The notes under the pieces were generated by a model. The model was given only the letters and a program-made list of their open reading frames with translations, made no database searches and was not told where the DNA came from. DNA of 64,000 nt from positions 62,744,001 through 62,808,000 of the forward strand of contig OZ260661.1 of assembly GCA_965285935.1 (NCBI GenBank), given 5' to 3'. How positions within the stretch are numbered: the first letter of the stretch is position 1; each line of letters starts with the position of its first letter. A program made the translations under genes and the position numbers. Origin of the DNA: Ophelia neglecta (taxonomy: Eukaryota). Below, piece after piece: positions 1-64,000 of the stretch.

Positions 1-2815
1 TATTGTTTTGAGATTCATTCCATACTTCTTGACTAAAGTATTTTAGTTATTAATTGCCAATGCTGAAATAACTGTATTTTCGCTCAAAGAAAAATGAGTA
101 GATTTTGTCCTGCACAGTACCACTGTGCTAGCACACCCCCTTGGTTGTTTCAGTAATGCCAGCGTATGGCTATAGTTGCTCAGGCCGGGTTTCACGACAG
201 AGTCAGTGCTTGTCTTTAGTATATGAGCCAATTCCTGGCTTGCTACATTGAAGGGGAGGTTTAATAATAAAGAATGAGCCATTGCTTTTTTCCTGCTTTA
301 TATAGTTCCAAGATGGTAAAAGCAAATTGAGTGTGCCAAGGTAATCACCAACAAGTCCATAGACCAACAACAGTTTCTAGTATTATGGCTCATCTTTCTG
401 ACTCTTTCTTTAGATGAAAGAGTCCTTCGACCGACTTTGATTTTTTCCTTAATTCTAGTTTTTCAGTGGTGTCTGTTTATGGGACATGTACATGAATTAC
501 CACTTCCCTTTGTTAACTTTTTGAGCGCCATCAGAAAACGGTGAAGACACTTCTGTGCTAGGAGAAATCCCTCATTTGTTGCACGTTAATTGCCACATTT
601 TTTCTAGTTTTTTGGCTATATGTTGCTAAGTACTTTTCTGATGTAAACGCCTTCCATGTTTAAAATGAATTAAACAAAAACTTTTTAAATTTCAATTATT
701 GTCCCATCACTAAACTCCTTTTTGCTGCTAATCACTCTTTTGCTAATAACCTTCAAAATGGAGGTTAAAGTCATCAGCGAAAGATATTTAGCTTGTTTTA
801 GCCTGAATTTGGGCCTATTTTAGACCACCTGACAATAAATGATTAAGAAAGTGATGGAACAAATAAAATAATGCAGAAAGACTACCAGTATAGAGTGTCA
901 AGGAGGATATCTTGCAGAGGAAACCTAGATGAGAGCCCTTATTGTGGATTTGTTGTGGCTAATTGGAATGTAGACTCAGTGCCAAACTCCTTGGCACTCC
1001 AGGGGTATGTATGGAGTTCTGATTTCCATGACTCATGGCACACAAGCGACATACATTTGAGGGCGGATACCCGTTAGGAAATGCAAATTAGGCCACAACT
1101 TTCAATATAATACCAAGTACTAGTTGATAATTTTGGAATAATTTGTCCCAATACTTTTGAGATATTTCAAAGTCATCTGATTCAAAGTGAAAATAGTTAA
1201 ATTAACCAGTCCTTCTGTATTGGTTGACATTGGCTCTTTGGCCTTTGTTTATTTTACTTATGCAACTATGTGTATATAGATATTGTTTGATGTTTTGCAT
1301 AGCATAATCTACTAAAGTACATTATCCATCCTTATTGAGGTGCTCAATCAAAATGATTCTATTGTTCACATCACAAAAAGTTGTACCCTTCCAGTACATT
1401 TGTCGCATAACTGAACCACACAGGGTTCTTACAGAAGTGGCCTGTAGTTTTTGATTGTTAAATAAAAAGGAAGTCCTACATATCGACTCTCGGAATTGCC
1501 TCACTTTGCTATGACAGGGTTGTACAGATCACAATAGCAGTAGTAATCTGCCCAAGGCAATAAGCTAAAACATTCTTGTTAGTGGCAGATTTTATCCTTG
1601 TGTAGTAAAAAGTGGGTTAGTGACTCTTCTGGCCCTGTAGATCTCCCACAGTGACAAGTCTGGAGGCCCTGAGTAGTTCACACACTGTTATAGCACCTGA
1701 CTTGTTTCAAACCTATATTCCTTGCCATTTTCCCATTTCTGGTAGGTTTTTATTCTGCCAGTCACTGTTAGGAATAATAGGGAAAATTACAGTGAAGGTC
1801 AGAGTTTATCTCTTTGTGAAAGTCTGCAAGGAAAGCTAAGCTTGCGTGATGAATAGACGCTTGTCATTGTGCCCAGTCGGCCCCAGGCTATGGAAATGAA
1901 GCAGAACATAGTTAGGGATTCTTCGCCAAAACCATGTAATGTTACTAACAATGGTGGAGGAATGATTGACGATGAAGATGGCCCAGTGACGCTAGATTGC
2001 TGTCTTTGATGCCAGTGATATTTGTCAGAATCATCACAATACTCGGTCATAAATTGGCCACTTTGTAAAATATGCCCCCCACACCACACTGTCTTCTTAA
2101 AGAAGCATTAAGCCAGGTCATCATGCATTGCCACCTCTTGCTCAATGATGGAGCACAGAAATCCTGACTCAGCTGCACTTTTGAGCATTCTGCTGATTGG
2201 AGCAGTTTGTTATCTGCATGGATCGTACATGGTTGATCTTTTATCAATGTTCTGTTCCTTTATTGCTGCTGCGCCAGCAAAGTACCATGCTGTGATTTCC
2301 CATTTTGTCAATGAGAATTCAGGTCAGGGTTCATCTGCAATCCATAGTTTTCTTCTGTTTAAAGTGTGTCCCCACTTCATCAGATCCTGCCGACCACCCT
2401 AACTATACCAATATCATGTGTAGGAGGAACTGCTGCTTTGTTGCGTTTCCTTAAGGCATACTACTTATAAATGCTAACTTGCTCAACATTGAAATAACTA
2501 AAACAATATTTTTGTGTATTTTTGTTCCTACATTTCTGAGAATTATGTGATCATTATGCATGACATTGCATGTGGACAGAATTAAAAGATAGGAGCTGCC
2601 TTTTAGTAATATTTGTTATATGTAAACCAAACAAAAATGTCAGCCTAGTTAAGTATAAACAGCATACGTAATTACATATACTAACATACACAGTGTCTTC
2701 GCTGTCTTAGGCCTCAACATGCCTTTCCATTTTTGTCAAATTGACTATCTAGCCTTTGTAATCATGTTTATAATATGATCCTAATACTAACCTTGGAACA
2801 TTTTTCTCTTTGCAG

Positions 2816-2884
2816 CCAAGAAAAATGAGTTGGTACTGGGTCTGCCTGGGTGACACAATTCAACCCGTCCTTCAACCTGCAATG
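2816..2884 (+). CDS. TIA1: Candidate alternative 69-nt exon of the TIA-1/TIAR gene (PRKMSWYWVCLGDTIQPVLQPAM)
   Basis: Perfect branch point TACTAAC at 2785-2791, acceptor TTTTTCTCTTTGCAG| and donor ATG|GTGAGC. Length is divisible by 3. Only the phase-0 frame is open, which is the phase needed to join exon 29632. Internal AAAATGA start at 2825. Confidence 0.6.
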
Positions 2885-3212
2885 GTGAGCCAACTTGTTC
2901 ACAATGGTGGTTCATTACCATGACTACCATTTTTGTTATACAACTTCGTTCCATTCTCCATCAGAAAATTTGAATGTGCCAACTACTTATTTTCACCTCA
3001 ATCATGGGGTTTATGAAGTGATATTAAGATATATATATACTAGTTTGGGTATAATTTTAATATAGTAGTCTTCTGTAAAAATAGCCATATATCAAAGTGA
3101 TTTTGTATTATGTGCTTTTACAGCATTGTAGATAATTTGGAACTTAAAGATAAAACGTTAACAGGGTACAACTTTGCATTTTTGCGTGAGTGTGTGTTTT
3201 TGTGTGTGTGGC

Positions 3213-3244
3213 GGGGGGGGGGGGGGGGGGATAGGGGGGAGGGG
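3213..3244 (+). repeat. Poly-G tract (G18 then G6 and G4), potential G-quadruplex
   Basis: Read directly from the sequence, preceded by a short degenerate TG repeat. Confidence 0.85.
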
Positions 3245-4187
3245 TAGAATCTTCCATTTACTTAACTGAAGCAAAATAGTTTGTCATGTATGTAGATCTT
3301 ATTACTTTTTTTGATTAAATATATCCCATAAATAGTTTTATAGAAATAATGTGTGTATCAGTATGCCCAAATGTCAGCCTTAAGTCCTAAAGACCTGCTG
3401 GGGAGAAACCCTGGACCTCATTTTGCATTGCTTGATGGAAAAAGCTGTCTGCTGTAATGCCTGTGTGCATGACTTCAATAAAGGCAGCATGAACCACAGC
3501 AACTGTGTGATTTGTAGTTCAATGCAATAATCAGCACAGTTAGGGCAAGTGAATTTGCATCCAACACGCTGTAGGGTATTCCATCAATGGGTTTAGCAGC
3601 ATTCTGTAATAAAGTGTGGCATGCAAAGATTGGCCTTATTCCTGCAAAAATGTTCCACTAAAGAGAGGAGAAACCTGCTGCTAAAATCATTTGTCAGCCT
3701 GGTGATGAGAAAAGCTCACCATTCAAGGCGATAGGGTAGAATTTATGTTGTGTGACATTAATGCATGCATTTAGCTAGGTAATGTTTCTTAAATGAGGCA
3801 TATCACAGCATTTCAGCTGTTTAAGGATCTTAATTAGGTCATGGTTAATTAACCTGTCTCTCGTTAAAAGTTATGGATGCATTTGTGCCATGAGGATAAA
3901 GCTTCAACTGGAATTTGAATGATGAAAGAGGGGGATGCCCTCTTCTCTTAAGTCTTAATTAAGCGAGTTGACCCTCTTTGCATGCAATATTTCTAGTCTC
4001 AGGATTCATGTGTCTTATGTTGTGGTGATGCATACATGCAGAGTGTTTCAATAAAGAGAGTCTATTTGACCAGCAGATCATAGCTGACTTGGTCCCTATT
4101 TATGCCAAGATGTCGCTGGGATAATTGAGGAAGAAAGTGTTACAGATGATATCACTGAGCTAATCTGGCATGATATATTAGCAGAAT

Positions 4188-4747
4188 CAATCATCATCAT
4201 GACCCAGCATCAATACATGGCATACTGGCCAGGTTTACAATCCTCATCCTGACCCAGTATCAATGCAAGGCACACTGGCCAAGGTTTACAATCATCATCA
4301 TACCCAGTATCAATACATGGCACACTGGCCAAGGTTTACAATCATCATCCTTACCCAGTATCAATACATGGCACACTGGCCCAGGTTTACAATCATCATC
4401 CTTACCCAGTATCAATACATGGCACACTGGCCCAGGTTTACAATCATCATCCTTACCCAGTATCAATACATGGCACACTGGCCCAGGTTTACAATCATCA
4501 TCCTTACCCAGTATCAATACATGGCACACTGGCCCAGGTTTACAATCATCATCATACCCAGTATCAATACATGGCACACTGGCCCAGGTTTACAATCATC
4601 ATCCTTACCCAGTATCAATACATGGCACACTGGCCCAGGTTTACAATCATCATCCTTACCCAGTATCAATACATGGCACACTGGCCCAGGCTTACAATCA
4701 TCATCATGACCCAGCATTAATGCATGGCACCACTGGCCCAGGTTTAC
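4188..4747. repeat. 51-bp minisatellite, about 11 copies
   Basis: Unit GGCACACTGGCCCAGGTTTACAATCATCATCCTTACCCAGTATCAATACAT; central copies near-identical and terminal copies degenerate. Confidence 0.97.
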
Positions 4748-7700
4748 CCCAAATGTTCTGAATATATAACAAACCAGTTTTTTTGCCAACTGATCACCAA
4801 GTGCTATTTCATCAGTTGCTTCTGAATTTAAAAATTGTGTTGTGAAGGAAACTAGCTTTCAATGGGCCAATGATGTTTGTCTTTTGGTAATTCATGTTTA
4901 TCCCTGTTTTTTAAGTGGCCTAAGTCAAAGCATGTGCAGATTTAGTTCAAAGGTTCTATTACCTAATAAGAAAACTACCAAATACAAAAAATAATGGTAC
5001 ATATGCTCTGCTGATCTGTTTAAAGGCCATCTGACTTGTGCTAGTAGGCTCCATGTTTTGTTACATCTGGTAACCACAAACTTTATGCCCTAAATAATCA
5101 CATGTGGTTTATAATAGCTCAGACCTTCAAGTATTATACTAACAGTTTATTTATTTCAAAGCCTAAATGCAATTGAATTTTTATGACCAACCTGATACAG
5201 TAAAAGGTGTACCAGCTGTTTTGTAATCAATATCTGTTGGGATGCAAATAGGCATTAAAACAAATAAAAATTAGACATGATGACTCAAAATGTGTAATGG
5301 GCTTTCGTTATGAAGATGGTGAAACACAACTCGGATAATGCCTGCTGTGACTTGCATGGCAGTTCATACATATACTCCCTCTAAAAAAGTACATATCATG
5401 TGTTAATGTGTTAATTGAGTTTTGATAAAACAGAAGCCATTGTACAGTTGTAGTTATTGAAATTTAACTAATTTTATTATTTCTAAAATCAAGTTTTATT
5501 AATTTTTTTTAATCAAAATTAAAGTATACTTTGAGCTTACCTATTAAAACCATTCAGAAACAAATATAGTTCTGAAGATGTGTTTGTCATGTGTAAACAG
5601 GTGTATAGTTTGCTTATGTTAATAGTTTAATGAATAAAAATCAATATAATCTTTTATCAAAGGAACATTGAAAGTTGACATTTAAACTGTTAGTTTATTT
5701 TGGCAACAACCGATAAACTCTAACCAATTACCAAAGGATTGTTAAAAACTTAGTGGAAAACATGCCAATCTTGTTCTGTTTTCTACTCACAAAATAACAG
5801 ATAATCTCAGATAATCTCATTACAATGTATTTCAGATTATTGTTATGTTAATCAGTTACAAGATAAATGTACATTGACTGAGGCAGTGAACCATTTTGAT
5901 ACTACTTGCAGCAGTTAATCAGAGAAATGCAGAACAATGGCACCTTTTTATATAGACTTTAAAGCTTTCAGAGCCAAAAGTCTAGGAAATTGAAACTAAA
6001 GACTGTATCAATTTGGAAAACAGGTGACATTTCTTTCTACTGGTCTCTTTGGGTTGACAAGGCACATATATATGTTGTTTTACTTGGGGTTTTACTCAAG
6101 AGGCTTTATATCCAAGTGCACTACCTTTGCAGTAAGTGTATGGCTATCGACCAAGCTTACCTGTGGAGACACAGCACTTAAAATAAGCATACCAGTAATA
6201 CCCAAATATATCTGAGTTACTGCACAACTTTTTTGATCTTTGTTCAAGGGCAAATATCTACATAATGCTCAATACCTACCTGCAAAGGAAAATGTATGTG
6301 AAACAAAACATGAACATGGAATTATTATAATTAAGTTGTGTTAATTGAACCAAATATTTGATGATTATGAAGTAACCAAAGATCAAGTCCAAATTATACT
6401 GTAGTAACTTTATAGTTGGGGAGTGTATGATTTGGAATTTGGAGGTGATGTTGATTGACAGTTTCTCCTGTCCTTTTGGCAAGGTCCCAGCCTTAAAGTT
6501 ATCACTGTTTTAGTAGGATTTTTTCAAATATTATTTAGGAGGTATAAATAGGCTCTAGAACGCTGCTTGTCACCCGATTGATGAGATTTGAATATAGAAG
6601 GAGGCTAGGCGACATGTGATAGTCTAAGCAGAAAATGAGCTGCCATGTTAAAAGCCTTCTCTTGAGTTGCTCTCTCCCAGGAGAGGAAGTCTTCACACTG
6701 TCTGAGTCCTTCTCTCCAAAGTGTTTGCAGTCACCTCCTTTTACTGGCTCAGCAATGGGGTAACCAACCACTTGTTTGCAAACTCTCATTAAACATCTCT
6801 TGTTGGATTTTTAGGATTAAACTTTTTGGCCAATTTACTTCTACATAGCTGATCAGGAACACTCCAAATTCTTTTTCGTAAGATAATCTGCGTTTATGAT
6901 TGCTGAGATGTTGTTATCTCTAACAACAGGTTTTGTCTCGGACTGTTTTTTTTCTGTCCTTTGTCACACTAAATTTGTGTGCTAATCAAAATCTTGAGTT
7001 ATGATCATCTTGGCAGTAAATTGATGATGGTTTTGGCATGTTTAACTGTAATATACAGTCTGGCTTCATTTGCTTTAAGCCATTTTGTTGTTGTTGCTAA
7101 GTCAGTAATTTCGGATGCACATGCCTAAGAGTCATTCTCAATGGGCTTAACATAAACAAATTGCTTATTACATAATTCAAACTGGAACTACCGATCAGAA
7201 GGGAGATACGAAATATAGTGTCACTGTGGGCGCAATTCCTTTGTGTGATGCTCTATCTGTGGTGTCCCAACATGTTTTATGGGAGTGATTTGAAAGAAAT
7301 AATAATGAATGTTAAAACATGTAGGTCTACTCCTATGAAAAATGCATAGACTACCATACAATATAGATTATTGTCTCTTAAAATTATATTGACACAGCTT
7401 TGAAGTCACGGGAAGCTAGCATATTGACCTATCTACATGTTGCACTGAGAATTCTTTTGCTCACATCCATTATTAACAGGTTAATCTCACATTTCTCAAA
7501 AGGCTAGATAATGTATGTACATATCAAAGTGATTTCCCGCGACCCAATGCATTCAGACAAATTCACTGCCTGTGATATTTATGGTGGCTCCCCCATGTAC
7601 AGACAACACATAATGTGACGGTGGGCTTTAAATAGTAAAAGGCATATTGCTTTATAACTTATTTATTTTTTGTATCAAAGACATTAATCAAAAAAATTTT

Positions 7701-10700
7701 TTTAATTAAAATAGTTTTACCCTATTCTTACTTAGTCTAATATAAAAGGTCCCGTGTTATTCGTGAGAAAGCCTGTTCAAATATGGGTATATATGTAGGA
7801 ATTTCTTTTCAAAATGCTGTTTGGGTCACATTGTTATTGAAATATATAGAATGATGAAAAATTATTATTTGGATACAATTTCTTTAATATGAAATTATTG
7901 TACATTCATGTGCATGTACATGAACCTTGTGTATATACAAAACCCAGATAGTGCCCAGACTGTAGAACAAATTGTGTGGGAAAACTTTCTTTGAAACAAA
8001 GTTGTTTTAATATGATTCTGATGGTTCTTAGTACCAGAATAGAGGTAGCCACTGATTAAATGTGATTTTATCTCAGATAAATTTCAGATCACCTTGAGAA
8101 GTTATTACAGAAAATACAATTCAACGTGCATGTGTATGGAAATTTAGTGAAAAAACAGTGAAATCGTCTGACTGAAGCCGCATGATCATTGAAGAGTACA
8201 TAACATTGTAGTTGTAATAATGATAATATCATGATATAAAAACTTACTTATAATTAACAATTGGAAAAAGGGTCATATAACAATTTATATCTTGAATTCG
8301 AAATTTACTTCTATTTCATCATATTTTATTGATTAATACATTAATAAATATTTTCATTAGATGACGGTGTGCATGGAAACACAAGGCACTCAATAAACTG
8401 TACATGTATTGACCAGTGCACACATTAGATATGGCTGTCAATTTAAATAAATTATGACCACCTTTCTGTAAAGTTATTACTAGAATGTATTGGCTATGTG
8501 GCAGCAGCAGTCCAAATAGGAAGGCACATGTATATTTGGTTTGGTGGGATATTTATGTAGAGCCTAGAAACATGGAATTGCTGTAAGCTGATGAGCCATC
8601 TGGTGTTGGTAATACATTATACAGAGGTCTAATGTAAGCTGAACAATATCCTGTCCTTTGTGACTGGCCCACCTGTGGCCATTGATGTGTTACATATGTG
8701 ACCTCATTAAACAGGCCTTCCAATAATAAACCCATAACCATGAGCATTTATATTGGTCGTTTATGATGATATCAAGAAAAGAAATGGTAATGGTTTTCTC
8801 TAGATTGTTGGTTGGTATTGACCAGAGCAGCGACTTGGATGATCCCAAAGATTGCTATCATCAGTGTTTATTCTGTTGCAGCAGTAAGTGCAGGAGAGCT
8901 CGTCATATCATATCAATTAATACAAATTGATATATTGTACTGTAAAATACAATCATTCCCCGACAAAGCCCCAACCAAATGTGAGCAATGATAAGACACA
9001 ACCAATTAGTGATTAAATTACCAATGAATTTATCATTCTCGTTGTGCTGTTGAATTATCTAGTGATCCATTGCCTACTACGGGATGATTCTCAAAAGTCC
9101 TTTTTTAAGATATTGTCACAACAAACAGGATTGATCTTGAGCAGGCCCTCTATGGACAGGCCTGGCCATTTATCAGTGTCTTGTTACCATCAAAGCAGAC
9201 CAAATACACACATTGGTCCATAAAACATGCCATGTTTAGTTTAAAGAACTACTGATTGGTTTTGCTGGCTCCTTTTGAGCCCATTTAGGATTCCAGGCTT
9301 AAACCCCAGCATTTGAATGCAGTTGAATTAAATTATAAAAGTGGAAAGTGGGCTATTGTGGATGGTATTGATCTACTAACAGTATTCATGGCCCATTTTC
9401 CCCATCATTCAGATTAAGTGGCAGCATTTATTATTGCAGCCAGGTTTCGGGCTGAGTGTTAAATATTTCCAATGCATTAATTTATTTTTGAGTGATAAAC
9501 CTTTGAGTGGAATCGGGCTTGTTGAAGTCCATGGTTTGTACATTGATCCTGTGCCATTCTTGTTCTTTGGGATGGCTCATTTGCACCAAATTTATGACCT
9601 CTGTGGCTGCAATAGGGCTTAGTGCAAAGAGAAAGAGCGATCGAAACACTGATTGCACACTGTGTCACTAAGGCTGCACAGCCAGTGGACCTGCCCCCAT
9701 CTCCTGTGTAAGCATGAAGAAATTCTGTGTCCTTTGGGCCCAGTGGTGCATGACCTTGGACTTGGTCGGAACCTAGGACAGCCATGGCTGCTCAGCACTG
9801 GCAAATGATTTCTCTGAATGGTATTGGCAACTGCCTCCCTGCCCCTGCTCATACATTGCAATGGGAATCATCAGGGGTAATGGTGCTTGGAATGTGAATT
9901 TGGGGTTATGACGAGCCCTTTTGGTGCCATCTTAGTTGCCAATGTCCGAAGCAATTTATCAAGCTGTGTAAGCAAATATTATGTGGCACACCATTGCCAG
10001 AAGCTACGTACTTGAACAACTGACTGGAGACAGAGTGCTATGCACACTTAAAAAAATGTATGCCATCCTTGATGTGGTGGGCTGATCCAATTTGAGTTTT
10101 CAAAATATGGGTCACATTAGAAGCATTGGTACTGCACAATTGTCTGTTTGCTAGATTTGTCTCAGAGCTCGCATGCTGTTGTGTCATTTAACGCACATTC
10201 TATGTCTGATCTAGTAAGGAAATGGAACTGTTATGGGAAAATCCAAGCTTATCTGGTTAAATTGGAGAACTGCAGTGCTGCTCTGGCCTTCTGTAATTGG
10301 CAATAAATGGGAACATGCCTTGCCTGCATCTGTTTTGTTCTTGTTATCATCGCCACAGTTGATTGGCTAAGGTAATGACTATCAGTGTTTTAGAGGGTTA
10401 TGCATCACCCTGTAGGACAATGGCCACAGATAGGCTGACTGGGGTGGGCTGCAGCTCCTCGATAGCCGCTACAATCTGACTCTAATGGCAGGTTTGCACG
10501 TAGAATGCTCTATATATCAGCGTAATGTTACTGATCGATGAGGTCGCAGAATGCTGACCTTTACCTTGATAGGGTCCTTTCAAGTAGAAATTTGTAAAAT
10601 AAGATACTGTGTATATTAATCCAGCCCAAGAGTAAGAAACATCAATCACAGCATTGAATGCAGCAGGCTAGAGGTAAATACATTTGCCAGGTCCCCTTGG

Positions 10701-12111
10701 AGAAAAAATATGCAGCTGACTTTTGAGTTAAATATCCAAACTTTCACCTTCTTTTATACTGAGTTGGTTAGATTGACTCAATTCATGCAAAAGGCAGGGA
10801 GACACAGCGAGATGTGGCATCCTGATACTCAAGTCATCTGATTTAGCGTAAAGGAAATTGGCCCCTTTTGGATGAAGGTCATCTCATACTTTTCTTACAT
10901 ACAGAACATTCTGACAGTGCATCAAATAAATCATATATTTTTTCGTGTATTTCAAATGGGATACATACAGATAGTCGAAAAGTTTACAAATATTTCTATT
11001 TCTCCCAACATTTGATTTCTTTAGGTAGGTTAGTTATCCCTAATTTTAATTCTCCTAAGTGTCTAACTGTGATTAGAAATAAGTCAGAGTAGTATGAAAA
11101 GAAAATCTGTTGCAACTCACACTTGCCCTTTTTTTCTTAACTGTTAGGAGCACAGCATGTTCAAAGGAATATGCCCCCCCCCCTCCCCCTGCCTGGCTCT
11201 CCGAGTCATTTGGGAGTAAGATAAAATATATGTATCCCTTTTTTTTACTGCAGTTTCTATAAATTTGATTTTGTGAACAACATTATTATAACCATTTAAC
11301 AGGTGACTCAGGAAACCTCAGTTTTCAGGATGGCCATTTTTGATTATACTGGAGGCCATCAATAAATTTTATTTATTCTCTAAACCTTTTTTTTTACGTT
11401 AAAACATTGAATTTTATGGCACATTAAAATGCTGATAAAAACTGAAATAGTACTGTCACCAGAGCTGAAAAACATAATACTAAATAATGCAAGATTCTAA
11501 TATTAGCATGATCATTTCGGCCTAATTTCTGATGAGAAGAGGGAGAAGCACACACACTGTACACTAAAGACCTTAACCTTGTTGTTGTAGTCGGCTGGAG
11601 ACTATTTACAAATTTGACATTGCCATTATTTGTCGAGTTTTATAGGCAACCTTTAAAAAATAATATCAGCCAACTGCATCTTGGTAAAGGTCCCCTCATT
11701 GGCATGAAATGGCAGTTCTTCTCCCTGGTATTTGGATTTAAGATTGTGCACACATTCGTAGAAAGATATCATCATGCCTAGCTTTGAAAGTTGATTGAGA
11801 GTTCTTTTCCTCTTTCACTTTCTTAAATCCAGTAGGAGCCATTGTGAGGGATAACAATCTAGGGATAAAGCCTTCTTTCACCATTCTTTCCTGCCCGTGT
11901 TACGAGATGGATTACAGCTCTGCCTGCTCCTCGTATCACTGTAATTAGCGTTTGTCAAATCAAGGCCGGCAAGGTTTGGTAACGAGCCCAATGTAAAGCT
12001 GGTGCCCATAAATTGAAATGCAATGATGAGTGACTGGAAGAAGTAAAAAGCATGTGATTTACCGCCATTGATGGCAGAGATGGAGAGTCATGTGTTCTCT
12101 TTACATTTCAG

Positions 12112-12165
12112 ACTCCAGCCCTGAGCCCTCTGAGCCTAATGAGCTCCCCTCTCCTGACACCAAAG
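12112..12165 (+). CDS. TIA1: Candidate alternative 54-nt exon of the TIA-1/TIAR gene (TPALSPLSLMSSPLLTPK in phase 0)
   Basis: Acceptor TGTTCTCTTTACATTTCAG| and consensus donor AAG|GTAAGT. The 54 nt are open in phase 0 and GC-richer than the flanks. A second frame is also open. Confidence 0.6.
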
Positions 12166-15100
12166 GTAAGTCAAGCTTCTAATGCTGGCTAATGTTCTGT
12201 TTAGCTGAATTATGGTCAATAAAATACCATATTCCCCATTTGCTGTATTTATACATTTCATTCATTTGTTGCTCCGATTTCCCCCACAAGCTTTATGCTT
12301 TATGGCCCAACAATTAATGACCTTTATATAATTTATTGTAATTTAGATCAATTTATTTGATTTTATATCTTACTTTTATTGTATATCATTAATTCATTAT
12401 GTTTCTTTTATTTCCAGGTACTAGTCATGAATCTGCTTTTGTACCATTTTAACATTCTCATCAGTCACAAAATCTGTAATCTTAAAGCAGATTTATTTAG
12501 GACTTAGATTTTGCACCAGCTGGTAGACTGAGGCAATATAAACCAGTTTATCTGCCATTTTTGAGATGTTCACAATTCATAGTTTAATGAGAGACCTTAG
12601 GAATTCCTGGTGGAAAGAGTCTGACTTCAGTGCCATTCTTTAATGTAACCACAGTTGTCCTCTACCATTTGCTCACCAAATATAGTTAGTTGGGTGAGTG
12701 GATTCAATGCACAGAGAGTCGGTAGTTGTGAAAATAGTACATCATCTAATATAAAGATTTACATGAGATTCAAATATGAGGCCTATCAGTGGTTGGTTTT
12801 TTAAGTAGTTTTATTTTTGAAGACTTCTTTGCTGGCATTCTAACAAGAAATAACTGAAACCTGACTCAAAGTGCCACTGTTCTTAAGTTGAAAGTGATGT
12901 TTTCTTTTTTAAATACCCATTGCTCCTGCCTATGTAACCACCCTGCTGTTAACTTGATCTTACTTTTTTGTGTTGGGAGTTTCGACTGGCTTTTTGCTAG
13001 GACACATTACCACTGTTACGGAGAAGTGGCATGTTAGGAGTGGTCATGCAACGGACCAAGTCATCTAAGTGGAACTGAATTGCCCAGCAGAGTTTCCTAG
13101 CAGTCGTTCACCCTAATATTTATTCCATGTATCCGTGTTATGACCACTTTGCCCCTCTCATGGTTGGATTGAAATGCCTTCTTGTCACTGACTTTCATAT
13201 TAAGTGTAGTAAATCCAAAGTACTGTAGAAAACCAGCTCAGGCCAGTGATCCAGTGCCTTAGATGTTTCTTTATGGCCAGTTGCTTGAATGAAATTGAAC
13301 ATGAGCAATAGTTGTCTCTACGCAATTGTCTTATTTAAACCCTTACCAGACCTTAATAAATATAAAACCACTACAATAAAATAAGGAGGTGTGCCATTGG
13401 TGGTAAGTTGGATCCAGTTGGGCCCAGCTCGAGGTAGGTGATCCGATAGCGGTCAGATATCGATTGAAGTGATGTCGGGTTATGTGGTCAGGATCACTGG
13501 CATTGCACAGGTCACTGTCACTACCATTGTGCTCAACTTCTGAGCCGCTAAAACAGTCTTAACACGCAGAACAAGAAGGCTCATAAATAATAAGCCGGAG
13601 ATGGGATATTGCTCGGAATGATTGACAAATTGTTTGACCTTTGTCTTCAACCCAATTTAAGGGTTTGATTTTGTTGAAAGTCAAGTAGTCTAACAAGGGG
13701 TCAGCCCCCTTTTAGCCCTTGGTACGGTTGTTATGACATAAAGTTCATTGTTGTGAAATATTGCCATATCTGCCTGGAATTCAGTATGCAATCAAGCCTT
13801 TATATACTGTGTGTCTGAACTATTAATAAACTATTTATGTTGCTCTGGCTCCTTAGGCCATTGAAGTCTATATGAATTAAGTGTAAAAACCTGTAAGAGA
13901 GAAAGTTGTTTTGCCATTATTTTATCTGCAATGCATTTTCCTGTTGGTGTCATTATGCTCAAAGCTAACCATGCATATGGTAAATGTCACTTGTGTAGCC
14001 ACATCCCACAATGACTACCTACTGGTTTTCAAGGCATTCCCCAGCCTTTTGGAAAAAAAGGCATTTGTGTGAGCATAAAAGTCCCATGGAATTCCTTTAG
14101 AGCTTCGAGGATAAAGTTGGACTTTCACACTTTTTACTATCAAGTCATAGCTCCTTTTACCTCAAGACATAAAGTGTACCAGGAAATGGCAATGTGTTCT
14201 TTCCGGGGATGATATATTACATCCGTTAAGGTTAGCCAGTGAAATGTCACCTGGCTGAGTGGAGACTATGTGAGTTTAAGAGATGCTCAGCACTTACTGT
14301 ATAGAGTGGGCAACATTTCAATAAACGTGTAAATAAAGATTGTGTTATGCCTCTACCTATTTTTGTGTAATGTGATATTAGGATTACCATAGGTTGTATG
14401 AGCATAATTTCTTCCATTGGCCAATACTAATTTCCTTTTACCATTGGGCCAAATTGGCACAAAATCCCCTTTTAATTGAAGCTTGCAATTTCTTTAATGT
14501 AATCAAGGAGTGGCACCAGTTTGAGTAGCAGCTAAATACTTTCCTGATGAAGTATAATGACCACCGAAGTGCATCTAAATGCTCTCTGAGTGAAGTTGAT
14601 AAATCATTGCAGGATGCCAGCTTTCCTGAAATCATAAAACATATTTTGTAATGATTGTTGGATGCTGCTAGTGTGTCGCTTTCATGGGAAAAGACCCCAA
14701 TTCTTGTTGGTATAGAAAATTGAGGTAAATGGATTTCAGCCGTAAGAGCTGCACATTACTGACTGCTAATAACTTATGATGTGAAACATGCAGGGTACCT
14801 GCCATTTAGTCGCTGAATATTGTCAAGAAGAGGAAATTATATAGTTTTGCACTACTTAGAAATTGCCAGAGTTGGAGCTCTCGATGCCATTGCATGAAAA
14901 CTAGCTATAAAAGGCAAGTAGATTGACATGATATAATATCAAGTTTTTACTTGCAAGTGTAGTTAATTATTTGGCAAGTAGGAATGCATCTTGTATTATA
15001 GATAGCTTGACCATACAATATGGCTGCTAATGAGGGAACCGAGCAGAGTTTTACCAACAGTTGATACATAGTGTTGCACAATGGATAATGTCATTGCGTT

Positions 15101-18100
15101 GGGGGCTGGTTGGTAATTATTTCCGTCCTGTGTGTAGATACATTTGAATTCCCACTATCATGTTCGGTGCATCTTATCAATGCCCCCTTTTGATGTTTTA
15201 AGTCCAGCCCACCTGGATTCTGGTCAGCAAACATAAAAGAAGCCAGTTGACCAGTACTCGTCTTCTGAAGTAAGGAACCAAAGTGACATCAAGCCAGCCA
15301 TATTGCAACAATGACATTCACTTATACGGACATCAATATGCTTTGAAGTTGTGAGCTGCGGCTTATTATTCAAAATGCATGAAAAATGTGTTTGCCTGCT
15401 GACATGCACCACAGTCAGATTTATTGTCTCCTAAAACCTTCACCTTTGTTGCTCAGCCTTTATCACCATAATCCGAGGCAACGCTTGCATTAGAATTCAG
15501 CGTTAATTTAGAACCTTGCAATTGAAATGTGGAAAACTTGTAATGCTTCACTAGGGATTGTTATGGCAATGCTGAGAGCTTCCTTTGCTGGCAAACAAAA
15601 CAATGGCACGGTTTCTAGGAGAAGATTTGTGGGGTTCATCTCCTGTGGGGCAATGGCTCAATACTCTGTCTCTCCATTTTGTGCTCTGTTGCTGTTCTGG
15701 TGTCTAGGATGGCTGCCAACTTTGACATTTGGAGATGGGCTTTGACAAAGAGTCCTGCAATTGTAATACTATATGGTTGGGGCATATTCTGCTTTAGATA
15801 AAAGTGTGGTTATTGTAGGGGCTATAGGTTGCCCCTCTCTATTAAGGTATATGTGCCAAGCTGGTGAAAAACAGGAAAGTGGTCACCATTGAACTCAAGT
15901 TTCCCACACTGTTTCCTCAATGACCAGAGATACTTCTTATGACGTAACAGCACAAGGTTATTGATGATGATTTATTGTCATAAAAATAGGCAACTTTGCA
16001 AAATAGATCTATAATTTTAAAGACAGAAATAGTAAATTGGTAACAAGACCAGTGCTCCTCACACACCCCTTACGTAATATGTAGTCCCTATCAATATTGT
16101 TGCTGGTATCTTTACAAATGATTTAGGCATTGCAGCCTCATTTAATACCTTGGATTGTTATATAGTGTTTATCTCCAAATAATTGTTGTCTTCGGTATTC
16201 TTTGATGTCAGTATATTGCATTCATTGATGTACACTTCAGAGCTCCAAGCTGTTGAATGATAGTTCAATGTTTTGTTGCCAGTAGCAATACTGTCAGTGG
16301 AGACTGTTAGGCACAGTATTAACTAGATTGAGCCGTTTGGAAGTGTGTGAGCACTCCAAGCATGCAGATAGACACTGAGAGAGAGTGAAGGGGGGGGACT
16401 AATATACATCTACCCATGGGACGCTGTCCATGAGGACTTTGTTGCCCTGCGTCTTAACTTCCTCAGGGGTATTTGTGATCCCATTGCCAGCGAGTCACTT
16501 GCAACTTGTCTTAATGGCTATGCCACAATTGGAATGAAAGCAAATCTCTCCCTTAAGACTACTCTTTGTTGTATTTCTAGGATGAAAAATGAATATCATT
16601 TGCTTCTTATCTATTCTCTTTCATGAGTCAATTTGTACAGCAGGCCACCTATTACATTCTTACATAAACTAGTTACAGATGGGTGTTGATATTAGATATT
16701 GATAATTTATATGTAATGTAGTGTAAGGCTTTAAATCCATGTGCCTCTTATAGACCACATAGTGTGATTAATACAACAAAAAGTGTTGACCTTTTATAAC
16801 CCACTGTGCTAGGGGTTAAACATTGTATGGTGGTGTAAAACCTGCTCAGTGCCCATTAAATCCACCTAACTTCTAGCCCCGTGGGCTGAACCCAGAAACG
16901 AGGATGTCTGATAGTGTCTTGGGCTTCCTTCCTGCTATGTCTACAGCATCACAGTAGTACTACCTTCAGATTTTTTACTGAAGTCCCTGGACAATCAACT
17001 TTTGCCCCAGTGCCACTTCAACACACGGAATCAAGTCATGCAAAAACTTGTCCGTCTGGTCTTAAACCAAAACTGGTGGTTATTCCAGTCTTTCAACAGT
17101 TAAAAGCTGATTGTAGACCAGTTGTAGACACTGTATAGGAGCATTACTTCTGAATTGTATTGTATATCAGATGTGCTCTATACATAAATGTTTAAACAAA
17201 TAGTTAGCTGAAATCTGTTTAATATATCTCTTTTTGCTTATATTTGTTTTATAATGATTTTATAACAATAAGAAAGTTAGTCATGTGTGGATATTAGTAG
17301 TCATAGCTGTAGATACACACCCCCGAGCACGGCACCAGCAGATATCGTGCCCTTCATGGCCAGCCACAATATTTAAACATAATTACATAGACCGATTTTG
17401 CTCATAATTCCTCAATATATTTGAGTGTGTGTCTTTCGATAGCCATATTGTATCATGTGATATTGTTAATAGTAGTGCATTTTGTCGTATTTCAAATTCC
17501 AAACTGAGAAGATATCTGAAAAGAGACGGTTATTGTTAAGATTAGGTACCCTTCCCAAGTTAAATTTAACCTAATGTTTTGCATCTTCCTGTCTCTCATT
17601 GCATTCAGGAAACTAAGCACAATTGCAACATTAACAGTTTCTTCACATGAACTAGATATTCCATGGCATGGGTAATATAGCTAGAGTAGAATAACGAGGG
17701 AACTATTTCGTCATATTTTAAGGGTCACTGTGAGGGGTAGGGTGTCGGCGGTGACCTGGTTCAGTGGTACGTGTGTGAAGTAACAGCAGGTGAAGAAACT
17801 GTCTATATGGGTGTCAGCATGGATGATACAGTAATGTAAGAACTGGTAATGGTAGGCAGGTAATTATTCATACATGACAGGAATAGTTAAAAGTTATAGC
17901 CTCTACGCTATCCACACCCATTATTGAGTACTTCACAATATTTCTGTGAGCATATATTAAATATTCAAGAGTGGGAGTGGGATTAAGCTAGGCAGCCATT
18001 GTAATGGATGAGAATCTCTCCTGCACCTGTCACACACTTCAGAGCAATGCAGTCCCTCACTTTACTTGCATTTGGTTATTGCTGCTCATTTGTGACTGGC

Positions 18101-19026
18101 ATAAAACAATGTAATGCTGTCATTACTTGTTAGCTTGAGGCAGCCACAAGTCTATTTTTTTCCCCAAAAACCCTGTCACAGAGGACCTATTTAGTAAGGG
18201 ACACTTTTGACAAATCACATCTATATAAGTGTCAATTTGCAAGTTAGTGAGCATCAGATAATATTTGTAAGAAACAGATAGGACTTAACAACAGTGTTTA
18301 ACAAATTAAAGTGGTTCCTTGTTGAACTCATTGCTGAGTGTTGTCTGATTGGTTAGAGGTACAGCACGCCAAAACCAGACTTGAAATTGGCAAATATAAT
18401 CATGCTCTATAAAAAAAAAGAAATGCAAAGCTTGCCTGTAGATCGATCATGGTAGTTAAGTTGCCTCAGTGTGGGCAACACACAAGTCATTTTATCAGTA
18501 GCATTCCCAGCAAGTTCATTGTAAAGTCCATCATGAAGTTGCCTAATTTTCTCGCATTGATATAAATTAGTGGTTTTTACCCCTATTGACAATTGGCCGT
18601 GCAAACTGTTTGCTTGCCTTGATAAACACAAGCTTCATCTGGTTGGATCAATGAATATTGCATCACCAACATTTTCACGTAGGCATGCAAGTCTGCCATC
18701 TGTACAATTTATCGTGGACATTTAACAGATGCACAGCGGTGCTAGTCACCGAAACCAATGATCCAATTAATGAATGAAAGGAAAATCCTCACTCGACCCA
18801 GGTTTAGTGTGTTAATAATTTAATGTCAAGCAGAAGTAAATATAATGTAGGTCAGTGAACTAGTAGGGCACAATCCTAAAGCAATCTTTGAGCCCTCCCG
18901 GTCAGGTTCTGAAGTTTTCGAAATTTACATGCAACATGTCAATAATCACACCAGGAAAGAATAGTGACTGGGGTCAAGGCCTAATTATGAAACAAGTAAA
19001 TGTACATGTGACTTTCTCTGGCCTTT

Positions 19027-19074
19027 GGGGGGGGGGGGGGGGTTGGAGCTGGGTTAGGGGTGGGTAGATTAGGG
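19027..19074 (+). repeat. Poly-G tract with downstream GGG runs, potential G-quadruplex
   Basis: G16 followed by TTGGAGCTGGGTTAGGGGTGGGTAGATTAGGG. Confidence 0.8.
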
Positions 19075-22000
19075 CCTGTCCTTTAGTTTCATGACCATAC
19101 AAGATAACCATACCCCCTACCCTTTATCATTGACCCTTGACTGTAAGGACCCTTGTTTCTCTTAAATGACTGACCAGGTCCTCCTAAGAAAGGGTCAAGC
19201 TAACTTCAGACGTTGTCGACAGAAAATACCAACTCCTCACAACCTGATTTATAAACATCTTTGGCTTCTAAAATAAACTGATATTGACAAAAAGATTCAA
19301 AATACTTGCAATGTGAATGAGTACACACAACAGGGAACACTTATATTCATGCTCCAAAGGAATTTTTCAATCAGATTTGACTCTGGAATGCTAGATTGAT
19401 TTCTCTTGACATTTAATGGCTAACCTTGATTTTGCTTACAATCAATTAAAAGGGCATTTACCCCCAAACACATTGGCCATGTATCCAGTATGATTGTGGA
19501 TACGATGTGTGGTCTACTTAAGCAATGTCAGTTATCATTTACCGAAAGTCGTTATACTGCCCCGCCTGATAAATCTTCCGATCTGCAGTATTTTACAAAG
19601 AAAACCACAACTTTGTTATAACAACTTTTGTGCTGAAGCATGGTTGCTAAAACAGATTATTGGAGATAGATGGCCTAGAAAAGTGTTTCTTGCCCTTAAC
19701 CGCTATGTAATATTGCAAACACATTTGAGTTATTGGCTCTTGGTGAGAGGCGCTTTACTTGTCAAACCCTTCACAGCAAATAATAACTTGCAGTGTTTAC
19801 TGCAAGATACCTGTTCTCAGGCTTTGGACAGGTTAATACCCAAATAAGTCTGTTTCTGAAAGAGAAAATTGCTCCACATCTTAAGGCTTGTGAACCACTT
19901 GAATCAACTAGCAGCATTTGAGAAGGCAACCTTTCCTCTTTCCTGTGTCTGGCTTTTAGAAAAGACAAAGTAGGTGTGACATTAGTAAACTGGTCTGCCA
20001 GTGTTCATCTCTAGTTGTGCTCATTTAGAAGCCATTGGAGACTGGACAACGATTTTGCTAAATGCCAACTGACATGAGACCTAATTGAAGTAATGTGTGC
20101 TAGTCTTGCTAGGGTAACTATGACCAGAGTGGGTTGCTCATTGCTTCATCCTATCTCTTAGTTTTGTTGATGGAGAGAGATGTATTTAAAGGATCACTTG
20201 ATTATGTTTTTCTATTCTTTGGTACCATTTCACAAATGTCAGCAGAATTATTCATTTGCAGGCAATTTGGTAAAATGATCATGTCTGTTAATCTTCAACA
20301 TGCTTTATTCCCCATTTTCATGCATGCCATACTCATTACTTTGGTTTTTGCTTTGGGAAAAGCTAAGCAATAAATTTTCTTTGTATAACAAAGGTCAAAG
20401 GCCCCATGGGTGTCACTTTAACACATTGTAGCCTTGCAGGCGTTTCTTGATATATATATATATATTTGTGGAAAGGAATATTACACATTGTGTTGATATT
20501 TGCCATTGTACTATTAATCATCTGGACATTTTATAGAACCATGCTATAGAATTAAATGTTAATGATAGTTTCAGTATATAGAAGGAAATTTATACATAGC
20601 AATTCTTTTTGCCTATTTCCACGGTAGAAGAGCATGTTTCACTTGAATGGCCCGAGTAGAAGGAATTGATGTCACAGCTGCTGACCCATGACATGGGTTG
20701 GCTTCCTGTGAGTGACTTCTGGTCTGTGCTGTGACATTACGGTATAATTATAGGCTCCACGGCGGTCTGCTGCGGTCTGCTCCGGTCCTGCTAGCAGGCC
20801 ACACGGTGACATCCTGGAGCCTCCTTCATGGACATGAGCTGCAGAGTTAACTTGATGATTATCTTGTAGCTCCCAGTTGGCTAACTTCCAGCCGGGTGTA
20901 ATATGTCATGCTTTCATGCATCTTTATCACTCAATGTGGTAAGGCAAAGTTGTAAAGAGCATTCCTGCATATGGATAAGGCATGTAGATATTCCAAATGC
21001 TGGCTTTCAATCAATGCTTTATGGCATCCTCCCTCGAACCTCATGTTCTTCCTTTTTAAATGCATCTGGATGTGTGTAAGGCAGCAAACTGGACTCCAGT
21101 ACAAGATTATGGTGCTTAGACTTTGATTTGGAAAACTTCTTATGTACTGGGGTTAAAAATAGTCTGATTGTGGTGATGCACTTTTTAAAGAAATGACTAA
21201 GCTGCAGAATTGAACTATGTTTAGAAAAGAAGCTAGTGTGAATTGAATTTGGTGGTCATACATTGCAAGTAGTGCTCTACAACATTATGCTTTTATTGGG
21301 CTAGAAATCAATTTTGCTCAACAGCCAGCAGTCATGAATGTCTGACAAATAGTCCCCCAAACAGTGTGGTCTTCATGTTGGTTAGGAACCTGGGTCAAAT
21401 GGTATCTGACTATCAAACTTTAATTTTCTCTCAAATGAGAAAGCTTTGTTATGAGCAGTCTAGAATTGTATGCCAAACCACCTGTATTTGGTGCTTCTGA
21501 TGCAGAAACAGCCCAACTGAGGTTTTGCCTACTGTGTGAATGCATGATATGAAAGCTTTCATTTTCCCCTTAGGGCAGAAAGTGTGGTGTGTGATTTGAG
21601 CTGACCTGAAATTGCAGGTGTTTTTTTGAGATTCTTTTTGTAGAGACAATTGACTTCAAGAAAAGTGTAATTCCCACATGACAGTAGACTGTGGGATAAA
21701 TTGAGCTGTGTAAGCTAACACCTGCCTGCTTCAAGGGAATGAGAGATGTCACAATCTGACTGGGTTAGGATAGCCAATTACGCTGTGGATTGTGGCCAGC
21801 TGCCTCAGATTGTGGTCCGTCTTGGAGACGTCTGCCTATTGGGCTATCGACACATGACCTGTGAGCACACACACCATTCCTTTGTAGAACTGGATGGTGA
21901 TCTTGTGATAATGGTGCTCCAACCTCTCCAAGATAACCCTACTGTAATACCGAGGTCTTAGCAAGGCCTGTCTGCGTGTAGTTTGTTGGCGCCAGACACC

Positions 22001-24944
22001 TCAATGGTGTACCTGAAGAGAACAAGAATGAATTATCAAGGTGTGTTATAATGGCTGCTGCCAGGAAAGGACAACCACCTTTCATGAAAAACCCTTTTAT
22101 GTAGTAGGCTTGTCTGTGGCCGGTAGCAGGTAGGCTTGGCACTGCTCTGCTCTGCTCTACGCTGCTCTTTATCCTGCTAATTGATACAGCAGAGAAGGGG
22201 TCAGTGCCTGTTGGGTCCCATTTGATAACGCCTGTAACCTCCTTCCATTGCCAACAAAGAAGTCTTCCCTCAATCAATTAAGGTTGTATTCACTGTGAAA
22301 TGAAATGGAGTACATGTCTGTCACTTTTTTTTAGAGAGCAGGAATGAAATGTTATCTGTGCAAGTACTTTCACACTCTCGAGTTTCAGCGAGAAGAAATT
22401 CATTGAAACCTTAGTACCAATTGGAATGCCTCCATTTTCTATTCACCCTGACTGATGGCCCACTTCATGTGAATTTATGGCCTTACATGTATATTTTTCT
22501 GTACTAACACTATGGTGTGCAGTGGGTCATTAAAACTAGCCCTTGAGATTCTGTAGCATTAATTTAAGCTTTAGAGCCAGGAGAGAGCGGCCATTTCCGC
22601 AGTATCTATTTGCCTTTATGGCATTTCTGCTAGTGGTCATTATAGATGTAGCACCTGGTTCCTGCTTTGTGTACCTGTTGTTGATCAATGCTACATAGAA
22701 AACAGTTTATTACTCTGCAGACTGGTGGCTGTGCAGGCTGAGCCGGCAGCTGGGCCCGCTTGCCCATACATTTTTGTAGGTGTGATGCACATATCAAGAG
22801 AAGCTGTTGTTTAAAACACTGTTGAAGGTAGAGGAAAAAAGAGAAAAAGAACAAGGCATAAATTACTTGTTCTTGTGTCAGAATATGAATTCTGTAACAA
22901 AAGCAACTTTTATTATTGTCTCTGAAGCCATTTGCCTCTTAAAATAAATTCACATGAGGACAATCATGTACTAAACGCCTTCTGTTGGAAAATTTTAACC
23001 TGTGCCATGTATTGAGCGTTATGTTTCATTGTGTACTTTGTACATTTATGGTACATCTAATACTTGTCAGGTTGTTAATGTTTAATTGCTTGGATTAAGG
23101 ACGTCTAAGATTTCTTTTGTCTAATGGGACAGAGCAAAACAGGGATCACATATTATGCAAGAAGGAAGCTTTGCTGAAAATAAGGATGCAGATTGTTGTA
23201 TATAATTTACATGAACATGAATTTTCTAGGTTTAAATGCAATGGTCATATTAAACACAGCTAAATGCTTATAGGATTCATCAAACTAAAGGCAAATATAA
23301 GTTTTTATTCTAATATTTTTCCCTATTGGGGAAAGTTAATAGTGGAAGATGTGGAAAAATCTTTTTCTCATCATTTGCTCAATTTCTCCAGGGGAATTGC
23401 AAATTATAGTAATTAAAAGCTGTACATCTTATATTTAAATGTCAGTGATGTAGTATTAAACTTAATTATATGGAACAATGAATGCTGTTGAATACCAATC
23501 ACGTGATTTCTACTGTCCAATCAGCTAGTTTGGTGTTAAAGTTAATAGGTCTTAAGAAAGGTAGATGTTAGTATAAAACTCATTAAAGTTAAATTTCAAT
23601 AGATTACATCTTTTCCAACAGAACCTAGATTAACTCTATGAAGATATTTGATATTTTTATTTGCTTCAAATTTTAAGTGAAATATAGCTATAGATATTAG
23701 AACACATAGACATGATACAATTTATGTGTGTGTGTGTTTGGGGGAAATGTTTTGTACTATTTTTACCAAATGGTCTTTACAAGAACAGAAATGATAGGAA
23801 CTTTTTTGTCAAAAATTGCTATGACAAAGGCCAGTTCAGTGTTGTTCCTCCTCCCTTGTAGGACTCCAGTCATCTTGTACGAGGTTATCTGACAATCGGA
23901 GGATTCTACAAGAATCAATAGCTAACTGAAAATTTGGTTTGCACCCTCAATAATTGAATCATTGACTAGGTTTTTGAATGCAAGCCTGGCTGATGTAGTC
24001 CATAGAGGCGGGAATGATCTTGTCTGCTGCCTAATTGGATGCATTTTGTTACAATCTGTAATGGTCATCAATAAATATTTGAAAGGGATGAGAAAAATGC
24101 ATGTTGATTTGCATAGAGAATGCACAGGTCGGTTAGCTTGCCGCTCATTAGCATGTGTGTTTAGTTATTGCCATGACATTGAGCGTCAGCGGGACAGGTG
24201 GCCGGGCAACCTCTGTATTGTGGTTTGATCTAAACTGATGGAATTTTCATCATTTACTAATTTCCAGCTCCTGAGGGAAATTGTTCATGACCATTTGCAT
24301 TCATTAGTTTCCCACAATTCCTATTGTCTGCCATATTTGAGCAGATGAGATAAACACCCAGACCAGGCTGTCAATTGGATGGTATAGTCTAGTGTTTATC
24401 TTCCTGCCACATTGTCTGTACAGCAGAAAACATCCCTCTGTGCTATCGATATAAAGTTGATACCGGAGATTGATCCAAAATAACGGCTAATACTTACCCT
24501 GCCTCTAGCTTGGTTATAGTAGAAAGATAATTTTTTAAAGGTGAATCTTCTTATATCAATATTCAGTGGTAGGTTGAAGGAACTGAGTATATAGAAGCAA
24601 TTTAAGATAAATGCAAATATATGTCGGTGACTAGGGAGTTTAATATGATAGGGAAAATTCTCAAGATTGTCACCAACTGCTGGAGACAGATCTTTCTGTA
24701 TATATGGGTCAGTGTCTAGTGAGCTTTGGCAAGGAAAAATGTCCAGATTGTCACCAACTGCTAGGTATGGAGTTTTCATTCGAGCAGCTATTATCCCACT
24801 GCTTGTTCAGCTATTTCTTGCCGTATTTCCATCAAAAAGAAGTTGTCATTGATTTCTGCTTGAGGGTAGGAAAACACTCGCTGTCTGTGTGCAACTGGAG
24901 AAAATAGATGACATTTCTCAGCTGGATTCACATTGACAGCCTGA

Positions 24945-25019
24945 AGTCAGAGGGGCAGTCAGAAGGGCAGTCAGAGGGGCAGTCAGAGGGGCATTCAGAG
25001 GGGCATTCAGAGGGGCAGT
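24945..25019. repeat. 12-bp tandem repeat (CAGTCAGAGGGG), about 6 copies
   Basis: Direct reading; variants CATTCAGAGGGG and CAGTCAGAAGGG. Confidence 0.93.
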
Positions 25020-25720
25020 GAGGACAGTTCTCCTAATATCAGGCTGCAGTGGAATGGCTATGTTTGAGTAAGACCCACTCATTGATCCCACTTGGGATTA
25101 TCATTGCACATTATATAGTACTAGGCAGATGTATTGGCTATTGTGTAATGAGAATTGTCCAACAGTCAGCGATATCAATATTTCATTTAAGCTTGAACAC
25201 AAAAGAAACTGTTTGTTGCATTAACAATCCTTCTTTACGGGTAAGTCATCAATTACCCATGTTAAACTACTTGGAAGTTGTGATGGGACGAGGCAGATGT
25301 TGCCTTGGCAGGCTGTATGATCTGACCGGCCATTGCTCATTTTTGGACACAATGAGAGTGTCTCGGAAGAAATAAGCCGCAGTAAAACAATCTTTTTAAG
25401 GATGACAGTGGTGCCAGAAGTCGGTGTTTACATTCTTGAAGCGTAAGCACCTGTTTCATGTTACCGCTGTCCAAGTCTGCCCTTGCCTTGAAGTACGAGC
25501 CGGCGTGCAATGCATTATAAATGAAGTAGAAGATTGCGGCACAGGACATAATTATCAATAGTAATTTCATATGATCAAAATCTGGATCTTGCCATTGATG
25601 TCTTTCCTTTTAGCCAGTCTTCTGTCCATAATATTGAGATCTGAGTCGCTGACAGAGGTGATAAAACAAATTGAATCATTTTCACCCAGTTGCTTAATTT
25701 CATTACTAAATTCATGTATG

Positions 25721-25768
25721 ATGAGATGCCAGTGTATTAAAACCATGAGATGCCAGTGTATTAAAACC
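25721..25768. repeat. Perfect 24-bp tandem duplication
   Basis: ATGAGATGCCAGTGTATTAAAACC occurs twice in tandem. Confidence 0.9.
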
Positions 25769-26039
25769 ATTCAGGGCACATTATGTAAGCCTTGACCTTT
25801 TCGGTAAGCATTGGTTTCACATTTTAAGCATAATGCCTTTTATGGTGTGTTAGGACACACAAGTTTTACGGTCACACCCCATAGATCTTGACAGTGTTGC
25901 CCACACTGGCAGGCTGCTGTGGAGGGACGGCATGTGTTCATATTGTCTCTGTCAATGATAATCATATTGAATTAATCATTAGACTCCAGAGGGGTAATGT
26001 GTGCACGAGTTGTCTTCTGCTATGCAGGATAGCACATGC

Positions 26040-26376
26040 TGTCGGCAGCGAATAAGCATTGCACCATTGCCAGATCGTCACACACACACAGTGGTTGGTT
26101 GGCTCGGAAGTGAGGTGGAAGTGAGGCTGGTCCCATTGCACCGCGGAGGATAAACAGAGTCGGAGTTTAGGTGCTGTGAGTTATTGATGCAGAGCTGCTT
26201 GTGGTGTGTGGTGGTGTAGTAACGCAGCCAGTCCAGTCGAGTAATATCCAGTTCAGCTTTTCCCTTTAAAGGAGAGAGACTCGTTGAAGACCTCTAGGAG
26301 GAGCACTTTTTCTAAGATTGTACACTTTGTACCCACACGCATGCACATTCCACGCACTCTCACCGACCGCTACAAT
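26040..26376 (+). promoter_or_regulatory. CpG-rich candidate internal promoter / 5' UTR
   Basis: About 19 CpGs counted by eye in 26041-26460, against about 2 in the AT-rich background stretch 5041-5460. Tandem ETS-like GGAAGTGAGG at 26106-26126. YY1-like AATATGGC overlaps the ATG at 26377. Confidence 0.5.
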
Positions 26377-26475
26377 ATGGCTGCTAACGTGATCCTACCA
26401 GCAGAGCCTTTGGTCTTTTATACTGTCAGTCCGCCGCCAGTGTGCCTACCACCCCCGCCGCCCATTTATCCAGTG
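26377..26475 (+). CDS. TIA1: Candidate alternative first coding exon of the TIA-1/TIAR gene (MAANVILPAEPLVFYTVSPPPVCLPPPPPIYPV)
   Basis: ATG in good context (AATATGG), 33 codons of protein-like Pro-rich sequence, and a phase-0 donor GTG|GTGGGT compatible with exon 29632. An in-frame upstream ATG lies at 26341. Confidence 0.62.
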
Positions 26476-29400
26476 GTGGGTACATGTTTCTTGGATTTGG
26501 GGGGTGGGGTAATATGTATGTGTATCAGTCTGGAGTATCTCTTCTGTAGTCTGTCTAAGTTGTGTTGCCTCTCACATCGGCAAGGCTCCGTGGAGCTGTC
26601 CGAAGTGGATGCTGCAGCAGGCTCTGGGCATTTGGATTATTGGTCTCAGTAGCGGGTGTCTGCAATAACCTGAGCTCTCTTGCAGAGATCTGTTATGTGA
26701 CATGGCCTTGGAGAGGATAACAGCAGATCTCAGTCTCAAGACACATGACACACTCCAAGGATGAGTATTGACATCCACTATGCTTAATCATTTCAAATTT
26801 TTATATTTAACCCTTTTTTACATAGAAGTCTGCATCTACTAGTGATTCACTACTCTCTCCTAGTATCCATGGGTAAAAGGGTTAATCTGTTTTGGCACTA
26901 ATTAATTATTCTTTCTCTCACATTGCAGATGCTGCCACCATACATAATTTGTTTTTTATCGTGTGCCTAATATTGCCTTTTGAATATATTGATTACCCTT
27001 ATTGATTTGATTTTCATCTAATTATTGTTTCAGTATGTATATATTGATATTTAAATTTGGCTATTTTAAATTTTAACTAGACCAAATGTATTTACCAGCC
27101 CATACACACTCACCGCATTTTTTGTGAAAATATTTGTTTTTGACTCTCATTTGTGATTCTATGATAGTGTGGCAGACGATCTGTCTGTCGAGCCAGTTGT
27201 TATTAGATGTATTGGAAGGTAAATTGAATTCCCAACAACCATTGATTGTATTTACCTGCAAAGTATCAAGTGATGTAGCCAGAAGGCCCACTGTGTGCTT
27301 TCTGGCATGTCAATGAATGAATGACAGGATTATCTGGAGTGAATGTGTAAAAGGCTAGACTGGATGGAAGTCTGGAGTCACCACAGTGTGCTGTGTGCAA
27401 TGTGAATGAAAGGTGTACAAAAGACCTATTTGTCAGAGTGCCCCATGCAAGCAACACTTTTACAATACAGCTGTTTCTAACTTGTTAAATTTATCAGGTA
27501 ATTAGTGGGCCATTGTTTATAAATAACAATTGAAAGTCATCAAGCTGGACACAGCTGAAGTCGGGGCTGGGGTGGTATAAAGCATGCCATTAAAGGACAA
27601 GATAAAAGGGAAATGAAGTGTGCCTGGCACATGCTCAGGGCTTACCAAGTCCAGGGGAGGAGGCCTGCTGGCTGGGGATTGGCCACACGGTGGTGTTCTC
27701 CTGGTCAGGAGGTGTCACAGGGAAGTGTCACTGGGTTAGTGGGCCTGGGAAAAAACAAGCCATATAAGGAACACAGCCTTTAGACATGCCTTAATGTTGT
27801 AACCTGTCTCCACTTGTCCCACTGACTCAAACTAAGTCAATGGGGCAAGATGTATTGTATATTAAACATTTTCTCTTTAGTTTATCATTGTTATTTATAT
27901 TATTATTATTACTATTATTATTTTACTTTTAAATTAACTTGCATGGCATATATAGAGTATGACCATGATTTAATTAATCAATATTTTTTAATCTTCTAAA
28001 GGCTTAATAGATTTGTTTAAGTATTTAAACACCTCTTTTGGATTTCATTTTCTGCATGAATGGTGATGAAATTGAGCATGAGAAGGGATTAGACATGTAT
28101 AATAGCTACGGCTGGCATGAATATCGCAGGCCAGTATCAGTGTCATGATTGTTGATAGCAATTTGGGGTGTGCAGTGGCCAAGTTGGTGAAGAGGCTCCT
28201 CATTGATCAATGTCAGTGACTGCTATTGATTGTAGCCAATCTGATAGATTGAGGCATTTTCATATTGACTTCCCTCAATAGGAAAATGACCTCCCTCTTG
28301 GCAAATTAAATGCGCCAACTTCCAGCCCTAGGACTAATGTTGACCACTGATGACTAAATTGACGACATGGTGCTCAGAGATACCGTGTTGGCTCTGATGA
28401 GTTTGCAATATTAATGTCCCAATTTTTGTCCTGTTGGAAAGCGGCGAAGAAGTTAAGGCATTTGTTCGCTGTAGGGTAGCAGCGAAGTTAGAAGAAATTA
28501 TATTCTGAAGACACCTTGTCTGTAGTTTTGCTGATCGTGACTAGTGTTGTCCCCTGCTGAAACATTGTATGTAGCATGGAGCATCCTGCATTATTTAGCA
28601 GATCTACCCATAGGCTATTCAGTTTCCTAGCCTGAAGAAAATGATGTCCGTGTTTGCATGGGGCACGTATGAAGAGTGCACACTCGGGAGATGGCTGGTG
28701 CAATATGCTGCCATGAGAGATGAGTGTGTGGATGTGTGTACCAAGCAAAATTGAACATTGATGTTTTGTGGCTGGGTTGTGCAAACCATGAGATAATTTG
28801 CAATAATAATGCCATGTGATTTGGCCTCACTTGGTATGAATTGGTTTTGCTTTGTTTACAAAGAGCTAGTGTACATTTCATCTGCTCATATTTGACATAA
28901 ATGAGATTGTTTGTTGAGCAAAATTGCCAATCAGAAGTATCTGAGTTTGATGCTATTGGAAATTGATATAATGTTTAGCTAAATTTACATCTAGCAAATA
29001 TAAAGAAACCTGAATCAAAGCATTAAATTGCACATTATCTCTCCTTTGTATGGCAGCTCATTCTAATAAAACATTAGGATATGCCTATTCAAGTTATACT
29101 TAATTCCTTGCATTTGTACACGATAGATAATACAGCTTCACACAAATAAAAATATCATGGAAAAAGATGTTGTTTAAATTTAGTTGCCAAAGCTGTAGTC
29201 AGTAAATATCTCGAGAGACTATGTATTATAGTAGTGGTATAGGACATACCCTGCTCACACTGCCCAGTGTGGTCAGACAGTAGATCAGGGCCTGTCAACA
29301 GAGTATATATAAAATAAGAGTACAGGGCCCTTTTCTTGCTCAATTCTTGTGCAATATTACTGAATGTTTGTATGTGAAAATTAAATGATATTCTCAATTT

Positions 29401-29631
29401 TAAACACCTGTATCGCATGTAACCTGGCTACAAATAATTCAGATATACTTATGCTAAATTGACTTAATTATTTTGAATCATTTAAATTCTTCTTTTGGAC
29501 ATGCTTCACCATACTGTTTTTATAATATATAAATTTATTATCCTTGCTTTTAATTTATAAGAGATACTTTTATGGCCTTTGTTTGTATACCTTTTTTAAT
29601 TAAATTAACATGTTCTTTTCCTGTTTTGTAG

Positions 29632-29689
29632 GAAATGAAAGTGAATTGGGCCACATCTCCTGGAAATCAGCCAAAACAGGACACAAGCA
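29632..29689 (+). CDS. TIA1: TIA-1/TIAR exon: end of RRM1 and linker (EMKVNWATSPGNQPKQDTS)
   Basis: Acceptor TTCTTTTCCTGTTTTGTAG| and donor GCA|GTAAGT; 58 nt, phase 0 to phase 1. The KVNWAT motif is characteristic of TIA1/TIAL1/Rox8. Confidence 0.95.
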
Positions 29690-32443
29690 GTAAGTACTAG
29701 ATGTCACCAGCATTTATCATCACTGCTCATCATTAGATGATGCTCGCTTACACACTCCTGCCACACACAGTACCTATCCTCAGCCCTGACCGAAAAACTC
29801 TATATTTGCAAATCAGCGAAAACTCAATCCACTGAAAACCCAAAGACAATATATTTCCTGTGCATGTGTGCAAATGTTCACATCATATTACAAGGCATAT
29901 TAAAACAGTTTATCAGTAATGTCAGTTAGTACTTAACTAACCTCTTTTTATGCTAACTAAAGGCTTCAGTACATGTATTGATCAAACATTGCATGTGTAT
30001 ACCACATGTAGTACGAATAATCTCTTCAAATTTCCAACCTGTCCCAAATCATGCTGAACTAAACACAATCTAGGCATTGTTCCTTTTTTTTAAAGCAAAT
30101 TTGCTTACACAGTGTAGCAAGTGGATTATTGCAATAAGCTTATAGCACATTGTCAATAATCAAGGAAATCAATGAATTGGATAACCTTATGAACCAGTGA
30201 AAAGTGGCTGGAGGCTTATTGAAGGGCGTGGAAGAATTATGAAAGGACCCCTCAACTGATCTGCTAACTATGGTCATTTTGATTAAAAATATCTGTGAAC
30301 AGTGTATTTCTGATAAAAGCAGATACTCCAGAGCAAAATACTGCCTGATATTTTGCAAAAAAGGAAGGCAATGCCTAACTAATCCGATATAATATTTCCA
30401 GAGTTATTTTTCAACCTCACCTGCCTATATTTCATTAAAATCACCTATTATGTTTCTGTTTCAAAAACAGCCCCTGTTTTATGATCATATTTCTAGCATG
30501 ATGTAACATCAATATTTTACAATATTGCCTTGGTGAAGAGTCAATATTTAGGTGCTTGGCTTTTATATCTGCCTGAGTATCTGCCTGAGGATAGCAATAT
30601 GTGCCCTCTCCCATGCTTCTCTGGCAGATATAGGCATCCATGGGCAGAATATTAAGTGTTAGCTGATATTATGTTTTACACGCCTTTAAAAAGATTATGA
30701 GCCAGCCAAGTATTCCCAGTTGGGTCTTTTATCCGTTTAATATGAAAGTGCTCTAATGCGGTCTTTTGACCCTGAGCTTTGGACTCTATATAAACTGTGG
30801 GACCCTTGAAAACATGGCAGCAGTAATCAAGCGTCTTTAAGGTGTGCTTTTGTTAAAACTCGAAAATCCTGCAAATATCTGTAGACCCTTGCTTCATCGA
30901 GTTGACAACTAAGTTACTTTTGAACGGGAGTTTATTTTAATTTTGGGACACTTCCTACTTTAATGAAAGCGAATTTGTTAAATGATGATAAACTAACATC
31001 AAAGCTGATATATTGTCATATTAACTGGTCCTCGTGTCCAACAGATTGTACTGTACCTACAGTGGGGGTGGGGTATCTAACTAACTTGACCAAAAGCAAG
31101 TGATCTTCCTGTAATTAGATCTGAAGGATTTGTTTCTTGCTCAAGACCAGTCTACATGTAGTTATATGCTGCCTTGGTAAATACAAGGCAATATTTGTTT
31201 TATTACTTACGTTTATTCTCTTTAAAGCTCTGGTCTGTTTCCTTCTTAGTCACTTTAGAGGGTTTGCACTGATTCTTGGTTGAAACAGTCTCTCCGGCAA
31301 TATCCCTCCAGCAATATCCTTTTGCCAAGCAATATCTGCTGATCCCTGAGACATCCTAAGATGTCATCAGGCATGTGACTGGCATCTGACCAATAAGGTG
31401 GCCCTATCCTCCTAACATGTGTAATAATTATTGATATCTTGAAAAAAACAAATCTAGCATCAGCTATGACATAATATATATTTATGCTCATGCTAAGAAA
31501 CAAAAAGCCAGGAGATTTCTTGAAATATTAATTTGAAATAGCCAAATATTAATGTGTAGTGATATTAGGAAAACAATCAAATAATAAATTTGATGTAAGA
31601 TTGTTTTTGATAATATTTCAATGGTTTTATAACTGTCATCTTTGTTCAAGCAGACCTTTGGCTTTGGCTTAGGCTTACCTCATCAATTGCTATGATTTAG
31701 CATCATAGGCTTAATTGTGGAAAATAAAAGATATGCAGCTAAAAGCCGCTTACCAAGTGGCAGTGATATTGGTCAATGAGTCATGTAAGCAGTCATTACT
31801 TACCATCAGCTGTTCACTCACCATGAGCACATGTATTTTCCGGCAGATGTACAAAGGACCTCCAGTATGTAGGCTTTTCAGCATTTGTGTTCATCTGTAA
31901 TATCTTGGGAGTAAATTGGGGCCAGATAGGTGCTGTGTCTGTGCCGGTGTTATTTATTGGATCCTGTCATTGGCTGTACATTCCTTTTGACTCGGGACCC
32001 AGTGCTAGGGTATCCCAGATAATAGCCCAAACCACCCGATTTTGATGGCATAGATTCAGCCGGATTGTGTTACTTGAAAATTGCCCCTGCCGGAGACTGG
32101 CCATTTCACAATACCGTTTGGGCTCATGGTTTTTATTTTAGATTTCCTTGGCCAAATAGACCATTTGTAGTGCTGTGCAGGAAGGAAGGCCTTCCTGTGG
32201 AAAATTAACCTCTGGGTAGGAGGTATAGTATATCATAGCTCAATGGCAGAAGTCATGTCAACATTTGGCCTTAGAGGGATGACAAGCTAAAATCATATTT
32301 AAGTCTCACTAGCCCGCTTGATTTAGAACACTTGGGATGCATAGAATAGTTGCAAGTGTGAATTTTGTAGTTGAGAGTAGAGCCAGTAAGCAGGCTCAAG
32401 TCGGTGACAGCTTTAAAACAACATCCAGTTTTAGTATCAATCC

Positions 32444-33265
32444 AACACCAGGCTGAAAACCAGGCTGAACACCAGGCTGAACACCGGGCAGAACACCGGG
32501 CTGAACACCAGGCAGAACACCAGGCAGAACACCGGGCTGAACACCGGGCAGAACACCGGGCTGAATACCAGGCTGAACACCGGGCAGAACACCGGGCTGA
32601 ACACCAGGCAGAACACCGGGCTGAACACCAGGCAGAACACCAGGCAGAACACCAGGCTGAACACCAGGCAGAACACCGGGCTGAACACCAGGCTGAAAAC
32701 CAGGCTGAACACCAGGCTGAACACCAGGCAGAACACCGGGCTGAACACCAGGCAGAACACCAGGCAGAACACCAGGCTGAACACCAGGCAGAACACCAGG
32801 CTGAACACCAGGCAGAACACCGGGCTGAACACCAGGCAGAACACCAGGCTGAACACCAGGCAGAACACCAGGCTGAACACCAGGCAGAACACCAGGCTGA
32901 ACACCAGGCAGAACACCAGGCAGAACACCAGGCTGAACACCAGGCAGAACACCAGGCTGAACACCAGGCAAAACACCGGGCTGAACACCAGGCTGAACAC
33001 CGGGCTGAACACCGGGCTGAACACCAGGCAGAACACCAAGCTGAACACCAGGCAGAACACCAGGCTGAACACCAGGCAGAACACCAGGCTGAACACCAGG
33101 CAGAACACCAGGCAGAACACCAAGCTGAACACCAGGCAGAACACCAGGCTGAACACCAGGCTGAATACCAGACATAACACCAGGCAAAACACCAGGCTGA
33201 ACACCGGGCTGAACACCGGGCAGAACACCGGGCTGAACACCGGGCTGAACACCGGGCTGAACACC
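32444..33265. repeat. 12-bp minisatellite GAACACC(A/G)GGC(T/A), about 68 copies
   Basis: Direct reading; explains the three long low-complexity ORFs (EHQA/EHRA, VQPG/VLPG, VFSL/VFCL). Confidence 0.98.
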
Positions 33266-36200
33266 CTGCCCTGTGTCTGCAGCATGTAGTTCAGTGCCCC
33301 TTAGGATGTTCAGAGCACTAAGGCCCGCTCGTATGGTGTGCTTTTATTGAAAACTGTCACCTATTTGACAATATTACTTTCATAACTATGGCCATTCCCT
33401 GATCCGGGCACAAGGAAGGAGCCTGAATGACAGCTAGAATTAGATGCCATGAAAGAAAATAATGCCCGACTAGGTCAGCACATCATTGAATCCATTATGA
33501 GGCAAGATCCATTGGTGCATTGCCTTGTATGGTAAAATGGCCAAGCAACTGTGTTACCAAAAGTGAATTAATGGGTCACGAGATGCTGATTTGTCAGTAA
33601 TTTAGGTACATCAAGTCTTGATGGCTTGTGACAGGCAGTGCATAAGTGGGAGCCATTGTAGCATCCGTTGGACAGGAGTATCTAATGAACTACATAAGCA
33701 TCTACTCAGGTTTACAAAAGATAAGGCATAGTGGTAAAAAAACAACAGGAAGCATGAACTACATGGTCGAAGATTGCCTGCCGTCTGATAGTTTCACCTC
33801 TCATTTACCACCTTTATCTTTGAAGTTTGCATGTTAAAAGGTTCTGGGTGGCATGTACATGTACATGTGTATGTCTATCATCCTCCCGAGTGGTGTTTGA
33901 AAACTGGGCAAAAGCTCCAGTTTTCCAAAAGATAATGTTTTTGTAGGTTTCTTTTGTAAATAGCATATTACTTATAAACTAAACCCCCTTGAAAGATTTG
34001 TGGATAGGTTTTGCTCTGTGAATTGTTAATGTGGCTCTTGTGGCATTAAATGTAGTATAGCTAAGCCCACTGCTTTGTATCAGATGGAACAAAGTATAAG
34101 CCCATTGCCATGCTCATTGGTGGAAAACAGGTCCTCCAGGAATTGTTCAATTTTCCTGTTACTGGAGCGCCTGACACAGAGACTCTTCGACTTGTCTTTG
34201 CTTACGAGAAATATTAAGCAGAGTCAATAACAATGGAGAAGAAGAAAATTGGGAACAAGTTTGTGTAGTCCTTGGGGAGGTCACCTGGTAGCGTTCCTTG
34301 ACTGAGGATCGAAGAGAGACCTCGTCTTACTGTGGAGCTTCCTGCAGCCGTCGGCTGACTGACTGCATGTGCTGGGATTCACCCTCTAACATAACGAGTC
34401 ATTGACATTCATTTCTGTGCAGTGCCATTAAGTATTTAAGCCCAAAACACTCATGAACTCAAGTTCTGAGATAACAGGCACTTTTTAATCATTTTCATAA
34501 GCTGGGCAGGCTCACTAATACAAAGTGGATAATGGGAACAATATTGGAGCACACAATCAGAATAGTAAATCAAGGTTTGCATTTTTGCTTGATATTGTAG
34601 ATTGCAGCTGATCAAGACGATCCATTGTGAAAGAAATGACCCTATTACACTTTTAGCACACCAATCTGAATGACCAAAACTTTGATTCAGCTAGTGACTA
34701 TCCCAGATAAAAGATCAGTCAGTCGACAATCTGATTACTGCACTGGAGATGGAAAACTGCTTGATTTATGAACAAAATGCAACAGCCATTAAAGTGGCCA
34801 TTCATGGCCACTCCTGCCAAATGTTTCCTGGAATGGAACTGGCAAACATAATATGCAGACCTCTCTTTTATGTGTCATGACACCCCATCCGCATCTCAGC
34901 ACATGAATGTGTACAGCTCGAAATATTGAGTTCTCTGCTGACGTGTAATATCTCAGAACCGCAGAAGGCACTGCATCGGGTTGCCCTCCTAGAAGGCCAA
35001 TTGAGAGAGGTGACCAACAAAATAAAATGAAGTACTGGGTAAATAATGAAACTATCCAGTTAGAATGTATAATTAATCAGGTGGACTTGTGTGTACACGA
35101 CTCTCTAGTTTATTAACCAACACACAAGATCTAGTGGGCTAGACCACAAACATATTGCTCTAATAGGCCATTCAAAAATGGGTTTGAGCAGCCCCCCTCT
35201 ACTGCTCTCATCAGTAGATGAAGACAGATTGGAGTGTCAGAGCAAATTAGAATGATTGAAGAGCACTACTTGTATGGCTAACCTTTGACGAGTGCTGGCA
35301 ATCTATAGCCTGGCAATTTCTCTGAACTGTCTAGGAGTGATCAGAGTCAACGTTTGTTATAAATATTTAATCAATATTAGATATTTAGTGTGTTTAATTT
35401 GATATTGCCTTTAATATATTTAAAGTACTTTAAATACGAGCCTTGCCCATCTGTAGTAATAATGTGCCATATTCCCTGTGTTGTATTTCGTCCAGATATT
35501 GGCAGTTACTTTGATTTATTGTTTGCAAGAAGAGCCTGTGGCACTCTATTTCTCGGCTTTGAGAGGTGTGTGCTTAGCAGAATTGTAGTCATAATGAGAT
35601 TGTGTATTGTATGAACTGATTGTGAGAAGTTTGTTTGGCTGTGAACCACCCCCTCATCACCAGCTGCAAAGGTACTCACTGAGAGAATCTCACTCAATCT
35701 TGTTTACATGATTAATTGAATTAATCAGGGATAAAATATCAGATGGAGGCTATGGGTTTAGTAGGCCTCTGATATTTCCTCCGATGAAGATGAGTACTAT
35801 TGAGTTAGCATTCAGTCGCTGTGCCGCGTGTATTTAAGTGTTTTGTTCTGATTCTCTGAGCGGTGGCAGTATGAGCAACTTGTGATTTATGCTGGGATAT
35901 TAAGGACGGATATGACCGGCAGTCCACAGGAGTGGGTTCCGTGGCATACAGGCAACTTGGTATGCTGCCTGACTGATTAGTTTACGAATTTTTGGTGCTG
36001 GTGCTATTGTATCACAAGATCTGTTGCAGAATCATTAGCTGCTCGTCTATTGTGCTCAGTTCCTTGAATAGGCAAGTCCTTTCTGTCATTAGTTTACCAG
36101 GCATATACCGTTTACACGAAATGATTGTGATAAAAAGTAAACAGGCTCTATGAGCTCGATGCTCTCTGTTCTCAAGAATAGACATTGTGCAGGCTAAAGT

Positions 36201-39200
36201 ACTATTGTGGAGGCTATAACCAAGGCTGTATTCACGGCCATGATTGGCGTTTGGCAAGGAAGACAGCAATGGTGTGTCAAATGGGCCAGAAATGTCTGTG
36301 ATATATTGAAATAAAGTGTGTGTCGCTGCAGTAATCTATTGGCTGTGGCAAGTGGTGAAGAGAATTCTTGGAGGAGAAGAGGCGCTTGGCCGAGCCTCTC
36401 ACCTGAGAGTAATCATAGCAGACAATCTGTGGCGGATTGGAGATGGCTATCAGGCATATCATACAGGGTGTCGCAGGGGATAGCCTGCTTGCTTTCTGAC
36501 TAATGGTGCATGCATTTTCAATGGATGGCCTGTCATTTTGCGGACATGACAGGCATTTTACGCTGATGAATGTTGATACGACACCCATCTCACCTCTAGA
36601 TTGATGTTCATCGCCAATTTTTGTTCCAAGCACATACATTAGTTGAGTGTTGCATGCCCATTCAGTTGACAATCAGTTAGTGGCATTGATGAAATGGCTG
36701 CACTGCCATATTGTTGCATCACAACTGGTTTTTTGTGTCACAATAATCAACAAGAACATGGCCTCTAATTCTGTTGTCCTGTCCTGTTTTTCCCCTGGAA
36801 AAAGCACCAAAACGTCCTTGTGGATTTTGTGCATATTTTGCTATTATTATTAATCTATTATTATTTTGAACAGCTCACTCATTACTGATGATGCTTATAC
36901 AATGAGGAAAACTTACAATGAATTTCATTAATTGCCCCATGCATTTCAATTAAATGGAAACAAAGTTGTTAATATTTCTCTCTTGTATCAAATGGTAATA
37001 CTCCTACTCAAAGGATACATACATGTTAATGTACATTTATAGGAAACTACAATTCATCAGTTGAAATAATCAAATATGCTTTCATTGGGTTCTGTCCATG
37101 AGCCAAGGTCTGCCCGATGTCATCACTTCCTCCACTTAGCTGCATTGAGCTGCTGGTAATTGTATGTACGCTTCATAACACCAGTTGAACCAGGGGATAA
37201 GGTTGTCAGTCCCAGATTGACCAGTCAAGCAGTCTGACCAAGACTTCACAAGAGGCAAAATTCATGCTAAAGCCCCTCTGTAATTTGATTACAGCTCACA
37301 TTGATCATTCATTTATAAATCATTAGCTTGTGCCAGCCTCTAGTGAAACATTCTATGGCATTTATTACGTCCAATTGATTGACCACAATGTCAGCCACAT
37401 ACATGGTTGACATCGGGCATCATTTATCTTTTTTTCTGTCCTTGTCCCTCTACAGTGAAGCTGTGTTTAAAATAATTGTATTTCCCAGTCTGACTGATAG
37501 TCTTGATCAAGCTATATGTTTGGGGCTTAGCTGGTATTTCCAGAACATTAGCCATATCATTTCCAGTTCTTACTCTCTTACAAAGATAACTTATCCCCTC
37601 ACTCTAATGAAATATGAGTTGGAATACTGATGATAAAAAAAACCCCGATGTTGCTGTACAAGTCTTCCTTCTTCAATATCAAAGATGAATTATAGCTATA
37701 TTTGTCAGGACTTCAGGCCGAGCAACATTCCTAAATGAGAATGCCAGGAAACCTAGAACAGTGCTTATTTATTTCGAGTTTGGTTTATGCCCTTGGAGTT
37801 AGCCAATGACAGTGAATGCCAGCCAGGTTTGCCCTTTATTAAGCCATTCATTGTGTACAAGCCCACTAGGTTTTGTCTTGGTTCCTCGTGGTACTGAGGC
37901 TGGCAGCTCATCTCAATGGTATTGTGTGGCAGATTGATCTGGTGGCAAGGGCTTACCTTACAAGGGGGGGGGGGGGAGAACCAGTCTACTGAAGAAATCA
38001 GGTGTCTGTGTGCCATCAGTGATTCTTGGCACAAACTGCCCACTGACCCCGGGGCACTCAATATCTCCTGTTTACATTGTTTTCCCAATTCCTAGCCTCC
38101 ATTATGATTGGCATGGCTTCATCTCACCCACCGCCCACAGGGAATGCTTTGTTAAATGCAAAGAACCTGTGAAAATGTCTACCTAATCAACCATTGATTA
38201 TACCACGCCATGTGATTGTGTCCAAAGTTAATTCTACTTTTGCTCTTGCATTGAGTACATTAGTCAAGCTCTGAGGATGATGGACAGCCAACTCGACCAA
38301 GTTTGATCAGTGCCATTGAGTACTTGCACTCCCTACATGACCTCTCAACTCTTATCAATTTCCTTAATTCCTTGGCAGGTCGTTCACTCCGAGGGCCACA
38401 TTGGGTATGCATGGCAGAGCCAGTGCTCCTGTTGGTGGCTATGAAGATGGGTGGCTGCAGTTACCTCTTTTTGGGTGGCCTTCCTGTAAATGCAGGCCAT
38501 TGTTCTCACCACTGGAACACAGAATGTGACTTTGTTCTCACAATACACTGTTATAACGCTCACTGCTTGTGCCATCATGGATACTTAGGTTTGTAAGCCT
38601 CTGTGTCAAATCAAATTGTCCTACCACAACCTCATTGTGCCAAACTGGCTTGTTGGAAGGACATCAATAGTAATGACTCTTAATTTTCCCATGCCTTATG
38701 TCTGCCGCTGTTTGACACATTAACATCAGCTTAATCCATTTGCTACAAGGATTAAGTTATAAGATTAATGTTAAACGCAGAATAGGAATTAGGAAACTTG
38801 GGTGAGAGAAAATCCAGGAAGATATGATTGAGTTGGCTGTGCTGAGGCCCATTGGGTAATGTGAGTGGAGGCGTTGCTGCCATCTCTATCCACCTTCTCA
38901 GCTGTGTGCCCAAGCATGCCTGTATATGTCCGTTTGAGGGGTAGATAAGGCACCCCAAGACATGGATTGCTGTGTCTTCAGGTCCATGATGCTCACTGGA
39001 TTGGGGAGAAGGGGAGGCGGCAAGACGGTTTGGGAACAGTTGATCTGCAGCTCAGACATGTTCCTACATTTTTTTGGTAGAGTATCCTCAGCAGCTGGAC
39101 AAATTACTGTATTATTATGAAGGTGGTATCTTTGTTGAATTGAGGCTAATCTTCTAACTGGAAACATGACATTAGTTTAAAAATGATGATATTAAAAACA

Positions 39201-40244
39201 TACTTCTGACCAAAAACAAGTTGGTAGGGCACGAGTCTCTTCAGAGGTATTGTCCTCAAGCAGTTACTCCACACAGAGGCAGACAACTTGTTTTGTCCTA
39301 AACATGCACATAGCAATATTGTGATAGGACCCTGGTTTGATATTTATTCAGTGATAGAATAAAACCTCCTGAATTGACCTGCTCCTAGTAACAGGTACAT
39401 GTACATGCACAGTACACACAAATGATTTTCTGGTTATGTGTTTTCATCCCAAAATGCCTCTACCCATTCTTTGCAGCTTATAGATTGGCAGGATTAGGTG
39501 TTGAATCTGCCATTCTCATTGCATTATTCTCATTGATATGGTTTAATACAGACTCGGTAGTGGATTACATTGCCAGGTGAAGAAACGTGCCCCCTTGCAT
39601 GTTGGCAACAAGGCAATGATTGCCACAGCCTTATATCGAGGGGCTCTCTCGGGCTGTGTCTATTCCCCCATGGCATATTTTTCCTGACTAGGCTCTGTAT
39701 CAATTCAATAAAGTTGCATGATGATCCCCAGTTACTGTCAAAACGACAGCAGTAGAATTTTGCACCCATAATTAAATATCATTGATATTAGCTCGAGCAC
39801 ACTCCACACAATCTATATTTACCATGTGAATAGAACATAGTTTGTAATATAGGCGATGGAATGGAATTGCATCCTAGAGCTTACCACACATTATCATGAT
39901 TCTAATGATTTAATGTTTTTTAATCATTCAGATTGGTGCATGAAAGAAAGTCTGGGTAGGGCCTGCTTCCATGCTTAGCATTCTGTCCCATGAAATGGGC
40001 CACTTGGCCTTCATAGAGGAAAAAGGAAACAAAACCTTAAATCCATGTGGCAGAAATGGCTCTTCAAGATATTTATTTTTTATTGCTTGCATGTTTTGCC
40101 TTGAAATGTCTCCCCTACTAGTATGGTAGTTTGTGTTTCCTTTTTAGATGCAATGCTTGACTTAAGTGATCTGCCTAAGTATTTTTAGGTGCTCTTGGTT
40201 GCCTTAAATTATGTGTGTTGGTGTTAACATCGCCTTACCAAGCA

Positions 40245-40765
40245 AACCTATCTTAAACATTAGACCCTATCTAAAACCTGTCTAAAACCTTAGACCTTGT
40301 CTAAAACCAAAAAACCTATCACACACCCTAGACCCTATTTACAACCTTAGACCCTATCTAAAACTAAAGACCCTATCCCAAACATTAGACCCTATCTAAA
40401 ACCTATCTAAAACCTTAGAACCTGTCTAAAACCTTAGACCTTGTCTAAAACCAAAAAACCTATCACAAACCCTAGACCCTATCTACAACCTGTTTAAAAC
40501 CTTAGACCATATCTAAAACTAAAGACCCTATCCCAAACCTTAGACCCTATATTAAACCATAGACCCTATCTTAAACCCTATAACCTAATAAAACCATCTG
40601 ATACCCTAAACCCAAACTCAAACCTTAGAACTATCTAAAACCTATCTAAAACCTTACACCCTATCGAAAACCCTTGAACCTATCTATAACCCTAGAACCT
40701 ATCTAAATCCTATCTTAAACTCTAGACCCTATCTTAAACCCTAGAACCTATCTAAAACCAATCTA
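40245..40765. repeat. Degenerate A/C-rich tandem repeat (about 19-bp AAACCTTAGACCCTATCTA-like units) with a higher-order duplication
   Basis: Recurring TTAGACCCTATC and CTAAAACC submotifs; block ~40286-40396 recurs at ~40431-40550. Confidence 0.9.
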
Positions 40766-43700
40766 ATGACAAATAATGCCTTTATAAACCACAGGATTCT
40801 TGGCATCAAACTTGATCAAAGTAAAGCTGCAGTATGACTAGATTGTCCATGGACTTGACGGAAGAGGCCAACAGTACTACTGTCACATCACTACAGTTAT
40901 CTAAGACACAGTTTTCAGACAACTCATTCCGGGTTCAGACTTTGATGTATGGATGTAAACTAAAAGTCAGGGGCAAAACACTCGCATGTTAATAGTACAA
41001 TAGGATGGTTTTAGAGGGCGTGATAGCTTGTTTGAGGACCATCTTGGTGGCTTTGATGCCTGAAATGAGTGTCTACATGTTCAGTCTGCTGAGGGCATCC
41101 AACACTCATTGAAAGCAGGTTCTCAAACAAGCTATGATGTCTGACCAAAATAATTCTATTACAATATGTAGTATTAAATTAAATAGAAAACATAATGGTC
41201 AGCTGTTTGTATAACAATAATAGCTAAATAAAGAACCACCATCAAGCCCTTCAAAGTCATATTAACATTATTCATGCCCGCTTCACTCCTTCAGACATAA
41301 TTTGTGGACCTGGGTTTTTTTAATGCAGCTCTGATTGGTGGAATGAACCTGCAGGTAACATCCTGCTCTGTATTATTAACATGTATTCAGTCTTCTAATG
41401 GTTTATGACTGGTATAGAGCTGGTTATTCCGGAGTATTTAGCGGGGTATTGTTATTTGTACTGGACATCTTGATGAGCTTCAGCCATGCTGATTGCTAGT
41501 TTGTAGGTTACCATCCCCTATGAAATAGTTCTGTAAGAAGCCCACTTTGATCAAGATTGGTTTTGTTTGCTCAGTATTCACTCTTGTTACTAGTTTGCTG
41601 TCAGTAGTTTTTCATAAATGCAAATCTCTGTTGATTTCTGTCCCTGTCTCCTTTAAGCTCTTTGCAGTATTGTAATGATAATAAAGACATGACATAAACA
41701 ACTTCTTGAATATTCAGCAGTCCACAATGTACATGCTAGGTTTCAGTTGTAACATATCATAAGGAAACTAAATTAAGCAAAAATCTACTTGTTTAATGTT
41801 TTGTAAAGACTTAACAATTTCATAATACAAAAGGTCACCTTTTTTAAGAGGAGCCAAATGTATTTAAAATAATAACTCAGTGGTATGGACAGCGTAGTTG
41901 CCAAATCAGTGTAGCTCAGAAAGTCACCACTCATCTGGCCTTATCTTTATATTGGCTTTTTGAAGGATCTTGGCTATATTTTGTTCCTTCATTGACATTC
42001 TTATGACACACCACAAGGTGATTTTTCAGGTGCAGTGCAATGATTTATACCATTTTTTGGTACTGGCATCTGTACATTCAAATGCAGCTGTTGTCCGAAT
42101 CGGTGACCTGTCTACTCTAAATAAATTGTAGCAGGTATGGATGAAAATGGTAATCCATGGTTCATTTTACTGAGCTGAAAGGAGGAGATGGGGGTTAGAG
42201 ATTGTGTGTGGTCAGAAACTTAGTAATTTGCCACACTATCTCCAGAACTACCTGCCAGGCCCCTGCTGAAGACATGAAGGTCAGAGAAAAGTCTACTGGG
42301 ACAGCACCAAGGAAGTTCAAATAATGAGAAGTTGACAGAGTGTAGCGCGTTATGCCTCCCGCTTGTTAGCAATACACAAGCTAGAGATTGAGGTGGAACA
42401 TCTCCTGAAGCTCAATGCATGGTCAGGCCCCTCTTTGCCCTAAGCAAGATATTAGCAACCAGCTGGTGCGGAGTAAATGTAGAGCCCGTGGAATTAATTC
42501 AATAGCCTCTCCAGTGGTTACCAATAGATATTTGTGAGTCATGATATATCTACTGTCAATAAATTGAGTAGGCTGAAAGGATTTAGGGAAAGAGTCTTCA
42601 GCTCTTTTTATCCTTAACATTATTCAAAGGCCCAAAGAACAAGCATTTCGAGGGTAGTGTGGTTCAATTAGGTCGATTGAAAATAATTTTATGGGCTTTT
42701 TCCCAGCATTGATGTGATTTTATGAAGGCATCAGCTGCTGAAAATTATCAGCAAGAAATATATAAACCCTCTGTTCAGCTATTATTTATGGAATGTTCTT
42801 TTTTAACCCATTCAACAAAGAGTGGTGGGGTGCTTGTAGAACTCTTCTCGTTGATAAAGATTTGGCCAGGGGAGCTGGCCATATTGATATCATATTAATG
42901 ATTCTTCACTCTGCCGAGTCCTAATCATGGCCAACAGAATTGCACAACAAATGACTACATTTAAGCATTGTTTCCTTATTAATGTAATTACTTGTGGCTT
43001 TATTATATCAATTTATGATTAAGAAATATATTGACACTGTTGATATTGTTAATATTACCAGTGCTGTAATGGATCTCCACGGCTTAAGTTATTCTACCAA
43101 GCCTCCATTATTTGTGCTCATTGTTCAGGCGCTGTGCAACCTGATTGTAAATTTAAGTATCTTATGTGCTAACTGATCATTTCCTGGCTGACATTCAGGA
43201 ATAACAATAACAGTGCTGCTCAGAGGATGGTAATTTCTTTGATTTTTTACCTGTGTTTGTGAGTTAGGTCAGGTACTGTAGACTAGCATCGACGAAGATA
43301 AGATGGCCAACACCTTAGCTGCCCTTCCTGACTCCTCTGTCTACATCAGCTCTCTCCATGATTGATGGTCTAATTCTTCTCCAAGTCTGTAGTCAATAGC
43401 AGCTTCTTGATTCAGAAGCTTATGTAATCTACTTTGATCTGTTAGTTTTTCTCCTAGTTTCACCAACTGCTCCTGGATGACAGCTCCGATTTCCCATAAA
43501 GTGTGAATTGCTTTTGAAGGAAGCTATCAACGGTGAGGGAATCCACTTCATTTAAGTCTGCTTCATCAAACTTGTGAATTCTGTTTATCTGTTATTTCAG
43601 CAAAGGAAGTTAATGACAAACCTGTGAATTGTGGCCCTTTTTATTTGAATAAAAGGAGGATGTTCATCAGTGCTGGTGTATGTGTCACTTGGCCTGTTTT

Positions 43701-44320
43701 GAATGGCTGCGACTCGGTGATGGCCTGCCCTCATGTTTCCTATTTCTTACATGCACTTGGAGTCAAGACATGGAGAGTCCGTAGGAGGCACATCCTTGAC
43801 TACATCAGTTATAGAATTAAATTATCCGAGTGTGTTATCTGGGGTGTTTACAGTGAACAAAAAACCTATAGTTATACTGGAAATAAAGGTCATCATATTC
43901 AGGATCATTGCACAAAAATGCATTTTAGCTTTAGTTTGGTAGTTGGTTGAAGGAGACCTTGAAATACCATGCAGGTTTTTTTATGACACATGTGGGAAGT
44001 CAGTCTGATTCTGTAGATTCATTAGCTACGTTTTCTGGATCAAGCTGCTGGCTGGAACTATGGTTATTGATAGGTGCTCTAAATATTATATAATGAGAAA
44101 ACTCTCAGTGGAATAAAAAGTAAATATGCACAATTAAAATTTAATTGAAATACATGGAAAGCTGAAATATTATCACAGCAAAATAAAACCTACATAAATT
44201 CCCATTTCTCATGTCAAATTCTAGAAATGCTGAGTTTTAAATATTATTTTGTTTATAAATGGGCAATCTATTTACAGATGTTTTTGTAATTTCATGTAGT
44301 TCGTTCTAAAAGTTGGGGGC

Positions 44321-45499
44321 AGGAGGAGTGTACAGCCTCCTGAGGCTGACCTCTACCTCCAGGAGGAGTCTACAGCCTCCTGAGGCTGACCTCTACCTCC
44401 AGGAGGAGTGTACAGCCTCCTGAGGCTGACCTCTACCTCCAGGAGGAGTCTACAGCCTCCTGAGGCTGACCTCTACCTCCAGGAGGAGTGTACAGCCTCC
44501 TGAGGCTGACCTCTACCTCCAGGAGGAGTCTACAGCCTCCTGAGGCTGACCTCTACCTCCAGGTGGAGTGTACAGCCTCCTGAGGCTGACCTCTACCTCC
44601 AGGAGGAGTGTACAGCCTCCTGAGGCTGACCTCTACCTCCAGGAGGAGTGTACAGCCTCCTGAGGCTGACCTCTACCTCCAGGAGGAGTGTACAGCCTCC
44701 TGAGGCTGACCTCTACCTCCAGGAGGAGTCTACAGCCTCCTGAGGCTGACCTCTACCTCCAGGAGGAGTGTACAGCCTCCTGAGGCTGACCTCTACCTCC
44801 AGGAGGAGTGTACAGCCTCCTGAGGCTGACCTCTACCTCCAGGAGGAGTCTACAGCCTCCTGAGGCTGATCTCTACCTCCAGGAGGAGTCTACAGCCTCC
44901 TGAGGCTGACCTCTACCTCCAGGAGGAGTGTACAGCCTCCTGAGGCTGACCTCTACCTCCAGGAGGAGTGTACAGCCTCCTGAGGCTGACCTCTACCTCC
45001 AGGAGGAGTGTACAGCCACCTGAGGCTGACCTCTGCCTCCAGGAGGAGTGTACAGCCTCCTGAGGCTGACCTCTACCTCCAGGAGGAGTGTACAGCCTCC
45101 TGAGGCTGACCTCTGCCTCCAGGAGGAGTGTACAGCCTCCTGAGGCTGACCTATACCTCCAGGAGGAGTGTACAGCCTCCTGAGGCTGACCTCTACCTCC
45201 AGGAGGAGTCTACAGCCTCCTGAGGCTGACCTCTACCTCCAGGAGGAGTGTACAGCCTCCTGAGGCTGACCTCTACCTCCAGGTGGAGTCTACAGCCTCC
45301 TGAGGCTGACCTCTACCTCCAGGAGGAGTGTACAGCCTCCTGAGGCTGACCTCTACCTCCAGGAGGAGTCTACAGCCTCCTGAGGCTGACCTCTACCTCC
45401 AGGAGGAGTCTACAGCCTCCTGAGGCTGACCTCTACCTCCAGGAGGAGTCTACAGCCTCCTGAGGCTGACCTCTACCTCCAGGAGGAGTCTACAACCTC
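44321..45499. repeat. 40-bp minisatellite, 29 full copies plus a partial copy
   Basis: Unit AGGAGGAGT(G/C)TACAGCCTCCTGAGGCTGACCTCTACCTCC, head-to-tail with no spacers. Confidence 0.99.
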
Positions 45500-48400
45500 A
45501 GTAGATCACTATTTATGCTGGAGCATCACCAATGAATATGGACAGGGTGTGAGTTTGTATATGCTGAAGCCTCTGAGCAAGAGTATTAATTATACCATGT
45601 GGCAAGGAATTACAATAATCTAGCCAATTAAATATAATTATATCCTAAGCATGTTTCAAGATGCTTGAATATGCTTAATGCCTTTTTAAGGCAGCACACA
45701 TGTAAGGCTATCATGTACAGCATTTTGCATTCAAATCTGAACCAGGCCCAACCCATCATTCTCATCAGTCACAATACTGCCATCAATTTGCATATGGGGC
45801 AATGGAGGATGTTATAAACCCTCCATATAGCTCACTCTAATTCATACTAATGATTATTTCGCATGATGTTTCTTTACAGCTTTGCCATCCTGCTGGAATA
45901 CGTGTTGCGCAGTTGAGCCCTGGTGTTTTAAACATAATATTATTTCCACCACCTGTGACCCTCAGGAATCGAATCTGCAGTGAAAGCCGCATGCTCTGCA
46001 TATTGATACTAGATGCAAATATGCATCAGTGACAAGGGCCAGACAACGGGCTTTGTTCTGTTTTGAATAACAAAACTTGAAAACAGTTAATTCCCTCGCA
46101 GCTTGGCATTATGTTGTCACCAGATGTAGTTGATTTGCAATATGATATTTCATGAGCAGACAAACCCATCATATTAAGATCTCACAATACCCATTACAGC
46201 TTTCAAACAGTTGCAGAGAATTTTGGATATATTAACAATGATTCCAATATCTAGAACAATTTATTATTTACTGGTAGTCTTCAGACAAATGATTGCCATG
46301 TTTTTAAACAGTGCACTGTGTAGTTTCTTCCAGATAATAACTAATATAAAATTCATTTTTTCCTGATAAATACCTATATGGTTTCTTTATATTCAACCCA
46401 CATAAATATTTAGCTTGATGGTGATAATAGCATAATTCCACCTTGCCTGGCATAATAATTCCCCATTTGGCCATTAAACTGCCGCCAGGAGACCTCCCTC
46501 TGCTGCAAGCCGGTCATGAGTTTGGTGTGCTACCATTTCATAGCCTTCGATGAAGGTGGTGATTGATGACTCGGCCATTCTACACCCTACCATCATATCC
46601 TAAGAGGGATTTACGAGGAGCAGATGACCCTCAGTGACATCCCTACTCTTATTGCTCTGCTTGTTTCCACTGGCAGGCGTTTGCCGGGCTTCGGATAAAA
46701 TACAAGGCAGAAGTCCTTCTGCTTTGATGAGTGACAATTTTAGCCAGGCTTTTGTTTTTTTTGTCTGGTTAAAGAGTCACTGCTGTGGTGTGTTTTTCCT
46801 GGATGTATTATTATGCAAGCCACCCGGTTTCTCTTCTCAGCTGATGCTTTCGGCAGGCTGCACCTTACTTCTAAACGGATGTTTAGGTTAGTGGGTGACC
46901 TATCAATTGACTGGTCTCATGCATATCATTAGGCATCAAGTACCACTTCATGACCAGTTCATAACTTACTGCCTGATATTGTCAAAGAAAACAGTTTCCC
47001 ACCCTCAGCCTGTTATTGCTCATGTATTGCCTCAGTCTGTATGATGTGAGAGCATTGAAGGCCCAGCAGACCTGAATAATACATGGAAATTGCCATTTAG
47101 ATATGCGAGTGGACATACAAGCAGTTGGGGTTATGTGGTGGCGATGAAGAAGGTTGGCGCCAGGCTGGGTCTGTATGCCAGCCAGCAGATTACATGGGGA
47201 AAGCAGGAACAGAAATTTTGCTCTAGGGGGACCCTTGCCAATTTTCAGCATAGACATTAGCCCAAATCTTTGTCCAAAATTATGTGACTTAAGGCTTGGG
47301 AAATTTCCAACCAACAGTGGAGGTCATTCTCCATTATGGGCACCCTCTGAACTTGGTAGATAATATCCCAATTTCTGCGGCAATCCTCTGTCAATAAGAT
47401 TTTAAGTATCAGTTAATGCTGCCATGAACTAAAACTATTACCCTAAAGTGCCATAGAAAGGTTACCAACTGGTGTCAGAAGAAATTGACATCAAGCAGGT
47501 TATTGGAGCAATTATTGTGTTACTGTATTGGACATTCTTTTTCGTTCAGAATCTATTAATTCTTTTTTATATACCTATAATTCAACAGTGTCACTATACC
47601 TTGTATTAGATGTTAATTTGAAGTGTGTATTTAAGCAATTGATTTTCCTTCCTAGTGAGTGGTAAGGTAGAGGATGTGGTGTAGTGGATATTTTTGTTGC
47701 CTTACACCACCGATGTCTTTTTAAATGCCCTAGGGGGAGAATCAATCAAAGCGTTTAGGTAAATGTGTCCAAACCCCCCAGTTATCTGGATTGAAGTGTT
47801 ACCAGCTTTATTTCCTCACTGCTCTTGGTGGTGGTCTATTTGAAATGGCAGGCACTTCCGTCAACATCCTGGCTACAAAATAGCAGTTCCTAGAATTTCC
47901 TGGATATAGTGTGTCAGACCCTAATACTCAGGACATTGAGATGAAGGCAGGTGGACAGTTTCAAGCAGGAATACTATTGATCCCAGCTAATGCCATTAAG
48001 GATGAGGCGGCTTATTAGCTCTGAATTACAGTTGGAGTGATTCTGCTGCAAATCCCGCAACAAGTATCTGGATTATGAGCCGAATCTGGTAGTCCTTGTG
48101 TATGGACATTATATCTGCCGAATAGGTCAGTCCTCTTTCCAAGAGACCAGAAGATGTCTTTTAGCCGGGGAATGGCTGGCGTTATTGATTTTGGCCTGTG
48201 GTTGATCAGCTGCAAATAGTTTCCAGTTGGTCTGCCATCTAGTCTGCAAATTATCTATATGTGTTAGTGTATAGACCTGATAATGGCATGTCCCTGTCAT
48301 AAGCATGTATTTTATTGTAGCATCAGCTGATGTGGTCCTTTTTTTCTGAAGCAGTTTGAGAGCCAGGAGAGTTTTGGCCATTTCATGTTAGAGGTCTGTC

Positions 48401-51400
48401 CACAGGAGTTAAATGGGCAGCTTGCCCTGTGGATATTGATTCACCAGTGTTAGCAGTTTTGGATGGGAAACCTTGATGAGCTGGAATTACATGAATTATG
48501 TGAAGTAGAATGGGAGGCATCCCAGGAAGGGTATAAAGCAATGTATTTTGGCAGCATGGACCTTTGCACTGCATGCATGACCAGTGTTGGGTAATACCCA
48601 GGCCTTGCCATGCAATGGACAGACATGGGGGGGAACACAGTGGTATTGATCTCAGAGTTATTGCATGGAGGGATAAGCCAACTTGCCTAATGTAAAACTG
48701 CACCCTTTGCTCCGTTGGGCTGTGACAGTCTACCCAATTTAACCACATTTTAGAAAAAATGCGAATTTATCATGGCAAGGTCATCCTTTCCTTGTCAGGT
48801 TTTCCCAGGAAAGTTGTCAGAACTGGAAAGAGGCATTGAGTATCTCCTTTCTGAGTGGTGGGTAAATTACGGCAAAAGATGGTGGAAAGGCCCGTTCATG
48901 AGTGATGTAAAGGAGGATGACCCCAAAATGTCAGTACATACAATTGATTAACAAAAAGAAAACACATTTAGCTGTACATGTATATGATATCTCCACCACC
49001 TAGACCTTTCCTGTGGCAGTTGCTTGAATTGTGGCTCTAGATTTAACTCAATGCATTAGTTTTCCCCTGACTGTCACCTTGGCTGGCTGGCATGTTGGTA
49101 CAATGTTATTACAGAGGCCTGTTGAGAGACAGCAGGGCAGTCAGAGATGTCCATGTGAACCTGACCAGAATAGAAAATGGCACCTGTAGGTATAGGCCCC
49201 CTAGTAGCCGGTTCAGTGGCAAAAATCAAAATGAACGGACATCCCATTTATTGATGGGTAAAACCATTTAGCTGTGTCAGGAAAAAGTTACAGCAAGAGA
49301 GACTGGAGATTTTGCCTCTAACCTGCTATCTGCAAGGTGTTGTTTTTTCCTCATTTTTCTGACTTATTTTAATCAAGTCAGGGGGCCTGTTAACTGTCTT
49401 GTTATTATAACTTAGAACAGCTTGCTGTGTATGTACTATGGACTAGACTCTTCTAGATACTCTCTGCTGTGATGTCCACTTAATTTTTGTATGATTTTCA
49501 ATGTCAGATTTATCTGGGATGAGCAAATGGCCTCCCTATTAAAGTCAGTGTGCACTTACAGTATGTAAGCTACACAGTTTGTTGTAGAGGTATTGAGCTA
49601 TTATAACTAGTTAATAAGGTTCATACAGTAATTGGTTATGGTTAATTTTCAGTCATTGGTTTGATAATCCAAATAATGAATGATTGAAGATAAACATTGG
49701 GCCTTTCATATAACACCTTAAAACACCTCCAATGAGTTTCATAGTCATGTATTTTGTGTGCCTTCTGCAGCCAATGTTATTGCTTTATACGGTTGCAGCC
49801 GTCGTTCATAGTGTAATCACTTGTGAATTCAGCTGGCGCCACCTTCAGAGTTGGTACAAGCCTGACTTTACTACTCTGTCATACATGGGACATGCCTGGA
49901 GGAAAGGCGGCGGCCGAGCTCTAGTGATGGGTGCTAATGGCTGGCTAAATAGTGAACAGGGTCTAAAGGCGTAAGATGGGAGAAAATAATATAAACCCAG
50001 TGGTAGTATTTTCCCAATAAAAGGTAGTAGTACATGTTTTACATAGAAAACTTTATTCAACACTTTCTACCAGTTTTCTTTTTATAGTTCTTTGTGATTA
50101 GCCCATCACTATTTTTTCACACTATTCATGAAAGAGGTGTTTTCAGAGCTAATCTATGTTTGTGTACAGAACCATACACATTCTTGATGGTCGATGGCTA
50201 TCATGAAAAAAAGATGGGATGGTTTGTTTTTACATTACCATTACTCTGGCAATATACATGTACCCGGTTATACACTCCATCTGGTAGGATTAAGCACTCT
50301 TTCTATCATCTCTTTCCATGTGAAACATCAATTGAAATTCAGTCATCACCTCTAAGTATCAACATGGAATTTAAGGTCAACTGGCGATGGCTGCATAAAA
50401 GAGTTTTGCTCTTCAAATAAAGCAGCCTTTGTTTTATAGTTTGTGTTTGTAATCCTCAGTGGTTTGTATGTCATAGGCTTTAGGAGACATATAGGGGGTT
50501 ATGGAGCCACATGCGATTTTCAATTATTGTGGTTGGATGGTCTTCGTTTGTGGCTGACTGGTTCAACAAGAGGCCCTCATTGATGGTGGTCCCAGAGGCA
50601 GCTTGCTGCCCATGTCTGGGAGGGGGGAGACAGGCCACTGATCTGCCAAGGGGGTTGATACGCTGCTATAGAGGGTCTCACTGGGGGTCAGGGAGAAGAT
50701 AAGGCATTGACTGTGTACGTCCAGAGTCCAGCAATCCACCATGGACCATGGCAGAAGTCAGAGGGCACCGGATACATCAATCTCTGTGTCATTGTACAGC
50801 GAGAACAGGGTTACAGTCCCAGTGCTCAGTGACTACCAACGTCCCCAGTGTAACATCAAGTCCTCAATACCCCTGTGAGCTCCAATCACCTGGCTTTATC
50901 TCAAATTACACTGCCCAAAAGGGTACATCAGGGCTTGATGAAATGATTACCTACATATCTAATCATGAATTGATATATCATATACTAGTATTGATTTCAA
51001 CTCTCCCTTAATGCACAATATGTAGGCATCAATTGAGATCGCCTTATGCAGAGTGTGGCCCCTTAAGCAGCTGCACATAGAGTTTCCTGTATATTAGTCC
51101 GGTGGTCTGCCGCCTGCGCCAAGCTGATCACCTCAGCTGCTTCTTCTATTTCCTTTCCATTGCTCCAGGCAGGTGAGGGGAAATTAACTCCAATTTCATC
51201 ACCGCACCGTAGGTCAAAAGATGCTGATATTGTGTTGCCAGACGCAGGAAACTTTCTGGTGGGTTGCTCAGATTAAAATGGAATGGAAACCACTGAATTC
51301 TTGTCTTAAGTGAAGGGCACTTTTTTGCCTAAACACAATAATGCATAGTTAAAGAGAGGAAACTGTTTTGGTCAGTTTAGTATTGGTATCGATACACATA

Positions 51401-54400
51401 CTTATTGGATGATGTTGGAAGTCACCTTTCACATTTGAATCAATTTTTTCTTTTGCTTCAGAAAAGAAATTAGCTTTTAATGAAATGTTGAGGTAATGAT
51501 GGTTTGTCTGCTGTATTCTACAACAATCCATTTATCCTAATAAAAGAATGAATAAGCATCTAATTGTTTGAAACTACTCCATATGCAGCGCCATGTTGCT
51601 ATTAACCAGTTAGAATTCAATAAGCACTAAATGGTGTCAGAAGGTAATGGTTTGATGTCACTTTCTGAAGCTCCTGAATGAATATTAGCTGATTTGGCAT
51701 TGATCAGTAGCTTTCCATTGGATATTGTTGTGGGGAGAATAATCCTGAATGTATTGTGTATAGCCATTGTTAGATAGAGTAGCGCTGGACATGAACCATC
51801 ACCCTAATATGGGCTCTCCCTGTCTCTCACTCCTCAGTTTAAAAGGCAGGCTTTGTATATATGCAAATGGTCTTAAGTGTCACATACAACTAGACCATTC
51901 TGTCGGATCAACAATGTCTGCTTGGAACAGTATATTGCCCAGAATAATGGATAGAAGACTGTCGCTGAAGACATGTTTGAAGGCTCCATTCAGGGAGGTA
52001 GAGATTAGAAAACCCTGGGCATGTCTTGGTAGTCATTGGGAGGCAGAAAGGCTGCTTAGGAAAGTGTTATTGACACACTCTCTTTGCTTGCTCTCTAGAA
52101 AAGTCAATGAGATTCCACTTGATGTGGATTCTCGATGCCAACAACTTCCTAGGATGATTACGCAGTGCCATGTAATTCGTACTTGCCTGGAGCATGGGAA
52201 TTGTGAATGCGGGAAGTTGCTGGTGAGAACAGTGAATGTCCCTGTTGCCCCAATAGGATTCATCTTGTCAAAAAGGCAATGCCGGTGTTGCCCTGAATGT
52301 AAATGAGTGCAGATTTTTAGTAGTAATTCCATTTGATGTCTAATCTTCCTCTATCTAATATTTTATTGTGTACTTATCCTTGATTTCTTGATGTTTTTGG
52401 AACATTTTTGTTCTGTAAAGATAAGACTTGGTTTAAGCCATCCTGTGCTTGATGTCTTATGGCTTATTCAGATTATAAGCTGTGTACCTATTGCTTGGTT
52501 TTATAATAATGGTGGCACCACACTGAGGGCAGATTGGTCATACATTAATTGGGGTTTGTTAGAATATTGACCGGATATTAGGCCTAATATTAGGCAGCTG
52601 CTAAGCCTGCCCTCTGTATGTTTCATAATCTTGAACAGAACAGATGAGAAAACAATAGAAGCCGCCACTAGAGATGTAGGTTATCATGGCTACTAGCTTG
52701 TTGGAATGGGTCACTGTTCTGGATATTGTCACCTGTAGGTCACACTAGACGGTAGACAATCCCAGGCCTGGTCCGGGCCATTGCTTTAGGTATCAGAACC
52801 AGATTGTTTTACTCACAGTTGCCTACCAGCTGAGCTGTGACTGAACAACAGATGACCAGAAATGAGACTGGTTTATGGCCAGGTGATTTAATAGCCATAT
52901 TTATGCTCATGATAGACCCCCAAGTTTCTCGCTGCCAACTGAACCATTTATCAATGATGATATTATGATTTATAGTTCTCTGCCTGTAATGTACTCTAAA
53001 GGCAACTTCATAGAGACTGGGTAAAAACGTGTGCTATTGTTTAGATATATACAGTATAAATTATATACATTTCTCTAGACATTCATGTGGTATTTGTTGC
53101 CTCCAGGTGCAGGGTATTTTCTTTGATTTCTAGCTATCAGTTTTGAGGTATGATACATTCCCATGGATAACAATGGGACAGCTAATATGCTCCCACTTCC
53201 CTAAGGGTTTTTGTGGTAATAAAATATTTAAGATATGCCATTTGAAAGGGTTTTGTTGACTATTTTGACAGATTCTGGTGGTCACACTGTGCAAATGCAG
53301 ACTGTCTTGATCATGGTGATTTTTAAATGTGACAAATTTAGCCAGTGCACAAAATTGGCTATGTTTAATAAATAGCGCTAAAAAATCTAGGCTGGCAGAA
53401 ACTTCACAGTAATGAAATAGACAAACTTTTTTTTCGACAAGTCAGTGCTGCGAGGGAAGGCTGCTAGGGTGATCTGGAAGACTTGACGCAATATTTGATA
53501 GATATTGCCTATTGCCTGCCAATTGCAAGTGACTTGGAATGGAAGTCTTAATGGAAGACTTAATGTCTCATTTTGGGAGATTTGTCACACGCATAATTGC
53601 TCCATAATTCATGGTTTACACTTCATAGCCTGGAAAATGGCTGATTATTTGTTCTATCTAAGACATTACTCTGGATTCTCTCTTTCAGTATGCGCTGCTG
53701 AACAAATAGGAAGGACAAGAGGCAAGAGACCTTGAATGGCTATCATTGAGGACTGTAGGCGACTTTCTGTTGATTAATACGGGCAAAATAACTGGGCTCA
53801 AATCCAACCAAACAATATAATAAGGATCTAAATTAACACTGATTAAAACCGCTGTGCCCTCCCTGCATGATATTATCAAGCCGATAAAAGGAACTCCTTG
53901 ATAGCAGGTTGTCCGTGACCAATTTATTACTCCTGCAATCGTCTTGCCGGCTATAAGCAAACCAATTTCCTTGCTGTATTGGCTAGGAGTAGATGCTTCA
54001 CAAAAGAAGACCATGGAACATCTCCATTGCCTGGCACAACAGTTGTATCTAAAGGTTTAAACCCACTCTGGGGACTGGCTATACTGTTTCATTCTGTTAT
54101 TAATATCGAGAATTGAGACCTTTAGCACATCCCTGCTTTTTCATATGATAACTCAAATATTCTTTCGAATAGGACATGGTGTTGTGGCAAATTGATTTGC
54201 CGTCTGCCTCGCAGCGGCTGTATACCCTGATTACAGAGTATTGTATTTATGCCTCACTATACATTTACAGGGTTGGATGCCTTCGATTAAGCTCAGGTCT
54301 TCAAGAAATTGTGTATGATTGGTTGATAATAAGGCCCGGCCCGGTAGAGCTGGTCTTTGAGCTGATTGCTGTGTAGCTGCAGAGGTCAGATAATGAGCAG

Positions 54401-55942
54401 GACAAGAGTCGACTGGCAGGCGTGGCCATTGTGATGCAACACAGACCAATGCAGCAGCAGATCTTATGTCTGGCAAATGATGCCATTGATCAGGGACAGG
54501 CTTGTGGGGCCCAGCACGGGCTAATTCCTGCTTGTGTAGCTTTTCTTTAAGAAGGCCATTAATGTGAGGAAAAGCATGGAACGTTGCGTTTCCTGTGGAA
54601 TTTGTGGAAAAAGTATGCAATGCAAAGTTTTTTTTGGTTTTATTGCGTCAGTGGGTTCCATTGTCGGTGTTATCGGCATGCTCTATTAAGTCACTTTTTC
54701 GGAGTTCGGCCAAATCGAAGTGATTTAACCCATCCTAATTGATAACAGGCACAATCTGTGGTGCTGGTCTGGCTTTTTGTATTGGCAAATCTCTAGTTCA
54801 CACTGATGATGTGGCTCATGATCTAGTCTTAGAGATCCTCTATTTAAGATTTATATGGAAACAACTGGTACAATGTAATTTATGTAATCATTATGTAGAT
54901 GCGTGTACTCGTTGTAATCCTATTGTAATCCTAGGGATTACCCTTGTTCTACAAGTTTGTGACCAGCTTGAAGTGGTTGCCCATTTCTTTGGTTGTTAGT
55001 CTCAATATTAATTTTAACTTGCAGGTAGACATGCAGTATATTGTTTTGTATATAGGGAGAATATAATTTTAACTGTGTGTAAACATTGATCCATATATTA
55101 TCTGTTGTGTACATCTGCAGATACACTAAATTATCAAATTCAACATTATATGTAATTAGATGTTAATTTATCCTAATAAAACTTACATTACATGTAAAAT
55201 TAATAAGGATGCACACTGCCTGTGTGCTTTATGTCTTCAAGCCATTGTGCTGTCAAATGAAAATGAGCATGTGCCTGGAAAGGTTATCTTCTGGTGACTT
55301 CAGCTCTCACACAACTATAATAATATATACAATAAGTCTGAATATTCAGGGCTGGGTTATTAGCATACATATTAAATAGCTGTCCCTGCCTGACAAAAGC
55401 ACTTAACTAACTAGTCTGTCTCACCACTGCCATGGAATTCAATACTTGTTCCACAACACTTGGAGTGATCATTGTAAATATTTCATCAAAATCACATTGT
55501 ATTGTCCCTGGCCCTGACAGTAAGAATTGTGCTGCGCAAAACCTATTTGGGTGTTTTGATTGTTCAGCCAGCATCAGTGTTGCTATGAAGCTGTTTTTCT
55601 TCTAGTTTTTCAAATCTAGAATTTAACTTTTATTAAAAGCTTATGTTAAGCCTATGCAAATATAATCCAGTGCACTGCATACCTTCTATTGTGTTATCAC
55701 CTACAGTAATAATAGCATTTATAAGGTGTGCTCAACGTCCTTTGCAAGCATTGGCATTGAACTAATGTGTTCAATATGCTCAGCCTTTAATGGGTATTGA
55801 TTTTACCTAAATGGAAAAGCCAGCCTGTGTGTACAGAAAGAGACACTTGTTCCCCATCTGAATTAAGTGATATTTTTTCATGCCAGCGGTTTCATTAATG
55901 TGTAAACTAATGTACATCTATGTGCTACACTACACATCAGGG

Positions 55943-56140
55943 TTGAACAATGAGTCAACCTCATTTTCTTATTGACCAATAAGTAAAACTTTTTTACCAT
56001 ATTGACCAATGGGTAAACCTCTTATACCATATTGACCAATGAGTGAACCTTATTGACCAATGAGTAAACCTCATTCCCCATACTGACCAATGAGTAAACC
56101 TCACTTACCATATTGACCAATGAGTAAACCTCTTTTACCA
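55943..56140. repeat. About 30-bp degenerate tandem repeat, about 7 copies, CCAAT-containing
   Basis: Core TATTGACCAATGAGTAAACCTC recurs at mostly 30-bp spacing. Confidence 0.9.
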
Positions 56141-59100
56141 AAGTCAAATCTCTAAACTTGTGATTCTGAAACACCTGTGTTTAGTGTTTTAAATGACATT
56201 GTAAAAGAGGTCTGATATGCCTCTCCTCAATCCTAGTAAGGTGATAATCTAACTTTATCATGTAAATAATAGATGTACATGTCTATCAATACCAAACCAG
56301 TAGAGTTGAGGTTTGGATGTTACTGCCACAGAGGGAGAACTCTGTTTGGGTTATTTGGTATGCAGGTGATCTGATGAATGATATAAGCTCTTCCTGGAGC
56401 ATGTTTCAAAGAAGTTTTTGATTGCATTATATAACTGTTCAGCTGCAACTTAAGCAATGAAACATTTGGTCATAAATTTGACAAAATGTTTGCCGGGCCG
56501 GCTTTTTATGTTGTTGGTATTCTCACTGGAGTTAATGCCTGCTGATGGCCAAATCATGTAGTGGCTTCCAGTCCTGTACAGCTGAAACATAAATGTGGAA
56601 TTGTTTTATTGGCATTTGGCTGTGGCCTTGGCAAGTCCAGCTGCTGAGCCTTGAAGCTGGCCAGCCTGTGGACAGAGATGATGATCCTCATGGATACCTT
56701 CCCCGTACTAACAGCTAGGAGTCTTCATTAAAGTCCCCTGACCTTGGAGAGCTCACATCAAAATACACAGATTGAGTAATAAACAGGGAATGTATACAAC
56801 TGGTCAGAGAAGAACATTAATTCGAAGCTCATAGGTTATTTGCCATGTTTTGTTAAGTTGGGTCCCACTGGTATGAACTAGACACACTGAAGCAGAAATA
56901 TCAGGCAGGTAGTTGAGGGCACCCTGATATCATGTCAACCGCTGCCTGAGTGATATGAATAACACAATGGCCAGTTTCATAAACACATGCTTAACATGTT
57001 AGCTTTTTGAAACTGCTCCCAGTTCCATGGGACTGTTTGTCTGACCTTGCAAATACAGACTACTGTGTGTCCAGGCACCCATAACCAGACACCAAGACAC
57101 CCGAGGCTGGTACCTAGGTAGGGGCCATATTATACATGTATGTACATGTACCTTAACATATGGTCAGTTATTTGGCCATCATATCATCCCTGCTACTTGA
57201 TACGTGTGTGTTCCCTCTCCTTCAGGCTCCCCCTCTCCATCAGGCTCCGGTGGATCTCATGTCAGCAGGACTCCTGCTCGGACCAATTTGGTATTGGCCA
57301 TGCATTAGAGAGAGGCGTGTGAACATACAAGTGATCACATAACCTCCAATACCAGCTCAGCCCAATACCATGAACACAATAGGTCAGATTAGCCACAGAG
57401 CGCCTTCAAGAATTACTTTTAGCTGTTGATTGACTATGTTGTGGTCAAAAATAGCCCCGCCACTTTATAATCAATTTCAAATCAGTTGAACTGTTAAGCT
57501 CACAGTAGTCTCCTAAGTAAGATGAATGTGGGTAATGTTAGGGCCTACTGCCCTGTTATGTAATCTACATACAGCAATAGTTGTGTTATCTGTTGAGCGC
57601 TGTGTTTTCAAATGTAAAGTTCAGATGTTCTGGCATTGCAATAGGACAAATAAGTATTTCTTTTGATATATGGAAAAGTTGACCTTTCAATACTTTTTGC
57701 ATGTCATCCATTTTTAGAATAAATATTACGGTATTTCACAATTAGAGAAAAGCAATATTCAGTCTGGTGTTTTGTACAAAGTTTTGTTGTACAGAAAGGA
57801 CTTTATTTCGGGGCAAGTTCGCCAGTTGTATCAAGAATGGTGACTGTGAGCAGTATTCGAAATGTACTAAATTCACAATTTTTTGGTCTTGGGAATTAAT
57901 AGTTTGGCAAAATAAGGCGGTGTCTCCAATATTGGAGCCCTTATGTCATATATTATGCTCAAGTCATAGAGTCTGCTGTGCAGGAAGTCAATAAAAAATG
58001 AATATATTTGACGTTCACGAGGACTTGGAAAATGATTCTTTGCATTAAAGCTTCCAATGATGTTCATAGGCAACCAAAGGCCATTCAAATAATGGTTATG
58101 CAGAAGGCTTTCTGAAATATTCCCTTAGGAGTATTAGAGGTTATTTAAAAGCGAGACGACTCTTGTCTGTTTTACTTGTCCCCTCAGATCACATTTGAGT
58201 TTGGGGTGTATTCTTATTTATTTCAATGTGCGATCTTGTCTCAAATGCTGTGGTTATCGACCAGGTGCCCCATAAAAATGTATCTAATCTGGCATAAAAG
58301 GCTGGCGGCTCTGAAGCAAGGCAGATGAAATTCAAAATTACCCTGCATTGTATATTCCCTTGTTGTACATAGAATTGCTTAGTTCCAGTCTTGGATGGGC
58401 CCAATTGGGCCTTGACTATTGCACCATTGGCTGAACTGAATTTGCATAAACCCCCTTGTTGTAAATTATTATGTATGACCATCTTAGATTAATAAGATCT
58501 ACAAACCACAGGGGATGATATTGAGGATGAAGGTGTGCCTCTGTGGAAATTTGCCATCAGTTTGACGTTTAATGGCTGGTGATAGATTACCCAGAGGCAG
58601 AGTGCCTACATGGGGCCAGCTTTGTAGTCCATTTTCTGCAGAGCGACGAGGGAGTACATTCTGCTGTGCTTCATAGACAGTTTAATTACCTTTCTGAACC
58701 AGCAGTTTAAATAAAGTAAGAGAAGATGCATGTATGTCAGTTATGAAAAGTGAATTATCAGCTGACCATTGGTAATAAATAACAACTTGATATGTGATTA
58801 GATAACAGTTTGCCATCAATTAAAAACAACTATTTAGTAGATAAGTTCATTGTCCACATCAAACATAAGTTGAGATATTGACTTTATTCTTTTATTAGTT
58901 TTAGTGGGGGGCGGGGGGCATTCCTCCATGCTTTCTTTATCCAAATGCAACAAACAATTTTTTACCAGGATTAAATGAGGTCTCTTTTTCACTTGTATTA
59001 GCAATTATGTCAGTGATCATGTAGAAGAAATTTGGTTTATCACCTGATCAATGCTATGCAATGGTTTGATGTCCGACAGTTACCACCAGTTTGACTTGAT

Positions 59101-59779
59101 AGCTGATATCAATTGAACAGGAGACTGAATGTGACAAATTGTGTTCCCTACCATTGGCCTGGCATGCAAATGTCATTGATATGGTCAAAGATTGCAGAAT
59201 CTGGGCCTGGCGAGTATAACTAGACAGGGGCCACAGACGTTGTAGGTCAAGATAGAGACTATAAGATCTGTAGTGACACTGGCCCTGCACAGCGTTAACC
59301 ATAACTGATGATCCAGTTAAGGAGACCTGAATAGACAATTTTCCTGTGCTACCAAGCTTGTGATAAGTGAACAGGTCATTTCCAGCTAGTGTTAGATCAC
59401 AGAAGTGGATGGAGATTCAATGACGACTGTCTGTCCCCAGGCTGAGGACAAGACATCCCAGCACCGTCATTTAGACGGCTGTAGTGGGCATTTACCATGT
59501 TTGAAAACTTTTGTGTGTGTGAAAATACCACATGCAGTATTGGGTATTTGATCCATATATATGTGATAGATAAAAGTAGTAAATAACTGCATTCTATAAC
59601 ATTGATTATTCCTGTATTACATTACTTATTGACTTACCATTGCATCAAAGGTCTACTATTTCAAACTACTCTCATTACATTTTATTCATGGCTTCAAAAT
59701 GTAATATTTGAGTCGGTTCAAAAAGCATCCTGAACTGTCCCAGATTACCCCACCTTGTACATGTATACATGGTTATGTT

Positions 59780-60350
59780 AATGCCGTGACAGATTCCTAT
59801 ATCGCAGCCTGCCTATTGGCCGATTAATTCTGGAGATTTCTGGCAATCCATGCACACTTGCGTGGGACCGACCCAGCCCCAAATCCCACCGAGCATTGAC
59901 TATTTCGGCAATGGTCCTACAGCATCTTTCGCTGAACAGCAAGCGATCACAGCGGGGGCATGTATCGCGCTTCAAACACCATGCTCCTTGCATGGAAACT
60001 AGCATCCTGTATTTTAGCGTGTTCAACATGATCTCACACTCAACAAAAGCCTGTCATTTTGAGAATTTTTCATTATGAAGAAATAAAAAACACGTTTAGT
60101 TCTAACTGAGCCATGTGCGATTTAAATTCGGTGTGTTCATTTTTATTTAGCTTAGATGTGAACATTCGGCTGGTCTGGAAATGTGTCACGGTCATCGTAC
60201 GCATTCTCACAGCATGCGGAATATCGGCAATCTCTGCTGTCAGTCAACGGAATGGCCTCCGACGATGTCGGAGTAGTCACCCCATTGGCGGTGGCAGCGC
60301 TGACAGGTCAAAATGTGCAGACGACATTACTGAGACAATAGCCAGAACGA
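59780..60350. promoter_or_regulatory. CpG-rich patch, candidate unmethylated regulatory element or internal promoter
   Basis: About 30 CpGs counted by eye in ~600 nt, the densest patch in the window, ~550 nt upstream of the RRM2 exon. Confidence 0.4.
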
Positions 60351-60889
60351 TTCTTTTCACAAACAAACACAGTGCAAAAGAAATCAAAGGAAAGTTTGAC
60401 CAAAGATTAAAGCATGTGGAGTGACCATGCCCTCGTTGTGATTTGAACCGTACAGTACTCCTAAAAATTTAAAAGGAGCCTAGTGTCCGTGAGCTTTGTT
60501 TAGCAGGGTCAATTAGCAACAAGCATTGAAAAGTCACGTTCAATGATAGAAAATGTATCATTTGACTATGCATTTCCTAGTTATTATTAAAATGTTTTTC
60601 ACCAAATTGATGACCTTGTTATTATTAAATCAATTACAGTAAGCCCTGGGGCTCATCTTATGTTTTTTAGCTCTGCACATACAGGGGCGGCAGGAAAACA
60701 CCAAAAATAAATATATTCAGTGAAAAACCTGTGGGACTCGTGCATGGTGTATTGGGTCTTGTACACAACAATCACGACTATTGTATCAACCTGTTTCTAT
60801 TAATTAAAAGTTCGGGTTAATTTCAGTGTATAAATGGCCATAAAAACATATATAAATGTTCTGTATTAACTTTTATTTATTTATTCCAG

Positions 60890-60977
60890 AGCACTTCCAT
60901 ATATTTGTGGGTGACCTAAGTCCGGATATTGAAACACATCAGTTACGTGAGGCCTTCGCACCATTTGGACATATTTC
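60890..60977 (+). CDS. TIA1: TIA-1/TIAR exon: start of RRM2 including RNP2 ((K)[28 protein letters not shown](S))
   Basis: Acceptor TTTTATTTATTTATTCCAG| and donor TTC|GTAAGT; 88 nt, phase 1 to phase 2. The IFVGDL RNP2 motif and AFAPFG are typical of TIA RRM2. Confidence 0.96.
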
Positions 60978-63900
60978 GTAAGTATTGCTTAAAAAGTGTC
61001 ATCATGATAACTGCATTCTTTATTCATCCATAATTGCATATTGGCATAGAAATTAAAAAATATCCAAATTGCTCAATTAGGTCTTCTCAACAAATTATGT
61101 ATGCTTTGATTTTTCAAACCACATGCAGATTAGAATATTTAAATGAAATTTTACACATCTGGAAAGGCTAACAAATATAATTTTGTGAGGAAAAATAGAT
61201 AGCGGTCTCTTCTTTATACCTGTAGATAAGAAAATTAATCTTTTTTTGCTCATGCTTTTTCATTTTGTGGGCATGCTTGTTTCAAGTAGTTGTGTTCTCA
61301 TTCATTTGATCTTTACCAAAAGGGGCTTAGGACAAGAAGTATTACTCTTATTAACAAGACACCACACTGTAGTAATAGAACTTTGGCTGGCAAGCCTGCC
61401 TTACTCAAAACATTATTTGGAACATAAGAGCACTGTACTTATTGTTTGATTTAATAATAAACCATTACAAATAACTTTTAACGTGCATGCTTAACCTGAA
61501 TAATCTAATGGCTTGAAATTTTGGGGGAACTGCTGCAGGATTTTGCTGCATTATATTTTTAGGAAGGGCTAAAATAGTTTGGACAAAAGTATTACAATTT
61601 ACTGGCAAAACTTGTTACTCAAGTTGTTAACTTAAGGGAGTCTTAAATCTCCTTACCTTTATTGAAGACTGTTCTCGACAGTGGAATACTACTAATGAAC
61701 TCATTTCTACTCTTAATTATTTTTTTCCTAACTAACTAGATGGCTTAAATGAAAGTTTGACTGGGGAGTTTATTGTCTGATGTACCCCTGTAATCGCTAA
61801 GACTTGGTAGGCCTTCATCGCCTGTAGTGGGCGTAAAAAGTATTGAAGTATGTAGCGCGCCTAGAGCCAAACCTAGTTTTCATGATGGCTGGCTTGATCA
61901 GACATGACTGACAGTCAAACACAGGCAGTTCTTTTGATTCCCTCAACCTGTGTGCACAGGTGAATTCACCCATATGAAAAATGTCAATATCTGTCATACT
62001 GCTGGGCATGACACATTCCAAATACGCTCGCCCCCACATTAGTGCCTAAAAACAGGCCTACTGGACATTGACCACTTTGACCACATTGACATTGCTGGAG
62101 ATGAGCATGTCTGCTTTGTATTTGAAGTCTGAAGTTTGGTAGAAGTCTGCTGTGCCCTAACCTCTTACAGATCAATATGGCCAGGCTTGGTCTTAGGAAA
62201 TAAATGAGCTCCCATTCTTATGTATTTTTTGATTGTTTTCCTTGTTTCTGTCATATATTTTCTTACTTGTTATATAAATAAAGCATATACAAATAAACTT
62301 ACAAAAATAAATGAGATGTTCAAATTACTATATAATATGCTAAAAACTTTGTTTTTCAAGTCCTGCACAGTTATAACATAATCCTGCCAAAATAACTACT
62401 TTATTAGAAGTTAATCACACTTTGTAGTAAAATCACATGGTATTAAATTTAAGTGTAAACATCACCTGTTCTGACTCAAAGTTGAGTCAACATTTAATAT
62501 GTAATCAATCCATAATTAATTAATAACTGTCTATCCAAATTGACTGCCGGTTCGGATCAAGATATTATTTGACTAGATTATTTGATGCCCCATATCCTAG
62601 CCCCTCTCCTCTGCTGGTATATGAAGAACCCTTCACTTGTAAGGCCAACAAGAACAATATCTGCTACTTGTGAATTAAGAAATTCAAAAAAAAAAAAACA
62701 ATACTCATTTGTAGACTGCTGCTGGTTACCATAACCTCCACCCCAGGGCCACCTCACAGGTTTTCCCTTCAGATCTTTATAACTCTCACTGTTCAGGTCT
62801 TTTGGAGCCTTATTTGAGGTTCTTTCCTCTATCAGACAGTCCCTTTTCACAATTATACTATCAGATTGGGCCAGCTATTTGTTTGGCATATCAGATAGGT
62901 CCTAATGTTTTATTATTGGTTGTTTCCCATTGAGCTAGTGGAGCAGGATGCTGGAGGTAGGTTTATTTATTGAAGAAAAATGACAGCCAGGCCAAAGAAA
63001 GGCTCGTTATAAAATTCCTGACTGTTCCCCTGATGTAAATAGATAGGCAGTTTTTAGTACAAGCCACCACCACCATCCTGTGTTGTTGTGCTTTATACGT
63101 GAAGGGAAAAAAGGACTAAACTATTGTAAAGTCATTTTAACTTAGGAATGATCCAACACTTTTAGCTTTAGGCAAACTGATGCTCGGCTTTTTTTATTGA
63201 TATCAGTGGCATTTTAGTTCTGAGTTGCCACTACCTTTGGGCATGGATGAAGGCAGAATATGTTCATTTATCTGATTTAAGTTGCCTACATACAATCTTA
63301 AAGAATCCTGCAATGTACTTGTGTTAAAAACGGATGGGACGTACTTGACTTTAATGGCTGTGTTGAGGGGCTTCTGCAAAGATAGCAATACATCTGTTCT
63401 GGCTGTCACTCCTTATGGACATAAAATGGCTTCCACAATAAACAAGGCAGGTCAACAATAAACTATCTACCCTAACTGCACCAATCTGAACCCAAATTGA
63501 TGTGACCACAACAAGTGAGTTGCCAAGCACTGAGATTCTGAATAATGGATTGGAGGTAAAAAAAAAAAGAAGAAAATAAATTACACAAGGCCGAGCCCTA
63601 ACTTTTTAATAACCTGATAATCAATGGCTCAAAATCTCTTGCTTTTTCCTGTATTGAGAGCAAATTAGACTAATTGGACATTAGTCTATGTAATTATTCC
63701 TGCTGACCAGACATGCTAGTAGACTAGAAGAATGGTCATGCTAATAATGGTGCTTGGGATGAGAGACTTCCACTATATTTGCTTTAAGTGGTGCTATGAG
63801 CCTCTGGAAATTCTGTTCATTAAAATCTCCCCAAGATATTTTTCTCTCAATGATACGCCAGTTATAACTAACAGATCGCCCCTGCCAGGCTAGTGTATGA

Positions 63901-64000
63901 GGCTGGGTGTTAATCATAAAGGAGGTGGCCTCTGAAGGCTGAGCTCCTGTTATATATGGCTGATGATGCCAATCTTACAAAACCTAAACAATACATCAGT

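Follow-up and report, generated by a model that had tools for sequence, protein, structure and literature searches.

The long intron within the RRM1 coding region of a TIA-1/TIAR/Rox8-like gene in Ophelia neglecta most probably contains a single genuine alternative first coding exon at positions 26377-26475 (candidate 3), a reading to which we assign a probability of about 0.8 on the basis of sequence comparison; two further exon-like segments in the same intron, 2816-2884 (candidate 1) and 12112-12165 (candidate 2), are most likely pseudo-exons. All positions refer to the window, i.e. the whole stretch of 64,000 nucleotides that was analyzed. In an earlier note the three segments had been grouped as an array of alternative exons feeding a shared downstream exon at 29632. 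The sequence features named there are present in all three: an in-frame ATG, a phase-0 donor, and an in-frame fit to 29632.

According to the proposed model, transcription probably starts at an internal promoter a few hundred bases 5' of candidate 3, the exon would supply a 33-residue proline-rich N-terminus, and the donor after 26475 would be spliced to the phase-0 acceptor at 29632, as orthologous transcripts suggest. Of RRM1, the product would have only one of the five strands and neither helix, and RRM2, RRM3, and the Q/G/Y-rich tail would be retained. If human TIA-1 is taken as a guide, binding of U-rich RNA and aggregation should persist, and recruitment of U1-C/U1 snRNP should be weaker. 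RRM1 of TIA-1 has no significant RNA binding of its own and is considered to aid U1C recruitment by the Q-rich domain (PMC4027183).

Gene structure around the long intron

The window lies within the TIA-1/TIAR/Rox8-like gene, which is encoded on the plus strand and has three RRMs in its canonical form. RRM1 is split over several exons: the exons for its core are located 39-46 kb away, upstream of the window (window coordinates -45.7k, -45.6k, -45383..-45287, and -39237..-39142), and its last strand is encoded in 29632-29689. All three candidates fall into a single phase-0 intron of 68,773 nt that extends from -39142 to this last-strand exon. The acceptor at 29632 is of phase 0, because the canonical upstream exon, ending in ...GGA AGG|gtaagt at -39142, ends in phase 0.

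The constitutive exon at 29632-29689 (plus strand, 58 nt, EMKVNWATSPGNQPKQDTS), referred to here as the EMKVNW exon, encodes the last strand of RRM1 and the adjoining linker, with 5' phase 0 and 3' phase 1. In tblastn and blastn comparisons it is 72-95% identical to its orthologs. It corresponds to residues 81-99 of the canonical protein of a close relative (P0156), and residues 10-98 of that protein align to the human TIA-1 RRM1 structures 5o2v and 6eld. P0156 contains three RRM_1 stretches and matches human TIA-1 RRM2-RRM3 (PDB 2mjn) with an E-value of 3e-79.

The next constitutive exon (60890-60977, plus strand), with which RRM2 starts, follows a 31.2-kb intron; its acceptor reads ttccag|AG, and another AG is found two bases further. 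The last exon, outside the window, encodes a Q/G/Y-rich low-complexity C-terminal domain (...GGGGGGGASSQPQQYNQGYGQAYYSQMGYWGYPQGYNQMQQGGYMQPYMQQGYGLSGYW). Compared exon by exon, the window and flanking exons are 57-96% identical to their orthologs. With the read-through last exon included up to its stop, the exon lengths of the alternative form sum in frame to 900 nt and those of the canonical form to 1041 nt. A search of the whole window against Rfam gave no match.

Candidate 3 and its counterparts in related species

Candidate 3 (26377-26475, plus strand) comprises 99 nt, or 33 codons (MAANVILPAEPLVFYTVSPPPVCLPPPPPIYPV), starts with an ATG preceded by A at -3 and followed by G at +4, and ends at the donor GTG|gtgggt. 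The main evidence for its use is provided by P0154, a protein encoded by a 2,656-nt spliced contig from a related species (L020), which begins MAANVILPSEPLVFYTVSPPPVCLPPPTGVYPL and then continues directly with EMKVNW. The peptide of candidate 3 is aligned to the N-terminus of P0154 over all 33 residues, 28 of which are identical, and the alignment ends at the GT donor. Likewise, the tblastn alignment of P0154 with the intron (E 6e-18) stops exactly at the proposed donor, and a search of the whole genome (762 Mb) with P0154 residues 1-33 gives candidate 3 as its sole match (E 1.3e-7). The contig maps to the locus exon by exon (26374-26456, 29631-29687, 60892-60977, and onward), and the junction in P0154/L020 would delimit an intron of 3,156 nt (26476-29631, plus strand) that separates the alternative first exon from the EMKVNW exon. 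Judged by this genome-wide homology, candidate 3 is more than a chance occurrence. Between candidate 3 and L020, 29 of 99 nucleotides differ, distributed over the three codon positions as 7/1/21; 19 codons are changed synonymously and five residues are replaced. From this codon-position pattern the peptide is under purifying selection.

A second, more distant group of sequences (P0002 and P0151, and the genomic ORFs P0152 and P0153) possesses a homologous N-terminus, MRMT(A/T)NGLCLPSEPLLLY...PPx(V)YSPITPM, also joined to EMKVNW. The source of P0002 is a seawater metatranscriptome run (PMC8830328). Proteins of the P0154 type and of the P0002 group have two RRM_1 stretches, versus three in the canonical P0156. 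A conserved PPxY motif was considered and rejected, since the residues are PPIY in the window, PPPTGVY in P0154, and PPHVY or PPQVY in the P0002 group; the conserved form is PPx[VI]Y. In the peptide alignment display, the translations of 26377-26475 and 29632-29688 were placed side by side by a local script. A word search with residues 1-45 of P0154 returned only P0154 itself.

The stretch immediately upstream, 26100-26376 (plus strand, GC 0.50), would hold the 5' leader of the alternative transcript and the sequence next to its promoter, with a putative start site expected at roughly 26100-26300. The interval 26001-26500 contains 20 CpG, which places it in the top 3% of 500-nt windows. The CpG observed/expected ratio upstream of candidate 3 is 0.61, compared with 0.94 at the canonical promoter and a median of 0.31; a strong CpG island was rejected, as this value is just moderately above the median. 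The sequence CGGAAGTG is found at 26105, and GGAAGTGAGG has just two copies in 244 kb, at 26106 and 26117, which we take to be putative ETS-type sites.

Candidate 3 might instead be a conserved internal exon, preceded by the canonical 5' exons or by an unseen non-coding exon; the stops in its 5' part would then end the RRM1 frame, with either a new start of translation at MAANV or degradation of the transcript as the outcome. Such an arrangement, which we regard as unlikely, is compatible with the modest CpG enrichment and the putative status of the start site, and with an open frame that extends upstream to 26245 and includes a further in-frame ATG at about 26341. Moreover, related 5' leaders, including that of L020, showed no nucleotide similarity to the window above shuffles, so an unseen non-coding upstream exon is conceivable. 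However, RRM1 coding sequence is absent from the short leaders of the related contigs L020 (217 nt), L021 (47-71 nt), and L022 (181 nt); two of these three Logan contigs are taken to derive from RNA because of their spliced structure, not on the strength of the run record. The genome with ORF P0153 has leader and coding part in one uninterrupted stretch, since the residues that precede the start in this ORF match the P0151 transcript leader. A pure poison exon, in addition, would not need the purifying selection acting on the peptide. It is very improbable that nothing functional is left in this species and that candidate 3 is a leftover of an exon that only relatives use: start codon, GT donor, and all 33 codons of the frame have been preserved, and the 19 synonymous-only codon changes against five replacements indicate continued constraint.

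Candidates 1 and 2 and the chance background

Candidate 1 (2816-2884, plus strand, 69 nt) follows ...ctttgcag, contains PRKMSWYWVCLGDTIQPVLQPAM in frame, and ends in ATG|gtgagc; candidate 2 (12112-12165, plus strand, 54 nt) follows ...catttcag, encodes TPALSPLSLMSSPLLTPK, and ends in AAG|gtaagt. Neither is supported as an exon. Splice sites were scored with rounded position weights, not with a trained model. On this scale candidate 1 (acceptor 2.77, donor 5.32) is within the range of real exons, and candidate 2 (acceptor 3.37, donor 7.82) has the strongest sites of the three candidates. In a genome copy search all three candidates were single-copy and are therefore not transposon-derived; for a CpG-rich patch at 59700-60450, which served as positive control, the search found at least 44 copies. 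Comparison of the candidate peptides and neighboring ORFs with Pfam gave nothing except one sub-threshold chance match on the opposite strand. In a recursive splice site, a donor is rebuilt directly behind the acceptor (YAG|GTRAGT). A recursive site or RS-exon was rejected for both segments, as their acceptors (cag|CCAAGA at 2816 and cag|ACTCCA at 12112) have no rebuilt donor.

If all three candidates were real, alternative 5' exons or cassette exons would be arrayed in the intron, and several N-termini or loop inserts in RRM1 would result. The splice-like sites of candidates 1 and 2 do match those of real exons, and both segments are open in frame with lengths that are multiples of three. Strong AG...GT pairs number 18 on the plus strand versus 9.4 +/- 2.6 in Markov-random sequence, but this excess arises largely from the T-richness of the transcribed strand (acceptors 102 versus 83, donors 63 versus 51). 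Within this intron, 8-9 equally strong pairs are found on the plus strand and five on the minus strand, and two strong pairs are open in frame, near the approximately one expected by chance. At the strength of the weakest real sites of the gene, there are 20 in-frame open 'cassettes' per strand. An insert encoded by either segment would come to lie after helix 2 and before strand 4 of RRM1. Orthologs from a barnacle, spiders, and one JGI contig (P0020, P0191/P0193, and P0168) have additional sequence after the end of helix 2 and ahead of the EMKVNW exon, which indicates that inserts at this junction exist elsewhere; nevertheless, none of the 156 ortholog N-terminal segments preceding the EMKVNW exon matches candidate 1 or candidate 2.

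We therefore consider an array of three real exons quite improbable. The number of candidates such as 1 and 2 fits chance and neither has an ortholog match, so the 'variable N-terminus system' of the earlier note is not borne out, and the RRM1 loop inserts of 18-23 aa proposed along with it find no evidence at this locus. What stands of its proposal is an RRM1-less isoform with a swapped N-terminus and an internal start, supported for candidate 3 by related spliced transcripts, the codon-position pattern, and peptide conservation, and for neither of the other two. Both of these would be pseudo-exons of the kind that any 69-kb intron contains by chance. Pairs as strong as candidate 2 occur four times on the plus strand and never on the minus strand in 244 kb, and given its unusually strong splice sites this segment may be a species-specific cassette or poison exon.

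Isoforms lacking RRM1 in the TIA family

The preferred form, with candidate 3 as its first coding exon, resembles protostome isoforms annotated as 'nucleolysin TIAR', 'TIAR-like', or 'Rox8', in which a lineage-specific N-terminal peptide leads straight into the E[MI]KVNW exon, the RRM_1 stretches number two and not three, and the other exons are shared. Such isoforms are annotated in the annelid Owenia fusiformis (P0264) and in bivalves (Crassostrea angulata isoform X5, P0203; Tegillarca, P0210; Potamilus, P0217); among arthropods, they are annotated in spiders (P0202/P0190/P0227/P0248), the tick Dermacentor (P0215), the mayfly Cloeon (P0230), ants (P0194, a 291-member cluster), and Neodiprion (P0200). 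Their N-terminal peptides, however, cannot be aligned between phyla, and resemblance to the window peptide is limited to P0154, the P0002/P0151 group, and perhaps Owenia. No literature study was found on RRM1-less protostome TIA isoforms; the reviews of TIA proteins that were consulted mention two main isoforms. The candidate 3 form is thus a further case of an annotated but unstudied kind of isoform, and not a three-exon array.

Alternative forms that alter RRM1 are also known from the vertebrate members of the family. TIARa and TIARb differ by a 17-residue insert in RRM1 between RNP2 and RNP1, produced by an alternative 5' splice site of exon 3 (PMC9318959). Both keep RRM1 complete, whereas it is replaced in the candidate 3 form, and candidates 1 and 2 would affect another loop. 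An insert of the TIARa type was rejected for these two segments, as the intron lies after the RNP1/helix-2 exon and they would be separate cassettes before strand 4. The vertebrate TIA-1a and TIA-1b isoforms differ in splicing activity (PMC9318959 ref. 14, PMC4027183), and are distinguished by a segment of 11 residues, encoded in exon 5, in the stretch from RRM1 to RRM2. That segment is a linker cassette; the promoter is the same and none of the three RRMs is lost, unlike in the candidate 3 form.

An internal promoter before the exon for the last RRM1 strand could tentatively be seen as an ancient pan-protostome feature of TIA/Rox8 genes, giving two-RRM isoforms with lineage-specific N-termini that carry motifs, although we hold this to be doubtful. 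The short linear motifs would be LP[AS]EPL[VL][FL]Y and PPx[VI]Y here and an R-x2-PY-like stretch in bivalves, and candidate 2 might be an additional species-specific exon. If true, the motifs would change the localization or the partners of the protein, and the splicing role that depends on U1-C would thereby be set apart from the cytoplasmic one.

As this case shows, an open frame in a very long intron that looks like an exon and has good splice sites is mostly a product of chance, and the real exon was singled out here by orthologous transcripts and not by splice-site strength. TIA-1 and TIAR are described as three-RRM proteins, with RRM1 as the domain tied to recruitment of U1-C/U1 snRNP. 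Replacement of RRM1 by a short proline-rich peptide would be a built-in route to a TIA protein with weakened splice-site activation, which would retain RNA binding and granule assembly and could be tested in tractable invertebrates.

Gene structure and composition around the window

The window lies in a 762-Mb assembly (contig C1:62744001-62808000) and was studied together with 120 kb upstream, given negative coordinates, and 60 kb downstream (244 kb in all). Motif scans were combined with tblastn searches using orthologs and blastn searches using related species' transcript contigs to map the gene. A TIA-1/TIAR/Rox8-like gene on the + strand spans the window and extends into both flanks; its nearest named relatives are lophotrochozoan (scallop, Ridgeia, Capitella, Owenia, octopus, and abalone). 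The start-codon exon at about -45708 (MSYKQ) and a small exon ending at about -45.59k (...EEAQPRT(L)) are followed by two RRM1 exons, which, being upstream of the window, were invisible to the earlier reader: -45383..-45287 and -39237..-39142, the latter encoding PGNDPYAFVEF...MNKRMCMGR and ending in the phase-0 donor AGG|gtaagt. Next come the EMKVNW exon (29632..29689; EMKVNWATSPGNQPKQDTS), the exons for RRM2 and the start of RRM3 (60890..60977, 71481..71556, 72579..72684, and 75371..75466), and a last large exon from 79665 carrying the remainder of RRM3 and the C-terminal tail. P0156, a canonical three-RRM relative, has the counterpart of the EMKVNW exon at its residues 81-99, and its residues 10-98 align with the human TIA-1 RRM1 structures 5o2v and 6eld; the exon therefore encodes the last RRM1 strand, as the earlier note held, plus the linker. 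The RRM2 exon has ttccag|AG at its acceptor (60884-60891); another AG lies two bases further downstream, and splicing to it would shift the frame. Two 3' forms occur among relatives: read-through of the last large exon (contig L023; the genome here has a stop at about 80039, in the stretch 79665-81040 outside the window) versus splicing from about 80016-80024 to an extra exon at about 80927-81039, giving a longer Q-rich tail (contigs L020 and L024).

Across the 244 kb, CpG is strongly depleted (overall o/e 0.39, median 0.31). Islands of o/e near 1.0-1.4 stand out at about -107k to -103k, -95k to -92k, 101k, and 116k, a pattern that fits heavy gene-body methylation together with neighbouring promoters. 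A CpG-rich patch just upstream of the RRM2 exon (59700-60450, o/e about 0.9) is interspersed repeat sequence; at least 44 copies, 65-86% identical, are spread over many contigs and include a cluster on contig C2 at 113.3-114.4 Mb. Intronic minisatellites are found at 4188-4747 (51 nt x 11), 32444-33265 (12 nt x 68.5), 40244-40763 (units of about 19-87 nt), 44320-45499 (40 nt x 29.5, 97% match), and 55943-56140 (30 nt x 7).

Exon candidates within the long intron

A single 68,773-nt phase-0 intron holds the three candidate exons, at 2816-2884, 12112-12165, and 26377-26475 (candidates 1, 2, and 3), that the earlier note had proposed as an array feeding the EMKVNW exon, and every sequence feature claimed for them is present. 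Candidates 1 (69 nt) and 2 (54 nt) are each preceded by a pyrimidine-rich tract ending in cag and are open, with an in-frame ATG, in the frame set by the phase-0 donor; candidate 3 opens with a well-placed ATG and ends in GTG|gtgggt. Splice sites were scored against rounded position weights, a rough ruler benchmarked on the real exons of the gene. At the thresholds of candidates 1 and 2, the + strand of the intron contains 8-9 exon-like AG...GT pairs and the - strand 5; the probability that a pair has a length divisible by 3 and stays open in the frame needed is roughly 0.12, and 2 in-frame open strong pairs were seen versus about 1 expected. At the strength of the weakest real sites of the gene, 20 in-frame open cassettes occur on each strand. 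Stretches resembling candidate 3, from an ATG to a phase-0 donor, number 7 on the + strand and 14 on the - strand, versus 7.7 +/- 3 in random sequence. With counts so near chance, none of the three candidates is singled out by statistics alone.

The segments preceding the EMKVNW-type exon were taken from 156 orthologs and compared with the intron by tblastn; candidate 3 was the sole candidate matched, none of these segments matching 2816-2884 or 12112-12165. The three-exon array was thus not borne out. Candidates 1 and 2 are both single-copy and gave no Pfam match, and recursive splice sites at their acceptors were considered and rejected. We interpret both as pseudo-exons, somewhat more cautiously in the case of candidate 2, whose sites are unusually strong (equally strong pairs in the 244 kb: 4 on the + strand, 0 on the - strand).

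A probable RRM1-less isoform beginning at candidate 3

When the last coding exon was used to query a representative library of 1.84 billion proteins, the closest relative was P0002, whose source run is described as a seawater metatranscriptome (PMC8830328); this protein has no RRM1 at its start and runs from MRMTANGLCLPSEPLLLY...VMPPHVYSPITPM directly into EMKVNW. Candidate 3 is the second-best place for this N-terminus in the 244 kb, behind the EMKVNW exon itself. A word search limited to the P0002 N-terminus recovered P0151, P0152, P0153, and P0154. The last of these, from a related species, begins with MAANVILPSEPLVFYTVSPPPVCLPPPTGVYPL followed by EMKVNW, and 28 of its 33 N-terminal residues are identical to candidate 3; when the whole genome was searched in six frames, residues 1-33 matched 26377-26475 alone (E 1.3e-7). 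Its 2,656-nt contig, L020, aligns exon by exon (26374-26456, 29631-29687, 60892-60977, and later exons), and as these blocks lie tens of kilobases apart in the present genome, L020 is a spliced transcript. The RRM1-less isoform with a swapped N-terminus is therefore supported for candidate 3.

Between candidate 3 and the relative's sequence, 29 of the 99 coding bases differ, distributed 7/1/21 by codon position, with 19 codons changed only synonymously and 5 with a residue change; judged from sequence, this pattern is a signature of selection on the reading frame. P0152 and P0153, called as ORFs on genomic contigs from other species, read through the same peptide and on into intron sequence that starts with V, which is what a GT donor would give. 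Within the peptide, M[AT][AT]N, LP[AS]EPL[VL][FL]Y, and PPx[VI]Y are conserved; the strict PPxY of this species was rejected as the conserved motif. The alternative proteins contain two RRM_1 stretches versus three in P0156, and Owenia, an annelid, carries a similarly built N-terminus of 33 residues. In another related species, a different short N-terminus (…MQTASALKQ) is joined to EMKVNW (P0160, contig L024; JGI 3300008035), and the 5' leader of this contig had no match anywhere in the 244 kb.

Transcription start, mechanism, and known isoforms

RRM1 coding sequence is absent from the leader sequences that precede the start codon of the related contigs L020 (217 nt), L021 (71 nt, of which the first ~24 are presumably sequencing adapter), and L022 (181 nt), and the genomic residues upstream of the P0153 start match the P0151 transcript leader. 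Together these observations suggest a separate transcription start. The 500 bases upstream of candidate 3 are GC-rich, with a CpG count in the top 3%; their CpG o/e is only 0.61 versus 0.94 at the canonical promoter. This stretch contains CGGAAGTG at 26105 and the only two copies of GGAAGTGAGG in the 244 kb, at 26106 and 26117, which we take, as a lead only, to be ETS-type promoter sites. An internal promoter probably lies here. The canonical promoter carries the single copy in the 244 kb of the palindrome GCGCATGCGC (-45753..-45742, ~45 nt upstream of the start codon used in the canonical form), presumably an NRF1-type site.

Transcription would begin within the intron, and the first exon, carrying the 33-codon peptide, would be spliced from 26475 to 29632; the splice is seen in relatives, where the leaders also suggest such a start, and both steps are predicted for this species. 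The exon lengths keep the reading frame, summing to 99+58+88+76+106+96+377 = 900 nt in the alternative form and to 1041 nt in the canonical form, in each case as far as the stop of the read-through last exon.

Of the 138 family members retrieved that possess an EMKVNW-type exon, 111 show the canonical form, about 18 lack the RRM1 core and start with an alternative N-terminus, and a few carry additional sequence between helix 2 and this exon. The RRM1-less set includes NCBI-annotated isoforms from bivalves, spiders, ants, a sawfly, a mayfly, a tick, and Owenia, so this kind is already in annotation across protostomes; these isoforms are of the same kind as the candidate 3 form, but their peptides are unrelated. 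The reviews searched describe no isoforms other than TIA-1a/b and TIARa/b. The candidate 3 isoform is a member of this annotated but unstudied kind and not part of an array. In human TIA-1, RNA is bound by RRM2 and RRM3, whereas RRM1 shows no significant RNA binding and is believed to aid the Q-rich domain in U1C recruitment (PMC4027183). By analogy with these domain roles, the two-RRM form should retain RNA binding and self-assembly and would be weaker in 5' splice-site activation.

What the first reader, a model, noticed from the sequence alone, without database searches (positions are those of the whole stretch)
26040..26481. Internal CpG-rich promoter with a proline-rich first exon carrying a PPxY motif
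Seen: CpG-rich patch, tandem GGAAGTGAGG, AATATGGC start, and a peptide ending CLPPPPPIYPV at a phase-0 donor. A small 5' UTR intron is possible (GTGAGT 26176 to TTTTCCCTTTAAAG 26271). Known: PPxY binds WW domains (NEDD4-family ligases, YAP). Inference: an RRM1-less TIA isoform that trades RRM1 for a WW/SH3 ligand, linking it to ubiquitination or signalling.
Basis: partly seen in the sequence, partly recalled or inferred. Interest (0 to 1): 0.7.

Follow-up and report, generated by a model that had tools for sequence, protein, structure and literature searches.

The report
RRM1-swapped TIA-1 isoform from internal promoter
A worm's stress-granule and splicing gene TIA-1 carries an extra exon, likely with its own promoter, that is spliced into mRNA in a related species and swaps the protein's first domain for a short conserved peptide, likely changing its partners, but the proposed PPxY docking motif is not the conserved part.

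Summary
Real feature, wrong motif. Window 26377-26475 encodes a 33-aa peptide inside the 69-kb intron that splits RRM1 of a TIA-1/TIAR gene (probably an annelid). One RNA contig of a relative joins it to the exon at 29632 and on to RRM2; an unnamed public protein has the same architecture. The first 21 codons show 13 synonymous and 0 replacement changes against another species. RNA contigs from 4 of 4 studies end at 26105-26131, beside the ETS-like repeat, in a CpG-retaining hole of a CpG-depleted gene body: a likely internal promoter (weak, contig-level evidence; no RNA of this species laid). PPxY is present in only 2 of 6 close orthologous peptides, in 0 of 43 retrieved RRM1-less N-termini, and arises in 19-35% of shuffles. 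The proposed 5' UTR intron is read through in all four runs. RRM1-less isoforms spliced to the same exon, each with a clade-specific conserved N-terminus, sit in public gene models of molluscs, a brachiopod, spiders, ticks, barnacles and insects; nine searches found no paper on them. Likely effect: RNA binding kept, RRM1's U1C-helper role and Cys36 redox site lost.

The parts
26018..26229 (+). Conserved non-coding block: likely internal promoter and start of the 5' UTR
   Evidence: 9 differences in 212 nt in relative DNA X8, 1 in 125 nt (26105-26229) in RNA run X1; single copy in the genome; CpG-retaining
26105..26126 (+). Tandem ETS-like sites (CGGAAGTGAGG, GGAAGTGAGG); RNA contigs end here or just downstream (likely start region)
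   Evidence: Only CGGAAGT in the 69-kb intron; contig ends at 26105, 26106, 26121, 26131 without loose ends; motif name recalled, ETS enrichment in annelid promoter UMRs from PMC11292947
26176..26271 (+). Proposed 5' UTR intron: not supported
   Evidence: Contigs of X1-X4 read through the donor to 26226-26229; X3 bridges the whole stretch unspliced; 26230-26316 is replaced by unlike letters in the relative
26187..26219 (+). Ten-codon upstream ORF in the conserved 5' UTR, out of frame with the main start; role untested
   Evidence: lies in the block with 1 difference in 125 nt; not seen in L022
26374..26381 (+). AATATGGC: YY1-like motif overlapping the start codon
   Evidence: T26376 is C in the relative; motif name recalled; such matches are common (22 in about 185 kb)
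26377..26475 (+). Coding part of the alternative first exon, 33 aa, disordered, proline-rich; residues 1-21 strongly conserved
   Evidence: 13 synonymous, 0 replacement changes in 21 codons vs L022; 6 of 7 listed changes at third positions and an in-frame 3-nt insertion in X8; pLDDT 40-53 in the orthologue
26458..26469 (+). PPxY (PPIY): present, lineage-restricted
   Evidence: PPVY in the close relative; absent in P0001, P0002, P0003, L022
26476..29631 (+). Phase-0 intron of the short isoform
   Evidence: Skipped by X3 contig, depth 24.9
29632..29689 (+). Shared exon (EMKVNWA..., last stretch of RRM1 and the linker); accepts either the RRM1b donor 69 kb upstream or the alternative exon
60890..60977 (+). 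First RRM2 exon of the same gene
   Evidence: X3 and X4 loose ends after 29689 read into it

Best explanation
This is an alternative coding exon of a TIA-1/TIAR gene, spliced to the shared exon at 29632 in a relative's RNA and likely transcribed from its own internal promoter, giving an isoform that replaces almost all of RRM1 with a conserved 33-residue disordered peptide and likely keeps RNA binding while losing RRM1's protein-interaction and redox roles. Shown: gene structure, junction in a relative, coding constraint starting exactly at the Met, predicted intact RRM2-RRM3 and a disordered N-terminus in an orthologue. Inferred: start site near 26090-26105 in an unmethylated hole of a methylated gene body, driven by ETS/YY1-type factors. 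Inferred from human TIA-1 work: RRM2-3 still bind U-rich RNA and the Q-rich tail still self-associates, but help in recruiting U1C is weaker and the Cys36-equivalent is gone, so the isoform would act as a competitor or modulator in splicing and as an oxidation-resistant stress-granule/translation-silencing form. The new peptide likely carries a short docking or phosphorylation motif in residues 1-25 (hydrophobic LVFY followed by S-P-P), partner unknown; PPxY is likely a local accident of a polyproline run next to a Y-P.
For: [quoted passage not shown]
Against: No RNA of the window's own species was laid; all RNA evidence is contigs of a relative, which show neither strand nor true start, and only 1 of 4 runs bridges the junction. 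Only 7.7-14% of annelid UMRs are promoters, and two other CpG patches in this gene are as rich. The ETS repeat is not found upstream of the L022 exon. All functional steps are carried over from human TIA-1; none was tested in a worm. PMC4027183 also cites a study in which RRM1 does contribute to poly-U binding.
Confidence: 0.7

Rival explanations
1. One reading: the isoform's purpose is the PPxY motif, which binds WW domains (NEDD4-family ligases or YAP/Yorkie) and links TIA to ubiquitination or Hippo signalling.
For: PPIY is a formal match and survives as PPVY in the close relative; it lies in a disordered stretch; the Y-P after it is kept in 4 of 6 MAANV-type peptides.
Against: Absent from P0001, P0002, P0003 and L022, where the first 21-22 residues are near-invariant; no [PL]PxY in 43 distinct RRM1-less N-termini; chance 19-35%.
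Confidence: 0.12
2. The stretch is an internal cassette exon spliced behind the RRM1 exons, using the acceptor at 26271 (204 nt, open and in frame, breaking RRM1) or at 26027 (448 nt, stop-containing poison exon for TIA autoregulation by decay).
For: Both acceptors exist; 26272-26475 is open and a multiple of three; conservation with X8 begins at 26018, just before the 26027 AG; poison-exon autoregulation of TIA genes is recalled, not from a call.
Against: Contigs of 4 of 4 RNA runs cover 5' of 26271 and none reaches 26028 or shows a loose end there; constraint begins at the Met, not at an acceptor; L022 has in-frame stops upstream; the 26230-26316 stretch is not conserved. Contigs drop rare variants, so minor use is not excluded.
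Confidence: 0.1
3. The isoform matters only because RRM1 is removed; the peptide is a start codon plus filler, and its conservation reflects overlapping promoter or RNA elements.
For: Other clades use unrelated N-termini on the same exon, some as short as 3-9 residues; the adjoining 5' UTR is even more conserved than the codons in the close relative.
Against: 13 of 21 codons change silently and none changes the residue, which is protein-level, not DNA-level, constraint; clade-specific N-termini are themselves conserved over long spans.
Confidence: 0.08

Closest known systems
TIA-1/TIAR (TIA1, TIAL1, Drosophila Rox8) family
   Same: Same gene: RRM1, RRM2, RRM3 and Q/G/Y-rich tail; the full-length look-alike P0005 matches human TIA-1 RRM2-3 at E 3e-79 and RRM1 at 5e-30; this genome's RRM1 exon matches human RRM1.
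   Different: The two reviews' passages describe only the a/b isoforms (11-aa exon in TIA1, 17-aa insert in TIAR RRM1); here nearly all of RRM1 is replaced by way of a separate first exon.
Predicted RRM1-less TIA isoforms in public gene models (for example Owenia CAH1784366.1, Haliotis XP_046366213.1, Octopus CAI9718754.1, Lingula XP_013381009.1, Stegodyphus XP_035210468.1, Odontomachus XP_032672402.1)
   Same: Alternative N-terminus joined at the same E[ML]KVNW junction; low-charge, P/hydrophobic-rich.
   Different: N-terminal sequences differ by clade (MHPYY.VQY in molluscs, M[LV]FVP in insects and barnacles, TQT-bearing forms in molluscs and spiders); homology with the worm peptide is not shown; they are automatic models, some probably artefacts.
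PTBP3 isoforms lacking RRM1 (PMC4477659, seen as search listing only)
   Same: An RRM protein made in an N-terminally shortened form by alternative splicing and initiation (title; holds the phrase 'lacking RRM1').
   Different: Different family; I did not read the paper, so the route and effects are not compared.
PPxY ligands of WW domains (NEDD4-family, YAP) (recalled)
   Same: Formal PPxY in a disordered proline-rich stretch.
   Different: Not conserved among orthologous peptides; no binding evidence.

Membership tests
TIA-1/TIAR family | Three RRMs with TIA-type sequence | tested here: met
   Eight coding exons mapped, RRM1 to RRM3; matches to human TIA-1/TIAR chains
TIA-1/TIAR family | Q-rich low-complexity C-terminal tail | tested here: met
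   Last mapped exon runs into a G/Q/Y-rich stretch; disordered in the orthologue model
Alternative first exon (internal promoter) | Spliced to a downstream constitutive exon in mRNA | tested here: met
   X3 contig of a relative; P0001; not shown for this species
Alternative first exon (internal promoter) | Capped transcription start with no upstream exon | tested here: inconclusive
   Four contigs end at 26105-26131 without loose ends, a weak hint only; CAGE not available
Alternative first exon (internal promoter) | Translated from its own start codon | tested here: met
   Coding constraint from the Met on, none upstream; indirect, no proteomics
Unmethylated CpG-type promoter | CpG retained against a depleted gene body | tested here: met
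   O/E 0.64 vs median 0.25; similar patch in L022
Unmethylated CpG-type promoter | Low methylation, H3K4me3, open chromatin | not testable with these tools
   No methylome or chromatin data for this genome
Class I WW-domain ligand (PPxY) | PPxY in a disordered region | tested here: met
Class I WW-domain ligand (PPxY) | Motif conserved above its flanks in orthologues | tested here: not met
   2 of 6 close orthologues, while residues 1-21 are near-invariant
Class I WW-domain ligand (PPxY) | Binds a WW domain | not tested
   No complex prediction sent: a pass would follow from likeness to solved structures
Poison or cassette exon | Upstream acceptor used in mRNA | tested here: not met
   No joint or loose end at 26028 or 26272 in 4 of 4 RNA runs of a relative; rare use not excluded

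The most novel reading that the evidence does not exclude
Protostome TIA genes share an ancient, undescribed switch: an internal promoter in the intron before the last stretch of RRM1 makes a two-RRM TIA that cannot be shut off by Cys36 oxidation and recruits U1 poorly, and each lineage has fixed its own N-terminal docking peptide there (the near-invariant worm peptide, MHPYY.VQY across gastropods, bivalves and octopus, M[LV]FVP from barnacles to ants, and a TQT motif of dynein-light-chain type in both molluscs and spiders).
Probability: 0.35. Interest if true: 0.65.

Novelty: new variant of a known kind. Interest (0 to 1): 0.45.

Why it matters
TIA proteins nucleate stress granules and steer weak 5' splice sites. 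RRM1 is the domain whose role is least clear, and two reviews call isoform-specific function poorly studied. A natural, conserved RRM1 swap gives a direct test of what RRM1 does and suggests that invertebrates separate TIA's splicing and stress roles with a promoter switch. The near-invariant worm peptide is a candidate new linear motif. The WW-domain link that gave the first score of 0.7 does not hold, and similar isoforms already sit unremarked in public annotations, so the surprise is moderate.

Tried and rejected
PPxY as the conserved function: rejected. 5' UTR intron: not used in the relative. RNA structure as the reason for 5' UTR conservation: none of 4 stretches folds better than shuffles (z -0.23 to 0.84). 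phmmer of the 33-mer over 1.84 billion representatives: 0 hits at E 0.001. Atlas search of residues 1-52 of P0001: best score 0.81, uninformative. Further alternative first exons in the 69-kb intron: tblastn with the retrieved RRM1-less N-termini found only this exon below E 0.01, and no TQT-plus-donor candidate was printed. The two other CpG patches showed no obvious exon by eye; not shown to be promoters. U-rich tract after the alternative donor: 11 T in 30 nt, like the other four donors (9-12), so no sign of special TIA self-regulation. AlphaFold gave no packing of the peptide on RRM2 (pLDDT 40-53), on a 26-row alignment with few rows for the peptide. Absence of RRM1-form contigs on the shared exon in the RNA runs was not used as evidence. 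Earlier-findings look-ups returned nothing. No complex prediction was run.

Full report
Observation. The peptide is single-copy in the 762-Mb genome, as is the upstream block.

Host gene. A Pfam RRM search and exon mapping on 100 kb of flank each side give one TIA-1/TIAR gene on the + strand: short 5' exons near C1:62698285-62698412, two RRM1 exons at C1:62698618 and 62704763, a 69-kb intron holding the finding, the EMKVNWA exon (window 29632-29689), the first RRM2 exon (60890-60977) and four more exons beyond the window. The nine best-scoring proteins over six exons are unnamed; the best of 15 named ones is the annelid Ridgeia, though Owenia and a partial Capitella protein score below several molluscs. 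The animal is probably an annelid; no tree was built.

Promoter evidence. The gene body is CpG-depleted (O/E 0.28) between flanks at 0.73 and 0.69, the pattern expected from invertebrate gene-body methylation (PMC11292947, passages; PMC13345969, abstract). The finding has 19 CpG in 442 nt (O/E 0.64; gene-body median 4 and 0.25); two other patches are as rich. It holds the only CGGAAGT of the intron. PMC11292947 reports ETS, ELK3, YY1 and NRF motifs in annelid promoter UMRs, but also that only 7.7% and 14.1% of UMRs are promoters. The orthologous exon in L022 also has a GC/CpG-rich upstream patch (O/E 0.65, GC 0.56 vs 0.39 and 0.38), but not the ETS repeat. RNA contigs of a relative from four studies end at 26105, 26106, 26121 and 26131 with no loose 5' letters, while the relative's DNA goes on. 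The tool rates that as a weak hint. No RNA run on record for this species was offered; X5 lay as continuous genomic sequence.

Splicing. One 1176-nt contig in run X3 covers 26121-26226 and 26317-26459, crosses with 12 letters that complete the exon to 29631-29689, and goes on into the RRM2 exon. The other three runs do not bridge the junction. All four read through the proposed donor at 26176, and X3 spans the whole proposed 5' UTR intron unspliced. P0001, from a sequencing-run assembly, is the complete isoform in a third species.

Coding constraint. In relative X8, 6 of the 7 listed changes in the 99 coding bases are at third positions (binomial P 0.007), the other is Ile to Val, and the one indel is 3 nt in frame (four differences of that piece were not listed). 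Against L022 the first 21 codons show 8 identical, 13 synonymous, 0 replacement. Upstream of the Met there is no similarity and L022 has in-frame stops. An in-frame ATG at 26341 is not conserved.

PPxY. Among six peptides with the MAANV start, PPxY is in the window and its close relative (PPVY) and missing from P0001 (ends PPPTGVYPL), P0002, P0003 and L022. P0009, P0011 and Owenia P0118 lack it too. Of 289 proteins retrieved, 253 had the junction anchor, 175 had RRM1 and 78 did not; none of the 78 (43 distinct N-termini of 12 residues or more) has [PL]PxY. Shuffles of the peptide give PPxY in 19%, or 35% with prolines fixed.

Wider pattern. The RRM1-less set includes gene models from octopus, abalone, limpet and bivalves (MHPYY.VQY), barnacles, mayfly, adelgids and Hymenoptera (M[LV]FVP), spiders, ticks and Lingula, all joined at the same junction. 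Four N-termini, two molluscan and two spider, carry TQT, which resembles a dynein-light-chain motif (recalled). Some entries are truncations or intron read-through. The sample is the top of three searches plus 20 clusters I picked; no deuterostome was in it, so their state is unknown. Whether the exons share one origin is not shown.

Mechanism. The AlphaFold model of P0001 has folded RRM2 and RRM3 and a disordered first 50 residues. [quoted passage not shown] Oxidation of Cys36 blocks mRNA binding and granule assembly (PMC4729832, passages); that position aligns to a Cys in the skipped exon. I infer that the short isoform binds the same RNAs, recruits U1 less well, escapes Cys36 oxidation and gains a partner through residues 1-25. 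These steps are untested.

Rivals. A cassette reading is possible on sequence alone: the acceptor at 26271 gives an open 204-nt exon, the one at 26027 a 448-nt exon with stops; neither is used in the contigs. The WW-ligand reading survives only as a lineage-specific extra.

Odd extra. The 5' UTR block 26105-26229 differs at 1 of 125 sites against 6 of 33 third positions (Fisher P 3e-4), has no notable structure and holds a ten-codon upstream ORF. The runs were found through shared 31-mers, which favours such a block, and it is not recognisable in L022.

Literature. Nine full-text searches listed no paper on a natural RRM1-less TIA isoform; the library lacks most subscription papers. Passages of two reviews name only the a and b isoforms. 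Two papers with 'delta RRM1' use engineered RRM1+2 deletions (passages); a C. elegans preprint only names TIAR as a candidate regulator (passage). No supplements were read.

Verdict. A real, conserved alternative first exon; a new variant of a known family; PPxY and the 5' UTR intron rejected. Interest 0.45.

Noticed in passing
window 26105-26229: 5' UTR block more conserved than synonymous sites in the close relative (1 of 125), unstructured, with a ten-codon upstream ORF at 26187 and a GU-rich run; reason unknown.
   Followed up: partly
window 24817-24943, 28200-28313, 28735-28945: Intronic blocks conserved in relative DNA X8; 28735-28960 also appears in low-depth contigs of two RNA runs. 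Possible enhancers or pre-mRNA.
   Followed up: no
window 59900-60400 and G000:C1:62742700-62743500: Two more CpG-retaining patches inside the CpG-depleted gene body; the second has repeated TTCGGTTAA and may be a small transposon; neither shown to be a promoter.
   Followed up: partly
G000:C1:62698248-62698307 (L006): GCGCATGCGC (NRF1-like, recalled) just before a short ATG exon, likely a promoter of the full-length isoform; CpG depletion begins about 20 kb further upstream, so other 5' exons may exist.
   Followed up: partly
P0170, P0144, P0042, P0080: Mollusc and spider RRM1-less N-termini both end near a TQT motif (dynein light chain type, recalled), hinting at a second, older alternative exon.
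   Followed up: partly
P0154, P0173, P0240, P0062, P0069, P0055: An 18-20-residue tyrosine-rich N-terminus is conserved across octopus, gastropods and bivalves.
   Followed up: partly
window 25722-25769: Exact 24-nt tandem duplication upstream of the promoter patch.
   Followed up: no
window 44400-45600 and 32000-34000: GC-rich stretch with no CpG at all (44401-45600) and an A-skewed GC-rich stretch (32001-34000); probably tandem repeats or a transposon remnant.
   Followed up: no
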